Below, one piece after another: positions 1-64,000 of a DNA stretch of 64,000 bases. This DNA is from Yuukianura sp. NJ FZ-2021 (Eukaryota): the NCBI GenBank assembly GCA_046563655.1, contig JAJCTO010000010.1:620001-684000 (forward strand). The letters are read 5' to 3'. Both the position numbers and the translations under genes were made by a program. The notes under the pieces are model-generated. The model was not told the origin of the DNA. It saw nothing but the letters and a program-made list of their open reading frames with translations, and made no database searches. The number at the start of each line of letters is the position of its first letter. Positions within the stretch are counted from its first letter, which is position 1.

Positions 1-1237
1 AAAACTTTTTCATACAATTAAATACAAAAGACATCGAAGACATTTGTCTACACTATCAAATATATCCACCCAGTTATTATTTCAAATACAAGGATATGAT
101 TTGTATTGACTTACTCGAATGTGAGGCTAAATCGTCGTTTCGATTATTGGCCAAGACACTCGAAGGTTATCGAAATCATGGTTTACCAATTCGAGAAGAA
201 TTGATCAACCATGTTAAAAACAAATCCAGAGAGGATTACGAACTACGACCTCGAAGTAATCTGTTTCCACATAACTATTAACTCACTTAGAAGTATGTCC
301 TCTAAGAGTAGTGTTACTAAAATTTGTAATCATAAGTTGATAATAAGCTGTCAAAATTAATTATAATGCATATTCACAAACTTAACCATAAGAGAATAAA
401 AGAGAAGAATGAAGATCCGATACATCCCATTCACGTGTTCCAGTCTGGACGTACCAGTCGAGTCTGATTTGCAACATCATCGTCCTATTGGGCGCTGGAG
501 TACGACGTAGCTTTGATCGAGTTCGAACTCCTGTGAGCAAAAGGTCAATAATGCTGCGCTACGCAACTAAGTCTAATTGAAACTTGATCAACTCTCACCT
601 CCCTGAAGTACATTGAACGACGGTTATCAATTGAACACGGACGACCACAGTCCTCAGGACAGTCCAGGGAGCCAAGCAACTCAACGAGAGTTTACGGGAG
701 ATGTACATGAGCAGTAAAGACGACTCAACTCCCCGTCGCAGTAGCTATCGCGGAAACTACAACGACTCCACTGAGAATTACGAATGAAGATTCGGAGCGG
801 CACAGACAAGTTAGAAACCGAAAGGTGAAAGCCCGCAACACATGATGACACCACCGTACGAGACCAATGGCTGGCGAGCTACGCATCCATTCAGAATTTA
901 GCTCCATCACAGAATACTGTCCGGCGGAATCCGCATAACGGTGTACTCAGAAATAGCAGACCCAATGTCTCCAAGCACCCATTGGAATTCTTTAAATTCT
1001 GTAAGCTAGCTTTCACTCATGATGTTAGTCTTAAATCAACCTTGGCTATTGTTACATCAATATTATACTATGTCAAATTCGGGTAGAACAGTTCTATGTT
1101 ATCCATTTATGAGTTCAGGCCTCAAATCCATGACATCAAATTTGTAGATCGGAACACCATAAAACATTATGTTAGGATACTCTGTTATACAATAAGGAAA
1201 TCTACGAGGACGTAGATTAGTACAAGTTGGGGAATAA

Positions 1238-2262
1238 TGTAACGCCGGATTTCGAGCCACCTCCAAATCAATCAATTGATTTGGAGTTGGGCCGAATTCG
1301 GACGCTTAATTAAGTTAAGACAAAACTAGTTAAAACCGGGTAAGAGACATGTCGAGTATGCAGATTGATAATTAAGGAAAGTTTTGAAATTGAGACAGGA
1401 GGTCTCAAGACTTTTGATAAGAAAAAGGTGATTTGACAAGTCCTTTGGACTTGTCATGTAAAACAACTTGCTCAGCAAGTTTGACATCTGTCAAACATGG
1501 GGTGTCCACTCGCAAGAGAGTTGATTCTCCCATTCAAAATCCCTGTTTATCAATTTGCATAGGATCGTAACTTAGTTCAATCTTGGACTTTAATGACAGA
1601 ACAGGATCATAGATCCTGGTCATTAACGTCCAACTTTGAACTCAGGTCGCTAAGCGTCCCTCAGTTGAAGGACAAGCTGGGTCAAGAGTAAGGTTATAAA
1701 TATAAGTAACAACTTGTTAGCGTTAAGTCATTTTTGAATTAGCTTTTGGGGAAGCATCTCTCTCTTAGATCAGTTGACTAGATTGTAAAGTTGCTCTTTA
1801 GAATAAGTCTTTTTGGGAACAATAAACACTCTTCCTGGGAATTCTCTCCACCGATCGTCAATTCCTCGTCTTCGAAGCTTGCACATCTGCCACCGTCACT
1901 TCCGCTGATTCTGCTGTTCAGGGTTCAACTGGTGTCAACCGTAACTGACCAAGGTAATTGAATCTTCCCTTCTCATACATGATTTAATAAGGGTAGCTAG
2001 ACGAGCATATTGAGACACCTAGGTGATGTGGGTCGGGTGGGACCGGCCCCACCTAAAGAGTAGAAGGTAGGGTAGGGAGTGGGACTGAAGTACTGTCCAC
2101 TCAGGTCATTGAGCGAACTAGAATCCGGGGACCCAGAGGGGTCAAGTTTTCAGGTCAATTAGGGTGGGACGGGTGTTAGACCCGCTATGCTGTTGCAATT
2201 AGCTGTTTGGTTGTTTTCAGAGGACAATCAAGGGATAGTATTCGTGTTAGGTTAACGCAACA
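1238..2262 (+). mobile_element. Probable 3' LTR of a Gypsy-like LTR retrotransposon
   Basis: Purine tract AAGTTGGGGAATAA (1224-1237) directly followed by TGTAACG; TATAAATA near 1696, AATAAA at 1821; candidate end ...CGCAACA at 2262. Partner LTR not in window, so the right end is tentative. Confidence 0.45.
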
Positions 2263-2663
2263 ATGGAGTTCAAAAATCACCCTGTTTCACGCGACCCTCT
2301 AAGAAGAAATTTTTGGGTTGATGTACCATCTTCTTGACACACCACTTGTCACAATTACTGCCATAACATACATGTACAGATTTCTTTTTCTAGAAAACCA
2401 ACTACACATTTTTGACAATTTTAGAACTTTTCGGAAATGAACGCTTCAATTTCACTTTTTTATCGTGAGAACCGGGCTTAAACTTCAGATGAAAGCGGTT
2501 TTTATCCGCTCTTATCCGCTCTAGAAATGCTTCAAAAATTTTGTTGAAAAAATGCCTCATGTCCACTCTAGTTAAAAGGAAAAAAATTGAATCGTCTTGG
2601 TAACTCTATGGTGGATCCAACCTAACCTCCGTTCCGTCCGTCGTTCATCCATCGTCAAAGGTC

Positions 2664-3469
2664 AAGTTACCAAAGCTTGACCTTCCTACGTTTTCTGGCA
2701 GTTACGAAGACTGGCCATCCTTCCATGACCATTTCGAGGCTTCAATCGTCAACAATGGCGGTTTGTCTGGTTGCGAAAAGCTGCAATATTTAAAGTCATC
2801 TCTCACGGACGATGCACTAAAGATTGTCGCACCATTTGTAATCACTAACGCTAATTTTCAGGATGCTTGGGATTTATGTATCGAAAGATACAACAATACG
2901 CGCGAGATCGAATTTTCATTGTTGCGAAAACTGTTTAATCTTTCTAAACTGTTTCAGGAAAATGCGACTTCACTGAGGAACCTGGTTGATACTTTCGACC
3001 AGTGCGTGAGACAGTTGCGGAACCTTAATCGTAACGTTGACCAATGGGATGATGTTCTGGTCTTTACCATAATGGAAAAGTTGGACCCTGACACCAAGAG
3101 GGAATTTGCCATCCAACTGTCAGGAACGAACGTTCCTACTTACAAGGAGGTCAAGGACTTCCTAGAGCAACATATCCGTGGTCTCCAAAGCATCTCAACT
3201 ACGTCAACGAAACAACCACAGAAGTCCGTTGACCGTAAGAAGGTCCATGCAGTGAACACTGCAAAATGCGTTCTTTGCTCTGAGCCACACCCATTATTCA
3301 AATGTGGCAAGTTCAACGCCATGACCGTTGCTCAACGGATCGACGCAGCAAAAGCACAGCACCGCTGCTTCAATTGTCTTGGTCTTGCTCATACTCCCAA
3401 GAACTGTCATTCCAAGTCTCGCTGTCGTGTGTGTCAAAAGCCACATCACACTCTTTTGCATATTAACAA
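2664..3469 (+). pseudogene. BEL/Pao gag (DUF1759-type region plus Cys/His knuckles)
   Basis: LPKLDLPTFSG..W..F, KLQYLKSSL, CVLC..HPLFKC, CFNCL..H...C, CRVCQKPHHTLLH; cut by the hAT insertion at 3470. Confidence 0.9.
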
Positions 3470-4528
3470 CAGTGTTCCGCGGTGCTTTAAAGCAGATGCT
3501 TTTTTTGCTTGCTTTTTTTGCTTTTAAAGCAAAACCAGCAAGCATGCGCTTTTCGAGTTTGCTTTTTTTAAAATTTGCTGTTTTTTTGGTAAACAAAAAC
3601 AACGTGAGCAAGAGAACGCGCAGCTTCAAGGGACTCGCGGGAACTACTAAATGCACTCAAATTGTCAAATTTGCCAAAAAATAAAGTAAAAGTTAGTGTC
3701 CCGGTTTCTCTGGTGTTAAAACTAAAACTAACCCAAGCATATGATTCAAGTGACTAGTCCAGTGGCGTTACCAGACACTTATAGATCTTATAGATCATCG
3801 CTTGTATTCTTATGAACTGTCATTTGTGGACGGCGATTTGGATATTTTTTACATTTGGTTAGAGTCGCTGTATGTCCATACCACTAAAGTCCTTAAGTGA
3901 GCACCCTAAGAGCCAGGGAATCTTCCCCAGGGCCTGTCGACACTGGCACAGCTAACGCTGGCACTGGCACGACAGGTACCGAGAAACCGCTAGCCGATTA
4001 ACTGTCCTTTAGCCGCAAATTAACTCCATTTCCATTCCTGTTGTGCCAGTGCCGGCCTTAGCTGTGCCAGTGTCGACAGGAACTGGAAAATGGAACTAGA
4101 GGCCGTAGATTGTCAGCATAAGACTCTATGTCAACTTGGTTTGAGCATACCACATTGGCATTGGCAGGTGGAAATGAACTATACGAACGCAAATCAAACT
4201 ATTGTCTATGTCTCCACCAATCCGATCCCGTGAATTTGGAGTTCTTCGCTGCAATTCTCACTTACACTTCACTTTTAGCAATTAATTGGCAAGTTAATCA
4301 AGTGAAAGGTTTTTAAAAAGACATACTAACTCAATACAAGTACAAAAAGGAAGAATCTGTTCCTCCTTCCTTCGTTTGTTTTGTACTTGTTTACCTGTCA
4401 CCTCCCGTCCCTCCCATTAACAGCAATTTTGCTGCTTTTAAAGCATAAAAAGCAAAAACAGCAAAAAAAGCTATTTAAAGCAAAAAGCAAAGCATCGACT
4501 TTAAAAAAGCGCTTTTTACGGAACACTG
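3470..4528. mobile_element. Non-autonomous hAT-type DNA transposon (1059 bp)
   Basis: Perfect 10-bp TIRs CAGTGTTCCG / CGGAACACTG; 8-bp TSD ATTAACAA (3462-3469, 4529-4536); subterminal GCTTTT/AAAAGC repeats. Confidence 0.9.
3933..4080. repeat. Fold-back inverted repeat (small MITE-like) inside the hAT element
   Basis: Perfect 23-bp arms CCTGTCGACACTGGCACAGCTAA, extended by a further 21 bp at 18/21 identity. Confidence 0.75.
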
Positions 4529-4536
4529 ATTAACAA

Positions 4537-6828
4537 TGAATTTGTTGCCTTCGCAAACCAGGTAAACAATCCCAATGCTCATTTGACTAATCCGTCTACT
4601 TCTGTTCCCACAGCCAGTTGTAACCACAACTCCGGCTACGGTGTCCTCCTTGGAACGGCAGAAGTCTACGTAATGGATGCTACTGGAGCCTACCAAACCT
4701 GCCGTGTCCTCTTGGATCCAGGAGCTGAGGTTTCCTTTAGCACCGATCGGTGCTGTCAGCGACTTGGTCTATCACAGACAAAGTCCAACGTCACCATCAA
4801 CGGAGTTGGTGCCACAACAGTTGGTAAAACAAAAGGAAAAACCATGTTGGAAATCAAATCTAAGTGTAATGATTTTACCTTGTCGGTGGAAGCTCTTGTT
4901 CTCTCCCAGGTCACAGGTCAACTACCCGCGTTTAGATGCATTGACACCTGGAAGGAATGGACCCACCTTCAGAATCTGACCTTGGCTGACCCCAGATACA
5001 TTGACCGAAGGGAAGTCGACATTCTCCTTGGTGCTGAGGTCACACACCGAATCTTCACTGGTCAGACACTTTTTTCTCGGGTTGATCAACCTGTTGCTTG
5101 CTCGAGCCACTTCGGTTGGGTGGTCATGGGACCAGTCCATACTCCACCAGTGCAGTACTACACGGCCCACTGCCATACCTTCTCTCTGGATGGAGCCATC
5201 CAACGCTTGTGGGAACTCGATCAAGTCCCAACTCGGATGCAGTTGACGCAGGAAGAAAGTGACGTAGAAAATCACTTTGCAACTCACCACTCTCGTAGAA
5301 AGGATGGCAGATACATTGATCTACTTCCTTTCAAGCCTAACATTTCGGAACTCATCACGATCAATTGCATTACGGAGACTCCACCACACTGAACGTCGGC
5401 TGGATTGACTCCCGCAACACAAAAGTGAGTATGTAAAGTTCACAACGTGGAGTCCTAACCACTAGACGATCATGGCCTCGGCTTAGCCCCCTCCTGAAAA
5501 ACATACAACATACATACACGTAAAGTTCATGAATGATTATCTCAATTTAGGTCATATGAAACAAGTCCCACCATCGGAAGGAGAACAATTTAAGGATGGA
5601 TCCATCCAAACGTACTACCTACCACATCACTTCGTTTTGAAGGAGGATAGTACCACAACCAAACTTCGTGTGGTTTTCGATGGTTCGTGTGAATCAAATT
5701 CAGGTTTGTCACTGATAAGTGCCTAATGGTAGGGGCAACTATTCAACCCGATTTATTCACTCATCTAATCAAATTCCGATTGGATCCAATCGTGCTAAAG
5801 GCTGACATAACAAAAATGTATCGCCAGTTCTCAGTTCTAGATTCAGATTCCAACTTCCAGTGGATCCTATGGCGGCCCACTCCTGAACAGCCTATTCGGG
5901 AGTACAGGCTCAAGACAATATGGAACCTCTGCGGCTGCTTTCGGTGCCATTCGGGCCCTCCAACAACTCGCTCTGGACGAAGGAGATCACTTTCCCTTGG
6001 CCAGGCAAACAATAATTGAGCGTTTCTATGTAGATGATTATCTAGGTAGTGGTGATTGGGCGTTCAATGGACACCAAATTCTGATCTACTCCATTTCACT
6101 GGATTTAAGTTTGACCAAACCTCGGTAATAACAAAACGTACCATTTTAAGTGACATGGCAAAGTCATTTGATCCACTGGGGCTACTCGTTGCATTCGTCG
6201 TTTCGGTAAAAGTCTTCTTCCAGAGTCTTTGGACATTGGGAATTGGTTGGGACGATAACCTTCCCAAGGACTTGGTAGGAAGTGAACCCTCCTTGGCTCA
6301 TCATTGTCATGTCTTAGTGACATTGCCATTCCACGTTGTGTGATTACACCAAATTACCAACAAATGGAATTACATGGATTTTCGGATGCCTCCGAAGGAG
6401 TCTAGTGTGCAGTGGTCTACCTCAGGACATTCAACAACGATCTACCAACGTCACGAATTCTCACTTCCAAGACTAAAGTAGCGCCAGTCAAGGCACAGAG
6501 CTTACCGAGGCTCGAACTTTGTGGTGCTTTGTTGTTATGGAAACTAATTTCTTTTTTTATCTAAACTGTCATGTCTACTGTTGGACTGACAGTGAAATTA
6601 CTTTGCGGTGGGTCTCGTCTTCTTCTCGTCGCTGGGTTCCGTTCGTGGCCAATCGGGTTTTGCAAATCCAAGAACTCACACCAGTCGAATCTTGGCATTT
6701 CATCCACGGGACACTCAACCCTGACGACTGCGGAACAAGAGGGATCCCTCTTAACGATCTCGTCGACAATCAACTGTGGTGGAACGGACCGGCATTTCTG
6801 TCACAACTTCAATTACCTTCGTTCTCCA
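4537..6828 (+). pseudogene. BEL/Pao A protease-RT-RNase H (frameshifted)
   Basis: RVLLDPGAE protease, YYLPHH..KEDSTTTKLRVVFDGS, ADITKMYRQ, FYVDD near 6023, HGFSDAS, WTDSEITL, NPDDCGTRG. Confidence 0.9.
5443..5519 (+). mobile_element. 5'-truncated SINE/non-LTR retro-fragment with antisense tRNA-His 5' half and (CATA)n tail
   Basis: 10-bp TSD GTAAAGTTCA (5433-5442, 5520-5529); removal restores BEL frame EYVKFMNDY; revcomp of 5441-5476 reads GCCATGATCGTCTAGTGGTTAGGACTCCACGTTGTG. Confidence 0.7.
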
Positions 6829-7185
6829 TGTTGCTTTTTGATGCAAATGATCAATTGGGAGAGCAGTTGAAATGATTGTCTTTGATTTTGATTTTATTAA
6901 TTACTAATTTAAACTTAATCGTGAGAAGTTGCGAATTGAAAAGTGCGAAGTTAAAATCTGACTTAATGAATGAATTGAAGTGTAAGTAAAGACTATGACT
7001 TGTATTCCTATATTTAGACTATTGAAGTTGCGTTGGTTCTTGCTTTTTGTTGACCGTTAGATGCTACTTATATCCTAAGGCAAAAGTCAACACTCTTCCT
7101 ATTTTTAGGCTACAAAGTAGATGCTATTCTAAAAGTCTATGTCGTACATTTGTTATTCTAAATCTATGTGGTAAAAGCCACAACA
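6829..7185 (-). repeat. 3' LTR of BEL/Pao B
   Basis: Direct repeat of 13009-13365. Confidence 0.97.
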
Positions 7186-7686
7186 TGCCGGGCCCCAAAT
7201 TAGACCTAAGTCTAATTTTGCAAAAAATGAAAATGAAAATAAAAATGAAAACTACATGAATTGAGGATCTGTGCGGGGAATGTTTTGAAAGAAAGGGCCC
7301 TTCAACATCGGTGGCTGAGGGGTGGACTAAGTCCCTCTCCTGCTGGAGCTGACAGGATTTTGCCGTTTGCATGACCTTGTTGAAAGGTGACAGACAGCAG
7401 GAGAATTGAAGGGCACAGATCCAAAATGCATGTAGATTGCACTTTTGAGTGCTAAATTGAATTTTAAAGTTGAAAACGGGCTCTGCATGATGTGTCTCTC
7501 AGTTAACCTATGAAAAGTAAACTAAAATTAAAATGTGTTTTGAAAATTGAAATGCTAAAAATTAAAGTTAAAGTGTGAGTTGAAAATTGAGAAAATTGAA
7601 AATTGTAACTACTCTAAAATTAATGTATCATTGAAATTAAAGTTATTTTGAATACAAACTTGGTACAGTGGTGATTTGAGGATTGA

Positions 7687-10600
7687 CTATTTAGTTGACT
7701 TGCGTTTCATGCGATAAATGGCAGGATCATCATTGTTTTGATCTTCTGCTGGCAACAGTACGCAGACTTTGGAGACAGGACGTTTGACAGAATCTTTGTT
7801 CGTCTTCAGTTTCACGACACGAACAAGTCCGTCTTGACCAGGAAACGTTTCCAAAACTCTGCCCATGCGCCATTTGAGTTGTGGAGTGTCATCTTCCTTG
7901 ATTATGACCAAGTCACCGACAGCAATGTTTCGGTTCTGACTCCTCCATTTGTTTTTCTGTTGAAGGGAGTTTATGTACTCCTTGTGCCAACGAGTCCAGA
8001 AGTGCTGGACCATTTGAGTAGTTCTTTGCCACCTGGAGAGTCTGTTCTCCTTTTGATTGGTCAAGTCAGGATCTGGAATAGCACAAAGAGCATTATTAAT
8101 CAGAAAATGACCTGGTGTCAATGGTTCCAAATCATTAGGATCTGGAGAAAGTGGACAAATTGGCCTTGAGTTTAGCACTGCCTCCACCTGACAGAGGACA
8201 GTGAACAGCTCTTCTAAAGTGAGCGTTGTAGAACCAATTATGCGACGAAGGTGATACTTGGTGCTTTTCACACCAGCTTCCCAATACCCTCCTTGACTTG
8301 GCGCAGAGGGTGGGTTGAAGTGCCATTGGACACCTCTGTCACCTAAAAAGTCGCTGATTGCTGAGTTGAATTTTTGTTGTTGAACCACTTCCCGTAATTC
8401 ACGTTCTGCTCCGACGAAGTTGGAGCCGCAGTCACTGTACATTGCGACTGGTAATCCTCGTCTGGATACAAAACGCTTGAGTGTGGCAATGAATGCCTCA
8501 GTTGACAGTGCTGTGACTGCCTCTAAATGAACTGCCTTGGTGGCAAAACATACAAAAATACAAAAATATCCATTAAAATGTTTTTTACCACGACCAGTCA
8601 ATTCCTGTAGTACGAAGGGGCCAGCAAAATCCACGCCTGCGTGAGTGAACGGAGGTGATGGATTTGTTCTGCCCTTTGGAAGTTGACCCATGAGTTGCTC
8701 TGTGACCTTGACCTTCAGTTTTTTGCACGTCATGCAAAGTCGCAGAATTTGGCGGATGGTGATACGTGCCTTCAGGAACCAGTACTCAGTCTGCATAGTG
8801 GACCAGAGCAACTGATATCCGGCATGATGTAGTTGAATATGCTTGTGTCTGATGATGAGAGTGGCCAGTGGATTTTTTCCATTTAAGATGATTTGATGTT
8901 TTTGTGATTCTGGGAGCGACGAATTGCCAAGTCTCCCTCCAACGCGCAGAATTCCATGCCTGTCTAGAAATGGGGATAGAGCAACCAACTTTGACTCATT
9001 AGAAACTTTACCCTTGACCTTGAGGTCATCCAAATCCTGTTGGAAATCTTGTTGTTGAGCTAATTTGAGTAAAGTTGAAACTGCGCATGTCCGTTCCTCC
9101 ACTGTCAGAGGACCGTTGACAGTTAGAACTTTTGGATGGCAGTGACCTGTATGAACTTTTAAGTTATTGACAAACCTTTTTACATAGCATATGACATGAA
9201 TCAGTTTGTTCAAATTTGAGAATCTTGACAAAATTGTAAAATCACCTACGACCTTTGAGGTCAAAACCTTACGTACCTCTGGAATTTGACTTACGTCCTG
9301 TGTTTCAAACGTAGTATTTCCAGGTTTTTGTAGGAACGAAGGTCCGTGCCACCATAAGTCGCAGTTCAGAAGTTCTGTCGATGTCATCCCTCGGGTGCCA
9401 CAGTCAGCAGGATTTTGTAATCCTGGGATGAACTTCCAAGACTTGGCTGGAATCTTCTCCTGAATGGCTGAGACTCGGTTGGCAACAAATGTTTTTAGTT
9501 GGCGTGACTGTAGGCGGAGCCAATTGAGCACAATTTCGCTGTCAGACCAAGCAGTGACTTGCGCATTGATTTTTGTAGACTCCAAAACTGACATGACGAG
9601 TTTGGAAACGAGGTGAGCTCCACAAAGTTCCAACTTGGGGAGACTTTGTTGCTTAAGTGGAGCGACCTTGGTTTTGGCTGCAATGAGATTGACTGCAATT
9701 GAATCCTGAAAAAATACTCTCAAAAAAACTGCACCACAGTAAGCACTTTCAGATGCATCCGAAAATGCATGAATTTCGATTTTTAAATTTCCCGCGGGTT
9801 TTATGCACCTTGGAACTTTGACTTTACAAATGTTTACCATATGACCTTGGTGTTGTGTCCATTGTTCCTGAAGTTCGGCTGGTAACTCGTCGTCCCATTG
9901 TAGGCGCTTAGAGTTGACTGCCTCCAGCCAAAGCTTCTGTAGGAAGATTTTTGCCACTATGGTCAATGGCGCCAAAAATCCCAACGGATCAAAAACCCGT
10001 GAAATTTCTGCCAAAACTGTCCGTTTTGTGAGTTTGGTCATTGCCTTGGGCTCGTAACCTGAGAAATGGAAAGTGTCTGACTTTGAGTCCCAAGACACCC
10101 CTAAAGCCTTTGAATCATTTAGTGTACTTGCATCAATATTAGGGTTAACTTCACATAATTGGTCAGGAATTGATTTTAACACCGAAATTGAGTTGGAATC
10201 GAACTTACGAATTTCCAACTTTGCGCAACTTACTAGTGCTGTCAATTCCTGGCGAAGTTTGATGGTTTCTGCCTCTGTCTCACTTCCCCCCATAAAGTCA
10301 TCAACGTAGAAGTTGTTGAGAAGTGCGTTTCTAGCCAATGGGAATTTGTCCCCGTCATCAATTGCAAGTTGACGTAGGCATCTGACTGCGGAGAAAGGAG
10401 CTGAGGCTGTACCATAGGTGATTGTCTTCAACCTAAATTCCTGAATTGGGTCAAGGTGAGACTTTCGCCACAAAATCGACTGTAAACATTGGTCATTTTT
10501 ATGTACCAAAAATTGTCGGTACATTTTGGTTACATCACCCTTTAGTGCAATTGGGTACTTACGGAACTGTAGGAGTAAGGTAAAAATGTCACCTTGTACC

Positions 10601-12867
10601 GTTGGTCCCACCTGAAGGCATTGGTTAAGGGAAATGTCAGTTGATGTCTTGGCCGAACCGTCAAAAACGACTCGGAGTTTAGTGGTGGTGCTGGACTCCT
10701 TGAGCACAAAGTGGTGTGGGAGGTAGACGACCTTTGACCCAGTTGGAAGTTGCTTTGCTGTCGCTACTTCCATGTGACCCAATTTCTCATATTCATCCAT
10801 GAATTTGACATAGGCAGGATGATGGACTGGGTTGAGTCGCAGCCTCTTTTCCACTTGTTGGAGTCGGCGCACTGCGATGTCGCGGCTGTCACCTAATTTG
10901 AAAATGTTTTCATTGAGTGGCAACCTTACGACGTACCTTCCCTCCTCATTTCGAGTGTGAGTAGCGACGAAATGATCCTCGCAAAATTGCTCCTCGATTG
11001 AGTAGTTTGGTCGCTTGGGCAGCTCCTCCAGTTCCCAGAATTTTTGCAAAATGTCAACACTTGCATGGTTGACGTGAACAATGGGTTGACTGGTTGTACC
11101 CGTCGGTCCTGAGATGACCCAACCAAATGTTGTCTCCTGGGCGATTGGAGTCTGAGGCGAACCGATGATTTTGCCACTGAGTGTGATGAAGGCGGTGAAC
11201 TCAGCTCCGAGAATTATGTCCACGTCTCTGGGATTTGTGTAATTGGGATCTGCCAATTGTATCCCCATGAGGTGAGTCCACTTCTGCGGACTGATTTTGA
11301 ACGATGGCAAAAAACCTGTGACTTTTTGCAAGATTAAGGCATTGACATGAATTTTAAAATTTGAAATGCGTGAGCACAGGTCAAATGTGACTTGACCCAG
11401 TGCCTTCCCAGCATTCGAACCTGAAATTCCTACAATGTTCACATTAGATTTCTTACGTACCAGTTCAAGTTTTGTCACACAGCGATCAGAGATGAAATTG
11501 GATTCTGACCCCTGATCCAGTAGGATACGGCATTCTTGGAATTCGCCTGCTGAGTCGATCAGTTTGACAACGGCAGTACTTAACAGTACTTTGGAGGTGG
11601 AGCAATGATTTGCCAATGTTGAAGTCTCCACATCATTCTGTTGTGACGTAGAGTGAGCCTTAGCCGTGTCAAAATGAAGTAGAGTGTTGTGTGGCTCTTG
11701 ACATGTCCGGCATCTGTACTTGGACTGGCACTTTCCAACATTGTGCTTGGAACTGAGACAGTTAGTGCAAAGATTTTTCTTTTTGACGAAACTGAACCTG
11801 TCCTTCACTGATAATTGTAGCCACTTATCACATTTGAACAAACCATGTTCACCCTGGCACTGTGGACAAGTGAACTTATGTTTTTGTTCAATGGACTTGC
11901 CTTCTGTGAAACTGGAGTGAGCCTTACTTTGGCCAGAAGATCCGGAGGATGATGATGATCCAGTGGATTTGAGTCCCCGGATGTAATTTTCCAGAAATTC
12001 CTTTGTTTCGGAGAATTTCGGAACCTCAGAGCCCTTTAGTTGCTTGGTCCAGTCACGGCGGCAGTCTGGATCCATCTTTTCCTTGAGAAGATAAACGATT
12101 ATGGAATCCCAGTGTTCTGTTGGTTCGTTGAGGGTCTCTAACTGTGTGAGAGACTCCTTGAAGCAATCAATCAGTTTCCTCAACTGAGCTGAATTTTCAT
12201 GTTTCAGTTTTGGGAAATTGACAAGTTTTTCAATTAGTGTAAAGATGAGTTCTCTTCGGTTATGGTACCGTTCCTCCATCAGCTGCCATGCTCCTTGGAA
12301 GTTGTCATCAGTGATGGGAGTGCCCTTGATGACAGTAGCAGCTTCACCCTTGAGAGCGGAGTGGAGGTACCAGAACTTGACACTGTTCGGTAAGGTGGTA
12401 TTGTTGATGACTGTGCTGCGGAATAAATCCCGAAAAGTCAGCCAATCTTCATACTTTCCGTCGAAAGTTGGTAGGGACATCTTCGGAAAGTAAGAGTGGA
12501 CATTGTGGTGATGTGACTGTGCAGAAGTTGAAGGAACTGATGGACCAGGTACTGATGATGGAGTTGGTACTGGCTGAATTGACATCAGCTTTTCATTCAT
12601 TGTTCCAATTATTGTGACGAATTCGATGTAGGTCTTGGAATGATCTTCAATATCTTCATCGTTTGTCGTGGCGATGATGATCTTGTTGTGTAGAGTGTCG
12701 AGGTCATTCCTGACTCTGATCAGTTCCTTTTCTGCAGTTTTGATTGTTGGATTTGGTGTTTGCTCATTGTATAGTGCGATGACCCTGTTGTGCATAAGGA
12801 TCTGTTGGCCCAAACTCTGACGTAGTTTCAGAAGATCTGCCAATGATGTCTTTGATACTGCTGCCAT
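7687..12867 (-). CDS. BEL/Pao Gag-Pol polyprotein (gag, aspartic protease, RT, RNase H, integrase), ~1726 aa
   Basis: Zn knuckles, LLDQGSE, FYVDD, FSDASE, H..H..C..C, GVDFAGP / SDCGSNF / WEAGVKS DDE core, C-terminal GxDGxVRVV..RPVSK; first ATG at 12867. Confidence 0.96.
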   Translation of the reverse strand: MAAVSKTSLADLLKLRQSLGQQILMHNRVIALYNEQTPNPTIKTAEKELIRVRNDLDTLHNKIIIATTNDEDIEDHSKTYIEFVTIIGTMNEKLMSIQPVPTPSSVPGPSVPSTSAQSHHHNVHSYFPKMSLPTFDGKYEDWLTFRDLFRSTVINNTTLPNSVKFWYLHSALKGEAATVIKGTPITDDNFQGAWQLMEERYHNRRELIFTLIEKLVNFPKLKHENSAQLRKLIDCFKESLTQLETLNEPTEHWDSIIVYLLKEKMDPDCRRDWTKQLKGSEVPKFSETKEFLENYIRGLKSTGSSSSSGSSGQSKAHSSFTEGKSIEQKHKFTCPQCQGEHGLFKCDKWLQLSVKDRFSFVKKKNLCTNCLSSKHNVGKCQSKYRCRTCQEPHNTLLHFDTAKAHSTSQQNDVETSTLANHCSTSKVLLSTAVVKLIDSAGEFQECRILLDQGSESNFISDRCVTKLELVRKKSNVNIVGISGSNAGKALGQVTFDLCSRISNFKIHVNALILQKVTGFLPSFKISPQKWTHLMGIQLADPNYTNPRDVDIILGAEFTAFITLSGKIIGSPQTPIAQETTFGWVISGPTGTTSQPIVHVNHASVDILQKFWELEELPKRPNYSIEEQFCEDHFVATHTRNEEGRYVVRLPLNENIFKLGDSRDIAVRRLQQVEKRLRLNPVHHPAYVKFMDEYEKLGHMEVATAKQLPTGSKVVYLPHHFVLKESSTTTKLRVVFDGSAKTSTDISLNQCLQVGPTVQGDIFTLLLQFRKYPIALKGDVTKMYRQFLVHKNDQCLQSILWRKSHLDPIQEFRLKTITYGTASAPFSAVRCLRQLAIDDGDKFPLARNALLNNFYVDDFMGGSETEAETIKLRQELTALVSCAKLEIRKFDSNSISVLKSIPDQLCEVNPNIDASTLNDSKALGVSWDSKSDTFHFSGYEPKAMTKLTKRTVLAEISRVFDPLGFLAPLTIVAKIFLQKLWLEAVNSKRLQWDDELPAELQEQWTQHQGHMVNICKVKVPRCIKPAGNLKIEIHAFSDASESAYCGAVFLRVFFQDSIAVNLIAAKTKVAPLKQQSLPKLELCGAHLVSKLVMSVLESTKINAQVTAWSDSEIVLNWLRLQSRQLKTFVANRVSAIQEKIPAKSWKFIPGLQNPADCGTRGMTSTELLNCDLWWHGPSFLQKPGNTTFETQDVSQIPEVRKVLTSKVVGDFTILSRFSNLNKLIHVICYVKRFVNNLKVHTGHCHPKVLTVNGPLTVEERTCAVSTLLKLAQQQDFQQDLDDLKVKGKVSNESKLVALSPFLDRHGILRVGGRLGNSSLPESQKHQIILNGKNPLATLIIRHKHIQLHHAGYQLLWSTMQTEYWFLKARITIRQILRLCMTCKKLKVKVTEQLMGQLPKGRTNPSPPFTHAGVDFAGPFVLQELTGRGKKHFNGYFCIFVCFATKAVHLEAVTALSTEAFIATLKRFVSRRGLPVAMYSDCGSNFVGAERELREVVQQQKFNSAISDFLGDRGVQWHFNPPSAPSQGGYWEAGVKSTKYHLRRIIGSTTLTLEELFTVLCQVEAVLNSRPICPLSPDPNDLEPLTPGHFLINNALCAIPDPDLTNQKENRLSRWQRTTQMVQHFWTRWHKEYINSLQQKNKWRSQNRNIAVGDLVIIKEDDTPQLKWRMGRVLETFPGQDGLVRVVKLKTNKDSVKRPVSKVCVLLPAEDQNNDDPAIYRMKRKSTK

Positions 12868-12985
12868 GTCTGTCAGTCTCAAAGAACAACAATTAACCAA
12901 ACTAGAATGTTATTGGATGATTTGACCTTAAACGTTTGTCGTCGGTTGATGCTGCATGTAGTCTTCCGTTGACATCCGCTCAAGG

Positions 12986-13003
12986 TCCCGGCTTTCGGCA
13001 CCA
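12986..13003 (-). promoter_or_regulatory. Primer-binding site, tRNA-Phe type
   Basis: Minus strand TGGTGCCGAAAGCCGGGA, one mismatch to the complement of the eukaryotic tRNA-Phe 3' end; adjacent to the 5' LTR. Confidence 0.8.
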
Positions 13004-13008
13004 AAAAA

Positions 13009-13365
13009 TGTTGCTTTTTGATGCAAATGATCAATTGGGAGAGCAGTTGAAATGATTGTCTTTGATTTTGATTTTATTAATTACTAATTTAAACTTAATC
13101 GTGAGAAGTTGCGAATTGAAAAGTGCGAAGTTAAAATCTGACTTAATGAATGAATTGAAGTGTAAGTAAAGACTATGACTTGTATTCCTATATTTAGACT
13201 ATTGAAGTTGCGTTGGTTCTTGCTTTTTGTTGACCGTTAGATGCTACTTATATCCTAAGGCAAAAGTCAACACTCTTCCTATTTTTAGGCTACAAAGTAG
13301 ATGCTATTCTAAAAGTCTATGTCGTACATTTGTTATTCTAAATCTATGTGGTAAAAGCCACAACA
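13009..13365 (-). repeat. 5' LTR of BEL/Pao B
   Basis: Direct repeat of 6829-7185. Confidence 0.97.
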
Positions 13366-13370
13366 CTCCA

Positions 13371-14520
13371 ATTCACAAACACTCTCATCTGAGCATCTAA
13401 AGGAGCAACGTAAGGTCAAGGTCTTAACTGTTCAACTTTATTTCCCCATATTGAATAGGTACTCGTCATTTTTGCAACTCCTACGTGTCATCGGGTCACT
13501 TCTCGGGTTCATGTGAAACGGGGTGAGTACAATTGATCTTTGATCCAACCGAACACCCTCTGATCATTCACGGGAAGTCATCAGTGACCGAGCTACTCGT
13601 CCGGCATTACCACCACAAGCATCATCATGCTGGGAATCGTCTTCTACTCTCACTGCTCCGCCAGGACTATTGGATTGTCCACGCACGAGATTTGATCAAA
13701 TCTGTCATTTCTCGCTGCCTCAGATGTAAGGTGTTGAAACAAAAGACGGCAACACAACTAATGGGTACACTGCCTCAACTAAGAGTCACGATGTCACCTA
13801 CGTTCCATCACACGGGTCTGGACTACGCTGGTCCATATACACTCCAATCTGTCAAAGTGCGAGGCCAGAAACAATTCAAGGGCTACTTCTGCATCTTCAT
13901 CTGCCTCTCTACCAAAGCCGTTCACATGGAGTTCGGAACCGAACTATCCACCGAATCCTTCCTCGGGACTTTCAAACGGTTTGTATCACGTCGTGGTAAC
14001 CCACTGCATTTATATTCTAATTGTGGTACAAATTTTGTGGGTGCTAACAACGAGTTGATGGATTTGGTGAACTCTCAACAGTTCAACTCGGAAGTCTCTC
14101 CTTACTTTGCAGAATCACAGAGTCACTGGCATTTTAACCCTCCGTCTGCTCCTGATCATGGTGGAATTTGGGAGGCAGCAGTACGTTCTGTCAAATTTCA
14201 TTTGAAGAGGATCATGGGGACCACCACTTTAACGCTTGTGGAATTTGCTACAATTCTTTGCCAAGCGGAAGCAGCGCTGAACTCCCGACCTTTTCTACAA
14301 ATGTCCAGTGACACATCCGACTTAGGTGTGATCACATCTGGCCACTTCCTCGTCGACAGACCCCTTCTTTCCGCTCCTCAACCAGATCATGCTGATGTCA
14401 AGGTCAATCGCTTTTCGCGTTGGCAGTTGCAGGAAAAGCTATTTCAAACGTTCTGGCAGGTCTGGTATCTCGAATACCTCACATCCCTCCTACAACGAGT
14501 TAAGTGGACCAAGAAGAACA
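13371..14520 (+). pseudogene. BEL/Pao A integrase region (internal deletion, truncated)
   Basis: HHAG..YWI..CLRC, GLDYAGP, YSNCGTNF (catalytic D to N), WEAAVRS; homology ends near 14520. Confidence 0.9.
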
Positions 14521-17500
14521 ACACTCCTCCATATTACGGTGGATTTTACCAACAGAGGCCCAGTGCATATCCAAACCCCGGGCAGGGAAACTTCCAAGGG
14601 CGAGCCAATCAAGGCTCGCCTCAACAGTGACGAGGGCAAGAACACTTTTTCCGCAACTCGGAAACAGGACTGATCAAAGGGAACAACCGGAAAAATTCAA
14701 ATTTAAAATTCCAAACACCAGAGAAATCAAAATTCATTGTGTGGCCGGAAATGAAGGTGGATCGAAGGTAGAAGTTAAGATAAAAATCGGAAGCCGGGAC
14801 ATAGTCGCCGTTATTGACTCGGAATCTCCTTTGTGCATCATCAAGGCCTCTCTAGCGGAAGGATTCAGGAAAATTCCAAATACTGTGGCAAGATTAAATC
14901 ATTTACAAGGAAAACTGAAGGACAAGGGCGTTGTGTTCGTTCCAATTGAGTTTGGAATGCTGACAGTAGATTACCCTTGCATTGCCATTGATGACATTGA
15001 AGACGATTTACTAATTGGCGAGGACTTTTTAGAAAAGTTCCTAATCCACATGGACCCCGAAGCAAGAATGTGTAGGTCACGAAGAACAGGAAATGTGCCT
15101 TACGTTTCACAGAAAGTTGACCTTTGGAGCCATCATGGTATCCACATTGATCAAGCGGAAAAACAAGAAATTCCAAGTAACAGACCTCGAATTCTTAAAA
15201 TTCGAGCTGACGAGAAAACAAAAATTCCAGCACGATCAAGGATCCTTCTCCCAATTCAACCAACGGGGCTAAGGTCAAATGAAGAATGTATTTTAAATGG
15301 ATCAGAAAAAATTTACAAAAGTTGCCGCTTACTTATTCCAAGAATGCTGATCAATGGCGAAACACAAGCCATCGTGGTGACTAATCCAACAGAGGAAGAT
15401 TCATTCATCAACAAGGACACAATTTTGGGAACGGAAATCGAGAAGGATGAGTATGAAGATTTGACATCGAGGTCACAGGAAAAATCAAGAATTCGTGTCA
15501 ACCGCATTTCAATCGAGGACGAGCAAAAACTGGACATCAACCCTGATTTAGACAAAGAGGACAAGAGAAAATTGCTGGAGGTGATTCAGAAACATGAAAA
15601 AGCATTCTCTTGGAACAGCCAAAACATGGGAAGGACGGGACGTTTGAAATTTAAGATCAACACGGGTGACCATCCGCCTAAGCGAATAAGACCATACCCA
15701 GCGTCAGAGAAAGTTAGAGAAGAAATTCGGAAGGAAGTTAAAAGAATGATGGAATTGGACCTCATCGAGCCAAGTTCATCACCATGGTCAAGCCCAGTCC
15801 ACATGGTAGCCAAAAAGGACAGCACTGCGAAACGATTCACGACAGACTTCAGGTTTCTGAATTCTATTACAACCAACGTCACGGCCTACCCTTTGCCTAG
15901 AATCGAAGACATCCTGTCCAGCCTAAGGAACGCAAAATTTATCACCGTGATGGGTTTATACGCTGGATTTTGGCAGATCGAACTGGATGACAACGACAAA
16001 GAAAAAACAGCTTTTGCTACACCAGAGGGGCTATTCCAGTACAAAGTGCTACCGATGGGCATTGCTGGAGCACCGGGTCATTTTAGCAAACTAATGGACG
16101 TAATCTTAGCGGGCCTCAAACCGGAAGTAGTTGCATCTTACGTCGACGATTTGATTATCCACAGTCTCACAATTGACGAACATGCTGAGAAATTGGACAA
16201 GGTTCTATCCAGAATCGAAGATGAAGGCTTGACCCTTCAACCGAAGAAGTGCCACGTTGGATACCGGGAAACCAGGGTCCTCGGATTCGTCGTGGGGAAT
16301 GGGGGAATCAAGATGGACGAAAGTGTACTGGCTGGAGTTAAGGACCTCCCCACACCCACCAAGGTCAAGAAGTTACAGCAAGCGCTAGGATTGTTCAATC
16401 ATTACCGAAGATTCATCCCCGGATATGCTCAAAAAATGGCGCCATTGTACAATCTTTTGAAAAAAGACGCAAAATTCCAGTGGGGAAAGGACGATGAAGA
16501 CGCTTTCACCTTTGCAAAAGAAGCCCTCGTATCAGAACCGATACTTGCCTTATTTCAACCAGGGTTGGAGACCAGGCTGCAGACAGATGCAAGCACAGTG
16601 GGAATCGGAGCCACCCTGACCCAGATCCAGAAGGATGGAACCGAAAGACCTGTGGCATTTATTAGTAGGACGTTGACCCACGCGGAACAGAGATGGACAA
16701 CAACGGAACAGGAATTGCTGGCGATTGTTTTTGCGTTGAAGAAACTAAAACAATTCCTAGATGGTCACCCAGTCAAGATTTATACCGATCATCACGCTCT
16801 ATGCTGGATCCTGCAAGCGAAGAAAGAAGAAATTAGTCCGAAGTTGCCTCGAATGGCCATTGAACTCTCCGAATTCGATATTACGGGGATCTACTACATC
16901 AAGGGGAAGAATAATCATGTGCCGGACGCCCTATCCAGATGCCCATGCGTCCCAAAAGATCCGATCCAGCAGGAGAAAGCGACAAAAAACCGGAAACCAG
17001 AAGAAGTCCGAATCATGTCAATAAGACCCGAGACCTTAGCAGAGTTGCAGAAGCGCAACACCAAAATGGAAGCAATTCGTAAGAAGGTCTCGGATGAAAA
17101 CGGAATTCATTATCGGATTATCAACGACATCCTATATTTTTTGGACGGAAGTGGCGAAACTAAGCCTTGCATTCCAGAGGAACTGCAGGACGAAGTTCTA
17201 GCTTCCTGCCATGACGACCCTCTGAGTGGCCACCTTGGATTCACGAAGACTTATGACCGTGTCAGAGGACGCTATTTTTGGCCAAAATTGAAGAAAAGTG
17301 TCAACTTGTGACGTCATGCCACGAGTGCCAGCTAAGAAAAATTCCAAGGAGAAAGCCTTACGGAGAAATGCAGTTTATTCCAGTACCGGATCAAGCATTC
17401 GACCACGTCCAAATTGATGTGATGGCGCCATTTAATAGGTCAGCTAAAGGAAATAAGTACGTAGTCACCGCAGTGGACTACCTGACGAAGTGGATTGAAG

Positions 17501-18605
17501 CGAAGGCCCTTAGAAATGCGGACACGCTCGAATTGGCAAAATTTCTGGTGGACCAAGTGATGTGTCGCCACGGCTGCCCAAGGGTCATCCAAAGTGATCA
17601 AGGAAGCATCCTGAGGAGCGATCTTTTCAAAAATATCAACCATCTGCTAGGAATTGACCACAACAAAAGCACCGCCTACCATCCACAATCGCAGGGACTT
17701 GTAGAAAAGTCGCATTCAACACTGACGGACTGTATTTCCATGTACGTCAGCACTAATCAGTAGGATTGGGACATTTTTCTACCACATTTGGTCTTTGCCT
17801 ACAATACTTCAACTCAAAAGACCACTAGAGTGTCACCTTTCTTCCTGATGTACGGCCGAGAAGCTAAATTACCAGCTTTAGCGCTACTGCCGGAATATAC
17901 AGCATGCCAGGAGGGCGACGATCTTCACAAGAGGATTTCCGAGGCCAGGATGCTTGCAAAAGTGCACATCGAGCAGGAACAACAAAGGTACTCCGGAAGG
18001 GTCAATGCAAAATTGACTCCACCACCGGAATTCGAAATTGGATCCGAAGTCGTCATTAGAAAATTTGCAAAAAAGAAAGGACTTTGGCCAAACTCATGGA
18101 GTACTTCAGTGGTCCCTACATTGTTATGGAAAAGAGGTCACCAGTCAACTACGTAGTGGAATATTCGGCTGGCAAAGCTAAGCACCGCAAAACAGTCCAT
18201 GTAGATAAGATGAAACCGTATTTACGGAGGAATAAGGATTTGCATCTTATTCATGAAAAAGGAGACGAAGGCGAAGGAAATGCAGATTCAGGCTTTACAA
18301 ATGAAGATCCACCAAGAGAGCCACCAAAAACTACAACCGATGAGGAGGAGAACAGGGGGGAAGACAAATTAGGAACAATGAACATGACGGGAGACGCTCC
18401 GAATCAATCCACAGACTCAAATCATGATCTTAGCAAAGGAATAGGATCTAGAAAAGATGACGTCATGAAAAACTTAACGGAAGATGGAAAATTGCTTAAA
18501 AGTCAAAATCAAGATCTAACTATCCACACATCTACTCAACGTTACAATTTGAGACCCAGAAGGAAAAACAACCAAATTGTGAAGAAACAAAAGTAACTAC
18601 AGGTG
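14521..18605 (+). mobile_element. Decayed Ty3/Gypsy element: end of gag, protease, RT, RNase H, integrase
   Basis: AVIDSE protease relic, SSPWSSP, YPLPRI, YVDD, TDAS..GIGA, ELLAIV, TDH, GHLG..KT, QIDV / SDQG / GLVE, GPY module; frameshifts near 17305 and 18085, stop at 17761; no LTR seen. Confidence 0.92.
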
Positions 18606-18790
18606 AGTAGCATGATTAGTGTGTCCAAGAACGTAAAACGTTTTAGTTTCGTTGTGTGACTCAAGGTAAATTGCATTCTGTTTTTAAGTTTGAGGTTTTC
18701 AGGCATGAGTCATTGAGCTTGGTTTATGTATCCTATTTCGGAAAACGTTTCCTTTCGTAAGGTGACTCAGCGAAATAAGGCGGGGATAAG
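18606..18790 (+). repeat. Left TIR of Maverick copy 1
   Basis: Reverse complement of 52834-53018 with a few substitutions. Confidence 0.9.
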
Positions 18791-19037
18791 TCATGCAATT
18801 ATGCAAGGTTAAATGATGGCATTTTAAGATCTTTGGAAGACTTGTATTTGGTCCAAAGTCCGACCAGTTTTCAAGGACGGATGTGAGTCACGACCGTAAG
18901 TGCGCACGTGCGTACAAAGTCCAGAATTGTATTTTCATCGTCATTTCAACTTGTACTATTACTAGTCGACCCTAAAATTAGGTTTTGCGCATGTATATAT
19001 AGTTAGGTTTGAGTTGTAAGAAGTCAGTCAAAGAAAT

Positions 19038-19969
19038 ATGGAGGTCCTCATGAGTTATGAGGGGAGATTACAAACTTTTCGGAACGCTCAACTAAGATGG
19101 CCATTGAATTTTGTGACCCCGGAAGCATGTTCGTTTGCGGGATTTTACTACCTCGGAGTAGATGACAAGGTGGGTAATTTTCAGCTTTATGTGAAAAGAT
19201 AACGTGGGTAGATGACATGGTGGGTAATTTGCAAATTTCTTTAAAATTTTTAAAAAAAGTGTTAATATTTTTTCTGTCGTAAATCAGGTTGCGTGTCCGT
19301 ATTGCCGAGGTGTCGTCGGGGAGTGGGTGGTTGGTGATGAGCCGTTGTTGGAGCACCGCAAACATTTCCCACGTTGTCCTTATGTTGTAGTCATGACCGG
19401 TCTACTATCCGGGGTTGGGTTTGTTACCGTTCCGGATGTAACTGGGACCCACGGAATCGAGGCGACCGGAGCAACGAGAATTGATGTTTTCGAATATGTG
19501 AGCACAGGAACCGGTATGCGCAGCGCGGTAGCTTCTGATGTTTCCTACCGACCCTGACCAGCCGGGAACAGATGCTGCCAGTGCTGAAACGGGAGGAACC
19601 GAGTTGGTCGCAGCAACCGCGCCCGAAACCGACGTTCCCGGCGATGGAGGAGCCGATTTGGCCGGGGCTGCAACACGTAACGTGGCAGAAATAACTACCC
19701 TCGAAACTAATATACCCAGTGTAAGAGGAACTGATGTTGCCGGGACAACTGAACACGTTTTAACAGCGGCATCCGGCGCTTTGGTTTCTGGTGTTAGGAA
19801 AGACGACTCTGGCAACAGCCTTACTTGTAAGATTTGTTGGGACAAAGAAGCTTGCGACGTGTTCTTGCCATGTAAACATTTGGTTGCATGTCGTAAATGT
19901 TCATTGTCATTAAAAAGTTGTGCAGTTTGCAGAGAACCTATACTAATTAGATTTAGGGTGTATACCTAG
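19038..19969 (+). pseudogene. iap: IAP (BIR+RING), copy 1; exons 19038-19169 and 19288-19969, +1 frameshift near 19545
   Basis: Same structure as the intact copy at 35285-36215. Confidence 0.88.
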
Positions 19970-20245
19970 TCAAGTGTTGATATTTTGTGTCAAGTTTCCC
20001 AAGTCCTCCCACAACCCAATTCAAGTAAATGTTGAATTGAGTTGTGGGATGACTTTTGTTGCTGTGAGTTCGAATCCTACGTTGAGAAATGAATAAAAAA
20101 AATCGAATCCTACGTTGAGAAATGAATAAAAAAAATCGATTCAAGTTTTATGTTTTCGTTTGAGGTACGTTTTGTGAATTACTATTTAATGAAGTGAAAG
20201 TTTTGAGGAAGTGAGCATTTGCTGTGCGGGCTAAGAGGAAGAAGC

Positions 20246-23200
20246 ATGGAAGGAATACGCAGATTTGTATGTGACAATTGTGGAGAACGTTTCGATTCAC
20301 AAGATTCCTTTTGGGATCACGCTTTTGAACGTCATGTTTACGACCTTCGCATACCACGTCAAGGTATTTTGCTTTAAAAAAAAAAACATTCGCTTTGGAG
20401 TATCGTATGAAGTTGTTTCAATTTGGTTAGAGTGGGAACCAAATGACGAACAAGTTGCGGGTCCAAGTCGTCCCAGGGTACCAGTCAATGACGAATCTGG
20501 AGCAAGGAATTTGGAAAGACCAGTTGACCCAACTGTTGATGAAATTTTAGAAGGGCTGCTTGATTACGAAGGTAGTAGCAACAGAACAGAAATAGAGCGA
20601 AGTAGATGGCTTTGTGTTGAAATTAAGAAATTGATGTTTTTTGTAGAAGAATTGTCAGAAACTCAACAATCGGCCATCAATGCAGACTTGTCAAACTTTC
20701 GCGAGAGGTTCTGTTCATATTGCGCGATCAAGTTTGAGAACGCAGGAGAGCTCGACTACCATCGGTTTGAGTTTCATCGCGAACTCTACACTGATCAACT
20801 GCAAGGTCAACAGTGGGGAGGAACTCAAAGTGGGCTAGAGATTCGAGAAGTTCAGAGGGCCGGACGTCGACGAAATGGCGCTGACGCTGGTATTGTACGT
20901 GAATTCGAGGTGGATTTGACTCCACAACTCTTTGCAGATGTGACGGGTGTGATGCGAAGTACAGCTAACGCACTGACAATTTTGGTGGAAGGACTTCTTC
21001 AGGAGTTTGGGGGTACGAAGTTGATTTGTACGTTGGTTGCAGAGATGACAACAACATCAAGGGATCGACCAAGTGAAGCCGAGGTGGAACGGTTTCCGTT
21101 CAACAGTTTTCTACACGGATGTTTTCATCAGAGTATGATTCAAACTATTCTGAGGCAAATGTATTCTAAAATGAGATTGTCTATGGAATCATTCGTTCAC
21201 CACGGTTCGGGCTGGAAATTGAAGCGCTTCTTGGTACTTCAGCTGAGAGTTTTCGAGTTTAGGATGGACCGAGGCTCAAGTTAGATTCCGACTCCAAAAG
21301 TCATTCGCGACAAACGATGCATCATAAATATTCGTAACAATGACGAATTCTGCTTCAAGTACGCTATCATGGCAGAACTCAACCCACTTTACAAAAACCC
21401 AAATGTAGACTGGTACGCCTTTACCAATCCTAAAAATTATCAGACGGATCTTGGTAAGATTGACTGGGATTGTATAAAGTTTCCGATGACCATCGCTCAA
21501 CTTGACAAGTTCCACCACTTCAATCCACAGATTGCAGTAAATGTGTTTGGTTACGAACCTCGAGACGAACTTGCTCCAAGTTTGAAGGGGAAAAAGAAGA
21601 TTGACATTCTTCCTCTCTACGTATGTCGTGAGGCAAGAGCTAAAAGTGTTGATTTGTTATTGTTAATCGACGGAAACAAGTCTCATTACACACTGTTGCG
21701 ACAAAGTGATTATAATCCTACGGAGGGGCTGTCTCGATTGCTAGGAAAAGGTGAACGGTGGTATGAAAAGTTTGTGTGTCGTTTTAGTCTTCTGGAGACG
21801 CATGTCTACGACATGCTGAAGAAGACTATTGATACGACTTTGTCCGTCCGTCCGTTTTTTTAGTACCCTTTGCACTGAAACATCAGGCCTATCCCGTTCG
21901 GGGGGTTAAATATGGCACAAATGTTTTTCGTAGGTCTACATTGCACTAAAATATTTAAATTAACAACGCAAGAATTAGCGGATACTTCCCATTGCCGACT
22001 CTTCTGACTTAAATTTTTTTGATACCTTTGCATTGCACTCAAAATATTTTTAAACAACGAAGTTTTGATCTGTTCATTTTCTGGTAGCTAGTTTAGTTAC
22101 GTTGTTAAATTGGGTCTGATCAGAGGGTTGAAAATCCGGCTTAAATTCGTTTAAATTCGTGTAAATTCGTTAAGATGCACAAATTGGGTTGTGGACGTTA
22201 ATATTAGCAATTTGTGCATATTTGAGAACAATTGCACATTTATCATAAACAATGTGCATTATAAGCAAACCATTTTACGTAGCAAGTTGCGGAACAGTTG
22301 TACAACTTGTTTAACACCATAATTCTAGTGCAGCTATGCTAAAACTGTGTTTGCTATATTGTCATGACAACATTGACATTTGTGCATTTTACTCAACACA
22401 AAATATGAACATCATTTCAGTGCAGATGTTTTGGAACTTACAACTGGAAAAAGGAAAAAGTTCGACCACTTCTCCTAAACGTTCAATTTTGTGCATTTTG
22501 TGCACAACAAATTAACAACATCAAGTCAGTGGAGATATCTTCGGCCTCAAAACTTTAATATTATTTCGGTTCATTTAATCGGTAAAATTGCCAAGACAAC
22601 TTTGGTGCAACTCATGCACAATGTAGGTCTCACATTCGCACTGAAAATTTTCGGCGACGTTTTTGAGCTTCAATTCTATGAAAGCGGTTTCTCAGCTCGT
22701 CCACAGTTTTGCGGTAGCCCGGTCTAAATGTCGTATCAATTGTCAACTCCCTCCAGAAGACCTATGCTCAACCCTTGAGCATTGCCCTACCTTGTTTGTA
22801 TGTGTTTTTCAAAAAGCGAAAAGAAATTGCAAAATCACCAAAAGTTTTGTGCGGCGTTGGACATACAACGCGTCGTTTTACCAACCGAAAAATACTTCAC
22901 GTCAAAATTCATCGTGCAACGTCTTCCTGTGCCGTATGTCATATACTTAGACTTTGAAGCACTGTTAGTACCTACAGACGGGATTGGTACTCGACAAATT
23001 GGTGCCGTTTATAATGAACATTTAGACTGTGGGTGGTCAATGAGTATCATTGGGCCGGACGGGTATCTGGCGGACCGTGTTGTGACATTTTGTGGTCCGA
23101 ATGCTTCACTGAGGTTGGTTGACGAGCTCGTGTCTGTTGCCGGAAAGATATATCCAATTTTGAAAGAAGATGTAGGCCTCGACCCACGATGGACAGAATC

Positions 23201-25513
23201 TGACTATGCTCACCTTTTGCTGGCTTCAACTCACTGTATTCATTGTGGACTGGAGTTTGTGGAAGGGGTTCACACTAAGTGCATTGACCACTGCCATGTT
23301 ACATCAACCATTCGTGGAGTGAGTTGCGGTCCTTGTAACCTGAACGCCCAAGTTTGTTCATTCATTCCAGTTGTTTGTCATGGTTTTCGACATTATGATT
23401 CGAAATTTATTGTACAAGCGTTGCGTGCTAGTACAATTAAATCTGTGGAAGTTTTGGCGAGCAGCAGCACCGAGAAGTTTACTGCTCTTCGGTTGACAAC
23501 CCATGGAGGTCATGTTCTGCGAATGATTGATTCGTATCAGTTTATTAGTGCGAGCTTAGCAGAGCAAGTGAAAATGCTTGCCAAAGAAGGAAAGGACAAA
23601 TTTGGTGTGACTTGTCATCATTTTCAACAGTACGGAAGTAAAATTGAATTACTTTTAAGAAAAGGGGTTTACCCTTACAGTTACTTTGACTCCATGGAGC
23701 GATTTGATGAAACGTGTTTGCCACCTGCCGAAAAGTGGAAAAGCGATTTGACTGGAAAATCCATCAGTCCTGAAGATTTGGAACATGCGCATACGGTTTG
23801 GCGGGAATTTGGCTGTCAAACATTGAGAGATTATCACAACTTGTACGTTTCTCTTGATGCTTGCCTCCTGGCGGATTGTTTCCAGAATATGAGAAGAAGT
23901 ATGCTCGAGAGTTTCCGCCTGGGTCCTGCTCACTACCTCACTCTTCCAGGAATAGCATACGACGCAGCAATGTTGGCAGGAAAAGTGGAGTACGAGTATC
24001 TGGATGAGATTGACAAGTACATGTATTTTGAACGCGGGATTCGGGGTGGAATTTGTTCTCTCGGACTACGTTATGCAAAAGCGAATAACCCTTACTTGGG
24101 GAATTTATATGACCCCACGCTTCCATTGAGTTACATTTGCTACTGGGATGCAAACGCCTTGTACGCAACTTGTTTGAGGAACTACGTACCTTGGAAAGAT
24201 TTTGTTTGGGAAAAGTCCTTGGAAAACAGAACAAGAAATTTGGATTGTGTTGTGAAGATGATCATGGATTTGGATGATTGTGGTCCGGAGGGATTAGTTT
24301 TGGAGGTAGATTTGGATTACCCACAAGAATTACATGATTCTCACAATGACTACCCATTAGCAGTAGAACGAAGTGAAATATCATACGAGTGGCTCTCTGA
24401 CTACACGAAAGAAGTTTTGAAGAACGTGGGAGCTACACCTGGATCTTGCAAAAAAACAAAACTTTTGGGAACGTTGTGTAACAAAACAAACTACATTGTC
24501 CATTATCGACTTTTGAAGTTGTTTTTGGAGCTTGGACTGAAACTGGTGAAGGTTCACAGAGCCATACGGTTTACTCAGGCTCCATTATTTCGTGTATACA
24601 CGGACATTTGTATAACACGTCGACGCGAAGCTACGAATCCGGTGGATAAGAACTTTTACAAGGCCATGGGAAACATTTTGGCGGGAAAAGTTTACCAGAA
24701 TGTCCGGAAATATAGGCGGATCAACATTGCATTATCAAGAGAGAAGATGAGAGAGTATGCCCAAAAGCCAACCGTTGAGGACGTCAAAATCGTCCATGAT
24801 GAGTGTGTTTTGTTTGTGATGAAAAAGTTGGCTGCTAGGCTGGACAAACCTATTTTTGTTGGACAGTGCATTTTGGATGATTCGAAATGTAGAATGTACA
24901 GCTTTTACTACAAGTGGTTAAAGCCGCGATATGGAGACAACATGAGGCTGATGTATACGGATACTGATAGTTTTTTGCTTCACATAAAGACGGAAGATGT
25001 TTATTCAGATATTGCTGAAAGTGTGAGGAGGAATGAAGGCGTCTTTGACACATCAAAGTACGACAGAGCAAATGAAAAATTTGGATATTTGTGGAGCGAG
25101 CAATTTGAAGGGGTTAGTGGTTGCTTCAAGGATGATTGCGCCAACGAAGTAATTTCGGAAGCAATAGCATTGAAGCCAAAAATGTATGCAATCAAGATGT
25201 TGAAGGAAATGGGACCCAAACTCAGCTGAAGAAGGCAAAAGCAACAGTTCGCTCGGTTGTCGAGAATGAATTGGATTTTGAAGATTACAAAAAAGTTTTA
25301 GAAAACGGGCAGTTCAAGTCTTATAGTATGAATACAATTCGAAGTTTAAATCATCGTTTGTATACAACTACAATGTACAAAAAAAGTTTGTCAGCATATG
25401 AAGATAAGAGTTTTTATTTGTCTCCAATTGATTCATTAAGATTTGGTCATTATAGAATTGAATTAGAAAAGAATTTGCATCAAATTGTAGACGGTATGGA
25501 AGAAGATGAATAA
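20246..25513 (+). pseudogene. Protein-primed PolB, copy 1 (nonsense at 21282, frameshifts, HINE insertion)
   Basis: Near-identical to copy 2; retains the conserved C-terminus KSLSAYEDK...GHY; exon 1 at 20246-20363, intron 20364-20430. Confidence 0.93.
21786..22794 (+). mobile_element. DINE-1/HINE-like non-autonomous Helentron
   Basis: Absent from Maverick copy 2; inserted in a T run; subterminal IRs GTCTTCTGGAG / CTCCAGAAGAC, nearby partial IR GAAGAAGACT, (GTCC)n microsatellite, 3' hairpin ATGCTCAA-CCC-TTGAGCAT; second copy at 62359. Confidence 0.8.
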
Positions 25514-25571
25514 AGCCAATTAGACTAAATGTCCTTCCAGTTAGTAGTTGTTTGGAGTTTGATTTGTTAGG

Positions 25572-26229
25572 ATGGAAATCCAATGTTCATTGCAGCATCC
25601 GTTTGTCATGGTGTTGGCCGGTCCTACACAAAGTGGAAAAAGTACATTGATAAAAAAGTTTTGGAACGTTTAGACGAAGTTGTTGAGCCAAAAATCAAGC
25701 GTGTAATCTACTGTTATGCCGAGGATGAGCCGGATTTTGCAAAAAGTTTAAAAGGAGTTAACAGGGAAAAGAAATTGAAATTGATTTTCGCCAAGGTATG
25801 GATCAAATTGATGTTGACATTGGAAACAAGACGCCAACCCTTGTTGTGTTGGATGACTTTATGGAAGACCTTGGATCATCTTTGGATATTTGTAGAATGT
25901 TTACTCGGGGTTCTCATCACCGTTCACTGTCTCTTATGATTACGATTCAAAATTTTTTCTTCAAAGGATGTAGGAATTTGACTTTAAATGCAAAATATGT
26001 TGCATTATTTCGAAATCCAAGGGATAAGACTATAATAAAATATTTGGGACGACAAATGAAAGGCGAAAAATCAAATTCGACGCTAGAAGAAGCATTTGAG
26101 GATGCTACAAAGAACAAGCCAAATAGCTATTTATTTTTAGATATGTCTCAAAGTCAAAATGATGACTTTCGAATAAGATCAAATGTATTTGCAGATCCAG
26201 AATCTTGTATAGTATATTTGAAAAAGTAA
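25572..26229 (+). pseudogene. Packaging ATPase, copy 1 (frameshifted)
   Basis: Homologous to 40770-41429 with homopolymer indels. Confidence 0.9.
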
Positions 26230-26235
26230 CATACC

Positions 26236-26730
26236 TTAGTTTCGTTTCAACTTTGACAGTCCTTCTGTGAGACAATCAAATAAATGAATTGGAATCACAA
26301 CACTAGATCCAGCATCGTAAACATTTTTAATATGTAAATGTGTGAGCGGTCCTTGGTCATTTCCTTGTTCATTGCCAATGTAGAGCTGCCAACCATCTTC
26401 CAAATTTACTCGTGGTGGTGGATGTGGTTTAGGAAATTCTTGACGAACTTCAACAACCATTGCCAAAGATGTGACTTTACGAGGAATCTTGGGAATTCGA
26501 ACTCGTTTGCGTTGTTTTTTTTCTTGGGTAGTATCCGTGAGTATATTTGGGTTTAGGTTAAGAAAATCTTGAATTGGAGAATGCATTTCGACTGGCTGGA
26601 GTTCCGACGTTTTATTGAGGTTACAGTTACAAGAAAAGGTTTCACAAACAGTAATTGTTGTAGTTGAATTTTTTTTTAAGCAAAAATTTGCAAAAGAACG
26701 CCACAGAGAGCAAATTTGACACGAGCTCAT
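26236..26730 (-). CDS. Maverick hypothetical protein, 164 aa (open in copy 1)
   Basis: ATG-to-stop ORF between ATPase and integrase; Cys-rich N-terminus, basic middle; frameshifted in copy 2. Confidence 0.6.
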   Translation of the reverse strand: MSSCQICSLWRSFANFCLKKNSTTTITVCETFSCNCNLNKTSELQPVEMHSPIQDFLNLNPNILTDTTQEKKQRKRVRIPKIPRKVTSLAMVVEVRQEFPKPHPPPRVNLEDGWQLYIGNEQGNDQGPLTHLHIKNVYDAGSSVVIPIHLFDCLTEGLSKLKRN

Positions 26731-27656
26731 GTCACGACGAAGTTAAACTGAAGACTGAGGAACGCGTTGCAGTTCTTCGTTGTAAAATATTCCAAATATG
26801 TCTTCACCTTTGCCGTCTTTTAACTTGTAAGTGACGGGAACGGAGTTGCAAACTTCAACAATCTGGAAAATTTCTTTTGTCCAGCTTTGGGCGTATCCCT
26901 TTTCAAAAAGTGTTTTATATTTACTAAGTAGTACGGAGTCTCCAACATTGAAGGTAGCAGGTTTCCGTTTCGTTTGGTTTTGTTTTGGTAAGTGTCCGTA
27001 CAAATTTAGAAATACATCAGTTTTTGTGTCGTCATTGACTTGGTTTGGTGTACATTTTATGGAGCGATGATATGTGTTGTTGTATGAAGTTACAATATTT
27101 TGCAAAACATCTAAGAATTTTGTGGTCTGATTGTGTGTCATATATCTCGCCAACCTTCTCATTAATGTTTGGTTAAATCTTTCAACAATAACTGTCTTCA
27201 GTTCTGATCTAGTACTAAAGAATGAAACAGAGTATTGTTTTAAAAGCTGTTTAACATTTCGATTTAAAAATTCTTTCCCTTCGTCAAATTTAATTGACTT
27301 TGGAGGGCCTCTTTTCTTAAAGATTTTTTGTAAAGCGTTTGCTACTTGACTCCCAGTTTTATTTTTTAAAGGGATGACGTCAGCGACTTTATCAATCAAT
27401 TTGTTTATTTGATCTTGGCCAATGCCCTATCAATTACAGTCCTGCAGCTCGTTTTAAGTATAAGAATCAGTATAACCTAGTCAAGTGTAAAAATGGTAAA
27501 GTTATTATAATAATAATAATCCGTAAGCATAATGGGGTCGAAAGAAAGTGTACATCTTTAAGGTCAGTTGTAATTGTAAGGTGGTAGTCATGGGGGAAAG
27601 TTGAGAGAAAGTTTAAAACAACAAAGACGTAGTCGCGGAGGTACAATTCACCGTCT

Positions 27657-30600
27657 TCATCTTCCCAGCGTTGACTCGAATGTTGACAGGACATTGTGGT
27701 TGAAATTTTGCAGGTTTTTGATAAATGTAATATCCTTGGCGTTTAAGTTGACCCAGGCTATTGGGCATTGGTTTGGCGGGAGTTTTAGTTGTGATCTGTG
27801 GGGTTCTGTCAGTGGACAAGTCCAGAGTGCATGGTAATACGAGAGTTGGTCTCCACAGTAACTGCAGGTCTTTTCCGTGAACTGACCAAAGTCGAGCCAT
27901 CTTCGGTTAAAATAGAGTAAGTTTGAGTTGAGTCTAATTTGAAGAATGGGAATCGTGAGATAGGAAGGAAATCGTTTCGAGAAAACTTCTGTTGCCGGGA
28001 ATTTCTGGCAGATATCAATGTAGTGAGGGGTGGAATGGGATAGCGCTGCATTTTTGATGTCTGATTCTTTGAATAAATTCCGAAATTTCTTCACAGTTGA
28101 GTTTTTCAAGGCTCTAATCACGGTATCGATACCCCTGTCGTATATTTCTTCCAGTCCGATCATCGCTAGGGAGGCTCTCAGCTGCGTGCACCAACTGTAT
28201 TTGATATCAGGGTGAATTGATGAAACTTTGCGTAGCTGGAGGTACGCGTTTTTCGTGAGGTCGGAACATTGGTTGGTGTGGAGTTTTGTGTAGAGGAGCC
28301 AGGCTCTTTTGACGACTTCGAATTGTAGTGGTGGAGACTCAGTTTCTAACCGGACAAAGAACCTGGGAGTAGTACATGGTAGTCGTAGGAGTCTTTTGAA
28401 GTAGCGCTGTTGGACCGTTTCTATGACGTCTGCGTGGGCTAGTCCCCATGTTTCGCAGTTATACAGTGTTGTTGATTTTACCAGTGAGCTTAATAGCGTT
28501 TTCATAGTCCATAAGTCAAAGTACTTCGTTTTCCTTAGTATATTAAGCGCTGCCCCCTGTGCTGTGGTGCCTTTCTCTATTGCGTTCCTTGCCGCTTTGT
28601 TGAATGTACCATTTGACTGGAATATTATACCGAGGTACTTGTACTCCGCAACGGTCTGGATCGGGGTTCCATTCCAAAGCAATAAGTCGTCCTTTCGTAT
28701 TCGTCCAGAACGACGGAAGACCATAACTTTTGTTTTGGTTAGGTTTACATGGAGACCTCTTGATTTGAAAAAGTTGGAAGTGAGTTTAATTTTCTCCTGT
28801 AATAGATCTTTGGATGGAGCAGTGATGACGAGGTCGTCCGCGTAGAGTAGAACATGAACGATACGCGAGCCTAGAGTATATCCTTTCAGTAGAGAAGATG
28901 AAAATTTAGAGACTAGGTCCTCGATAAACAGATTGAAAAGTGTGGGACTAGCAGAATCTCCTTGGAGCACTCCTTTCATAATCTTAATTGGTTCTGTGAG
29001 GCCCTCCCTGGTGTTAATTTGGGCAGTTGCGTTTTCATACAGAGACCTGAATACCTTTAGAAATTTGTTGGAGACTCCCAGATTACTGAGGACAGCCCAC
29101 AGTAGACTATGGTCTGGTGTGTCGAATGCCTGGGACAAATCGACAAAGGCGACGAACAGTTCCTCCCTTTTTAGGAGTTGGCATTGGATCATGGACATTA
29201 GAGTGAAGATATGATCTGTACATGATCTCGATTTTCGAAAGCCGGCTTGGAAATCTGATATTTTGTGGTTAGCGTTTATCCAGTTGGTGAGTCTTGAGTT
29301 GAGGATTTTGGTGAATAATTTCAGGATGGTGTTCATTAAGGATATTGGCCGGTAGTTTTCTGGCAAGTCTCTTGAACCCTTTTTGAAGAGCGGAAGAATT
29401 TGCGCCGTACACCAGTGGTTCGGTATTACCCCGCTTTGGAGAATGGTTTGGAAGAGTGTGACCAGGAATAGCAGAATATTAGGAGTGGCAGATTTCCAAA
29501 CTTCATTCGGGATTGTGTCTGGCCCTGTTGCTTTGTTCGATTTTAGTGTTTTAGTCGCCATTCTTATTTCTAGAGCTGTTATGTCGCGGTCAAGGATCTC
29601 ATTCTCTATCAGTCGACTTTCCGGTAGCATCTCCATTGGGGCCTCGTTGGTTTTGAAAAGCTTCTGGAAGTGTTGGAACCAAGTTTGCTTAGGGATTTTG
29701 TCTTGTGCGGTGTCTTGAGTTGTGTAGAATTTGACCGTCTTCCAGAAGCTTTTGGGGTCCTTTGAAGCGTGAAGTTGCGACAACAGTTTCGAATTAAATG
29801 TAGATTTCTTGTCTGCTAATTGTTGTTTGTAGTTCTTCTGGGCTTTTAGGTACAATTGGGCAAAGACCTCTTTGTTTTCCGTGTCACATCTTCGGAATTT
29901 GCGTATTGCGTTATTTTTTTCCCATTTGAGTGAGTTTAGTTCTGAGTCGAACCATGTTGGTTTATTTTTTGATACTTTAGGTTTTTTGTATACACCGACT
30001 GCCTTGGCAGTTTCAATGATTTTGTGTTGTAGGTGAAGGCTGGCTTGGATTGAGTCCTTAATTTCGAAGTTTAGGGAGTCTTCTAGGTGCTTGTAGAACT
30101 GGTGCTTTTCCATTTTGTCGGTCGACATGATTATTTTCTCGCGCGACATTCGTATGTTGTTGAGAGCTCGTTTAGTCGAACACTTTAGTGACAGAAAGAG
30201 AGGGAAGTGGTCAGAATGATGCCAGTCGAGGACTTTTAGGCTTTCGAGTTTTTCTCGAATGTTCGTGGATAGGAGAGCCAGGTCAACCACGCTACATCCT
30301 GCGTTTGCTGGGTTTATCATGGTGAATTCTCCGCTCTCGTCTCCTGGAGTCGCTCCGTTGCAAATTGTTAGATCACACTCAGCAGCTATTGTGAGTAAGT
30401 TTCTCCCGTTGGAATTTACCACTGTGTCCTTGCTTTTCCTTTTGATTAGTGGTGTAGAGTTTCTTTCTCCTATTCTTGAGTTTAGGTCGCCAATTACTAG
30501 GGCCGATGTGTTGGTGTATTTTACAAATTCGAATAGTTCTGATACTCGTTTTTGATTGGACTTGTCGGGTGGGATATACGCAAATAACAACTGGAATTGT

Positions 30601-30899
30601 GATGTACGATTCTGGATGTGTAGAAGGATTGAGTGTTCTGTTGTTGCAAGCACTGATACTTGTGCGTCTAATGAGTTGTGCCAGCCATAGATAAATCCGC
30701 CATAAGGACGGCCTTTGGCCTGCTTTTTAGCAAAAATTTGATGTATGGAGTAAGACTGTTGAAGTTTGACATTTTTGTAGTTTTCCCATTTCATTGATTC
30801 GGATAAGCAGAAGATAGAAGGTTGAAGAGAAAGAAATTCATTCCAGAAGGTAGGTCCAAGGTTATTTACACTTTTTGCATTCAGGTAGAATATTGTCAT
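27657..30899 (-). CDS. LINE ORF2: APE endonuclease, reverse transcriptase, C-terminal CCHC
   Basis: LSE, GDLNSR, DLAL, SDHFP; KATGPD, NYRPISL, QAGFR, DLSQAFD, QGDSASP, YADD, YKYLG; CSYC..HALWTC. Confidence 0.96.
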   Translation of the reverse strand: MTIFYLNAKSVNNLGPTFWNEFLSLQPSIFCLSESMKWENYKNVKLQQSYSIHQIFAKKQAKGRPYGGFIYGWHNSLDAQVSVLATTEHSILLHIQNRTSQFQLLFAYIPPDKSNQKRVSELFEFVKYTNTSALVIGDLNSRIGERNSTPLIKRKSKDTVVNSNGRNLLTIAAECDLTICNGATPGDESGEFTMINPANAGCSVVDLALLSTNIREKLESLKVLDWHHSDHFPLFLSLKCSTKRALNNIRMSREKIIMSTDKMEKHQFYKHLEDSLNFEIKDSIQASLHLQHKIIETAKAVGVYKKPKVSKNKPTWFDSELNSLKWEKNNAIRKFRRCDTENKEVFAQLYLKAQKNYKQQLADKKSTFNSKLLSQLHASKDPKSFWKTVKFYTTQDTAQDKIPKQTWFQHFQKLFKTNEAPMEMLPESRLIENEILDRDITALEIRMATKTLKSNKATGPDTIPNEVWKSATPNILLFLVTLFQTILQSGVIPNHWCTAQILPLFKKGSRDLPENYRPISLMNTILKLFTKILNSRLTNWINANHKISDFQAGFRKSRSCTDHIFTLMSMIQCQLLKREELFVAFVDLSQAFDTPDHSLLWAVLSNLGVSNKFLKVFRSLYENATAQINTREGLTEPIKIMKGVLQGDSASPTLFNLFIEDLVSKFSSSLLKGYTLGSRIVHVLLYADDLVITAPSKDLLQEKIKLTSNFFKSRGLHVNLTKTKVMVFRRSGRIRKDDLLLWNGTPIQTVAEYKYLGIIFQSNGTFNKAARNAIEKGTTAQGAALNILRKTKYFDLWTMKTLLSSLVKSTTLYNCETWGLAHADVIETVQQRYFKRLLRLPCTTPRFFVRLETESPPLQFEVVKRAWLLYTKLHTNQCSDLTKNAYLQLRKVSSIHPDIKYSWCTQLRASLAMIGLEEIYDRGIDTVIRALKNSTVKKFRNLFKESDIKNAALSHSTPHYIDICQKFPATEVFSKRFPSYLTIPILQIRLNSNLLYFNRRWLDFGQFTEKTCSYCGDQLSYYHALWTCPLTEPHRSQLKLPPNQCPIAWVNLNAKDITFIKNLQNFNHNVLSTFESTLGR

Positions 30900-30986
30900 G
30901 TTGTTTAAATTTAGTTCGCTGCAGGATGCTGTATTGAAATCTTGAGTTTTGTTCTTTTGACGTATATTGATAGGGCGGCCGAGTCC

Positions 30987-31757
30987 TCATTTTGGATTTG
31001 GGTAGGAGGATTGGAGAGTCGAGGAGTATGTTTTAGGAGCCGTGTTATTTGAAGGAGAAACTGTACGTGGGCGACTTCCTTGTCCGTTTTGTCGTGATTC
31101 CCGGTTCTTTTGCCTTTCCATTCTGGTTTCAATGGTCAGATCTTCTGTGATAGAGTAGATTTCTCTGTTTTGAATGAAGGTCTTTCTCAGCTGAAGGGCT
31201 TGCATGCGTTGTGCGAACGACGATAAGCGAACCTTAATTGGACGGGGTTTATCAGACGACGGGTTTATTTTTCCAATCCTAAATGCGTCTTCAACGTTCA
31301 CTCGGACATTGTAGTGGTTCAGGAAGTCGTTAGTGATGTTCATGGTGTTTTCGTTTGTAGCTTCTGGGAGTCCGTGGATCAGAACGTTGTTCCGTCTTAA
31401 TTCATCTGTGAGCCGAGAGTTCATTCTTTTTAGTTGATCAATTTCTTTTTGTTGGTTCTCAGTTTTCGTTTGTAGTTCATCGATTTGTTCTTGGTATTTT
31501 TCCAGTTTGAGTTCGATGGAGTCACATCTCGTGTCAATTTTTGATTCAACATTGCCAATTTTTGTTTCAACATTGCCAATTAGTTTTGTCATTGCAGACA
31601 TTAAATCGTCGTTCGAGAAGTTCGATCGTTTGGAACAAGGCTCGTTTCCATCGTTAGGCTCCGATTCCGCAGCTCGCTTGCTTCCTTTGCTTTGTGGTAG
31701 GAAGGATAGGGTGGTTTGAGACATTTTCTGCGACACTGGGGAGCGTGAGATTGGCAT
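30987..31757 (-). CDS. LINE ORF1 (coiled coil plus RRM-like)
   Basis: Heptad region, then RRNNVLIHGLPE, AFRIGK, PRPIKV, ITEDLT..R. Confidence 0.9.
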   Translation of the reverse strand: MPISRSPVSQKMSQTTLSFLPQSKGSKRAAESEPNDGNEPCSKRSNFSNDDLMSAMTKLIGNVETKIGNVESKIDTRCDSIELKLEKYQEQIDELQTKTENQQKEIDQLKRMNSRLTDELRRNNVLIHGLPEATNENTMNITNDFLNHYNVRVNVEDAFRIGKINPSSDKPRPIKVRLSSFAQRMQALQLRKTFIQNREIYSITEDLTIETRMERQKNRESRQNGQGSRPRTVSPSNNTAPKTYSSTLQSSYPNPK

Positions 31758-31835
31758 CGACTTGAATTACTACTGGATGGGAGTATTCTTTGAGCAGAAC
31801 TGCGGGGAAATATGTTCTCTTATGTTCTCTTGATC

Positions 31836-32297
31836 GAGAATTCCTTAAATGGAAATGGTTTTGGTCAAATCTCTGTAGTGAGAATTCCTTAATTGGAAAT
31901 TGTTCTTGACAAATCTCTGTAGTGAGAATTCCTTAATTGGAAATTGTTCTTGACAAATCTCTGAAGTGAGAATTCCTTAATTGGAAATTGTTCTTGACAA
32001 ATCTCTGAAGTGAGAATTCCTTAATTGGAAATTGTTCTTGACAAATCTCTGCAGTGAGAATTCCTTAATTGGACATTGTTTTCACCAATCTCTGAAGTGA
32101 GAATTCCTTAATTGGAAATTGTTTTGACAAATCTCTGAAGTGAGAATTCCTTAATTGGAAATTGTTTTGACAAATCTCTGAAGTGAGAATTCCTTAATTG
32201 GAAATTGTATATTGACAAATCTCTGAAGCGAGAATTCCTCAAATGGAAATTATTTTTGCCAAGTCTCTGAAGTGAGAATTCCTTAAATTGGAAATTT
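31836..32297. repeat. ~44-bp tandem repeat, 10 copies plus a partial, in the LINE 5' UTR
   Basis: Unit GAGAATTCCTTAATTGGAAATTGTTCTTGACAAATCTCTGAAGT; a second ~43-bp repeat (about 3 copies) at 32364-32483. Confidence 0.95.
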
Positions 32298-33366
32298 TCA
32301 AGGTAACTCCTGAATCGGAGATTTAAACGCGGGATGCGAGGATTGAGAAGATGAGATATCTGCTTGTCGGAGGATTAGATAGTGTTCCCAGAATCGGGAT
32401 TTTAGGTTGTCGGAGGATTAGGCAGGGTTCCCTGAATCGGGATTTTAGGTTGTCAGAGGATTAGGTAGGGTTCCCTGAATCGGGAAATCAGGGAAGAGGG
32501 TGGAGAGTGACCAAACCTCGGAAACGGCAGAAATGTCAGATTTGACGTGTTAACCGATTAATTTGCCGTTAACAGGGTCAAGTCAGTTATAGTTACAAGT
32601 GATTTGGATAGCGGACTTACTACTGGATGATCTAGGTGACTTTTAACTTGTTCGCCGGCTTATACAGAGGTACTGGAGCAGCTGGGGTGTCGATCCGATT
32701 AGTGTCAGCTGATTAAGAATAGTGGAAGTTGTTTTTACCATTAAGTGTTGTTAACCGATTCCAAACGGTGAGTCTTTGATTTCAGTCGATGCAGTAGCGA
32801 ATTCCGAGTGTTTTGATGTATGTCACTTGCAGGTAGGTCGATTATTTCACTGCTAAAAAAATGAGTTTGTCGGGAGCTCGCAATCCTTTGGCGACTTCGC
32901 GTCTGGACTTTCTCAGCGACTTTAGAAAAACCGTCAATACAAGTCAACAAGAACTTATGATTCGTATTTGCTTCAGAATACTTTGAAATATCGATTAGAT
33001 CAATTATATACTGATATCTTATGGACGGTATAAAAACTTTTCGTCTTTTGTAGCGTTTCCGAGCCGGTTTGTGAAGAGTATAAGCTGGAATTTGTTCTAA
33101 TGCTTTTAGTACATCAGTTTTTGTGACCCCACTCTTCTTTTGAACTTTAAAAGTTCCTTCTAATCCTGAAAATGCAAAACTTGAACGAGGATTGACGTAA
33201 TCCTTGCGTATTTTTTCTATTAAATGTTTCTGCTCCATTATCTAAATGAAATCTGACCCTAAGACTTGAAAATGCCAAACGTTTTATATGAGAGGTATAC
33301 ACACAATGAAATGAGTCATTTGAAGTTTCAACATGAAGCTGGCCACACGCATAAGTTCACACAATC

Positions 33367-34705
33367 ATGTCTACAACTGTGAAAGAAAACTCAGACTTTT
33401 TGAGATATTTAATCAAGTGTTCACCACAACAAAGAAAAGCGTTAATTAAATATGCTAGTAGTGGTGAAGTCAAAAGTATTTGTGAATGTGTTTTGAATAT
33501 ATACAAAAAAAATGTTGGTCTAAAAAAGTCTACAGTTGAAAAGTTACGTCCATTCAAAAGAACAATACTTTCAATTGTAAAGAAGAGACGCTCATCATTG
33601 GCAAAAAAGAAAAAACTTTTGTCTCAAAGGGGTGGTGCAATAATTCCGTTGCTATTAGGATCTATGATCCCAAGTGTTCTATCAGCCATCTTTCAAAAAA
33701 TGAAACGAATGCGTCTAATATCGGAATCAGAGTACAAGAACAAGTATGAAGAACCAAACAAAAGTTCCATAGAGTCACCAAAGATTGTGGGGGGTGAAGA
33801 TGAAGATTTGGAACACAAGAAGCAAACAATTTTATCAGTTGACGATGTACCAGATGATATCAAAGCTCTTTTATACTATGATTTTTCTCGCCGCCTACTC
33901 CAAAAAAAAAATTTTGTCAAATCGGCCAGTTTTAGTCAAGTCTATTTCTGAAACTAGTTCAAATTTGACATCAACTTCAAACACCAGTAGCAACAACAAC
34001 AACAACAACAATCAATCCAACTTGGTACAAAAAATTGAGTATGTTACAGAACCATACATTTTAAAACAAGTACCAGGAAAGGATGCCAAAAAGTTTATAA
34101 ACTTTATGAAATTGAGTAACATCAGCTGGAATTCAGACTTGGAAATTTTGATTGATAATAAGCGAATTCCTTCTTCAAATATCATCAATGTCCTCTCTCA
34201 ATTTATTTCATTTAAAAAGAAAAATTTGACCGAAAGGCAAAAACAAAATCTCCTATTTAATATACCAGTTGGATGGAATGAAGTTTATGAACATTTACAA
34301 AAATTTGAAGAAATCCAAACACCACCACAAACTGTTCGTAGAATTCTTGAAAAAGTACCAACAGGAGAAGTTGGTAGTAGAAGAGAAAATTTAACTACTA
34401 CAACAGTTGCCAGTGAACCAACAACCCCCCTTTCATCCCTTTTTAAAGGAGATTCTGAAGGAAATATTGAGGAGGAAGGGGATGATGATGATGATGTGGA
34501 AAGTAATACATTTGGTACACCACCAACCTTGTCTCCACAACAACATCAAAAATCATCTCCACTCAGATCTCTACCAATCGAAGACAGACTTCGAAAACGA
34601 GGAAACTTTACTACTACTACTACTACTACAAATGACAGTACAAAAAGTAAAAAAAAAATTGTCAAAAAACAACTTGCCAAAAGTTGGGAAGCATATAAAA
34701 ATTAA
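33367..34705 (+). pseudogene. Maverick PW-like and PZ-like genes, copy 1 (poly-A indels)
   Basis: Homologous to 43031-44365. Confidence 0.8.
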
Positions 34706-34852
34706 AAAAAAATTCTTTTTTTTCGTGTGTGTATTTGAAAAAAAAAATCCTTGCTTCCATGCTTGCAGGGATGCGCGCGCGCGCGGTCCCTGCTTTATCA
34801 TGGTGGGTTTTAAACCCAACAATGCTACGCTGGGTGTTACTCCCTGCCTGTT

Positions 34853-35036
34853 AGTAGCATGATAAGTGTGTCCAAGAACGTAAAACGTTTTAATTTCGAT
34901 TGGTGACTCAAGGTAAATTGCATTCTGTTTTTAAGTTTGAGGGTTTCAGGCATGAGTCATTGAGTATGGTTTATGTATCCTATTCCGGAATACGTTTCCT
35001 TTCGTAAGGTGACTAAGCGAAATAAGGCGGGAATAA
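34853..35036 (+). repeat. Left TIR of Maverick copy 2
   Basis: Inverted match to 52834-53018. Confidence 0.95.
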
Positions 35037-35284
35037 GTCATGCAATTATGCAAGGTTAAATGATGGCATTTTAAGATCTTTGGAAGACTTGTATTTGGTC
35101 CAAAGTCCGACCTGTTTTCAAGGACGGATGTGAGTCACGACCTTAAGTGCACACGTGCGTACAAAGTCCAGAATTGTATTTTCATCATCATTTCAACTTG
35201 TACTATTACTAGTCGACCCTAAAATTAGGTTTTGCGCAGGTATATATAGTTAGGTTTGAGTTGTAAGAAATCAGTCAAAGAAAT

Positions 35285-36215
35285 ATGGAGGTTCTCATGA
35301 GTTATGAGGGGAGATTACAAACTTTTCAGAACGCTCAACTAAGATGGCCATTGAATTTTGTGACCCCGGAAGCATGTTCGTTTGCGGGATTTTACTACCT
35401 CGGAGTAGATGACAAGGTGGGTAATTTTCAGCTTTATGTGAAAAGATAACGTGGGTAGATGACATGGTGGGTAATTTGCAAATTTCTTTAAAATTTAAAA
35501 AAAAAGTGTTAATGTTTTCTCTGTCGTAAATCAGGTTGCGTGTCCGTATTGCCGAGGTGTCGTCGGGGAGTGGGTGGTTGGTGATGAGCCGTTGTTGGAG
35601 CACCGCAAACATTTCCCACGTTGTCCTTATGTTGTGGTCATGACCGGTCTACTATCCGGGGTTGGGTTTGTTACCGTTCCGGATGTAACTCGGACCCACG
35701 GAATCGAGGCGACCGGAGCAACGAGAATTGATGTTTTCGAATATGTGAGCACAGGAACCGGTATGCGCAGCGCGGTAGCTTCTGATGTTTCTACCGAACC
35801 TGACCAGCCGGGAACAGATGCTGCCAGTGCTGAAACGGGAGGAACCGAGTTGGTCGCAGCAACCGCGCCCGAAACCGACGTTCCCGGCGATGGAGGAGCC
35901 GATTTGGCCGGGGCTGCAACACGTAACGTGGCAGAAATAACTACCCTCGAAACTAATATACCCAGTGTAAGAGGAACTGATGTTGCCGGGACAACTGAAC
36001 ACGTTTTAACAGCGGCATCCGGCGCTTTGGTTTCTGGTGTTAGGAAAGACGACTCTGGCAACAGCCTTACTTGTAAGATTTGTTGGGACAAAGAAGCTTG
36101 CGACGTGTTCTTGCCATGTAAACATTTGGTTGCATGTCGTAAATGTTCATTGTCATTAAAAAGTTGTGCAGTTTGCAGAGAACCTATACTAATTAGATTT
36201 AGGGTGTATACCTAG
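35285..36215 (+). CDS. iap: Inhibitor of apoptosis (single BIR, low-complexity linker, C3HC4 RING), 270 aa; exons 35285-35416 and 35535-36215
   Basis: Spliced product RLQTF..WP..AGFYYLGVDDK|VACPYC..W..GDEPLLEHRKHFPRC; RING CKIC..FLPCKHLVAC..C..CAVCR; TATA at 35241 and TCAGT Inr at 35271. Confidence 0.93.
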
Positions 36216-36459
36216 TCAAGTGTTGATATTTTGTGTCAAGTTTCCCAAGTCCTCCCACAACCCAATTCAAGTAAATGTTGAATTGAGTTGTGGGATGACT
36301 TTTGTTGCTGTGAGTTCGAATCCTACGTTGAGAAATGAATAAAAAAAAATCGATTCAAGTTTTATGTTTTCGTTTGAGGTACGTTTTGTGAATTACTATT
36401 TAATGAAGTGAAAGTTTTGAGGAAGTGAGCATTTGTTGTGCGGGCTAAGAGGAAGAAGC

Positions 36460-39400
36460 ATGGAAGGAATACACAGATTTGTATGTGACAATTGTGGAGA
36501 ACGTTTCGATTCACAAGATTCCTTTTGGGATCACGCTTTTGAACGTCATGTTTACGACCTTCGCATACCACGTCAAGGTATTTTGCTTTAAAAAAAAACA
36601 TTCGCTTTGGAGTATCTTATGAAGTTGTTTAAATTTGGTTAGAGTGGGAACCAAATGACGAACAAGTTGCGGGTCCAAGTCGTCCCAGGGTACCAGTCAA
36701 TGACGAATCTGGAGCAAGGAATTTGGAAAGACCAGTTGACCCAACTGTTGATGAAATTTTAGAAGGGCTGCTTGATTACGAAGGTAGTAGCAACAGAACA
36801 GAAATAGAGCGAAGTAGATGGCTTTGTGTTGAAATTAAGAAATTGATGTTTTTTGTAGAAGAATTGTCAGAAACTCAACAATCGGCCATCAATGCAGACT
36901 TGTCAAACTTTCGCGAGAGGTTCTGTTCATATTGCGCGATCAAGTTTGAGAACGCAGGAGAGCTCGACTACCATCGGTTTGAGTTTCATCGCGAACTCTA
37001 CACTGATCAACTGCAAGGTCAACAGTGGGGAGGAACTCAAAGTGGGCTAGAGATTCGAGAAGTTCAGAGGGCCGGACGTCGACGAAATGGCGCTGACGCT
37101 GGTATTGTACGTGAATTCGAGGTGGATTTGACTCCACAACTCTTTGCAGATGTGACGGGTGTGATGCGAAGTACAGCTAACGCACTGACAATTTTGGTGG
37201 AAGGACTTCTTCAGGAGTTTGGAGGCATCAAGTTGATTTGTACGTTGGTTGCAGAGATGACAAGAACATCAAGGGACCGACCAAGTGAAGCCGAGGTCGA
37301 AAGGTTTCCGTTCAATAGTTTTCTACATGGATGTTTTCATCAGAGTATGATTCAAACTATTCTGAGGCAAGTGTATTCTAAAATGAGATTGTCTATGGAA
37401 TCATTCGTGCACCACGGTTCGGGCTGGAAATTGAAGCGGTTCTTAGTACTTCAACTGAGAGTTTTTGAGTATAGGATGGACCGAGGGTCGAGTTGGATTC
37501 CGACTCCAAAAGTCATTCGCGACAAACGATGTATAAATATTCGTAACAATGACGAATTCTGCTTCAAGTACGCTATCATGGCAGAACTCAACCCGCTTTA
37601 CAAAGACCCAAATGTAGACTGGTACGCCTTTACCAATCCTAAAAATTATCAGATGGATCATTGTGAGATTGACTGGGGTTGTGTAAATTTTCCGATGACT
37701 ATCGCTCAACTTGACAAGTTCCACCACTTCAATCCACAGATTGCCGTAAATGTGTTTGGTTACGAACCTCGAGACGAACTTGCTCCAAGTTTGAAGGGGA
37801 AAAAGAAGATTGACATTTTTCCTCTCTACGTATGTCGTGAGGCAAGAGCTAAAAGTGTTGATTTGTTATTGTTAATCGACGGAAACAAGTCTCATTACAC
37901 ACTGTTGCGACAAAGTGATTACAATCCTACGGAGGGGCTGTCTCGATTGCTAGGAAAAGGTGAACGGTGGTATGAAAAGTTTGTGTGTCGTTTTTGTATG
38001 TGTTTTTCAAAAAGCGAAAAGAAATTGCAAAATCACCAAAAGTTTTGTGCGGCGTTGGACATACAACGCGTCGTTTTACCAACCGAAAAATACTTCACGT
38101 CAAAATTCATCGTGCAACGTCTTCCTGTGCCGTATGTCATATACTTAGACTTTGAAGCACTGTTAGTACCTACAGACGGGATTGGTACTCGACAAATTGG
38201 TGCCGTTTATAATGAACATTTAGACTGTGGGTGGTCAATGAGTATCATTGGGCCGGACGGTTATCTGGCGGACCGTGTTGTGACATTTTGTGGTCCGAAT
38301 GCTGCACTGAGGTTGGTTGACGAGCTCGTGTCTGTTGCCGGAAAGATATATCCAATTTTGAAAGAAGATGTAGGCCTCGACCCACGATGGACAGAATCTG
38401 ACTATGCTCACCTTTTGCTGGCTTCAACTCACTGTATTCATTGTGGACTGGAGTTTGTGGAAGGGGTTGACACTAAGTGCATTGACCACTGCCATGTTAC
38501 ATCAACCATTCGTGGAGTGAGTTGCGGTCCTTGTAACCTGAACGCCCAAGTTTGTTCATTCATTCCAGTTGTTTGTCATGGTTTTCGACATTACGATTCG
38601 AAATTTATTGTACAAGCGTTGCGTGCTAGTACAATGAAATCTGTGGAAGTTTTGGCGAGCAGCAGCACCGAGAAGTTTACTGCTCTTCGGTTGACAACCC
38701 ATGGAGGTCATGTTCTGCGAATGATTGATTCGTATCAGTTTATTAGTGCGAGCTTAGCAGAGCAAGTCAAAATGCTTGCCAAAGAAGGAAAAGACAAATT
38801 TGGTGTGACTTGTCATCATTTTCAACAGTACGGAAGTAAAATTGAATTACTTTTAAGAAAAGGGGTTTACCCTTACAGTTACTTTGACTCCATGGAGCGA
38901 TTTGATGAAACGTGTTTGCCACCTGCCGAAAAGTGGAAAAGCGATTTGACTGGAAAATCCATCAGTCCTGAAGATTTGGAACATGCGCATACGGTTTGGC
39001 GGGAATTTGGCTGTCAAACATTGAGAGATTATCACAACTTGTACGTTTCTCTTGATGTTTGCCTCCTGGCGGATTGTTTCCAGAATATGAGAAGAAGTAT
39101 GCTCGAGAGTTTCCGCCTGGATCCTGCTCACTACCTCACTCTTCCAGGAATAGCATACGACGCAGCAATGTTGGCAGGAAAAGTGGAGTACGAGTATCTG
39201 GATGAGATTGACAAGTACATGTATTTTGAACGCGGGATTCGGGGTGGAATTTGTTCTGTCGGACTACGTTATGCAAAAGCGAACAACCCTTACTTGGGGA
39301 ATTTATATGACCCCACGCTTCCATTGAGTTACATTTGCTACTGGGATGCAAACGCCTTGTACGCAACTTGTTTGAGGAACTACGTACCTTGGAAAGATTT

Positions 39401-40711
39401 TGTTTGGGAAAAGTCCTTGGAAAACAGAACAAGAAATTTGGATTGTGTTGTGAAGATGATCATGGATTTGGATGATTGTGGTCCGGAGGGATTAGTTTTG
39501 GAGGTAGATTTGGATTACCCACAAGAATTACATGATTCTCACAATGACTACCCATTAGCAGTAGAACGAAGTGAAATAACATACGAGTGGCTCTCTGACT
39601 ACACGAAAGAAGTTTTGAAGAACGTGGGGGCTACACCTGGATCTTGCAAAAAAACAAAACTTTTGGGGACGTTGTGTAACAAAACAAACTACATTGTCCA
39701 TTATCGACTTTTGAAGTTGTTTTTGGAGCTTGGACTGAAACTTGTGAAGGTTCACAGAGCCATACGGTTTACTCAGGCTCCATTATTTCGTGTATACACG
39801 GACATTTGTATAACACGTCGACGCGAAGCTACGAATCCGGTGGATAAGAACTTTTACAAGGCCATGGGAAACATTTTGGCGGGAAAAGTTTACCAGAATG
39901 TCCGGAAATATAGGCGGATCAACATTGCATTATCAAGAGAGAAGATGAGAGAGTATGCCCGAAAGCCAACCGTTGAGGACGTCAAAATCGTTCATGATGA
40001 GTGTGTTTTGTTTGTGATGAAAAAGTTGGCTGCTAGGCTGGACAAACCTATTTTTGTTGGACAGTGCATTTTGGATGATTCCAAATGTAGAATGTACAGC
40101 TTTTACTACAAGTGGTTAAAGCCGCGATATGGAGACAACATGAGGCTGATGTATACGGATACTGATAGTTTTTTGCTTCACATAAAGACGGAAGATGTTT
40201 ATGCAGATATTGCTGAAAGTGTGAGGAGGAATGAAGGCGTCTTTGACACATCAAAGTACGACAGAGCAAATGAAAAATTTGGATATTTGTGGAGCGAGCA
40301 ATTTGAAGGGGTTGGTGGTTGCTTCAAGGATGAATGCGCCAACGAAGTAATTTCGGAAGCAATAGCATTGAAGCCAAAAATGTATGCAATCAAGATGTTG
40401 AAGGAGGATGGGACCCAAACTCAGCTGAAGAAGGCAAAAGGAACAGTTCGCTCGGTTGTCGAGAATGAATTGGATTTTGAAGATTACAAAAAAGTTTTAG
40501 AAAACGGGCAGTTCAAGTCTTATAGTATGAATACAATTCGAAGTTTAAATCATCGTTTGTATACAACTACAATGTACAAAAAAGTTTGTCAGCATATGAA
40601 GATAAGAGTTTTTATTTGTCTCCAATTGATTCATTAAGATTTGGTCATTATAGAATTGAATTAGAAAAGAATTTGCATCAAATTGTAGACGGTATGGAAG
40701 AAGATGAATAA
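36460..40711 (+). CDS. Protein-primed family B DNA polymerase, ~1395 aa; exons 36460-36577 and 36643-40711; one-base poly-A frameshift near 40580
   Basis: Zn fingers, YLDFE exonuclease, endonuclease-VII-like C..C..DHCH..RG..C..CN, RKGVYPY, YWDANALY, YTDTDS, KPKMY; true C-terminus inferred from copy 1. Confidence 0.93.
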
Positions 40712-40769
40712 AGCCAATTCGACTAAATGTCCTTCCAGTTAGTAGTTGTTTGGAGTTTGATTTGTTAGG

Positions 40770-41429
40770 ATGGAAATCCAATGTTCATTGCAGCATCCGT
40801 TTGTCATGGTGTTGGCCGGTCCTACACAAAGTGGAAAAAGTACATTGATAAAAAAAGTTTTGGAACGTTTAGACGAAGTTGTTGAGCCAAAAATCAAGCG
40901 TGTAATCTACTGTTATGCCGAGGATGAGCCGGATTTTGCAAAAAGTTTAAAAGGAGTTAACAGGGGAAAAGAAATTGAAATTGATTTTCGCCAAGGTATG
41001 GATCACATTGATGTTGACATTGGAAACAAGACGCCAACCCTTGTTGTGTTGGATGACTTTATGGAAGACCTTGGATCATCTTTGGATATTTGTAGAATGG
41101 TTACTCGGGGTTCTCATCACCGTTCACTGTCTCTTATGATTACGATTCAAAATTTTTTCTTCAAAGGATGTAGGAATTTGACTTTAAATGCAAAATATGT
41201 TGCATTATTTCGAAATCCAAGGGATAAGACTATAATAAAATATTTGGGACGACAAATGAATGGCGGAAAATCAAATTCGACGCTAGAAGAAGCATTTGAG
41301 GATGCTACAAAGAACAAGCCAAATAGCTATTTATTTTTAGATATGTCTCAAAGTCAAAATGATGACTTTCGAATAAGATCAAATGTATTTGCAGATCCAG
41401 AATCTTGTATAGTATATTTGAAAAAGTAA
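40770..41429 (+). CDS. A32/FtsK-like genome packaging ATPase
   Basis: Walker A GPTQSGKS, Walker B VVLDD, RGSHH, TIQN, FRNPRD. Confidence 0.93.
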   Translation: MEIQCSLQHPFVMVLAGPTQSGKSTLIKKVLERLDEVVEPKIKRVIYCYAEDEPDFAKSLKGVNRGKEIEIDFRQGMDHIDVDIGNKTPTLVVLDDFMEDLGSSLDICRMVTRGSHHRSLSLMITIQNFFFKGCRNLTLNAKYVALFRNPRDKTIIKYLGRQMNGGKSNSTLEEAFEDATKNKPNSYLFLDMSQSQNDDFRIRSNVFADPESCIVYLKK

Positions 41430-41435
41430 CATACC

Positions 41436-41927
41436 TTAGTTTCGTTTCAACTTTGACAGTCCTTCTGTGAGACAATCAAATAAATGAATTGGAATCACAA
41501 CACTAGATCCAGCATCGTAAACATTTTTAATATGTAAATGTGTGAGCGGTCCTTGGTCATTTCCTTGTTCATTGCCAATGTAGAGCTGCCAACCATCTTC
41601 CAAATTTACTCGTGGTGGTGGATGTGGTTTAGGAAATTCTTGACGAACTTCAACAACCATTGCCAAAGATGTGACTTTACGAGGAATCTTGGGAATTCGA
41701 ACTCGTTTGCGTTGTTTTTTTCTTGGGTAGTATCCGTGAGTATATTTGGGTTTAGGTTAAGAAAATCTTGAATTGGAGAATCCATTTCGACTGGCTGGAG
41801 TTCCGACGTTTTATTGAGGTTACAGTTACAAGAAAAGGTTTCACAAACAGTAATTGTTGTAGTTGAATTTTTTGAAGCAAAAATTTGCAAAAGAACGCCA
41901 CAGAGAGCAAATTTGACACGAGCTCAT
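41436..41927 (-). pseudogene. Hypothetical protein, frameshifted counterpart of 26236-26730
   Basis: Homopolymer indels relative to copy 1. Confidence 0.55.
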
Positions 41928-41939
41928 GTCACGACGAAG

Positions 41940-42902
41940 TTAAACTGAAGACTGAGGAACGCGTTGCAGTTCTTCGTTGTAAAATATTCCAAATATGTCT
42001 TCACCTTTGCTGTCTTTTAACTTGTAAGTGACGGGAACGGAGTTGCAAACTTCAACAATCTGGAAAATTTCTTTTGTCCAGCTTTGGGCGTATCCCTTTT
42101 CAAAAAGTGTTTTATATTTACTAAGTAGTACGGAGTCTCCAACATTGAAGGTAGCAGGTTTCCGTTTCGTTTGGTTTTGTTTTGGTAAGTGTCCGTACAA
42201 ATTTAGAAATACTTCAGTTTTTGTGTCGTCATTGACTTGGTTTGGTGTACATTTTATGGAGCGATGATATGTGTTGTTGTATGAAGTTACAATATTTTGC
42301 AAAACATCTAAGAATTTTGTGGTCTGATTGTGTGTCATATATCTCGCCAACCTTCTCATTAATGTTTGGTTAAATCTTTCAACAATAACTGCCTTCAGTT
42401 CTGATCTAGTACTAAAGAATGAAACAGAGTATTGTTTTAAAAGCTGTTTAACATTTCGATTTAAAAATTCTTTCCCTTCGTCAAATTGAATTGACTTTGG
42501 AGGGCCTCTTTTCTTAAAGATTTTTTGTAAAGCGTTTGCTACTTGACTCCCAGTTTTATTTTTTAAAGGGATGACGTCAGCGACTTTAGAAAAACCGTCA
42601 ATACAAGTCAACAAGAACTTATGATTCGTATTTGCTTCAGAATACTTTGAAATATCGATTAGATCAATTATATACTGATATCTTATGGACGGTATAAAAA
42701 CTTTTTGTCTTTTGTAGCGTTTCCGAGCCGGTTTGTGAAGAGTATAAGCTGGAATTTGTTCTAATGCTTTTAGTACATCAGTTTTTGTGACCCCACTCTT
42801 CTTTTGAACTTTAAAAGTTCCTTCTAATCCTGAAAATGCAAAACTTGAACGAGGATTGACGTAATCCTTGCGTATTTTTTCTATTAAATGTTTCTGCTCC
42901 AT
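41940..42902 (-). CDS. Maverick retroviral-like (rve) integrase, 320 aa
   Basis: IDLID, IDGFSK, DEGKEF, ERFNQT, YNNTYHRSIK, FEKGY..W..E.F, G.FYNEELQ. Confidence 0.95.
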   Translation of the reverse strand: MEQKHLIEKIRKDYVNPRSSFAFSGLEGTFKVQKKSGVTKTDVLKALEQIPAYTLHKPARKRYKRQKVFIPSIRYQYIIDLIDISKYSEANTNHKFLLTCIDGFSKVADVIPLKNKTGSQVANALQKIFKKRGPPKSIQFDEGKEFLNRNVKQLLKQYSVSFFSTRSELKAVIVERFNQTLMRRLARYMTHNQTTKFLDVLQNIVTSYNNTYHRSIKCTPNQVNDDTKTEVFLNLYGHLPKQNQTKRKPATFNVGDSVLLSKYKTLFEKGYAQSWTKEIFQIVEVCNSVPVTYKLKDSKGEDIFGIFYNEELQRVPQSSV

Positions 42903-43030
42903 TATCTAAATGAAATCTGACCCTAAGACTTGAAAATGCCAAACGTTTTATATGAGAGGTATACACACAATGAAATGAGTCATTTGAAGTTTCAACATGA
43001 AGCTGGTCACACGCATAAGTTCACACAATC

Positions 43031-43366
43031 ATGTCTACAACTGTGAAAGAAAACTCAGACTTTTTGAGATATTTAATCAAGTGTTCACCACAACAAAGAA
43101 AAGCGTTAATTAAATATGCTAGTAGTGGTGAAGTCAAAAGTATTTGTGAATGTGTTTTGAATATATACAAAAAAAATGTTGGTCTAAAAAAGTCTACAGT
43201 TGAAAAGTTACGTCCATTCAAAAGAACAATACTTTCAATTGTAAAGAAGAGACGCTCATCATTGGCAAAAAAGAAAAAACTTTTGTCTCAAAGGGGTGGT
43301 GCAATAATTCCATTGCTATTAGGATCTATGATCCCAAGTGTTCTATCAGCCATCTTTCAAAAATGA
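43031..43366 (+). CDS. Small basic Maverick conserved protein (PW-like)
   Basis: ICECVLN, Lys-rich, QRGG followed by a hydrophobic C-terminal helix; label recalled from family pattern. Confidence 0.7.
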   Translation: MSTTVKENSDFLRYLIKCSPQQRKALIKYASSGEVKSICECVLNIYKKNVGLKKSTVEKLRPFKRTILSIVKKRRSSLAKKKKLLSQRGGAIIPLLLGSMIPSVLSAIFQK

Positions 43367-44365
43367 AACGAATGCGTCTAATATCGGAATCAGAGTACAA
43401 GAACAAGTATGAAGAACCAAACAAAAGTTCCATAGAGTCACCAAAGATTGTGGGGGGTGAAGATGAAGATTTGGAACACAAGAAGCAAACAATTTTATCA
43501 GTTGACGATGTACCAGATGATATCAAAGCTCTTTTATACTATGATTTTTCTCGCCGCCTACTCCAAAAAAAAAAAATTTTGTCAAATCGTCCAGTTTTAG
43601 TCAAGTCTATTTCTGAAACTAGTTCAAATTTGACATCAACCTCAAACACCAGTAGCAACAACAACAACAACAACAATCAATCCAACTTGGTACAAAAAAT
43701 TGAGTATGTTACAGAACCATACATCTTAAAACAAGTACCAGGAAAGAATGCCAAAAAGTTTGTAAACTTTATGAAATTGAGTAACATCAGTTGGAATTCA
43801 GACTTGGAAATTTTGATTGATAATAAGCGAATTCCTTCTTCAAATATCATCAATGTCCTCTCTCAATTTATCAATTAAAAAGAAAAATTTGACCGAAAGG
43901 CAAAAACAAAATCTCCTATTTAATATACCAGTTGGATGGAATGAAGTTTATGAACATTTACAAAAATTTGAAGAAATCCAAACACCACCACAAACTGTTC
44001 GTAGAATTCTTGAAAAAGTACCAACAGGAGAAGTTGGTAGTAGAAGAGAAAATTTAACTACTACAACAGTTGCCAGTGAACCAACAACCCCCCTTTCATC
44101 CCTTTTTAAAGGAGATTCTGAAGGAAATATTGAGGAGGAAGGGGATGATGATGATGATGTGGAAAGTAATACATTTGGTACACCACCAACCTTGTCTCCA
44201 CAACAACATCAAAAATCATCTCCACTCAAATCTCTACCAATCAAAGACAGACTTCGAAAACGAGGAAACTTTACTACTACTACTACTACAAATGACAGTA
44301 CAAAAAGTAAAAAAAAAATTGTCAAAAAACAACTTGCCAAAAGTTGGGAAGCATATAAAAATTAA
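43363..44365 (+). pseudogene. Maverick conserved protein (PZ-like), frameshift near 43870
   Basis: MRLI, IL..DDIKALLY, ISWN..I..SNI, GW, terminal W; copy 1 is open across this frameshift. Confidence 0.65.
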
Positions 44366-44514
44366 AAAAAAATTCTTTTTTTTCGTGTGTGTATTTGAAA
44401 AAAAAAAATCCTTGCCTCCATGCTTGCAGGGATGCGCGCGCGCGCGGTCCCTGCTTTATCATGGTGGGTTTTAAACCCAACAATGCTACGCTGGGTGTTA
44501 CTCCCTGCTGACCA

Positions 44515-44680
44515 CGTGGGTTTTAACCCTGCGTGCAACTTGGGTTTAAGCCCTGCGTGCAACTTGGGTTAAAGCCCTGCGTGCAACTTGTATTTAAGCC
44601 CTGCGTGCAACTTGGGTTTAAGCCCTGCGTACAACTTGGGTTTAAGCCCTGCGTGCAACCCGGGGTTTTTAACCCCTGTG
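44515..44680. repeat. 24-bp tandem repeat, ~6-7 copies
   Basis: Unit CCCTGCGTGCAACTTGGGTTTAAG. Confidence 0.93.
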
Positions 44681-44783
44681 CCCCCTCTACTTTTTTTTTT
44701 CTTAAGTAGTAAGTAAACGTTGTATTTATATCTTAGTGTGATTTTGAATTTCGTCAAATAAACACGTGAATCTCAAAAAGAAA

Positions 44784-45584
44784 ATGGCGCATCAACAGCG
44801 TGACACCTCATTTTTTGTAACATTACAATCAAACGCATGTATGGATTTATTTCCAGATAATAAAATTTCAAATTTCAAGAACCGTCTTTCCACAACAATC
44901 TCACTGCCAGCTGGGCAATGGGAAGTTGCGCTCACAGAAATTTCATACACATTTGGAAATGCAATAATACATTCTGGTGACGTATTATTTTCAACTTTCA
45001 AAAAAAGTGAAGATGAGTCAGTATCAAGCCTACAAACATATGTTTGTAGCAGAAACATTACAAGTGAACAGGAACTGTTACAAGAACTTTCATCTGCTCT
45101 AACCGGAGCAACTTTTGAAATTAGGGACCACATCTTCTATTATCAATTCCCTTTGCTACATGAAGGAATTATAGTTTCCCAAAAATTGGTTGATATACTT
45201 GGACTACCTAAAGCAAATCTTTCTGTAACAAGTAGTGCTAAAGCTACAGAAAAACTTTTTTTAAAACAACCTTTTCAACTCAAAGGTCAAGGAACAATGC
45301 CAGTGTTTTTCAATACTGGAAATACAAAAATGTTTGTATACTGTAACCTAATTAAACCACAATTTGTTGGAGATGTACTTGTACAGTGTCTGAGAGTTGT
45401 CAATTATGATGGACACATACGACGCCAAGTTGTAAATGAATTTACACATCCATATTTTTTGGACCTTGCCGTAAGTGAGTTTGACACTGTCAAGATCTAC
45501 TTATCAAATGAAGTTGGAGAAAATCTGGCATTACAATTTGGAAACGTGACGGCGACACTTCGCTTCCGTCAGCGAAAATATTAA
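44784..45584 (+). CDS. Minor capsid protein (penton, PX)
   Basis: FFVTLQSN...FPDN..SNF, WEVALTEISY, MFVYCNLI.PQFVGD..LR, L.FR C-terminus. Confidence 0.88.
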   Translation: MAHQQRDTSFFVTLQSNACMDLFPDNKISNFKNRLSTTISLPAGQWEVALTEISYTFGNAIIHSGDVLFSTFKKSEDESVSSLQTYVCSRNITSEQELLQELSSALTGATFEIRDHIFYYQFPLLHEGIIVSQKLVDILGLPKANLSVTSSAKATEKLFLKQPFQLKGQGTMPVFFNTGNTKMFVYCNLIKPQFVGDVLVQCLRVVNYDGHIRRQVVNEFTHPYFLDLAVSEFDTVKIYLSNEVGENLALQFGNVTATLRFRQRKY

Positions 45585-45597
45585 AACCAAAAACAAA

Positions 45598-46047
45598 ATG
45601 AGAGCCCTAGTCCCATACAATTGTGCCAGAGATAGTGCTCAAAATTTCTTCAAATTTTCAACCCATCCCTCCTCTCTTCATCAAGTTGGCTATGGATCCC
45701 CCATATTTTTTTCTGGAGTACGAAGACAAAGAGGAGCAGGGTTAGGAGCCGTACTAGGTACATTTGCAAGAAGGCTAGTACCATTTTTAAAAAAATATAT
45801 CGCTCCACATGCATTGAATGCAGCCCGCTCAGTTGCATCCGACCTAATTGAACGTAAACGACCAATCTCTGAATCACTTCGTTCCCACGGTATAGACGCT
45901 CTTAAAGGAGTAGGACGGGACTTGCTGAGTCAGACAGGATCTGGACGGCGAGCCGTAAAGAAGCGTAAAAAACGAAAGAAAGGGAAGAAGAAGAAGAAAA
46001 TTGTCAAAAAGAAAATAAAACCCTCCAAACCAAGATACCTATTTTGA
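45598..46047 (+). CDS. Basic core / membrane-active protein (PM-like)
   Basis: QVGYG..F.G..QRGAGLG..L..FARRLVPFLK amphipathic helix; poly-Lys tail. Confidence 0.72.
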   Translation: MRALVPYNCARDSAQNFFKFSTHPSSLHQVGYGSPIFFSGVRRQRGAGLGAVLGTFARRLVPFLKKYIAPHALNAARSVASDLIERKRPISESLRSHGIDALKGVGRDLLSQTGSGRRAVKKRKKRKKGKKKKKIVKKKIKPSKPRYLF

Positions 46048-46065
46048 ACAACAACAACAACAAAA

Positions 46066-47412
46066 ATGCCGAAAGTTAGGTCTTCTAAAGTTTCTCCTAG
46101 CACAGCTTCTTCTTCTTTGCCTTACACATTTGTTAGATCAGAAACACAACTCTTTGAAGAACCAATCTTTGATGTTAGTCTCGCATCAACCTCAGCTACG
46201 GAATTCCATTCAATCAACTCACTTTCAGACAATCAAGCCCCTCTGGAATTTTTTGTACAAGGAAATCAAACTGAACTAATCGACTTGTCTGAAACGAAAC
46301 TTTATTTAAAAGTTAAAATTGTAAAGTCCAACGGCACGGATTTGGATGACAACAGCATTGTTGCTCCAGCCAACAATTTCCTTCACTCGCTATTTCTACA
46401 GTGTTCCATATATCTCAATGAAGTTTTAATTACTCCTGCAAGTTTACAGTATGCCTACAGAGCATACTTGGAAACTTTACTCGGATATGGAAAAGAATAC
46501 AAACGCTCTCAAAGTCAATGCTCCCTTTTCTACAAGGACAAAGATCCTAAATGTACAGATGAAACAAAAGAAGATGGATTTAAACAAAGATACACATTTG
46601 CAGTCAAAAGCAAAATAATTGAAATGGTTGGACGTCCGTTTACCGACCTTTGTGTCCAAAACAAATTTCTCGTTCCTTCAATCGACTTACGCATTTCATT
46701 TTTAAGATCCACACCAGAGTTTTGTCTCGTTGCCAAAACAGCTGGTAACTACCAAGTTCAAATTCAAGATGCTCGCCTCATTGTACAACGCCATCAACTT
46801 CTTCCCTCATTACTAACTTCAATTCTCCAAACTTGGGAGCATGGAAGGCCAGCAACATATCCAATGAAACGAGTTGAAATTAAAACATATACTCTATCCC
46901 CTGGCACAGTTACCAACGTCAACGAAAATCTCATTTCTGGTGTCATTTGTGATCGACTACTAATTGGACTTTTACCTTCAGAAAACTACATTGGATCTAT
47001 AACCACAAATCCATTTGCATTTGAACACTTTGATTTGAGCTACATAAATGTTAGCATTAATGGTGACTCTGGAACTTCACTTGGGACACATGTAGACTTT
47101 ACGCAAGATCAATATGTTCAACTCTACCACAATCTATTTTGTAGTCTCGGAATTGCCAACGATGACGTTGGACTAGATTTGAACCGTGAAGAATTCAAAT
47201 CTCATCCGCTTATGCTATATAATCTCAGACATTCAAAAGAAGGTTTTCCTACTCCCAAATACGGCAACGTCAAGATTGATCTAAAATTTAAAACTGCACT
47301 CAAAAGCTCTGTCACCGTCCTTGTCTACGCCGAATTTCAATCCGTCCTACATATTGATTCCTCAAAATCAGTATACTTTAGAGACTACAGTCTTGCCAGC
47401 CTTCAACAATGA
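46066..47412 (+). CDS. Major capsid protein (double jelly-roll, PY)
   Basis: PLEFFV.G, IDLSETKLYLKVKI, PANNFLHSLF, YAYRAYLETLL, NPFAFEHFD. Confidence 0.92.
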   Translation: MPKVRSSKVSPSTASSSLPYTFVRSETQLFEEPIFDVSLASTSATEFHSINSLSDNQAPLEFFVQGNQTELIDLSETKLYLKVKIVKSNGTDLDDNSIVAPANNFLHSLFLQCSIYLNEVLITPASLQYAYRAYLETLLGYGKEYKRSQSQCSLFYKDKDPKCTDETKEDGFKQRYTFAVKSKIIEMVGRPFTDLCVQNKFLVPSIDLRISFLRSTPEFCLVAKTAGNYQVQIQDARLIVQRHQLLPSLLTSILQTWEHGRPATYPMKRVEIKTYTLSPGTVTNVNENLISGVICDRLLIGLLPSENYIGSITTNPFAFEHFDLSYINVSINGDSGTSLGTHVDFTQDQYVQLYHNLFCSLGIANDDVGLDLNREEFKSHPLMLYNLRHSKEGFPTPKYGNVKIDLKFKTALKSSVTVLVYAEFQSVLHIDSSKSVYFRDYSLASLQQ

Positions 47413-47933
47413 ATACACAACAAATTTACTCTTATCTGGCGAAAATTGTTGGCAAACATCCTTCCACTTTTGATGTAATTCCAATTGATCATTTAAATAC
47501 CATGGAAATTTTCACCTACCCTCTTCTACTTGTCGTCAACAGTGCTCCTTCTCACCATCCAGGACAACATTGGCTAGCCCTGTTTAGAGAAAATTCAAAA
47601 TCTCCACTAACATTTGTAGATTCTTATGGACTTGGTGTAGAAATGTATGATATAGCTCTGCAAAATTTTGCCAAACGTTTAAACACAACCATAATCGAAA
47701 ATACAAAACAACTTCAAAGTATAAATTCTACAGTTTGTGGTGAGTATGCAATTTACTTTCTGTTTAAACTTTTGCATTCCTGCTGTTTAATGTCAATCTA
47801 CTGTAACTTTACTTCAAACACTATTACAAATGATAGGCTAGTAAATCGGTTTGTCAGAAAACTGCTACGTCAAATAGTAAAAACTATCCCCTACTATGGC
47901 CCAACTCAATGTTGTACCCCACATACTAAATAA
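47409..47933 (+). CDS. Adenain-like cysteine maturation protease
   Basis: VVN..PGQHWLA, FVDSYG, LQS..STVCGEY catalytic motifs. Confidence 0.93.
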   Translation: MNTQQIYSYLAKIVGKHPSTFDVIPIDHLNTMEIFTYPLLLVVNSAPSHHPGQHWLALFRENSKSPLTFVDSYGLGVEMYDIALQNFAKRLNTTIIENTKQLQSINSTVCGEYAIYFLFKLLHSCCLMSIYCNFTSNTITNDRLVNRFVRKLLRQIVKTIPYYGPTQCCTPHTK

Positions 47934-48031
47934 GAACAACAAGTAAACGCTCTTTTTTTCTTAATGCTGCACAACACTCACAATGGAGCTTTTATTTTTC
48001 AAAAAAACATTATTCCTCAAAAATAACATTT

Positions 48032-48415
48032 CTAATCGTGAGGCATATCCTCAATTTCCTCCTTGGCAGAAGCGACGTCTCTCAAGCAGCTTTGGAGTGT
48101 GTCCGTAGCTTTGTCCAAGTCACACCCGACGGCACGGCAATAAATGTTCGTAAGTTTCCGCATGACATATGGAATGTTCCGTCCCTCAAAGTTTACCACC
48201 TTTCCCTTGCGTTTAAAGTACACCCAAGTGTATGGTCGTCCTTGAAAAACCGAGTCCCGATGAAAAACCTCCAACTTTTTGTCATCGTCCACATAATTCA
48301 ACACCTCACGCTCCACGCCGTCATCTACGACTGCTTCATCTCCTTATACACACACAAAAAATCACTTTTCCCCAAATTTGCTATTGTAATAAAAAGAATT
48401 ACCTCTCTTGTCCAT
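48032..48415 (-). CDS. Small hypothetical protein, 2 exons (48415-48403, 48342-48032)
   Basis: 60-bp GT-AG intron joins MDKR-G to the 94-aa ORF in frame; TATAAA at 48496-48491 and TCAGT Inr upstream. Confidence 0.6.
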
Positions 48416-48598
48416 TGTTAAAAGTAAGAGACTCCTTCTCCAAATGCTTCTCAAAAACTGAATGATTTGACATGCAACAAGTGCCATGATTTTATACCCC
48501 ACACAAAACGTACAGACAACGACTTTTTATTCAAATCGAACAGATAAGACAGCAAAACGTTTACAATTCAGAAATAGGCATGAATCATATAGTGACGA

Positions 48599-50484
48599 TT
48601 ACCAATTTCCATAGTCAGCAGCAATCGTTTCCAACTCCTTCACCAGCAAGTCCTTGGCTTCCATGTTCTCACCAAACTTAAATGTGAACGACTTTCCCGC
48701 CAAAATATGCCCTCCCCGGGTGCTTGCTGAACTCCCTCTTCCGTTTTCCATCACAACAAGAACCCCCAAAGCATCAGCTGCAGCCAAAATCCTGTTCCAG
48801 CATTCCTTGTCCTGCGAAAAGCTGAACCTTGTTTGCTGACAGACACCGGACAAAGAAATTTCTTGTAGGGCTGGAAGTCTCGGAACTAGTTCCAAGAACA
48901 CAACATGGTCAACCCCGCAAGAAAAATCAATGTGACCTCCAAGGCGGTCCAAATGTAGTTTTCTCAAATTTGGTAGAGATGCAATCGATCTTACAAGTTC
49001 CCCACGTAACACATTTGCGCCGACCAGAGAAAGTTTGTAAATGGACTTCGGATAATTCTGCTGACACACAGTTTTGTGGAACCCTTGAAATCTTCCGTGT
49101 CCAAAGAAGAATGGGCTGTGGCTGTGGGGAATAAACTCCAGACGCAATTCCGTCAAATTATTCAGTTCCTCCAACCCCTCAATCCTATATGGCGACCTCG
49201 CGTCCATCACCACGTTACTAACATCAAACTTGCGTAGGCTTTCTTTGCTATTATTGATTATTACAGCTAGCCGTTGCATTGAAACTCCGTCTAGTTCCAC
49301 CTTCAAGCATTCAAAAGCATTTGGCAAGTCCACCAACTTCCACCAAATACTAAAAAACGAGGACGGGAAAGCGTAGTGCGGAAGACAACTGATCTCCAAA
49401 ACCCGCAACTTTGGCAGCACCACGTTTGCCACATGGCCGATCTCTCCAAACTCCATATTGCTCCCCGTACATGTTAGGTTCAAAACTTCCAACTTCTCAT
49501 GATGCCTTTGGATGAATTCGAAGAAGCTGTGAACTGTGGCCGGCTTGAATTTGTGACACAACTGGAACTCGGAAAGTTGTGCTAGTACAAAGTCGGGTTT
49601 TGAGCACAAAATTTCAAACAACCCGGGCTGTTGGTGCCTTCCGGCATTTCCGTTGGACAAGCAGGAGTCAATCTTGAGTATTTTCAAGTTCTGGAAGTGG
49701 CTCACCATTTGAGACGGCGTGAATTGGGCACAATTGATCTTTCCAATTGCACCAACGTGAAAAAAGTTCATCGCAGGAACAAAGTAATACGTCCGAATTG
49801 CGTTCCGCAGACCGCCCATTGAGCAAGCGCCAGAAAATGTTACCTCCTGGACCAGGCTGCGAAACTTGATTGCAGGCAGCGCTGCGTCACGGTAGTTTTT
49901 CAGAACAAGATGCCTCACTTTCGACTCCTTCACATGCGGCGGGAGCCACTTGTTATAGCACACCAGCTTCCACAATCCCAACCTAAACCAAAAAAAAATC
50001 CTTCAAAAAAAAGCTCAGAATCGCAACAGGAAGCGCCTTGGGATATGTGACGAACCTGTCAACGCGTTTTCTCCACTCGCGAGACACAAGCCGCATTTTA
50101 CTCAGCTCATTATTATTCAAATACGACAGAACAAGGGCCAACATCTAGTTAACAAAAAAATTCATTCATTTTTTCGTATATATATATCCCTTCGCGGCTA
50201 AAGATTTTCCTGTTTGGGGAAACGTGAGAATCGCCCCCTTCCCCTCCTCGAAATTTCTCTAAAAAAAAAAACTGTCAACTCTTGCATTGCCCCGCATGAT
50301 GTAACCAGTCTCACCATGCCCCACTTGACGTTAATCCAAAAACACTCGAATTCTCACATAACCCCGCATGGTGGAGATTCTAAAACACCCAAATTCTCAC
50401 ATAACCCCGCGTGATGTCAATCCTACAAAACCCTACCCAACAGCTCACCTCATTCGGAAGGCTTCCCAACTTCGGGTCTTCCAT
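48599..50484 (-). CDS. F-box/LRR-like protein, 502 aa; exons 50484-50449, 50144-50056, 49982-48599
   Basis: Spliced N-terminus SLPNE|MLALVLSYLNNNELSKMRLVSREWRKRVD; repeated LxxLxL units (NLKILKI, KLEVLNL, KLRVLEI, NLTELRL, NLRKLHL, ALQEISL). Confidence 0.85.
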
Positions 50485-51001
50485 TGCCCCAAATGTGTTA
50501 TAATTTGTGCTTTTTTTGTTGGTTTTCTAACAAGCGTGAGGTACTGTTACAAATGACAAAACAACTCAATTATATACCCCAGCTCAAGGATAAAACAAAC
50601 GTTTCCTGAACGTCCAAAGTCTAACAAAATGACGTCACCTGATAACACAGTCTAACAAGATAGCAACGATAGAAGATGATGGGATGCGTCCAAACTTTGT
50701 CTTCTCACCAAAGTACCACCTAACCATCTACTACGACGTGAAAGTCCAAGGTCATGGGCCACCCATCAAAACTCCTGACGTGCTTATGCTAGACTTTCAC
50801 AGTTTGAATTTCGATGATATTCTTTTCACATTTCTTAAAAAACAAAGTTTTTTAAGAAATTTTCTTAATTCTCTAAGAAATTCATTTTTATAGTACAAAC
50901 AGCAAACCCACAAAAACCGAAAAGTACAACGAAAAAAAAAATTCAATTTTTTTGCAAACAAAACAAAAATGTTGTTTTTTTTTAAATAGTAATTCAAGTA
51001 T

Positions 51002-52370
51002 TTAAAACCCAACTCGGGTAAGGCGCAATCGCATGTTGCGAGTTTCGCACATTGGACCAGCAGACCCCCCCCGCTTTTTTGGAGGGCGCCCCCTTGGGCG
51101 TTTTGGCGGGACTGGCTCCTCCGCCACATCCACAACAGCCACTTCCCGCTTCACGGCAACGTTAGCAAGCTCTTGTTTGAGTCGATTCAACTCCTCCACA
51201 GCTTCCCGTTTTGCCGTTTCAGCCGCAGACGCAACTACTTCGGCCACTTGCTGGTTGTCCTGGGCAATTTTAGTACGCTCCCGAAGTTCGCGCACTTTCT
51301 CTTCAGACTCCTCAAGTTTCTTGTGAACAATGTCAAACCTTGCGGCATAAGACACTTGTTCCTCCTTGTGACGAATGTTCGCCATGTGCCACCGCGCCTC
51401 GGATTCAACGAGTTTTTGACTCAATTCCGCGCAGCGGGATTCGGAGGCTGCTCCCCGCTTGTTCGATTCGTCAATTAATCTTAAGTTGTTCGCCATGATT
51501 TTATCCCTAAACAAAAATTGAAATTACTAACTTCACAGAGAAACACAAACAAAAACTTGACAAAAAAAAATTGACAACATTGAAAGATTGTTAAACCAAA
51601 AAAAACACTTACCACGCCGTAGTACGACAGTTCAGCTCTGTTTCTTTCTTGTTCAGTTCCGCCTGCAAGTTCATAATTGTTTTCGTTTTTTGGCAACTGC
51701 CGAACTCCAACTCCGCAACTCTTTGACCCCTGAAAAAAAAACGAATTAAAAAATTTAATTTTCACACATAACTTAAAAAACTACAAAACGCTTACAATGC
51801 GTATTGCACAGGCAAAGCAGCGATCCTGGCCTGCAGATCAATCACCGTGCTTTCGATGATTTGAATGCGATCACTAAAGATTTTTAAAGAAAAACAAAAT
51901 TTTGTTTAACATTTTTTCAAATAAAACGTAAAAGAAAAATTACCTATCGGAAGTCACCACCAAACCGGACCAGGCCATGCCACATTCCTGCATGGACAGA
52001 AACAGCCTTCGCCCCTCCACTTTCTCCCCAGTGGTCTTGACCATGGCCTGACACACTGGACATGCCGTCCTGAATGAAAAAGCACAAAATTAGCACAAGG
52101 TTTAACTTAACATATAAAGTAATAAAAGTACTTACTCAACTGTGGCCGAATCTCCAAGGCATCCAGGATGGACAGAATTAGCCCAATTCAGCATGCAAAT
52201 CCTAAAAACGCAAAGTTTTTAAATCCTGACCAAACATGTTAATCCTAAGAATCTGATACAAATACTTACCAGTGCAACACGTGGTTGCACTCAGTTGAGA
52301 TGACGATGGCCTTCACGTCCATCGGCTCATGGTCCCCGAACTTGTCCAAACACACGGGACAAATAACCAT
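51002..52370 (-). CDS. RING-H2 / coiled-coil / AT-hook protein, 330 aa; exons 52370-52270, 52201-52136, 52069-51944, 51873-51796, 51729-51613, 51506-51002
   Basis: Five GT-AG introns (68, 66, 70, 66, 106 bp) give one open frame: MVICPVC..ECNHVLHWICMLNW..ACPVC, long heptad region, KRPRGRPPKK. Confidence 0.88.
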
Positions 52371-52833
52371 GGTTTTTTCTTTTTTTTTTTTTACGACAGA
52401 GATTGACAGCACAAACTCAACTTACTTTCAAATTAACTTTCAACTTACAACAAACCTCTTTATATCTTACGAACGAGGCGGACTTAAAAACCAAAGCATT
52501 TAGAGATTGTGCAACTAAACAAAATACTCCAGCGGGGTCGAAGGTTGGAATCCTAACGCTCCAAGCAATTGTCACAGTGTCACACGGACAGAAACTACAA
52601 ATTTCTGTCCACATCCCAAAAGCATGCCAAGGACGTCCAACACTCAAATTAACATCATGTTTTGTCATGTGAATGACTCAGTTTTCAGATATCTGATTTC
52701 AACAACAAAATGTCGTCAAGAACTGGCACAGCAAACTTACGATCTGACTTAACTTAAAAACTTAACGATCTTAACTTAACCTTCGTGAGTCACCCCCACA
52801 GACCAAAAACGCGCGAACGAATCCGGAACGTTT

Positions 52834-53018
52834 TTATTCCCGCCTTATTTCGCTGAGTCACGTTACGAAAGGTTAACGTATTCCGGAATAGGATACATAA
52901 ACCATACTCAATGACTCATGCCTGAAACCCTCAAACTTAAAAACAGAATGCAATTTACCTTGAGTCACCAAACGAAATTAAAACGTTTTACGTTCTTGGA
53001 CACACTAATCATGCTACT
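52834..53018 (-). repeat. Right TIR of the Maverick
   Basis: Ends ...CATGCTACT; inverted copy of both left TIRs. Confidence 0.95.
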
Positions 53019-53045
53019 GCTGCCAAGCGGTCTAGTTTGGTTGCT

Positions 53046-53238
53046 TAGAAAAGGTGTTGACAAGTGGTCTTGTGCACTTTGAGAGGTATTGCTCAAGTCT
53101 GTTTACATAAGGGGGTTGTCTGGTGTTCTTAGGTAAAGAAGGTGTTGGCAAGTGGTCTCTTAAGAAAAGGTGTTGACATGTGGTCTTGTGCACTTTTAGA
53201 CGTATTGACAAGTGCTCAAGTCTGTTTACATAGGGGGG
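53046..53238. repeat. Imperfect direct repeats
   Basis: AGAAAAGGTGTTGACA.GTGGTCTTGTGCACTTT..GCTCAAGTCTGTTTACATA occurs twice, plus a partial copy. Confidence 0.7.
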
Positions 53239-53239
53239 G

Positions 53240-53951
53240 ATTTACAAATGCTGCACTATGTTTACTACTGACATGCTTCTCCAAATACTGGAGGGATACT
53301 CTGAAGCGAATTTCATAATTTTCGGTGCAAAAATGCCAAAGTTATTGGCTCCCGAAGTTGACCCTGTAGTAAAAACACTTTCCACTGAAGGTTACAGCCG
53401 AAGGGTCATCCAAAAACGATTGGAGGTCAAAGGTCATCGTGTAAGTTTACAAACCATATCCAATATAACCAATACCAAAGGTAAAATTCGCGAAAATGGG
53501 CAAAACATTGGAGTATTGTGTAGCGTCCTCACACCGCTACTCCAATCCAATATGGCCGCAGCCACGCTCTCAGACTCCAAATAAACTCTGAGTCCACAGA
53601 CTCATCAACTATCCAATCAATCAGTGAACTCGCTGAAACACCTAAACCACATCTGCGGTTAAATATATAAAATATATTTAATAAGCAGTAAGAATAAATG
53701 TGTACATCACTGAAAACTACTAATCTCTCGAGCGAAGACTTTGAAAGGGGTTTGGAAATTTTTGAACCAGGAGTGGAACGCGGTGACCCCGGAAAAGGTC
53801 AAATTAGTGTTCGCAGAGTGAAAAAGAAGATGCCGCTTAATTAGACAATTGCATGGGCTTCATGTTGAAGCCACTCCCAAAATTCACCGTCGCCGTATTG
53901 CTAATTAATAAACGTTTCTAAATTGGCTAAATAAACTCGCCCTACCCTCTG
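53240..53951 (+). mobile_element. Internally deleted Tc1/mariner-like remnant
   Basis: N-terminal HTH-like MPKLL..GYSRRVIQKRL..VSLQTISN; C-terminal EWNAV..VF..KRRCRLI..GLHVE; end ..CCCTCTG followed by TA. Confidence 0.55.
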
Positions 53952-53953
53952 TA

Positions 53954-54594
53954 TGTGAAACATATTCGACTGTTCCGCCTTAAGTACTCCAGCGCAAAGT
54001 CCTAAAAATACGACACCGACAAATTTGTATCAATAGCCTTCCACAGCCTTTCGCAGACATGCGTCTGCAAAAGACTAAAAGTGGGTTTTCTACACATTGA
54101 AGTCCAGCCAAACTTTGTTATGATGTCATGTGACGCGTTTGACAATGAATTTGTCAAATGGCCGGAAAACTTTCCACTTAAATTTGATATAAAGAGAAAT
54201 GTTAGAGCAGGCTACTCAGATACGTTGTAACTTGATATACTAAGCCGCACTGAGGTTTCAAAATCAGTGCCCTAACCTATTTACGCTGAAACTTACGTTA
54301 GATTAGCAAGACAGAGACCGCGCTAGAAACTAGCTCTACGTGAAACATATTCGATTGTTCCGCCTTAAGTACTCCAGTGCAAAGGGCCCTAAAAACACGA
54401 CACCGACAAATTTGTATCAATAGTCTTCCACAGCCTGTCGCAGACATGCGTCTGCAAAAGACTGAAAGTGGGTTTTCCACAAATTGAAGTCCAGTCGCTG
54501 GTGTAACATACAAACCCTGTTATGATGCCATGTAACGCGTTTGACAATGAATTTGTCAAATGGCCGGAAAACTTTCCACTTAAATTTGATATAA
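53954..54594. repeat. ~240-bp diverged direct repeat (53954-54193 and 54339-54594)
   Basis: Both run GTGAAACATATTCGA...AAATTTGATATAAA. Confidence 0.85.
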
Positions 54595-54599
54595 ATATA

Positions 54600-56930
54600 T
54601 AATTGTTGGGTCCTCGCCCTTTGATTGTTTGTAGGACGAATGGCCCAGCATAGTCAACTCCCGTATGATGAAATGGAGGTGACGGAGTGACTCGTGGCTT
54701 AGGAAGAGTACCCATTAACTGGCTCATTGTCCTCTGACGCAGTAGTTTGCAACGAATGCAACGATTGCAAACAGACTTGATCAAGTCTCTGGCATGGGTA
54801 ATCCAGTACTGCTCACGAAGAAGAGAAAGAAGTAATCGGTTGCCAGCATGGTGTTATTTGTTGTGGAAATACTCGACAAGCAGCTTGGCAAATGGAGATC
54901 TGCTGTTGAGGATCAATGGATGCTTGGCAGACTCTGGAAGTGACGACTGATGAAGCCGTCCACCGACTCGGAGAGATCTCTCCGTATCTAGATATGGGGA
55001 GAGACTTAGTAATGAACTTGTTTGTTTGACCTTACTATTTTTCTCCAAAGTATTAATTTCATCCTAAAAGTACTGTTGTTGTGAGAGTTGAGCAACCCCG
55101 GTTCTTGCCAAATCGTAAAACTCAACTGACCAAAGCGGTGGGGCTTCCTTCTTCTGTAATTTCAATTTGTAGACGAGGAGACACCCAACCACACGAATCA
55201 ATTTGTGGTATGACGAATACCTAACTAAAATGGGAAATGAACATGTAACGGTTAACATTTTAACCTTACGTTCCTCCTTGAGAATCAGTTCGGTGTGCTC
55301 CTTGGAACTAGTGAATGAAGGAAGTCCTGGTTGAGATAAAAATGCTGGTCCTTCCCACCACAACTGATTGTTAGTTAGATCTTTAAGAGGGATCCCTCTT
55401 GTCCCACAGTCAGCTGAGTTAATCTCGCCTGGTATGAATTTCCAAGATTCTGTCGGGATCAATTGTTGGATTTTAGAGACCCTGTTTGCTGCAAAGGTCA
55501 TCCAGCGACGTGATGAGCAGGAGATCCATCGTAATGTAATCTCACTGTCTGTCCAACAGTAGATTGGACAGTTTAGATCTAAACTTGAAACAAGAGATGA
55601 AATTAATTTTGAAAGGAGCAATGCTCCACACAGTTCGAGACGTGGAAGGCTTTGAGCCTTAGTCGGAGCCACTCTCGTTTTGGACGCTAGGATCCTAGCG
55701 ATTAATGCGTTGTCCTTGAAAGTCCTGATGTACACGACCGCACAATAAGCCTTTTCAAAGGAATCGGCAAACCCATGAATCTCCATTTGGTTGAAGTTAG
55801 GCTGAATGACACAGCGTGGAATTGATATTCGATTCAATTCATTCAGTGATAGACCAAGATGGATCCATCTTTCTTTCATGTCAGTTGACGGTGGTTGGTC
55901 CCATCCAAGATTTAGATTCCACAACTGCTGAAAGAAGACTTTACATGAAATTACGAATGGAGCCAGCAGCCCCAATGGATCGAAGATTTTCGATAAGTCC
56001 TGTAAGACTACTCGTTTTGTTATGTTATGCAAATGATTAAATTCAAACTTATTGAAATACAGTGAATCTGAACCTGGATTCCAACTTACGGTAAGGGCCT
56101 TGGTACTGGACCCTTCAGTCAAGGATTGAGGGGAGATCTCCACCTGACTTTGATCAATTTGTGTAAGTACCTCCTTGCTGTTGGAAGCCCACTTTGTAAT
56201 TCCGAGTTGTCCTTTTGCCAATAGTTGTATCAATTGACGCTGGAGTTCTACCACTTGAGTGCTGGTGGATCCACCAGAGAGAAGATCATCCACGTAGAAA
56301 TCGTTTTCAATTGCATGTTTTGCTAGTGGAAACTGATCCCCTTCGTCTCGGGCCAGGTGTACAAGGGCTCGAACTGCGCAGAACGGAGCCGAGGACGTTC
56401 CATACGTGATGGTCTTCAATCTGTATTCCTTAACTGGAAGGTCAGGAGACTCTCGCCAAAGGATCCTTTGGTAGCGGGAGTCCTGATCAGGAACTAAAAA
56501 TTGTCTGTACATCTTGGTGATGTCAGACTTAATAGCAATCGGGTGAAATCGGAATTTAGACAAATGAGTAAAGACATCCGGTTGAATGGTAGGACCCACC
56601 ATGAGACATTTGTTCAACGTCAACCCGGATTCTAACTTACATGATCCGTCAAACACGACACGAAGCTTTGTGGTTGTGCTATCTTCCTCTAGACCAAAAT
56701 GATGAGGAAGGTAGCAAGAGAGGATGGATCCATCCTGAGTCCTCTCTCCAAATTCATTTGGTTTGACCTCTTCCATGTGACCTAATTTGATGTAATCAGC
56801 CATGACTTTATATTACTCACTTTTGTGCTCAGTGTGACGTTCCAGTCTACGTTCGGTGTGATGGAGCCTCCGCACAGCGATTTCCCTGGATGGTCCAAGG
56901 TTGACAATATTTGGTTTGAACGGAAGTGTG
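54600..56930 (-). mobile_element. Truncated BEL/Pao pol fragment (RT, RNase H, start of integrase), related to element A
   Basis: YLPHHF..STTTKLRVVFDGS, FYVDD, WTDSEITLRW, LRVGGRL, GVDYAGP; stops and frameshifts. Confidence 0.92.
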
Positions 56931-57063
56931 TAGAATAGAGGGGGCCACCACTGACCCAAGAATGACCTGAAAGCTCTCTCCCATGTCTGGTGAAAGGCAA
57001 ACTGATCTTTATTAACAATAAGCCGGTTGTAAACCGCGCATACTGATAATAGCTCAGAAATAA

Positions 57064-57378
57064 GGGGTTGCCCCCCAGGGGGTGGGGGTATTCCCCCCAC
57101 TTTCCCGCCCCCCCCAAGGGGAGTGGGGGTGTTCCCACCACTTTTTTGCTCCGCACCCCAGGGAGCACGGGGGTGTGTTCCGCCACGTTCCCGCCCCCCA
57201 GGGGGAGTGCAGGTGTTCCCCCACTTTTTTGTTTCGCACCCCAGGGAGCGCGGGGGTGTGTTCCGCCACTTTTCCGCCCCTCCGGGGGGAGTGCGGGTGT
57301 TCCCCCACTTTTTTGTTCCGCACCCCAGGGAGCGCGGGGGTGTGTTACGCCACTTTTCCGCCCCTCCGAAGGGAGTGA
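57064..57378. repeat. GC-rich ~84-bp tandem repeat (~3.5 copies)
   Basis: GCACCCCAGGGAG at 57153, 57236, 57320; ~42-bp subunits. Confidence 0.88.
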
Positions 57379-57787
57379 GTTTCCATTTCTAAATTCATTA
57401 CCTAACTAGGTAAATTCAGAAATGGAAACTTTTTGCAAAAAAAAACTTCAAACTAGAGTTATTGTCTAACCTTTAAAGAAAAAGTATTTCTTTGTTTATC
57501 CACCTTGGGCAGCACGAACCAGCTTCGATTTGTTGTAAATATTAAACCTCAAAGTTTCGCAGTTCATAACTTCTGAAAGCACGATTTAAAAATCAACTTC
57601 CGGTGAAAGAGTTGCAGAATTTCAAGGCTCCCTGTATTATATTTACAAAGGCACATACATAGTGTGCAGGATTCAAAACAAATACTTGCCCCGATTACTC
57701 ATTTTTCATATACATTTCGATTTGTCGCTCAGTAGTGAAAGTAGTGATGCAAGAAGTATTGCACACAAATTTGTAAGCTTGTGGTCA

Positions 57788-58942
57788 TTACTTTAGGCTT
57801 TCAAACACATTTGTACCAGTATTCTGTTCCGCGTTTGTCTGGTTTAGTATTTTGGTGTCCAACCTAATGTACTTCGGAGTACGTACTGTGTAAATCCCAC
57901 ATGCAAAAACAACTTGAGTTAGTTCAGTTTTGTAGCCAGGGAGAACTGAGAATGTCAGTGAGTGCGTTGTTTGTTCCAAAGTCATCATAGTTCTGCCGCC
58001 TCTTGCTAGAGCCTCAGACTGGACCCGTGATTGAAGCACTTCGTCGATAGAGGCAAGGTCATATCCCAATTTCTCGTACTCTTCAATTTCCCTTAACTGC
58101 GTGTTACCAGAATGACTTACACCTACTTTTTTCGTGAAACTGCATATCAACGGTGTGAAGCCTCGGGTGTTATCGCATTCCTTTATAACGTCCAAAGTTT
58201 CTTGCGGTGCACATGTTTCCGCGGGATTGGGAACGTCGCAACACATCATGTCAACGTTGTTTAAAGCAGTATCGTCACCTTCAATTTTTAAGAGGTTTAG
58301 GTTTACTTATAAAACACTAGGTTAGGACAAAAGATTTATGTCGCACTAACCGTCCCCGCGGTATGGCTCTACTTGGGTTCGAATCCCACAAACTTCTTGC
58401 CGATCCAAACATTTTTGTGGAGCAGTCCAACTTCCTCTAGCCGTTCCGGAACCCATTAGTAATGTTTTTCCTGAACAAAATAGATTAATGTTGTTGGCGG
58501 CTGTGTCATCATCATCACTCTTGTCCCCAAAGTACCAACTGAAAAATCCAGAAACAAGTCCGTTTCGACGTGGCGCCTCGGTCCTGAGCTCGAAGCCAGT
58601 TACAAAAGTATTCTGTGGGCAGTACTTAACAATTCCCCATTCGCCAAAGCTCCCTTCCTTCGAGCTAATTTTGGAAAAGTTCCCGGGAATTACACTTCCT
58701 CCAATTCCTCCGCAGTAGAGTTTGATGGCATTCAGCGCAGTATTGTCGAACACTCCCGGCTGTCGGATGGATTCCACCCTCAATTCCATTCCAATTACAA
58801 ACTGACCTGTAGGGCAATAAGCAAAGCCTCCCCAAGTGCCCCAATTCGTGACTCTAGGAGAGGAAATTATGAATTTACAGTTGGCGTACGCAGTAACAAC
58901 CACCAGAATTCCCACCAAACTAAACCCGCTCATTGCTTCCAT
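57788..58942 (-). CDS. Secreted VMO-I (vitelline membrane outer layer protein 1) domain protein with C-terminal extension; exons 58942-58351 and 58278-57788
   Basis: Signal peptide; three WG.W..CP..G..L..E..D.TA.N..L.C repeats; 72-bp GT-AG intron restores GDDTALNNVDMMCC. Confidence 0.88.
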
Positions 58943-59650
58943 CGTGCCTCGAGTTGTTTTGTTTCTATCGTCTTTTTGATAGGAAAACTCCAACACTGTT
59001 CTCTGGAAAAAGTTGTTAAGACAGTGCTCAGGATGACTCTATTAAAGACAACGTTGTCTTGTCACCTTGTTATTTTCTGTGTACTTTCTAACAATTGAAA
59101 CATAAACGTGAAGGTTAACTGCACTGCGGCGAAGTGCTTTGAAGAAAGTTAGGCTTTGTTTAGTGAAAATGGTATTGTTTGGTATTTGAAGGTTTCTCAC
59201 ATGAAGCAAAAAATGTCGAAGGGCGAACTTTGAAATGGATGTTACCTCATGCGGCGGTTATAAAAATGGGACATTATGACGTAAGAACAGAATTAAGAAC
59301 GTCATTCTGTTAAGTTTACGGATACATCGCATATGGGTACAAACATGTTATTGTAAAACTTTACGGCTGGAATCAAATCAAGGACGCCATAATGTACTTG
59401 TAAGTTGGTAAAATCCGAAAGGGTTGTCAGCAATGTCGCATTTGTAAAGGCTATGTGTCTGTGCATAAGCACATGCACTACTATGCGGATGAAACTGCAA
59501 TTAAAAAACCAACATGATCATTTGTCCATGCCTCTACTTGAGTATCCACGTCAACAATCTTAGAGTTGTCGAGGTGATTATCGGTTTTTAGTCTTCTGGT
59601 ATGGGGCTTTAACAACGACACTATTCAAAATATTTTTATTTTTAAAAACT

Positions 59651-59800
59651 TTGTAAATTACGAGGTTGAAAATTTCCAACCCCGTAAATTACGAAGTCGA
59701 AAAGTTCCAACCTCTCAAATTACGAAGTTGAAAATTTCCAACCTTGTAAATTACGGAGTTGGAAATTTCCAACCTTGTAAATTACGGAGTTGGACAAGTT
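59651..59800. repeat. 31-bp tandem repeat, ~5 copies
   Basis: AAATTACG at 59655, 59686, 59717, 59748, 59779. Confidence 0.88.
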
Positions 59801-59872
59801 CCGAAGTCGAAAAGTGTGATAGCCCTTATTATACGGAGTTGAAAAAGTTTACGAGTTTTGAAAATGCAACTT

Positions 59873-61381
59873 CACTATGGCACATACGCAGCCTGGCGCG
59901 ACCGAGTCGCAAATCGAAAAGTCGCTCCCAGGAGCGACTAGTCGCAGCTGACAGCGACCTGGTCGCAGCCAGGTTAGGAAAAGTCGCAAGTGGAAGCGAC
60001 TTTGTAGTTTTTCGCGTTTAGGACGTATTTCCCACCGGTGAAAGTTTGAGTTTTTAATTTAATCGAAAGAAAATTACTTTTTTTAAATTTTCACCGTGGG
60101 GTTTCTTGCCCTTCAGACTGGTTACAAAGTTATTCAAAAAACCGTTTTCAAACCCCGAATTCTCGCTGTTTGAGGCGTTCATTTTTCATAAGCAGGGTAC
60201 CACGATTTTAGTTTTTTAATCAGTAATTTCTCTTTCCATTGCTTAAGCAGTTTCCGAGATATTTTCAAAAAAGTGAAGGGAAGTCGAGCAGGTCGCCGCT
60301 AGGGTAGGCCGGGCCGCAGCCTGGTGCGACCCGAGAATTAAAACCAGGGCACAAATCGGCAACGTTGCAATGGATTAATTTCTCATTATAACCCGAATTA
60401 ATCCAATGTTCATATAAATGAAATAATTCATATGAAACGATAATAATAATTCATATGAATTAAAATTCCTTAAAAAATTGAAATATTATTTTAGATCAAC
60501 TAGCTTTTAACACGACATGTTCATGTTACCCTTACTATCTTTCGTATGTTAAAGCAGTGCACGTAGTTCGTATAATTCGTATATACAAGGAATTACGTAT
60601 ATACGGGGTATAATGCCCGTAGTTTTCAGGATGCCCCAATGCTAAATACATTCAGTATGTAAAATACGTATTATACAATTATACGTATAATACGGTAGAA
60701 TACTGTATTCCAAAAATACAGTATTTTACGTGCCCTGTGTTAAAGTATTAGTTCAACCTCACAAGTTAAGAATTTTAATATCAAAAACTTTTTACGGGTA
60801 ATTTTAGATTAAATAGACAATTTTGATATTTTAACCAAATTTTTGTTAAAACAAAAGTAACATGGTTTAAACCAAGAACCAGATTTCTTTTGTTTGTTTT
60901 TTAATTAAAAACCGAAAACCAAACAACCCTGTGCCCACTGTATTCCGTGTCCATTGTTTCTGTTTTTGTCTTTCAAAAGGATCATCATGACTGACGTGCT
61001 TCGTCATTTCCTTAAGATTTATTTTTTATTATAAATAATTCATACAGATTTTTATCACAAGAATAATTATTTTTCTTGTGATATAAATCCGTTTAGAAAT
61101 TGTATTTACCAAAAATTAAAAACGTGATTTTAATCAGTATATAATGTACTATAAAATAGTGCTTGAATGTAAAACTGCATAGTAAATATAGGCAACAGCG
61201 CTTTTCAAAAAAATTTGCGACCGGTCGCTTCCAGTAGCGACTTTCCGTGCTTTGGTAACAAAATCAACAGATGGCTCTCGCAAGCGGTCGCTCCTGGAAG
61301 CGTTTTAGTCGCAGCCTCGAGCGACCCAGGGTCGCTCCCAGAAGCGATTTGGTCGCTCCAGCATGCGTAAGTGCCATACTG
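59873..61381. mobile_element. Non-autonomous TIR transposon, Transib-like
   Basis: Ends CACTATGGCACATACGCA / TGCGTAAGTGCCATACTG, many GTCGC/GCGAC subterminal motifs, flanks AACTT / ACCTT (4 of 5). Confidence 0.6.
60555..60737. mobile_element. 183-bp hAT-type MITE
   Basis: TIRs CAGTGCACGTA / TACGTGCCCTG; 8-bp TSD TGTTAAAG (60547-60554, 60738-60745). Confidence 0.85.
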
Positions 61382-61728
61382 ACCTTACTTGCCTCCTTAA
61401 TTGGGGGGAAAGAGTTCAGAAGGAGGCAAGCCACCGTCCAGTGTTGCCACCACGTGTTATGAGTATGACACAGGGAATACGGGGCAAAGGGCCAAGTTTT
61501 GTCAAATCTGCTTGCACCGATACCACACTGTGGAACGTTTGGTTGAGGTGAACCGGAATTCCATGTAACCACCAAGTCCAATTCCTCCGCCGCCATTCTA
61601 TTGTCATTACAGTTTCTGCTTAGTTGTGTAGACTACACAATTCCCAAAAAGAAACTCCGTTGAAGTAAGCCTAAGAGACTACAGTGTACCCACTCATAGT
61701 TCCAGGTGATAACCGACGATCCTTTACG

Positions 61729-61840
61729 CGACAATCCTAAAATCGACAATTTCAAAAATCGACAATTCCAAAAATCGGCAACGCATTAACCGACAATCCT
61801 AAAATCGACAATTTCAAAAATTGACAATTCCAAAATCGGT
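61729..61840. repeat. 15-16-bp tandem repeat, ~7 copies
   Basis: CGACAAT(C/T)(C/T)..AAAAT units. Confidence 0.8.
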
Positions 61841-62358
61841 AAAATTGAACTGTTGGGGTGTAGCACTGATTCGCATGTGGCCCAAGCAAGACTTAGACAA
61901 TAGAACCTATGGAGACGTAATCACTGTGGCGTGCTTTACCAAACCTAGTAGTCCAAATGGACAAATCAAACCGTACTTGCCAAAAGTCAACAGTACTTGC
62001 AGCTGTGGGGGATTCTGATTTAATCGTTCAGAAAGATGCTGATACATGTGATGCTGGTACCTGTGTAACTGACTAATGCGGAGATTGGTAGTGCGGTTCA
62101 TGTATCGATAAGAGTTTAACAACTCCAGTAGTGCTGTTAGTTCGTGCATTGTAATTCGTAAATATTATGATTTTAGGCTTCTACCTCCCTACAGTTATTG
62201 GCCAGCCTGACTAACCACTAACTCCTTCATTAATTACTTATTTGCAAATTATCACCGCCCCAAAGAAACTGATTATAATCTTTCGCAGAAACGGTCCCGG
62301 AGGCGGATTATAAACCGAGAAAAAAAGGATCCTCTTCTAAAAAGAATCGGATTCTTTT

Positions 62359-63207
62359 AGTCTTCTGGAGACGCGCGTCTACGACGGGCTGAAGAAGACT
62401 ATTGATACGACTTTGTCTGTGTGTTCACTTTTTAGGACTTTTTGCACTGAAACATAAGCCTTTTTCTGTTCGGGGGGTTATGTTTGCCTCAAGTGTTTTC
62501 AGTAGGTCTACATTCCACTCAAAGTGTTAAATTAACAACGTAGAAGTTGGCGGCTACTTTACCTACCCGCAGTATCGTGGCTCCGCAAAACAGTTCTGGT
62601 TTCGATTGAACTCAAAATATTTTTAAACAACGATGTTTTGATCTGCTCATTTTGTGACAATATGTTAACTTACGTTGGTAAATTGAGACTGATCAGAGAG
62701 TAGAAAATCCGGCTTAAATGTTTAATATGTGAATAGTGCATAACATGGGTCAAATTTGCATTTACTAGAAATTTTTATAATTTCGATTTCAACAAGCGAT
62801 ATTCGACCCTTCACCCCAGCGTTTATTTTTGTGCATGTTGTGCACTTATGACCACCAAGAATACATAAACGCTGAATTGTGCATTTACGTGAACCAATTT
62901 TGACTTAAAAAAGCTATGCTGGACTCCACATTCTATTTTCACATTTTTTTCACATTTTGGTGCAATTGTGCAGATGAATGCCCCACATCTGCACCGAAAA
63001 TTATGAGCGATGTTTCGTTGCATAAATCTCGTGAAAACGGTTTCTTAACGTTTTTCTTGAACGGGTTTCTCTTCGACGGGTTTGCGGACAGCCAGTGAAA
63101 AGCCGTATCAATTGCCATGGGGTTGCGGACAGCCGGTCAAAAGCCGTATCAATTGCCAGCTCCCTCCAGAAGACCTATGCTCAACCCTTGAGCATCGTCC
63201 TACCTTG
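62359..63207 (+). mobile_element. Second DINE-1/HINE-like element
   Basis: Same termini, subterminal IRs and 3' hairpin as 21786-22794; T-run flanks; diverged interior. Confidence 0.8.
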
Positions 63208-63229
63208 TTTTGGACCGAGAGAACCCCTA

Positions 63230-63674
63230 TTGTAAACCCTGCAATTGAATGCTTAAATGACGCAGTATTATGTTTCGAGTCGTAAATTTGGCCCCGTTAG
63301 CAATGAGAGGAATACCGCCGAAAATATCGCTTTTCATATATTGTATGAGACGCATTGAAAAAAGTTTTGTATAGAAATGGCATAACAGTTGTGCTAGACC
63401 TAACAAAAACAACTGTTTTCGATTTACAACGATTCAGCAAAAAGCTTAGGGTGTTGAAAACAATGCTAAAATTTTTCCAGTATTTTGAATCATTTGAAAA
63501 GCCTTCGTATCAATGGATTCAGAGCAACTTATTAGAATGCTGATGCAAAATTTTGTAAACTCTGCAATTGAATGCTTAAATGACGCAGTATTATGTTTCG
63601 AGTCGTAAATTTGGCCCCGTTAGCAATGAGAGGGATACCGCCGAAAATATCGCTTTTCATATATTGTATGAGAC
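63230..63674. repeat. ~122-bp direct repeat (63230-63352 and 63552-63674)
   Basis: TTGTAAAC.CTGCAATTGAATG...TTGTATGAGAC occurs twice. Confidence 0.88.
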
Positions 63675-64000
63675 AGTAGTAGCCTAGGGGGGACTTTCAC
63701 GCCAAATCGACCATTGGACCCATAAGGTTTAAAACCCACTGGCGTGAGATCCTTATGACTTATCAAAGTCAGACTAATTAAGACATTATAGAACATTATA
63801 CAACTTAATTAACACTTCCTGTGACAAAGCTTAACATTAATTAAGACCAATTAACACTCCCGTGAGATCCTACAAGACAAGGACTTTTCACGTCAAATCA
63901 ACCTTTGGACCCATAAGGTTTTAAAGCCACTGACGTGAGATCCATAAGAAACCGCAAACACCATTTGGTGGTTGTGGTGTGATCGTTTTATTCCGTCTCC

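Follow-up and report, generated by a model that had tools for sequence, protein, structure and literature searches.

The question raised by the 18.2 kb element at positions 34853-53018 of the window (the 64,000 nucleotides of contig JAJCTO010000010.1 from Yuukianura sp. NJ FZ-2021 that were analysed) is whether the genes at its ends, which become open frames only after predicted splicing, are working parts of a mobile element. The element is bounded by inverted repeats (TIRs), lies within a stretch of an animal genome that is rich in transposons, and is a Maverick/Polinton of the animal 'adintovirus' type that encodes a capsid and is apparently intact, with all of the frames examined open. The replication, integration and particle genes are central, with the integrase gene placed between the ATPase gene and the capsid module, and accessory genes are found at both ends, namely a BIR+RING IAP gene at the left and a small conserved gene (SML), an F-box gene and a RING-H2/coiled-coil gene at the right (Table 1). 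We consider it likely that the core genes are accompanied by spliced, host-like accessory genes for an IAP, an F-box protein and a RING-H2 protein, and that these support replication of the element.

Table 1. Features of the element and of the adjoining partial copy, by position in the window
Feature	Position	Strand	Details
Copy A, decayed partial copy (5' part) of the family	18606-34847	+	left TIR to tandem repeat; found by blastn
Left TIR	34853-34996		144 nt; element begins 5'-AGTAGC
IAP gene	35285-36215	+	exon 1 35285-35416; intron 35417-35534 (118 nt, GT-AG); exon 2 35535-36215
Polymerase gene	36460-40637	+	probable 5' exon 36460-36577; 65-nt intron; main exon from 36643
P-loop ATPase, packaging-type	40770-41429	+	AAA_14 1.2e-5 and Adeno_IVa2 3.7e-3, both under cut-offs
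rve integrase	41940-42902	-	PF00665 2.1e-12, 47.6 bits (cut-off 32.6)
Frame without assigned function	43031-43366	+	no Pfam match
Frame without assigned function	43363-43878	+	no Pfam match
Frame without assigned function	43853-44365	+	no Pfam match
24-nt tandem repeat	44479-44670		repeat family; copy A homology stops at first unit
Putative minor capsid (penton) protein	44784-45584	+	by position and conservation only
Small basic conserved protein between both capsid genes	45598-46047	+	homologues at 55/80 related loci
Major capsid protein (MCP), double jelly roll	46066-47412	+	AF2 model, Foldseek and homologues
Adenain-like cysteine protease	47409-47933	+	Peptidase_C5 3e-4, 20.8-21.0 bits (cut-off 21.3)
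SML, small accessory gene, 107 aa	48032-48415	-	exon 1 48415-48403; 60-nt intron; exon 2 48342-48032
F-box gene, 502 aa	48599-50484	-	exons 50484-50449, 50144-50056, 49982-48599; introns 304 and 73 nt
RING-H2 gene, 330 aa	51002-52370	-	exons 52370-52270, 52201-52136, 52069-51944, 51873-51796, 51729-51613, 51506-51002
Right TIR	52875-53018		element terminates GCTACT-3'

The TIRs, which are 99 % complementary over 144 nt, lie exactly where the earlier note on this DNA had placed them; in a blastn comparison the pair extends to 185 nt at 96.8 %, the left one then reaching 35036. The description of the element as a capsid-encoding Maverick is borne out by these TIRs, the rve integrase and the modelled capsid protein. 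The integrase also matches a PHROG transposase (2.2e-8), and homologues were found at 41 of the 80 related loci that made up the comparison set. The major capsid protein is confidently modelled as a double-jelly-roll type (AF2 pLDDT 91). In Foldseek, the model matches the MCPs of SGIV (an iridovirus), Sputnik, PBCV-1 and mavirus (E 3e-16 to 4e-12, TM about 0.6). The sequence matched 7185 library representatives at E<=1e-3, and the Atlas clusters that resemble it carry PF21738 on 14-30 % of their members. Homologues of the putative penton frame are found beside the MCP gene in 53/80 related loci; this frame had no match in Pfam or PHROG, and its Atlas look-alikes are unnamed clusters. The profile search also gave no family match for the small basic protein encoded between the two capsid genes. 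Homologues of the ATPase are present at 20/80 loci and of the protease at 59/80. In one distant relative (L025), the frame 3' of the capsid gene passes the Peptidase_C5 cut-off with 26.6 bits, and the best ATPase candidate (frame 4416-5078) is above the Pox_A32 cut-off (7.3e-6). For the three frames without assigned function, homologues were found, in order, at 17, 5 and 0 of the 80 loci.

The polymerase-like frame (1263 aa), assigned from motifs and synteny only, is probably a protein-primed family B polymerase of a divergent class. It bears LDFEA, DANALYA and YTDTDS, which we take to be polymerase motifs, includes an endonuclease VII-like insert (Endonuclease_7, 1.7e-6), and aligns with the large ORF of L025 at 31 % identity over 1267 aa. 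The probable 5' exon encodes a C2H2 finger (zf-C2H2, 3.7e-4) and is followed by an in-frame acceptor at 36643; in the L025 homologue, the C2H2 finger is inside one single ORF. No polymerase match to this frame was found in Pfam (PF03175), PHROG, NCBIfam or PDB, where Endonuclease_7 was the only match, which fits the divergence described for the 'Beta' PolB class (<30 % identical to PF03175; PMC8502044). Of the full replication, integration and virion set that the earlier note had claimed, the integrase and the capsid stand, but the polymerase and the penton are without a profile match and the ATPase and protease fall under their cut-offs.

The complete element abuts copy A, which ends 5 nt before its left TIR, and which the earlier note had overlooked. 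Copy A shares 96.7 %, 99.1 % and 98.9 % identity with the complete element in blastn blocks, the two family members in the window show mosaic divergence, and the homology stops at 44508 of the complete element. Two insertions break up copy A, one of 1 kb (21789-22794) and the other a 5.5-kb reverse-transcriptase element (27392-32912) with an RVT_1 match, and several of its genes, including the IAP gene, are frameshifted. The pN/pS of the polymerase gene between the complete copy and copy A is 0.26. A target-site duplication (5-6 bp) was not found for the complete element, as the 6 nt outside its ends (cctgtt and gctgcc) differ, or for the composite with copy A (outer flanks caggtg and gctgcc). 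The original flank was possibly lost because the complete element abuts another copy.

The IAP, F-box and RING-H2 genes had been described as readable only after GT-AG splicing, and this agrees with the gene models, in which the predicted products of 270, 502 and 330 aa, respectively, contain no internal stop. As had also been noted, the diagnostic domains are split by introns, the BIR over two exons, the F-box over exons 1 and 2, and the RING-H2 over three. Pfam scoring of the spliced genes was done exon by exon. The IAP product consists of one BIR, a linker of ~150 aa and a C-terminal C3HC4 RING (zf-C3HC4_3, PF13920; 1.8e-12, with 47.3 bits where the cut-off is 27). Its two exon frames match profile positions 1-37 (20.8 bits) and 35-69 (36.5 bits) of the Pfam BIR, the signature C-x2-C-x16-H-x6-C is present in exon 2, and the best sequence matches are cellular-type IAPs (24-27 % identity).

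In the F-box gene, exon 2 alone scores above the cut-off for PF00646 (4.9e-5, 23.5 bits against 20.5; profile 9-36 of 43), and the LP.E start of the F-box is in exon 1, the end of which reads LPNE. The C-terminal ~460 aa of the protein may form an LRR-like solenoid. This part matches LRR_4, LRR_EndoS and LRR_RPS2 in Pfam at E 0.018-0.09, all under the cut-offs, and PDB sequence and profile searches with it were empty. A single-sequence model of the protein (pLDDT 45) has short strands alternating with helices, and the Foldseek matches with recognizable names were COI1, TIR1, LRRC8, TLRs and RNase inhibitor, with E from 4.7e-5 and TM of only 0.2-0.39, although models of such low confidence can match meaninglessly. 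The number of LRR motifs is not above that in shuffled sequences (5 in the protein, where 2000 shuffles average 3.8 and 644 of them have at least 5). The earlier label 'F-box/LRR' is therefore retained for its first half, the F-box being above the Pfam cut-off, but the LRR half is unconfirmed.

The RING-H2 gene has five GT-AG introns of 66-106 nt. Its predicted product has an N-terminal C3H2C3 RING that is spread across exons 1-3 (C-x2-C-x22-C-x-H-x2-H-x2-C-x23-C-x2-C at aa 4-62), followed by a helical/coiled-coil region and a basic tail containing RGRP, which suggests chromatin or DNA association. The zf-RING_2 (PF13639) match of exon 1 (6e-4, 20.5 bits) is below the cut-off of 27.3 because this exon holds only profile positions 3-26 of 44. 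Scoring against domain profiles, which had been proposed as a check of the spliced proteins, was, exon by exon, positive for both BIR halves, the IAP RING and the F-box, but only partial, and under the cut-off, for the RING-H2.

In all, five genes of the element bear predicted introns. The total of 10 predicted junctions given earlier is correct, but only eight are in the three genes named there (one in the IAP, two in the F-box and five in the RING-H2 gene); one is in SML and one, which is probable, in the polymerase gene. All of the introns in the three named genes have pyrimidine-rich 3' ends as well as GT-AG boundaries, and GTAAG donors are found in four of the five in the RING-H2 gene. 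The GC content is 0.49 in exons and 0.32 in introns. TATA boxes are present upstream of all four accessory genes (at 35241 for IAP, 48496 for SML, 50576 for F-box and 52464 for RING-H2), and AATAAA is found downstream of three (at 36338, 47996 and 48531, respectively, for the first three), so that among the IAP, F-box and RING-H2 genes the counts are 3/3 and 2/3.

These genes could be passengers, that is, host genes captured at the DNA level, hence with their introns, and carried without a role in the life cycle of the element. We regard this as unlikely. Such an origin agrees with the host-like structure of the cargo genes, and the cargo of nematode Mavericks has been described as host-derived (10.1101/2022.07.12.499685). 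It also agrees with the RING-H2 gene, which is known from one copy only, had no homologue in any search, including that of the 80 related loci, and may have been acquired recently or by this element alone. The IAP gene gives a mixed picture. Two distant relatives, L022 and L025, encode a BIR (1.2e-10 and 4e-10, respectively) separated by an intron from a RING (matched at 1.3e-12 in L025 and recognized by its pattern in L022), but in both the gene is placed elsewhere and has little in common with that of the element outside the domain core, which suggests repeated captures. Within the window, the IAP gene occupies the same place in copy A, and, against a passenger role, its exons are better conserved than its intron and flank (5 substitutions in 813 nt of exon against 12 in 406 nt of intron and 5' flank; Fisher p=0.0027). 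The pN/pS of 0.48 between the IAP copies is uninformative, as it is based on only 5 substitutions. In the complete copy, none of the four accessory frames is broken, which also argues against passengers.

Further contrary evidence is from the right end. Two of the related loci, L001 and L002, both from metagenome contigs, encode MCPs that are 61 % identical to that of the element, and in each the MCP gene is followed by the protease gene, the small gene and the F-box gene, all in the orientations seen in the element. Their F-box proteins align end-to-end with that of the element at only 18-19 % identity (tblastn 2.4e-10), the L001 homologue also scores as an F-box (6.6e-5, 23.1 bits), and in both genes an intron follows LP.E at the codon where the element has one. 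A further homologue is in L009, and the gene is therefore present in all three loci with an MCP identity of at least 48 %. SML has homologues in L001, L002 and L003, in each case directly behind the protease gene, and the intron of the L001 homologue agrees with that of SML in phase and position. As only 8 of the 59 protease-bearing loci extend at least 2 kb past the protease, counts of cargo genes are limited accordingly. Because position, strand, frame and intron site have been kept across MCPs of 61 % identity, while the F-box proteins have diverged to the level given above, the F-box gene and SML are, judged from these alignments, long-standing parts of the lineage of the element, and such retention is not expected of passengers.

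Under the preferred reading, in which the accessory genes support replication, the element would be transcribed by host RNA polymerase II and its messages spliced. The IAP would hold back caspase-dependent cell death, the F-box protein would join the host Skp1-Cullin complex and deliver a host protein for ubiquitination, and the RING-H2 protein would serve as an additional E3. The combined outcome would be a cell that survives and stays permissive during replication of the element.

Alternatively, the cargo might act between elements or for inheritance, through exclusion of rival Mavericks or viruses or as a drive or addiction system similar to the toxin-antidote pairs that have come from Maverick cargo in nematodes, and not against host defence or cell death. 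A selfish toxin has been derived from the cargo of a nematode Maverick (10.1101/2022.07.12.499685). In addition, the mosaic divergence of the two family members in the window indicates that co-resident elements do meet. However, there is no toxin-like gene in the element, and BIR+RING, F-box and RING-H2 domains are usual components of ubiquitin ligases and of caspase regulation, and we judge this reading improbable. That the gene models are an artefact, with chance GT-AG pairs linking unrelated open stretches in a decaying element, has hardly any probability and is close to refuted by the BIR halves meeting at profile positions 35-37, by the F-box exon beginning at profile position 9, just after the exon that has LP.E at its end, in each of three elements, by the uniform intron boundaries and GTAAG donors, and by an intron GC 17 points under that of the exons.

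Baculovirus and entomopoxvirus IAPs are BIR+RING proteins that block cell death, and viral F-box proteins (poxvirus ankyrin/PRANC proteins, nanovirus Clink, polerovirus P0) borrow the host SCF ligase. The proteins of the element, the functions of which are predicted from sequence, resemble these in principle only. Outside the domains, no relationship in sequence was found, the substrate-binding part is of another kind than ankyrin/PRANC, and the genes are predicted to be spliced.

Closer parallels are found among Mavericks themselves, and the novelty implied by the earlier note is smaller than it seemed. Homologues of IAP and Bcl2 have been observed in adintoviruses, the animal Polintons (Starrett et al. 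2021, PMC8502044), the map of a leafhopper adintovirus includes an IAP (10.64898/2026.07.28.741253), and nematode Mavericks have a cargo region that holds intron-containing genes (Widen et al., 10.1101/2022.07.12.499685). As IAP homologues and intron-bearing cargo are already published, the idea is not new, and the known range of cargo is extended. We have not found in print a lineage-conserved spliced F-box gene or the three-part set of IAP, F-box and RING-H2 genes. Adintoviruses share with the element a TIR-bounded length of 12-25 kb, an rve integrase, a double-jelly-roll capsid and accessory genes near the ends, and they encode PolB, penton, packaging ATPase and adenain (PMC8502044), for each of which the element has a putative counterpart. 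The element differs in the intron inside the BIR of its IAP and in the added F-box and RING-H2 genes; the main text of PMC8502044 is without the terms F-box, LRR, ligase, exon or splic-, though its Supplementary Figs S1 and S2 may contain accessory genes beyond those in the main text.

In the nematode elements, the core genes are intronless and the intron-containing genes occupy a 2-5 kb TIR-adjacent region; this cargo, made up of WASP proteases and of KRMA kinases whose N-termini are ubiquitin-like, has been interpreted as exchanged between elements, and inter-element recombination has been inferred (10.1101/2022.07.12.499685). Here, by contrast, predicted ligase components make up the cargo, which flanks the core on either side, and an intron is probably present in the polymerase gene too.

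It is possible, and we propose it only tentatively, that one animal Maverick lineage keeps a spliced F-box receptor gene as a standing accessory, joined here by an IAP and a private RING-H2 E3. If true, hijacking of the host SCF/ubiquitin system would be a regular polintovirus strategy, and polintovirus accessory genes would be expressed as spliced nuclear genes and therefore undercounted in ORF-based catalogues. The earlier suggestion that ORF-based surveys would miss such cargo holds for this element, the cargo of which would be missed or fragmented, as the pieces of the F-box and RING-H2 genes taken as single ORFs had no Pfam match at E<=0.01.

In vertebrate Mavericks, the core genes do conform to the statement that Maverick genes are usually intronless (Barreat and Katzourakis 2021, PMC8097293). 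In the intact vertebrate elements, accessory regions flank the core as they do here, and the TIR length and size of the present element fall in the ranges given for them (46-1447 bp and 12.7-24.6 kb, respectively). Unlike them, the present element has intron-bearing genes, a different gene order and no duplication that could be found. The termini of the vertebrate elements are 5'-(AGT)2 ... (ACT)2-3' (PMC8097293), and those of the present element are AGTAGC ... GCTACT.

The TIRs (144 nt, 99 % complementary; 185 nt at 96.8 % by blastn) were found exactly at the ends that the earlier note had given for the element, and the long frames between them are all open. The element begins with AGTAGC and ends with GCTACT, termini that resemble the (AGT)2...(ACT)2 ends described for vertebrate Mavericks in the available text of PMC8097293. 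The six bases outside the left end (cctgtt) and the right end (gctgcc) differ, and hence no target-site duplication was seen. The features discussed are listed in the table.

Coordinates and predicted structures of the complete copy, its genes and the decayed relative beside it
Feature	Position	Strand	Introns or predicted junctions	Product
Complete copy	34853-53018			
Left TIR	34853-34996			
Right TIR	52875-53018			
IAP gene (BIR+RING)	exons 35285-35416, 35535-36215		1 intron, 118 nt	270 aa
Polymerase gene	C2H2-finger exon 36460-36577, joined to main frame at 36643		probable intron	
Polymerase-like protein	36846-40637			1263 aa
Major capsid protein (MCP)	46066-47412			448 aa
Small gene	48032-48415		48403/48342	107 aa
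F-box gene	exons 50484-50449, 50144-50056, 49982-48599	minus	2 introns, 304 and 73 nt	502 aa
RING-H2 gene	6 exons, 52370 to 51002	minus	5 introns, 66-106 nt; 52270/52201, 52136/52069, 51944/51873, 51796/51729, 51613/51506	330 aa
Copy A (decayed 5' partial relative)	18606-34847			

The MCP frame has no match in Pfam, and PHROGs returned none for this frame, the penton candidate or the protease. Among library representatives, 7185 are related to the MCP frame at E ≤1e-3, the nearest with 60 % identity, and one named relative is a springtail 'F54H12.2-like' protein. A model built from 62 aligned sequences (pLDDT 91) matched the double-jelly-roll capsids of iridovirus, Sputnik, PBCV-1 and mavirus (E 3e-16 to 4e-12, TM approximately 0.5-0.6). 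These matches bear out the claim that the element encodes a capsid, and the identification of the frame as a double-jelly-roll MCP, made from the predicted fold, stands. The 266-aa frame that precedes it has a conserved counterpart adjoining the capsid gene in 53 of the 80 related loci. It had no named match (none in Pfam or PHROGs, and all Atlas clusters were unnamed) and is a putative penton by position only.

The 1263-aa frame contains LDFEA, DANALYA and YTDTDS, which we read as the Exo I motif and motifs A and C, respectively. No polymerase profile (PF03175, the usual family of Polinton polymerases, included) or PDB match was obtained in Pfam, PHROGs, NCBIfam or PDB sequence and profile searches, and the sole profile match was to an Endonuclease VII-like insert (1.7e-6). 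The frame shares 31 % identity across 1267 aa with the large ORF of L025, a related metagenome contig (7045-10833), where the Endonuclease VII-like domain scored 1.4e-3. Starrett et al. 2021, in the text available (PMC8502044), describe a divergent 'Beta' PolB class that is <30 % identical to PF03175, and the lack of a PF03175 match fits such a class. An N-terminal C2H2 finger also belongs to the polymerase-like protein. In the window it is encoded by a separate exon (zf-C2H2, 3.7e-4), while in L025 it lies within the single polymerase ORF, and an intron in the polymerase gene is probable from these sequences.

The element had been said to carry the full replication, integration and virion set. 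The integrase (rve, 2.1e-12) and MCP were found as claimed. The P-loop ATPase gave weak matches to the Pfam AAA and Adeno_IVa2 families, and the adenovirus-type protease (21.0 bits) fell slightly below the Pfam cut-off of 21.3; the polymerase is a probable assignment from motifs and relatives, and the penton a putative one from position.

The splice models were read directly from the sequence and then checked by script. Every intron of the IAP, F-box and RING-H2 genes has GT-AG borders and a 3' end rich in pyrimidines, the spliced products have no internal stops, and GC is 0.49 in exons versus 0.32 in introns. The junctions number 10, as claimed earlier, when that of the small gene and the probable polymerase intron are included. 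A TATA box lies 45-95 nt before the ATG of all four accessory genes, and AATAAA follows the stop in three of the four.

Domains were scored exon by exon and not as joined proteins. In the IAP, the first exon frame matches BIR profile positions 1-37 and the second positions 35-69, followed by an IAP-type RING at 1.8e-12; a protein-homologue search with exon 2 gave only 4 matches, at 24-27 % identity. In the F-box gene, LPNE closes the exon preceding exon 2, and exon 2 itself (29 aa) matches PF00646 from profile position 9 (23.5 bits against a cut-off of 20.5); the same search with the large exon was empty. RING-H2 exon 1 matches zf-RING_2 positions 3-26 (6e-4), and a C3H2C3 pattern fits residues 4-62 of the spliced product, which is also helical over a long stretch and has a basic tail containing RGRP. 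The exon-wise Pfam matches and the pattern agree with the earlier statement that introns split each of the diagnostic domains.

Metagenome contigs were scanned with the capsid alignment for related loci. An alignment of 7 sequences served for the pattern search, as that of 62 proved too diverse. The scan gave 309 relatives; 80 of them (median length 3.9 kb) were retained, and a scan of IMG/VR with the capsid alignment gave 50 pattern matches and 0 relatives. Of the 59 loci with a protease match, only 8 extend at least 2 kb past it. No relative of the RING-H2 gene was found in a protein-homologue search with its last exon or among the 80 loci.

The nearest relatives, L001 and L002 (capsids 61 % identical to that in the window), have the capsid, protease, small gene and F-box gene in the same order and on the same strands as in the window. 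The F-box proteins of both can be aligned over their whole length with that of the window, at 18-19 % identity (tblastn 2.4e-10), and the L001 protein has an F-box match (6.6e-5) likewise starting from profile position 9. In both, a short exon 1 ends LP.E and is followed by GTAAG, with the next exon resuming after AG at the same codon. The small-gene intron is also conserved in L001, and a third close fragment, L009, carries the start of the same F-box gene. Conservation of intron positions despite this divergence is the strongest evidence for true introns and for retention of the F-box gene in the lineage. On its sequence, we consider the element to represent a Maverick lineage with a conserved, apparently spliced F-box gene, plus a predicted IAP and RING-H2 gene.

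In place of the RING-H2 gene, L001 and L002 have four small tandem cysteine-rich genes (L001 7321-8719; L002 4412-5666) with paired C-x2-C motifs and weak zinc-ribbon matches only. Cysteine-rich 'Oncoid' genes are reported from adintoviruses in the part of PMC8502044 available, and the four genes may correspond to these. The more distant L003 (44 %) has the small gene without the F-box gene and its module order differs (1-9694: polymerase, ATPase, capsid module, protease, small gene, integrase, PX/PY-like frames); modules have therefore been rearranged within the lineage. A BIR domain is found in both L022 and L025 (33-34 %), at 4e-10 and 1.2e-10, with a RING at 1.3e-12 in L025 and by pattern in L022. 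The BIR and RING are in separate frames, and thus have an intron between them, and are tail to tail with the polymerase gene. IAPs are thus a recurrent cargo of these elements, and were probably captured separately in different ones.

The earlier interpretation held for a TIR-bounded, capsid-encoding element with intron-split BIR+RING, F-box and RING-H2 genes, as seen in the splice models and exon-wise matches, but its LRR label for the F-box gene was not established. Pfam LRR families scored E 0.018-0.09, under their cut-offs, a crude count of LRR motifs equalled that in shuffles and was not significant, and PDB sequence and profile searches with the C-terminal domain yielded nothing useful. 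A single-sequence model of that domain (pLDDT 45) alternates short strands and helices. The Foldseek matches recognized by name were leucine-rich-repeat proteins (TM 0.2-0.39), headed by the F-box proteins COI1 and TIR1, in a search for which models of such low confidence are warned against.

Copy A, which the earlier note missed, abuts the element and corresponds to the left 9.6 kb of a second member of the family. Its three blocks are 96.7 %, 99.1 % and 98.9 % identical to the complete copy. A 1-kb insert and a 5.5-kb reverse-transcriptase element interrupt it, and several of its genes, including the IAP, are frameshifted. A 44-nt tandem repeat array of approximately 9 or more units (31782-32342) lies at the end of the reverse-transcriptase element.

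The polymerase pN/pS of 0.26 between the copies indicates that they are different family members and not a recent duplication. Divergence is mosaic: when 36633-37745 was compared with 20421-21536, there were no differences over 36633-37222 and, beyond it, 32 substitutions and a 3-nt indel within 523 nt, while 37993-42588 is 99.1 % identical to copy A. This pattern points to recombination among members of the family. Both copies have the IAP in the same location, and it differs at 5 of 813 exon positions versus 12 of 406 in the intron and 5' flank (Fisher p=0.0027).

The end of copy A is separated by 5 nt from the left TIR of the complete copy, and maps to the first unit of that copy's internal 24-nt tandem repeat (44503-44670). 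This head-to-tail junction could have arisen by template switching or be an assembly error. Nested insertion followed by deletion is also possible; no duplication was seen at any flank, which leaves that model without such support.

Mavericks/Polintons are regarded as endogenous viruses, and how they handle the host cell is little understood. The accessory genes appear to resemble Pol II genes, and splicing would take place in the nucleus. The IAP would stop caspase-dependent death, the F-box protein would recruit a host protein to a Skp1-Cullin ligase, and the RING-H2 protein would serve as an additional E3, perhaps at chromatin. An element whose frames are open and that carries a predicted apoptosis inhibitor, SCF adaptor and additional E3 offers testable candidates for host interaction in this virus class. 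At the level of gene models, these results show that the accessory genes of such elements can be spliced and long-lived. As the intron positions are conserved, such genes will be missed when a survey is limited to uninterrupted ORFs, as had been proposed.

However, the general ideas are already published, namely anti-apoptotic homologues in adintoviruses and intron-bearing cargo in nematode Mavericks. In the portions available, Starrett et al. 2021 observed Bcl2 and IAP homologues in adintoviruses (PMC8502044), a leafhopper adintovirus map in a 2026 preprint (10.64898/2026.07.28.741253) includes an IAP, and Widen et al. (10.1101/2022.07.12.499685) describe a nematode Maverick region with intron-bearing genes, read as host-derived cargo, and intronless core genes. 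Barreat and Katzourakis (PMC8097293, in part) describe intact vertebrate elements as free of introns, with accessory regions at each end. The accessible parts of PMC8905726, PMC10748475, PMC6431247 and 10.1101/2024.03.25.586562 do not mention an IAP, an F-box or introns carried by Mavericks. We found neither F-box nor RING-H2 genes described from Mavericks in the literature as far as it was accessible, and the supplements of PMC8502044 may list such genes. The gain here is incremental, a new type of cargo together with comparative evidence for its retention.

The 9-mer TCTGTCGTA occurs 6 times in the window versus 0.32 expected, at 35520, 40257, 50122 and 52392, and in copy A at 19273 and 25059. 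One occurrence is just 5' of the IAP intron acceptor and another is 22 nt before the RING-H2 ATG. The rest of the window is filled with nested BEL/Pao, Gypsy and other retroelements. The BEL/Pao retrotransposon at 6828-13307, which has a 1740-aa open frame, sits inside older BEL/Pao and Gypsy remains, and its 300-nt terminal repeats are 100 % identical; it is therefore probably a very recent insertion. The sole host-type gene unrelated to transposons that was noticed in the window is a minus-strand frame at 58346-59038 with a VOMI (vitelline membrane outer layer protein I) domain (2.3e-38).

Follow-up and report, generated by a model that had tools for sequence, protein, structure and literature searches.

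An intron-split, single-BIR IAP gene with a duplicated splice donor at the left end of a Maverick/Polinton element

Mavericks and adintoviruses are suspected to be real animal viruses, and their host-interaction genes have barely been described. The locus considered here lies in a window of 64,000 nucleotides from Yuukianura sp. NJ FZ-2021 (contig JAJCTO010000010.1, positions 620,001 to 684,000), and it raises the question of what an IAP gene split by an intron is doing as the first gene of such an element, and whether a near-copy of the splice donor within that intron has any role. We consider it probable that this is an IAP-family gene encoding one BIR, a disordered linker, and a RING E3 domain, and that an integrated Maverick/Polinton (adintovirus-like) element carries it at its left end, as a lineage-specific accessory gene; we infer that it would be transcribed and spliced and would have a protective role. 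Two copies of the element, designated copy 1 and copy 2, are present in the window, and the features are collected in Table 1.

Table 1. Features of the IAP locus and its carrier element (positions within the window; copy 2 except for the first line)
Feature	Position	Strand	Description
IAP of the older, decayed copy 1	19038..19969	+	same intron, both donor repeats; frame shifted, no in-frame RING
Left TIR, copy 2	34853..35036	+	local alignment to the reverse complement of 52834-53018, 184/185 nt, 96.8%
Three TGA(C/G)TCA heptamers	34904..35137		at 34904, 34953, and 35131, upstream of the IAP promoter candidate
Core promoter candidate	35241..35276	+	TATATATA; TATA box 35241-35248; initiator-like TCAGTC 35271-35276
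IAP exon 1	35285..35416	+	44 codons, ATG 35285, ends ...GAC AAG; N-terminal BIR half
BIR, N-terminal half	35285..35416	+	Pfam BIR PF00653 positions 1-36 of 70, 19.3 bits
Donor-region repeat A	35405..35427	+	last 12 nt of exon 1 and first 11 nt of intron; authentic donor 35417
IAP intron	35417..35534	+	118 nt, GTGGGT ... AAATCAG, GT..AG, phase 0, 30.5% G+C, in-frame stops
In-frame TAA	35447..35449	+	stays in the mRNA upon use of the downstream donor or intron retention
Donor-region repeat B	35455..35477	+	duplicate donor GT 35467; 22/23 identical to repeat A
IAP exon 2	35535..36215	+	starts GTT GCG TGT (V-A-C); stop TAG 36213-36215
BIR, C-terminal half	35535..35633	+	Pfam BIR positions 37-69 of 70, 32.4 bits; all four zinc ligands
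Linker	35634..36062	+	low complexity, T/G/A/V-rich; 143 aa, 55% G+C
IAP-type C3HC4 RING	36066..36188	+	PF13920, 44.2 bits vs cut-off 27
AATAAA polyadenylation signal candidate	36338..36343	+	123 nt 3' of the IAP stop
pPolB gene	36460..40711	+	exon 1 36460-36577 (C2H2 finger), intron 36578-36642
Double-jelly-roll major capsid protein	46066..47412	+	AlphaFold2 model pLDDT 62, pTM 0.66
F-box/LRR gene, second host-like accessory gene	48599..50144	-	F-box exon 1 50144-50056, LRR-like body
Right TIR	52834..53018	-	pairs with the left TIR

A split IAP gene inside the left terminal repeat

An earlier note, made from the letters of the sequence, had described an intron-split, single-BIR IAP as the first gene after the left TIR, with a 118-nt phase-0 intron between D-K and V-A-C in both copies. 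Both statements hold: the stretch from the TIR to the ATG is non-coding, and the gene model and the comparison of the copies give the same intron. The product computed from the spliced model is 270 aa long, with a BIR and a RING. The G+C content of the intron is 30.5% versus 44-56% in the flanking exons. The splice junction is supported because the Pfam BIR profile continues from exon 1 (positions 1-36) into exon 2 (37-69) with no position skipped, and because the exon halves match consecutive residues in the same solved BIR chains: in PDB entry 7qgj_A, exon 1 corresponds to residues 20-43 and exon 2 to residues 45-77, and in XIAP (4j3y_A), the two halves match residues 10-46 and then 48-81. 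Against the PF00653 cut-off of 22.9 bits, exon 1 alone (19.3 bits) falls under and exon 2 (32.4 bits) over the threshold, and the spliced BIR aligns with cellular IAPs without a gap over D-D-K/V-A-C, scoring up to 82.9 bits. The zinc site in the exon 2 half has the spacing C-x2-C-x16-H-x6-C, as read from the translation. For the RING, the top PDB matches are the cIAP1, cIAP2, XIAP, and livin RINGs. Judged by its sequence, the locus is a real protein-coding IAP-family gene with one intron, apparently intact in copy 2.

Between the BIR and the RING, the linker is as T/G/A-rich as had been noted (T 22, G 19, A 19, and V 18 of 143 aa), and the TDV/TDA repeats are also there. V or A follows six of its 11 D residues, and [TS]D[VA] occurs four times, a count reached in 0.2% of 20000 shuffles, for a motif that was picked post hoc, with the data already seen. 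No tandem repeat was found in the linker DNA using TRF, and neither relatives of the linker nor a Pfam family match was found.

The candidate core promoter has a spacing of 32 nt between the TATA box and TCAGTC, an initiator-like motif of the arthropod type, and the first ATG after it is that at 35285. Core promoters with a TATA box and a CAGT-type initiator resemble baculovirus early promoters. Among the 18 matches to TGA(C/G)TCA in the window, 12 fall in the three terminal regions of the two copies; these heptamers may be AP-1-like. Early expression of the IAP is a plausible reading of these putative signals. Host RNA polymerase II would transcribe the gene from the TATA and initiator promoter just inside the TIR, and removal of the 118-nt intron from the upstream donor would yield the 270-aa protein.

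The carrier element and the state of its two copies

The carrier is an integrated, capsid-encoding Maverick/Polinton (adintovirus-like) element. Its TIRs are 184 nt long, with a 144-nt core that is 99% complementary. The pPolB gene, whose 65-nt intron is in phase 1 and fits the downstream frame, has 535 homologues at E <= 0.001, the best of which are 53% and 49% identical; those with names are annotated as uncharacterised or as DNA polymerase, and come from molluscs, thrips, and ants. The rve integrase (PF00665) passes the cut-off with 47.6 vs 32.6 bits and has syntenic homologues in 31 of 93 related polymerase loci. The candidate packaging ATPase is below the Pfam cut-offs (AAA_14, 25.7 vs 27; Adeno_IVa2, 16.6 vs 21), with syntenic homologues in 16/93 loci, as is the candidate adenovirus-type protease (Peptidase_C5, 20.8 vs 21.3), with syntenic homologues in 7/93. 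In Foldseek searches, the capsid model resembles the Sputnik major capsid protein (E 7e-15) and the iridovirus, PBCV-1, mavirus, and PRD1 capsids; its top BFVD matches are a Cotesia bracovirus protein (E 8e-23; bracovirus-Maverick) and an adintovirus capsid. The Foldseek probability is 1.00 for all of these. The F-box of the gene at the other end (PF00646) scores 24.0 bits against a cut-off of 20.5, and the intron of this gene (50055-49983, minus strand; 73 nt) is in phase 2 and fits the downstream frame.

The neighbourhood of the element is a transposon graveyard, in which BEL/Pao, Ty3-type, and LINE-type reverse transcriptases are found.

The two copies are approximately 98% identical, with an offset of -16247 from copy 2 to copy 1, where the ATG is at 19038. 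As had been noted, the intron is present in both copies, and so are its donor repeats. The reading frame is intact only in copy 2: in copy 1, a one-base length difference in the linker causes a frameshift, and exon 2 runs into a stop after 89 codons without reaching the RING. Copy 1 as a whole is heavily decayed. In copy 2, which has the intact IAP, the pPolB frame changes near 40570-40580, close to the C-terminus of the polymerase, and no matching target-site duplication was found, the left TIR abutting the truncated copy 1. The claim that the gene is to be expected of “a productive virus rather than a pure transposon” was thus overstated. Because of the pPolB frame break and the missing duplication in copy 2, the IAP gene may belong to a dead element.

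Is the IAP then passive cargo, or a decaying fragment of a captured host gene, that has no role in the life cycle and is open by chance in one copy? The frameshift in copy 1, the polymerase frame break in copy 2, the surrounding graveyard, and the low-complexity sequence in place of the expected second BIR all point in this direction, as does the distribution of the gene. An HMM search of 93 related polymerase loci, 651 kb in total, found a BIR in 0 of them; in 26, the sequence covers 2.9 kb or more upstream of the polymerase core. With this HMM, the two halves of the BIR are recovered in copy 1 as well as in copy 2 in the window. From this distribution, it also follows that the IAP is a lineage-specific accessory gene. 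On the contrary, the 270-codon frame, the zinc ligands of the BIR and the RING, the splice sites, the TATA/initiator pair, and the AATAAA are all intact in copy 2, and the gene occupies the terminal accessory position at which adintoviruses, in the account of Starrett et al. (PMC8502044), place host-interaction genes; according to the published descriptions, independent adintoviruses also have IAPs. We regard passive carriage as unlikely, and favor an accessory gene with a function for the element.

The duplicated splice donor

The intron has a further peculiarity, the near-copy of its own donor region 50 bp downstream that the earlier note had pointed out. It matches at 22/23 bases in both copies; use of this site would include the in-frame TAA, as had been proposed, and 118-50 leaves 68 nt, which does lie between the 65 and 73 nt of the two other introns modelled in the element. 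The repeats are 23-mers, GTAGATGACA[A/T]GGTGGGTAATTT, 50 nt apart, and their sole mismatch is at donor position -2, positions -1 to +11 being identical. Four matches to the 23-mer occur in the window versus 0.00 expected (100 shuffles), those of copy 1 being at 19158 and 19208. The first 83 nt of the intron, both repeats included, are identical between the copies, and the four differences are in its 3' part. Both GT 35417 and GT 35467 are candidate donors by sequence and share one acceptor. Translation that continues from exon 1 into the intron meets the TAA after 10 codons, upstream of the second donor, such that use of the downstream donor is predicted to give a 68-nt intron and an mRNA ending after 54 codons.

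How did this arrangement arise? Most likely, an insertion or duplication event would have lengthened an intron of approximately 68 nt by the extra 50 nt and the second donor, which may at most make splicing leaky, giving some non-productive mRNA, and need not be a designed switch. This by-product reading of the letters is not secure, because a 22/23 repeat beside an unrelated 27-nt spacer is unlike an old neutral tandem duplication. The 27 nt after repeat A match the 27 nt after repeat B at approximately 11 of 27 positions, and no other copy of the spacer was found in the window within three mismatches.

Several other candidates were considered. A plain 50-nt tandem duplication, whose units match at 33/50 positions (22/23 in the repeat and approximately 11/27 after it), was judged insufficient. 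A recursive or nested use of the second donor was rejected, since past the first donor no acceptor lies at a usable distance. The other GT sites, at 35421, 35471 (GTAATT), and 35451, would give out-of-frame or stop-containing products. RNA structure near the donors was also rejected as a candidate, being not unusual: z was 0.46, and 131 of 200 shuffles gave an equally good or better fold.

In another reading of the same sequence, the two donors would be in regulated competition and would form an on/off or dosage switch. The duplicate exists in both copies and exceeds chance by far; its identity with the authentic donor from -1 to +11, the element-sized intron that it would leave, and the in-frame TAA in the retained 50 nt are what a switch might look like, and a near-perfect 23-mer in unrelated surroundings could reflect selection. 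Tandem donors with a shared acceptor also exist in small DNA viruses. However, the RNA structure is ordinary, and the difference at -2 weakens the downstream site, which fits a tolerated relic equally well. With only two copies that are approximately 98% identical, the identity of the repeats between them is uninformative and conservation of the donor cannot be judged; no diverged relative was found in the protein and HMMER searches or with the 23-mer, which had 0 matches in the viral contig collection. We consider such a switch improbable. In a still more elaborate form, which strikes us as decidedly unlikely, the element would dose its captured IAP by unproductive splicing: a selected second donor would compete with the first, the state of the cell (for example, stress signalling that also acts on the TGA(C/G)TCA clusters in the TIR) would set the amount of full-length IAP, and the T-D-V/A linker would offer added caspase-bait sites. 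If true, a splicing-controlled anti-apoptotic gene would here be described for the first time in a Maverick or adintovirus. The duplicated donor is a simple, testable instance of possible splice-level control.

The protein, its source, and its known relatives

In a word-based search, the IAP had four matches at E <= 0.001 among 897 candidates, the best being 25% identical overall. An exhaustive HMMER search of 1.84 billion representatives gave 3902 matches, of which 0 reached E <= 1e-30, and no homologue closer than approximately 50% in the domains was found among them; in viral contigs, a search by protein gave four pattern matches, of which 0 were confirmed. The best named matches are from the springtail Folsomia candida (50.6% over 77 aa) and from Limulus (54.4% over 68 aa), followed by tardigrade, spider, and tick IAPs. 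For a flanking host gene (VOMI), the best named matches are springtail proteins. The BIR was most similar to BIR1 in all seven two-BIR proteins examined, and to the second BIR in all four proteins with three or more. By these matches, it belongs to the type represented by BIR1 in IAPs with two BIRs (DIAP1-type). The BIR1 of DIAP1 and the BIR2 of XIAP bind effector caspases and IBM proteins, and an anti-apoptotic activity of the product is plausible from its domain membership.

These relationships are consistent with acquisition of the gene from a lineage of arthropod hosts; it would have been captured as genomic DNA, or else have gained its intron later. A later gain is conceivable because the pPolB and F-box genes of the element also have short introns. 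The IAP would protect the infected or reactivating cell from caspase-dependent death, through binding of caspases or IBM-type antagonists by the BIR and ubiquitylation mediated by the RING. We think it very unlikely that the protein is mainly a RING E3 ligase of innate-immune or other signalling (as DIAP2 and cIAP1/2 are), or that it acts with the F-box protein to redirect host ubiquitylation with caspase inhibition not primary: the best PDB matches of the RING and of part of the BIR, which are cIAP1/cIAP2, and the F-box/LRR protein encoded at the other end would suit it, but the BIR is of the caspase- and IBM-binding type, and no UBA or CARD domains were found in the Pfam search.

The nearest cellular systems are the arthropod DIAP1-type IAPs, such as the BIRC7-like protein of Folsomia candida (XP_021966658.1) and the Limulus IAP. 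Their BIR1 (or second of three) is 47-54% identical to the BIR here and their RING 52-56% identical, and the C-terminal placement of the RING is common to both. These proteins have two or three BIRs, whereas here the 143-aa linker replaces the following BIR; in addition, they are cellular, whereas the present gene is inside a mobile element.

Among viruses, the IAPs of the large DNA viruses of insects (baculovirus Op-IAP and Cp-IAP, and those of entomopoxviruses and iridoviruses) are virus-borne BIR and RING proteins, presumably arthropod-derived and expected to block apoptosis. The protective role proposed here would parallel theirs and, by analogy, that of the anti-apoptotic E1B-19K at the left end of adenoviruses. 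The baculovirus, entomopoxvirus, and iridovirus genes are intronless and mostly encode two BIRs, whereas this gene is split and encodes one. An arthropod-derived IAP at one end and an F-box/LRR gene at the other resemble the host-range and anti-defence genes that larger DNA viruses have at their termini, here with accessory genes that would depend on host splicing. For the tandem donors with a shared acceptor, the parallels are SV40 large T/small t, adenovirus E1A, and the small intron of MVM, in which, as here, the choice of donor in a short intron decides the protein; there, both products are functional and their usage has been demonstrated, whereas the second IAP product is a predicted 54-aa truncation.

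The closest systems are the published adintoviruses and animal Mavericks, described as similar carriers (pPolB, rve, DJR capsid, and terminal repeats, together with an adenain-like protease and a packaging ATPase, of which the present element has candidates). IAP homologues of adintoviruses have already been published (Starrett et al. 2021, PMC8502044), and they are also noted in a figure legend of a 2026 preprint on leafhopper adintoviruses (bioRxiv 10.64898/2026.07.28.741253). An IAP in an adintovirus-like element is therefore known in kind, and nothing is changed in kind by this locus. In the descriptions given there, the IAP is listed among the accessory genes; the main text of PMC8502044 contains neither “splic” nor “exon”, and its single “intron” refers to group II intron maturases. 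Compared with the IAPs so described, the present one has no close sequence relative (0/3902 at E <= 1e-30), is split by an intron, has a single BIR, and contains a duplicated donor, and the locus provides a fully resolved example with its exon/intron structure, promoter candidates, and domain typing.

The IAP gene and its split BIR

A complete BIR and RING reading frame with one canonical short intron lies inside a capsid-encoding integrating element. This inhibitor of apoptosis (IAP) gene, with a predicted product of 270 aa, belongs to copy 2, the copy of the element (34853-53018) in which the gene is intact; an older, decayed copy 1 occupies 18603-34847. Reading and translating the sequence gave the same model as the earlier note, in which a 118-nt phase-0 intron cuts the BIR between D-K and V-A-C. 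The frame of exon 1 meets stops within the intron (the read-through translation ends in DDKVGNFQLYVKR followed by a stop), and at 30.5% G+C the intron is poorer than exon 1 (44%) or the adjoining stretch of exon 2 (56%).

Three independent comparisons fix the position of the junction exactly, and from these we infer splicing itself. In the Pfam BIR profile (cut-off 22.9 bits), positions 1-36 are supplied by exon 1 (19.3 bits) and positions 37-69 by exon 2 (32.4 bits). When the exons are aligned to solved structures, exon 1 falls on residues 20-43 of the cIAP1 chain 7qgj_A and residues 10-46 of the XIAP chain 4j3y_A, and exon 2 on residues 45-77 and 48-81, respectively. When the exons are joined computationally by their coordinates, the D-D-K|V-A-C junction is gap-free in alignments of the BIR to cellular IAPs (top score 82.9 bits). 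The zinc site C-x2-C-x16-H-x6-C is complete within exon 2, which also holds an IAP-type RING (PF13920, 44.2 bits) whose best solved relatives are the RINGs of cIAP1, cIAP2, livin, and XIAP.

Coordinates of the IAP gene, its carrier element, and neighbouring transposons
Feature	Position	Strand	Detail
IAP exon 1	ATG 35285 to GAC AAG ending 35416	+	44 codons
IAP intron	GTGGGT at 35417 to AAATCAG at 35534	+	118 nt, phase 0
IAP exon 2	GTT GCG TGT at 35535, TAG at 36213-36215	+	226 codons to stop
Left TIR of copy 2	34853-35036		TIR pair 184/185 nt, 96.8%
Right TIR of copy 2	52834-53018		
Polymerase intron	36578-36642	+	65 nt, phase 1; links small C2H2-finger exon to main frame
F-box/LRR gene intron	50055-49983	-	73 nt, phase 2
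BEL/Pao elements	2604-5392, 7687-12909, 55064-56812		
Ty3-type element	13527-18596		

The intron carries a second donor. A 23-mer, GTAGATGACA[A/T]GGTGGGTAATTT, covers the final 12 nt of exon 1 and the initial 11 nt of the intron, and it occurs at 35405 and 35455 in copy 2 and at 19158 and 19208 in copy 1 (four matches in the window versus 0.00 expected from 100 shuffles); the near-copy 50 bp downstream that the earlier note had pointed out is thus present in both copies. The duplicate donor at 35467 equals the authentic donor from -1 to +11, and the sole mismatch is at -2, where the authentic site has A and the duplicate T. As had also been anticipated, splicing from the duplicate would bring in a stop: judging from the sequence, it would remove 68 nt and retain 50 nt that include an in-frame TAA at 35447. 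The predicted 68 nt is indeed like the lengths of the two other introns of the element that could be modelled, those of the polymerase and the F-box/LRR gene.

The two 50-nt units have 33 of their 50 positions in common, namely 22/23 within the repeat and about 11/27 beyond it. The 27-nt spacer after the first repeat has no second copy anywhere in the window, and RNA folding in the donor region is not stronger than in shuffled sequence (z = 0.46). We consider it more likely that a 50-nt insertion left the second donor behind as a tolerated by-product than that this donor serves as a splice switch, by which a regulated choice between the two donors would turn the gene on and off or set its dosage. 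Such a switch seems unlikely, and what keeps it alive is a near-perfect 23-mer that adjoins unrelated sequence.

The carrier element and its two copies

The element is a Maverick/Polinton of the adintovirus kind. Copy 2 is 18.2 kb long, and the IAP gene is the first gene inside its left TIR, in the place the earlier note had assigned to it. Among its genes are those for a protein-primed family B polymerase, which has 535 homologues (53% identity for the best), and for an rve integrase (47.6 bits in Pfam), along with those for a putative adenovirus-type protease (20.8 bits versus a cut-off of 21.3) and a putative packaging-type ATPase whose Pfam matches are under the cut-off. An AlphaFold2 model of the predicted protein at 46066-47409, built from six aligned sequences (pLDDT 62, pTM 0.66), matches double-jelly-roll capsid proteins, including those of Sputnik (E 7e-15), iridovirus, PBCV-1, mavirus, and PRD1, and further a Cotesia bracovirus protein (E 8e-23) and an adintovirus capsid.

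It should be mentioned that a small separate exon supplies the polymerase with an N-terminal C2H2 finger and that the polymerase also has an Endonuclease VII-like insert (PF02945, 28.3 bits, 38380-38540, residues 583-636 of the ORF 36633-40637); finger and insert are both common to many polymerase homologues in databases. At the other end lies a host-like accessory gene on the reverse strand (48599-50144), with an F-box (24.0 bits in Pfam), a phase-2 intron, and a 460-aa LRR-like body. The element holds two ubiquitin-ligase-related genes, the RING-bearing IAP and the F-box gene. Its flanks (1-18600 and 53019-64000) are transposon-rich.

The two copies are 97-99% identical across four aligned blocks. 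In copy 1, the IAP linker differs in length by one base, and with the frame thus shifted exon 2 ends after 89 codons, upstream of the RING; the polymerase has an insertion of about 1 kb (21785-22795, 78% similar to 62355-62725), and the integrase has one of 5.5 kb (27391-32913) that contains a LINE-type reverse transcriptase as well as a 44-nt tandem array. Copy 1 ends at the equivalent of 44508, directly abutting the left TIR of copy 2, and an assembly join may lie behind this layout. The same truncation point coincides with the start of a 24-nt tandem array (44479-44670, at least six units of CCCTGCGTGCAACTTGGGTTTAAG) that separates the accessory ORFs from the capsid module.

In copy 2, the polymerase frame changes at an A-run near 40570-40580, and a C-terminal motif conserved in the alignment (LS..DK....L....SL..GH) goes on in another frame for about 45 codons. 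The length of this run differs between the copies (it lies at 25379 in copy 1), and the change could reflect either a genuine break or an error in sequencing the homopolymer. The element family has been active recently, and neither copy in the window is demonstrably whole. The productive virus of the earlier note goes further than these copies allow, because copy 1 is decayed, the polymerase frame of copy 2 is changed, and the copies have no matching target-site duplication.

Relatives of the IAP and its accessory status

The libraries searched contain no close relative of the IAP. Of 897 candidates in a word-based search, four proteins reached E <= 0.001 (overall identity of the best, 25%), and an exhaustive search returned 3902 at that threshold, of which 577 were at E <= 1e-10 and none at E <= 1e-30. 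The relatives returned were ranked by the spliced BIR and the best ten were looked up. Four are unnamed Logan proteins, and six are named by a source: five are IAPs of arthropods or tardigrades with a species name (Folsomia candida, Limulus, Paramacrobiotus, the spider Uloborus, and the tick Haemaphysalis), and the sixth, from JGI, has a domain description only. The Folsomia protein is 50.6% identical over 77 aa and the Limulus protein 54.4% over 68 aa; for the RINGs, identity is 52-56%.

By these alignments, the protein looks like a DIAP1-type IAP that has kept BIR1 and the RING, because its best match is BIR1 in all seven two-BIR proteins examined and the second BIR in all four with at least three. 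The expected place of BIR2 is occupied by a 143-aa linker, which is rich in T, G, and A as first described (T 22, G 19, A 19, V 18); its DNA is 55% G+C, no DNA tandem repeat was found within it, and V or A follows 6 of its 11 aspartates. A host-lineage origin would fit, with identities too low to name the donor; consistent with such an origin, VOMI, the one ordinary host gene in the window (58346-59038, reverse strand), is closest, among named proteins, to those of springtails (Orchesella).

We compared 93 related polymerase loci from metagenomes and IMG/VR by tblastn. The polymerase was found in all 93, the integrase in 31, the ATPase in 16, the protease in 7, and the capsid-module genes in 5-7; the IAP, the F-box/LRR gene, and four other ORFs were found in none. 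A BIR HMM built from 174 domain segments detected no BIR over the 651 kb of these loci, and on the window it recovered both BIR halves in both copies and nothing more. Judged from these loci, the IAP is a lineage-specific terminal accessory gene, because BIRs are absent from all 93, including 26 whose sequence upstream of the polymerase core is 2.9 kb or longer.

Expression, proposed function, and known counterparts

Upstream of the gene, TATATATA at 35241 is followed 32 nt downstream by TCAGTC (35271-35276), with no upstream ATG between these putative signals and the IAP start, whose context has A at -3 and G at +4. AATAAA is found downstream at 36338; near this signal, copy 1 has about 34 nt more than copy 2. 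A near-perfect inverted repeat, CCCACAACCCAATTCAA ... TTGAATTGAGTTGTGGG (36254-36297), stands directly after the IAP stop and before AATAAA. The palindromic TGA(C/G)TCA heptamers are mildly high over the whole window (18 versus 11.7 expected) and strongly clustered, with 12 of the 18 in about 0.85 kb of terminal regions of the copies (18657-18890, 34904-35137, and 52674-52967), where they may serve as AP-1-type enhancer sites or be bound by a protein of the element. Together, the signals would agree with a terminal gene that host Pol II transcribes and that possibly responds to stress; they do not tell its timing.

From what is known of IAPs, the BIR of the predicted protein would bind caspases or IBM-type antagonists and the RING would ubiquitylate them, and this control would delay the death of the cell in which the element replicates. 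The IAPs of baculoviruses, entomopoxviruses, and iridoviruses act in this manner, and so does the anti-apoptotic gene at the left end of the adenovirus genome.

IAP genes in adintoviruses are already known as a kind, because Starrett et al. 2021 (PMC8502044) noted IAP and Bcl2 homologues and the maps of leafhopper adintoviruses list an IAP (2026 preprint, bioRxiv 10.64898/2026.07.28.741253). The main text of PMC8502044 has neither "splic" nor "exon", and its single "intron" refers to group II intron maturases; its figure supplements may show comparable genes. Among the papers that a literature search on Maverick, Polinton, and inhibitor of apoptosis returned, none gives a detailed account of such a gene. 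The new part is a resolved single-BIR IAP that contains an intron with a duplicated donor and is paired with an F-box gene at the opposite end of the element.

Follow-up and report, generated by a model that had tools for sequence, protein, structure and literature searches.

A six-exon RING-H2 gene beside the right terminal repeat of a Maverick/Polinton in Yuukianura sp., a probable accessory ubiquitin-ligase gene

The window analysed here, a 64,000-nucleotide stretch of Yuukianura sp. NJ FZ-2021 DNA, contains a Maverick/Polinton of approximately 18.2 kb (34853-53018) that is bounded by terminal inverted repeats of about 185 nt. The right repeat (52834..53018) matches the inverted 34853-35036 sequence with 96.8% identity over 185 nt, and with 99% over 144 nt; the left repeat of this full element copy (34853..35036) has a terminus that begins AG. 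Between the repeats are the core genes, which comprise a polB-like ORF with a YTDTDS motif, an IVa2-like ATPase, an rve integrase, a capsid gene and an adenain-like protease. The capsid protein has 322 relatives, some of them named F54H12.2-like. The repeats and core genes identify the element as a Maverick/Polinton and thereby bear out the mobile-element setting that the first-pass annotation had proposed for the gene described below. A second Maverick copy in the window is truncated at a point corresponding to about 44.5 kb, before the region of that gene. The copies are 97-99% identical and are joined head to tail, and the element is adintovirus-like and apparently young. No target-site duplication was found at either pairing of the terminal repeats, which together with the head-to-tail arrangement shows that the locus has been rearranged.

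Both ends of the element carry spliced genes. At the left end, upstream of polB and transcribed inward, is a two-exon IAP gene (35285..36215, plus strand) encoding a BIR domain and a C3HC4 RING (zf-C3HC4_3, E 1.7e-11), in which removal of the intron joins BIR profile positions 1-36 from exon 1 exactly to positions 37-69 from exon 2. At the right end, past the protease gene (which ends at 47933), is an accessory region with two genes on the minus strand. The first is a three-exon F-box/LRR gene (48599..50484; exons 50484-50449, 50144-50056 and 49982-48599), whose F-box motif crosses an exon junction. Exon 2 of this gene passes the Pfam F-box threshold by itself (23.5 bits vs 20.5, E 4.9e-5), and exon 3 gave weak LRR matches and a structure model with a mean pLDDT of 45. 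The second is a RING-H2 gene (51002-52370), which lies beyond the protease gene and inside the right repeat as the outermost right-hand gene of the element and is transcribed inward. Judged by position only, the RING gene appears to belong to the mobile unit. The left end mirrors the right, each consisting of a repeat, a TATA box and an inward-facing spliced gene. Adenovirus genome ends, with their early regions, offer a comparison for such inward-transcribed terminal genes. The accessory genes on the right also differ in composition from the core, with a GC3 of 0.58 for the RING gene and 0.54 for the F-box gene vs 0.25-0.30 in five core genes (ATPase, integrase, two capsid genes and protease); polB is at 0.42, and a VOMI-domain gene outside the element is at 0.45. 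Introns in this Maverick are not exclusive to cargo, as the polB-like gene has one 5′ intron.

The six exons of the RING gene, all on the minus strand, join into a coding sequence of 993 nt that specifies 330 amino acids in an intact frame. Exon 1 (52270..52370, 101 nt; ATG context AACCATGG) provides RING ligands C4, C7, C28, H30 and H33. Exon 2 (52136..52201, 66 nt) contributes the sixth ligand, C36, a Trp four residues later and a loop that includes an additional H45-x2-C48, and exon 3 (51944..52069, 126 nt) contributes the final ligand pair, C59-x2-C62, and a post-RING linker (RLFLS, aa 77-81). A helical, charged region begins in exon 4 (51796..51873, 78 nt) and continues through exon 5 (51613..51729, 117 nt). 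Exon 6 (51002..51506, 505 nt including the TAA stop) encodes a long helix (aa 165-286) followed by a disordered basic tail of 44 residues. The exons are separated by five short introns, namely intron 1 (52202..52269, 68 nt, GC 0.29), intron 2 (52070..52135, 66 nt, GC 0.26), intron 3 (51874..51943, 70 nt, GC 0.16), intron 4 (51730..51795, 66 nt, GC 0.21) and intron 5 (51507..51612, 106 nt, GC 0.25). All five have a GTAAG or GTAAT donor and a TAG or CAG acceptor, and all five are phase 2.

Several lines of evidence indicate that this is a real, intact, spliced protein-coding gene. Read without splicing, the frame meets a stop after 34 codons. The GC content of the exons (0.47-0.58) stands clearly apart from that of the introns (0.16-0.29), and codon-position GC values of 0.58, 0.41 and 0.58 are coding-like. 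Under a fixed splice rule (donor GTRAG or GTAAT, acceptor YAG, intron 50-150 nt), 30 models start from the ATG of the RING gene, the longest of which is the six-exon model. When the 1.5-kb region was dinucleotide-shuffled 200 times and treated by the same rule, the longest frame was 193 aa (mean 84), and none of the 200 shuffles reached 200 aa. The reading frame, the splice signals, the exon/intron GC contrast and the shuffle control thus support the model of six exons and five phase-2 introns put forward in the first-pass annotation, including its statement that the internal exons (66, 126, 78 and 117 bp) are multiples of three. A looser count (any GT..AG, 40-300 nt) yields approximately 1e11 models and is non-discriminating. 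Around the gene, a TATA-like box, TATAAAG (52458..52464, minus strand), was found, as a motif match only, about 90 nt upstream of the ATG, and neither AATAAA nor ATTAAA occurs within about 300 nt 3′ of the stop. An introner origin of the introns was rejected, as the five are mutually dissimilar beyond their splice sites and AT-richness; the mean column identity of an alignment of these five and two other introns was 40%.

The spliced translation carries a complete RING-H2 ligand pattern at its N-terminus. In RING-H2 domains, eight canonically spaced residues bind zinc, in the order C-C-C-H-H-C-C-C. All eight are present here in that order, as C4-x2-C7-x20-C28-x-H30-x2-H33-x2-C36-x22-C59-x2-C62, and are distributed over exons 1, 2 and 3. 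The extra H45-x2-C48 in the last loop is an alternative candidate for the final ligand pair in place of C59/C62. When exon 1 alone (33 aa) was compared with Pfam, it matched zf-RING_2 (PF13639) with an E value of 6e-4 and 20.5 bits over profile positions 3-26 of 44, against a gathering cut-off of 27.3 bits. The remaining half of the profile lies in exons 2 and 3, and the curated threshold was not passed because exons were scanned singly. All seven Pfam matches of exon 1 at E<=10 were to RING-type families. Similarly, the best PDB match of exon 1 was the RNF4 RING (2xeu_A, E 2.6e-4 for the single RING), and the 10 PDB sequences listed comprised five RNF4 RING constructs (E 1.5e-7 to 1.7e-3), four of TRIM21 and one of RNF13. 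Exon 2 alone had no match in Pfam or PDB; exon 3 alone had no PDB match, and a search of longer proteins with its 41 aa gave three candidates, none at E<=10. Duplication of the IAP RING as the source of the gene was rejected, since the spliced protein compared with that RING gave no tblastn match at E<=1.

Beyond the finger, the protein is rich in charged residues from aa 98 to 290, which by composition would correspond to a helix of about 190 residues, of which 122 were modelled. In a single-sequence AlphaFold2 model of exon 6, residues 2-123 of 167 (protein aa 165-286) form a helix with mean pLDDT values, in blocks of 10 residues, of 95-98 through residue 110, and the tail is at a pLDDT of about 50. 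Exon 5 has a weak Pfam coiled-coil match (PKcGMP_CC, E 0.0056), below the cut-off. An AT-hook is defined by an R-G-R-P core with basic flanks, and the tail holds an RGRP core (aa 301-304) inside a Lys/Arg/Pro-rich basic stretch (aa 296-308). By pattern match, aa 296-307 (51074..51109, minus strand) are therefore AT-hook-like, and this tail could double as a nuclear localisation signal. The Pfam AT_hook model (PF02178) was not reported for exon 6 at E<=10; this model is very short, and HMMER filters drop weak matches. The DNA tethering first proposed draws on this one short motif and is putative. The gene product begins with a RING-H2 finger, continues as a long helix and ends in a basic, disordered tail that bears a single RGRP motif, and the ligand pattern, the helix model and the RGRP core uphold the layout first read from the sequence, as RING-H2, long helix and AT-hook-like motif.

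The C-terminal half of this protein is without detectable homologue. The 167-aa translation of exon 6 gave 2202 candidates in a word-index search of longer proteins, none at E<=0.001, and no match at E<=0.001 in a HMMER search of 1.84 billion representative proteins. In the ESM Atlas its best score was 0.87, with nothing named, and in Pfam nothing exceeded threshold. We also looked for the gene in relatives of the element. A protein search of viral contigs with the capsid found none, and an alignment search found one viral contig, L005, with a capsid 35% identical; among metagenome contigs there were four relatives, which were short. No RING, BIR or F-box was detected in the 10 ORFs of L005 that were scanned for domains, out of 13 ORFs of at least 90 aa, the other three being the capsid ORF and two antisense ORFs. 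Against the four related metagenome contigs, the spliced RING protein gave a best tblastn E value of 2.8, with no similarity. Neither the terminal-repeat pattern nor the F-box/LRR protein had a match in the viral contigs, and tblastn of the capsid against a phage collection, which is off the point for this element, gave none.

The first-pass annotation had compared the layout with TRAIP and with the baculovirus proteins IE2, PE38 and CG30. This likeness is one of layout only. Among solved structures, exon 1 comes nearest to the RNF4 RING. Human TRAIP is a protein of 469 aa with an N-terminal RING, a coiled coil that forms dimers or trimers and a leucine zipper (PMC6121587), and it binds PCNA (PMC4700480). 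As far as these sources describe it, our protein resembles TRAIP in having a RING at the extreme N-terminus (here aa 4-62), followed by a long coiled coil or helix and then by a basic C-terminal region (PMC6121587), which in TRAIP acts on chromatin. Unlike TRAIP, it has a C-terminal half with no detectable homologue, and TRAIP chains were not among the PDB matches listed for exon 1. PCNA-binding PIP boxes follow the pattern Q-x-x-[LIM]-x-x-[FY]-[FY], which is absent from the RING protein, unlike TRAIP. In AcMNPV, IE2, PE38 and CG30 combine a zinc or RING finger with a long coiled coil of 70-133 aa, for which dimerisation is predicted, and IE2 and PE38, the products of immediate-early genes, are called transcription factors in the account consulted (PMC9483598). 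The finger and long coiled coil of our protein follow this layout (PMC9483598). Exon 1 showed no sequence similarity to baculovirus families, matching generic RING families only in Pfam at E<=10. The baculovirus IE2, PE38 and CG30 proteins are reported to have E3 activity, and their genes are not known to contain introns.

With the RNF4 RING (PDB 2xeu, 4ap4, 3ng2, 4ppe and 2ea6), exon 1 shares an unusually long first loop and a common run of residues directly before the third ligand, in a comparison limited to 33 residues, of which 31-32 are aligned, and in which the fifth ligand is His here vs Cys in RNF4. In RNF4, the RING is of the C3HC4 type and C-terminal, preceded by clustered SUMO-interaction motifs. 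Unlike RNF4, the finger described here is a RING-H2 and N-terminal, with the long helix after it, so that the RNF4-type arrangement of clustered motifs ahead of a C-terminal RING is not found. Four loose SIM-like 4-mers occur after the RING, and such 4-mers are common by chance.

Taken together, these observations suggest that the RING gene is probably an accessory E3-ligase gene of the Maverick/Polinton that was taken up as cargo with its introns. Cargo capture fits because the gene is adjacent to a terminal repeat, contains five introns and has a GC3 of 0.58 vs 0.25-0.30 in the core genes. In nematodes, Mavericks have been described with a higher-GC, poorly conserved region by one terminal repeat that holds intron-bearing cargo genes, including wasp proteases and krma kinases (Widen et al., bioRxiv 10.1101/2022.07.12.499685). 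By analogy, the GC-rich, intron-bearing RING and F-box genes match that description, as far as the source sets it out. The RING gene resembles the nematode cargo in its place in an accessory region by a terminal repeat, in its introns and in a GC content above that of the core genes, and the capsid, ATPase, integrase and protease genes each consist of a single ORF here as there. In contrast to the nematode proteases and kinases, the product here is a RING-H2, helix and AT-hook-like protein; the cargo region is at the right end past the protease gene, whereas in the nematode elements it is flanked by a terminal repeat and the integrase gene; and the polB-like gene is intron-bearing here, which is a difference from the nematode Mavericks as described. 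Adintoviruses, which are animal Maverick-type elements with adenain, an IVa2-like ATPase, integrase and host-interaction genes, are similar in these respects and encode IAP and Bcl2 homologues as well as 'Oncoid' genes (Starrett et al. 2021, PMC8502044); the present element likewise has an IAP upstream of its polB. The terms 'RING', 'apoptosis' and 'splic' do not occur in the main text of that paper, where the sole 'intron' refers to group II intron maturases, and a multi-intron RING-H2 gene is therefore undescribed in that main text.

As an accessory ligase gene, the RING gene would be transcribed inward from the TATA-type promoter beside the terminal repeat. The helix could join chains in pairs or larger assemblies, so that their RING domains meet and can recruit a host E2. 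The basic tail might serve for nuclear entry and for binding to AT-rich DNA, where the protein would ubiquitinate chromatin-associated host factors or proteins of the element. The RING, F-box/LRR and IAP genes may thus form an accessory set acting against the host ubiquitin and cell-death machinery. The gene was most likely captured at the DNA level, introns included. Capture as cargo fits the position, introns and GC3 of the gene; no donor gene was found, since the C-terminal half has no detectable homologue, and the introns may therefore stem either from host capture or from intron gain, the two origins first suggested.

It is unlikely that the RING and F-box/LRR genes are instead ordinary host genes, flanked on one side by a Maverick copy that breaks off after the protease gene and on the other by the solitary repeat of another copy. 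Their multiple introns would suit such an origin, as would a GC3 (0.54-0.58) nearer to that of the VOMI-domain gene than to that of the core genes, the rearranged state of the locus and the lack of such genes in the one related contig examined, L005. However, the right repeat is properly inverted and closes an element of about 18.2 kb in which the set of core genes is complete, the left end mirrors the right, and GC-richer intron-bearing cargo beside a terminal repeat has precedent in the nematode Mavericks as described. In addition, among 1.84 billion representative proteins the C-terminal half had no host-type homologue. We consider it similarly improbable that the RING gene belongs to the element and yet encodes mainly a DNA-bound transactivator like IE2 or PE38, with the RING serving in assembly and not in ubiquitination of substrates. 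Such a role would be consistent with the AcMNPV-like combination of zinc finger and long coiled coil (PMC9483598), with the AT-hook-like tail and with the position of the gene at the element end behind its own TATA box. The seven Pfam families matched by exon 1 are, however, all generic RING families and none is baculoviral. Catalytic RING-H2 fingers share this ligand pattern and have a Trp after the sixth ligand, as here, and roles as transactivator and as ligase are not mutually exclusive. Finally, although no homologue was detected for the exons searched, the canonical poly(A) signal is absent and near-identical copies imply little time for decay, it is very unlikely that the gene is an over-fitted model or an unexpressed, decaying remnant kept open without function by recent insertion, given five consensus splice-site pairs exactly at composition boundaries, a full zinc-ligand set divided over three exons, a frame that exceeds all 200 shuffles and coding-like GC at the three codon positions.

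A more elaborate version of the accessory-ligase reading is that the IAP gene on the left and the F-box/LRR and RING-H2 genes on the right, all spliced, form a three-gene hijack kit. Here the RING protein would be a viral analogue of SUMO-targeted ligases, dimerised by its helix and tethered to AT-rich DNA of the element. From there it would remove chromatin-bound host silencing factors, as HSV ICP0 does. We regard this as quite doubtful; it leans on the RNF4-like first half of the RING and on the SIM-like motifs just past the finger. If true, an early-gene counter-defence module would have been described in an animal Maverick for the first time.

Mavericks/Polintons are suspected animal viruses, and little is known of how they handle the host cell. 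Three intact, spliced genes of host-style ubiquitin and apoptosis types are therefore concrete candidates for the Maverick-host interface, and they carry the idea of intron-bearing cargo by a terminal repeat beyond nematodes into a further animal lineage. The practical value of the RING gene in this respect depends on its expression. Ab initio ORF calling would miss the gene because the frame of its first exon ends after 34 codons, and surveys of these elements may undercount genes of this kind. In the parts of the literature consulted, no RING-H2/coiled-coil gene is described in a Maverick or adintovirus, and one source mentions clusters of RING finger proteins in the polinton-like viruses and virophages of a protist (10.64898/2026.07.28.741278).

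Recomputed by script from the coordinates, the six exon lengths proposed for the RING gene in the first-pass annotation were reproduced on the minus strand: exon 1 at 52370-52270 (101 nt), exon 2 at 52201-52136 (66 nt), exon 3 at 52069-51944 (126 nt), exon 4 at 51873-51796 (78 nt), exon 5 at 51729-51613 (117 nt) and exon 6 at 51506-51002 (505 nt, TAA stop included). The introns measure 68, 66, 70, 66 and 106 nt, and all five have a GTAAG or GTAAT donor, a TAG or CAG acceptor and phase 2; the shared phase, a post hoc remark, has a chance of about 0.012 if phases are equally likely. Splicing yields a coding sequence of 993 nt (330 aa), and the unspliced frame reaches a stop after 34 codons. GC content is 0.47-0.58 in the exons versus 0.16-0.29 in the introns, shifting exactly at the splice sites, and the codon-position GC of 0.58, 0.41 and 0.58 is coding-like. 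Counting all GT..AG combinations gave about 1e11 models, which was uninformative, and we therefore adopted a fixed splice rule, accepting introns of 50-150 nt with a GTRAG or GTAAT donor and a YAG acceptor. Starting at the ATG of the gene, this rule permits 30 models, the annotated one being the longest; four others end at the same stop via acceptors within exons. When the 1.5-kb region of the gene was dinucleotide-shuffled 200 times and any ATG was allowed under the rule, the longest frame was 193 aa and the mean 84 aa, and none of the 200 gave a frame of at least 200 aa. Introner copies were rejected as the origin of the introns, the five being alike only at their splice sites.

The spliced translation contains the RING ligands C4-x2-C7-x20-C28-x-H30-x2-H33-x2-C36-x22-C59-x2-C62, with a Trp four residues past C36; exon 1 supplies the first five ligands, exon 2 the sixth and exon 3 the final pair. 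An additional H45-x2-C48 pair is located within the last loop, and from the residue pattern the second zinc site may be closed by C59-x2-C62 or by this pair. The domain was scanned by single exons, each an unbroken stretch. All seven Pfam families that exon 1 (33 aa) matched at E<=10 were of RING type, the best being zf-RING_2 (E 6e-4, 20.5 bits versus a cut-off of 27.3, over profile positions 3-26 of 44 from one exon only). Among PDB sequences the same exon matched 10 distinct entries at E<=10, namely five RNF4 RING constructs (E 1.5e-7 to 1.7e-3), four of TRIM21 and one of RNF13, and exons 2 and 3, each alone, had no match there. The RNF4 RING is the solved sequence closest to exon 1, but it differs from the finger described here in being a C3HC4 RING at the C-terminus.

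Single-sequence AlphaFold2 modelled exon 6 (167 aa) as one helix over its residues 2-123 (165-286 of the protein), where pLDDT averaged over blocks of 10 residues stays at 95-98 up to residue 110, followed by a 44-residue low-confidence tail (287-330 of the protein). The stretch from residue 98 to 290 of the protein includes 31 Lys+Arg, 33 Asp+Glu and one Pro. Within a basic stretch of the tail lies an RGRP core (aa 301-304), which we take to be an AT-hook pattern, and the stretch is also a possible nuclear localisation signal; AT_hook was missing from the Pfam report on the exons. The order of parts is the same as in TRAIP and in baculovirus IE2/PE38/CG30, as the first-pass annotation had pointed out. 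With TRAIP this is a likeness of layout. The TRAIP PIP box is missing here: neither a PIP-box nor an LxCxE pattern is present in the protein. With the baculovirus families no sequence similarity was seen from exon 1, the only exon compared.

The window contains 53 ORFs of at least 130 aa, of which 22 were scanned against Pfam. Those at 34.8-53.0 kb, in the Maverick/Polinton element (34853-53018), comprise a BIR+RING ORF, a 1334-aa ORF, an IVa2/AAA-like ATPase, an rve integrase, an adenain-like protease and two ORFs without a Pfam match. The 1334-aa ORF carries DFEA and YTDTDS motifs and is therefore called polB-like; Pfam recognised in it only an endonuclease VII-like insert (aa 583-636). For one ORF without a Pfam match (46048-47412), 322 of 7075 candidates were relatives at E<=0.001, the best being metagenomic and 61% identical; some of the named ones, from a spider, a sea spider and an octocoral (32-33% identity), are called "F54H12.2-like", a name usually given to Maverick capsid ORFs. 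The element ends in inverted repeats about 185 nt long (34853-35036 and 53018-52834, 96.8% identical, starting with AG), which bracket the RING gene and thus place it inside the element; its distance to the right repeat's inner edge is 464 nt, and it is transcribed inward, with TATAAAG about 90 nt upstream of its ATG.

A second, truncated copy occupies 18603-34852; it shares 97-99% identity with the full copy's first 9.7 kb and bears insertions at 21786-22794 and 27392-32912. Since it matches only those 9.7 kb, the region that holds the RING gene, the protease gene and the capsid genes occurs once in the window. The two copies are arranged head to tail, the end of the second being the exact start of the full copy's left terminal repeat, and neither pairing of terminal repeats shows a target-site duplication. 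The locus has been rearranged, and it is this rearrangement, without a target-site duplication, that most weakens the case for the RING gene being carried by the element. The insertion at 27392-32912 contains a reverse-transcriptase element, adjoined by a tandem array of 44-nt period (31782-32342). Upstream of the first capsid gene a 24-nt tandem repeat of about 6-8 units occupies 44479-44670, and the truncated copy stops at the start of this array.

Directly downstream of the RING gene, within the Maverick and also on the minus strand, is an F-box/LRR gene with exons at 50484-50449, 50144-50056 and 49982-48599. An exon junction divides the F-box: exon 1 encodes the LPxE with which the motif starts, and exon 2 alone passes the Pfam threshold (23.5 bits versus 20.5, E 4.9e-5). 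By eye, exon 3 shows LRR-like repeats of the cysteine type; its LRR matches are weak, and its structure model (pLDDT 45) was too poor for use. The introns are 304 nt, with short repeats, and 73 nt, in phase 2; a TATATAA box stands at 50576-50570. Just inside the left terminal repeat is a two-exon IAP gene (35285-36215, plus strand), exon 1 covering BIR profile positions 1-36 and exon 2 positions 37-69 and then a C3HC4 RING. Its intron falls exactly between positions 36 and 37 and, being within the BIR, demonstrates independently that genes of this element are spliced. In the equivalent region of the truncated copy, the longest listed open frame is 145 aa (19532-19969). Within 36460-36643 (plus strand), a short 5′ exon of the polB-like gene (36460-36577), with a C2H2-like zinc-finger pattern, also seems to be joined in phase 1 to the 1334-aa ORF across a 65-nt intron.

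GC3 is 0.58 for the RING gene, 0.54 for the F-box/LRR gene, 0.42 for both the IAP and polB-like genes, and 0.25-0.30 for the ATPase, integrase, protease and both capsid genes; the VOMI-domain gene outside the element has 0.45. For nematode Mavericks, Widen et al. (bioRxiv 10.1101/2022.07.12.499685) describe a poorly conserved region of higher GC beside a terminal repeat, whose cargo genes bear introns, alongside intronless core genes, and the RING and F-box/LRR region matches this cargo pattern. IAP and Bcl2 homologues are reported for adintoviruses by Starrett et al. (PMC8502044).

Searches for relatives of the RING gene gave blanks. Exon 6 had no match at E<=0.001 either to 2202 word-sharing candidates among longer proteins or to 1.84 billion representatives, and none of at least 0.9 in the ESM Atlas; exon 3 drew three candidates, none at E<=10. 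By tblastn, the spliced protein matched none of four related metagenome contigs (lowest E-value 2.8). The one related viral contig, L005, retrieved by capsid alignment (35% identity), has the same core gene order, and 10 of its 13 listed ORFs (all except the capsid ORF and two antisense ORFs) were scanned and contained no RING, BIR or F-box domain. Following its protease gene is an inward-facing 170-aa ORF (11373-11885, minus strand), without RING, BIR or F-box and with a weak PC4-like match (E 0.0034) below threshold. Given an identity of only 61% for the best capsid match, protein collections seem to lack both this element family and its host species, and the blanks for the RING gene therefore mean less.

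Several features of the RING gene are established. Its spliced frame is intact and encodes a RING-H2 ligand set, a long helix as modelled, and a basic tail with RGRP. It stands at one end of a Maverick with a TATA box ahead of it, and the same element carries two more ubiquitin/apoptosis genes. Large DNA viruses bend host ubiquitination and cell death to their own use. Here, the helix would join two or more chains, much as coiled coils are described to form dimers or trimers in TRAIP (PMC6121587) and to mediate self-interaction of baculovirus IE2 (PMC9483598). RINGs so paired could recruit a host E2, and the tail would send the protein to the nucleus and onto AT-rich DNA, where chromatin-associated proteins of the host or the element might be the targets. 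With the F-box/LRR protein as a likely SCF substrate receptor, the RING, F-box/LRR and IAP proteins would form an accessory set through which the element exploits ubiquitination and cell death in the host. We consider this whole reading, a spliced RING gene in a Maverick with an accessory ubiquitin/cell-death set, somewhat favoured; the gene model merits more confidence, and the specific mechanism less. The gene falls into two kinds already known, the cargo or accessory genes of Mavericks and the RING protein genes borne by viruses. One report (10.64898/2026.07.28.741278) also mentions clusters of RING finger proteins for polinton-like viruses and virophages of a protist. The literature searched did not describe a RING-H2/coiled-coil gene with several introns in any Maverick, and papers' supplements may list such genes.

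Elsewhere in the window, a Bel/Pao retrotransposon at 6828-13307 contains an open frame of 1740 aa (7687-12909). Its direct repeats (6828-7127 and 13008-13307) showed 100% identity in a comparison of 300 nt, and the insertion looks very recent. Further Bel/Pao pieces are located at 2604-5392 and 54389-56812, and beside a Bel/Pao fragment lies a GC-rich tandem array of 83-84-nt period (57105-57355). The VOMI-domain ORF (58346-59038, minus strand) encodes a full vitelline membrane outer layer protein I domain (E 2.3e-38) and is probably a host gene.
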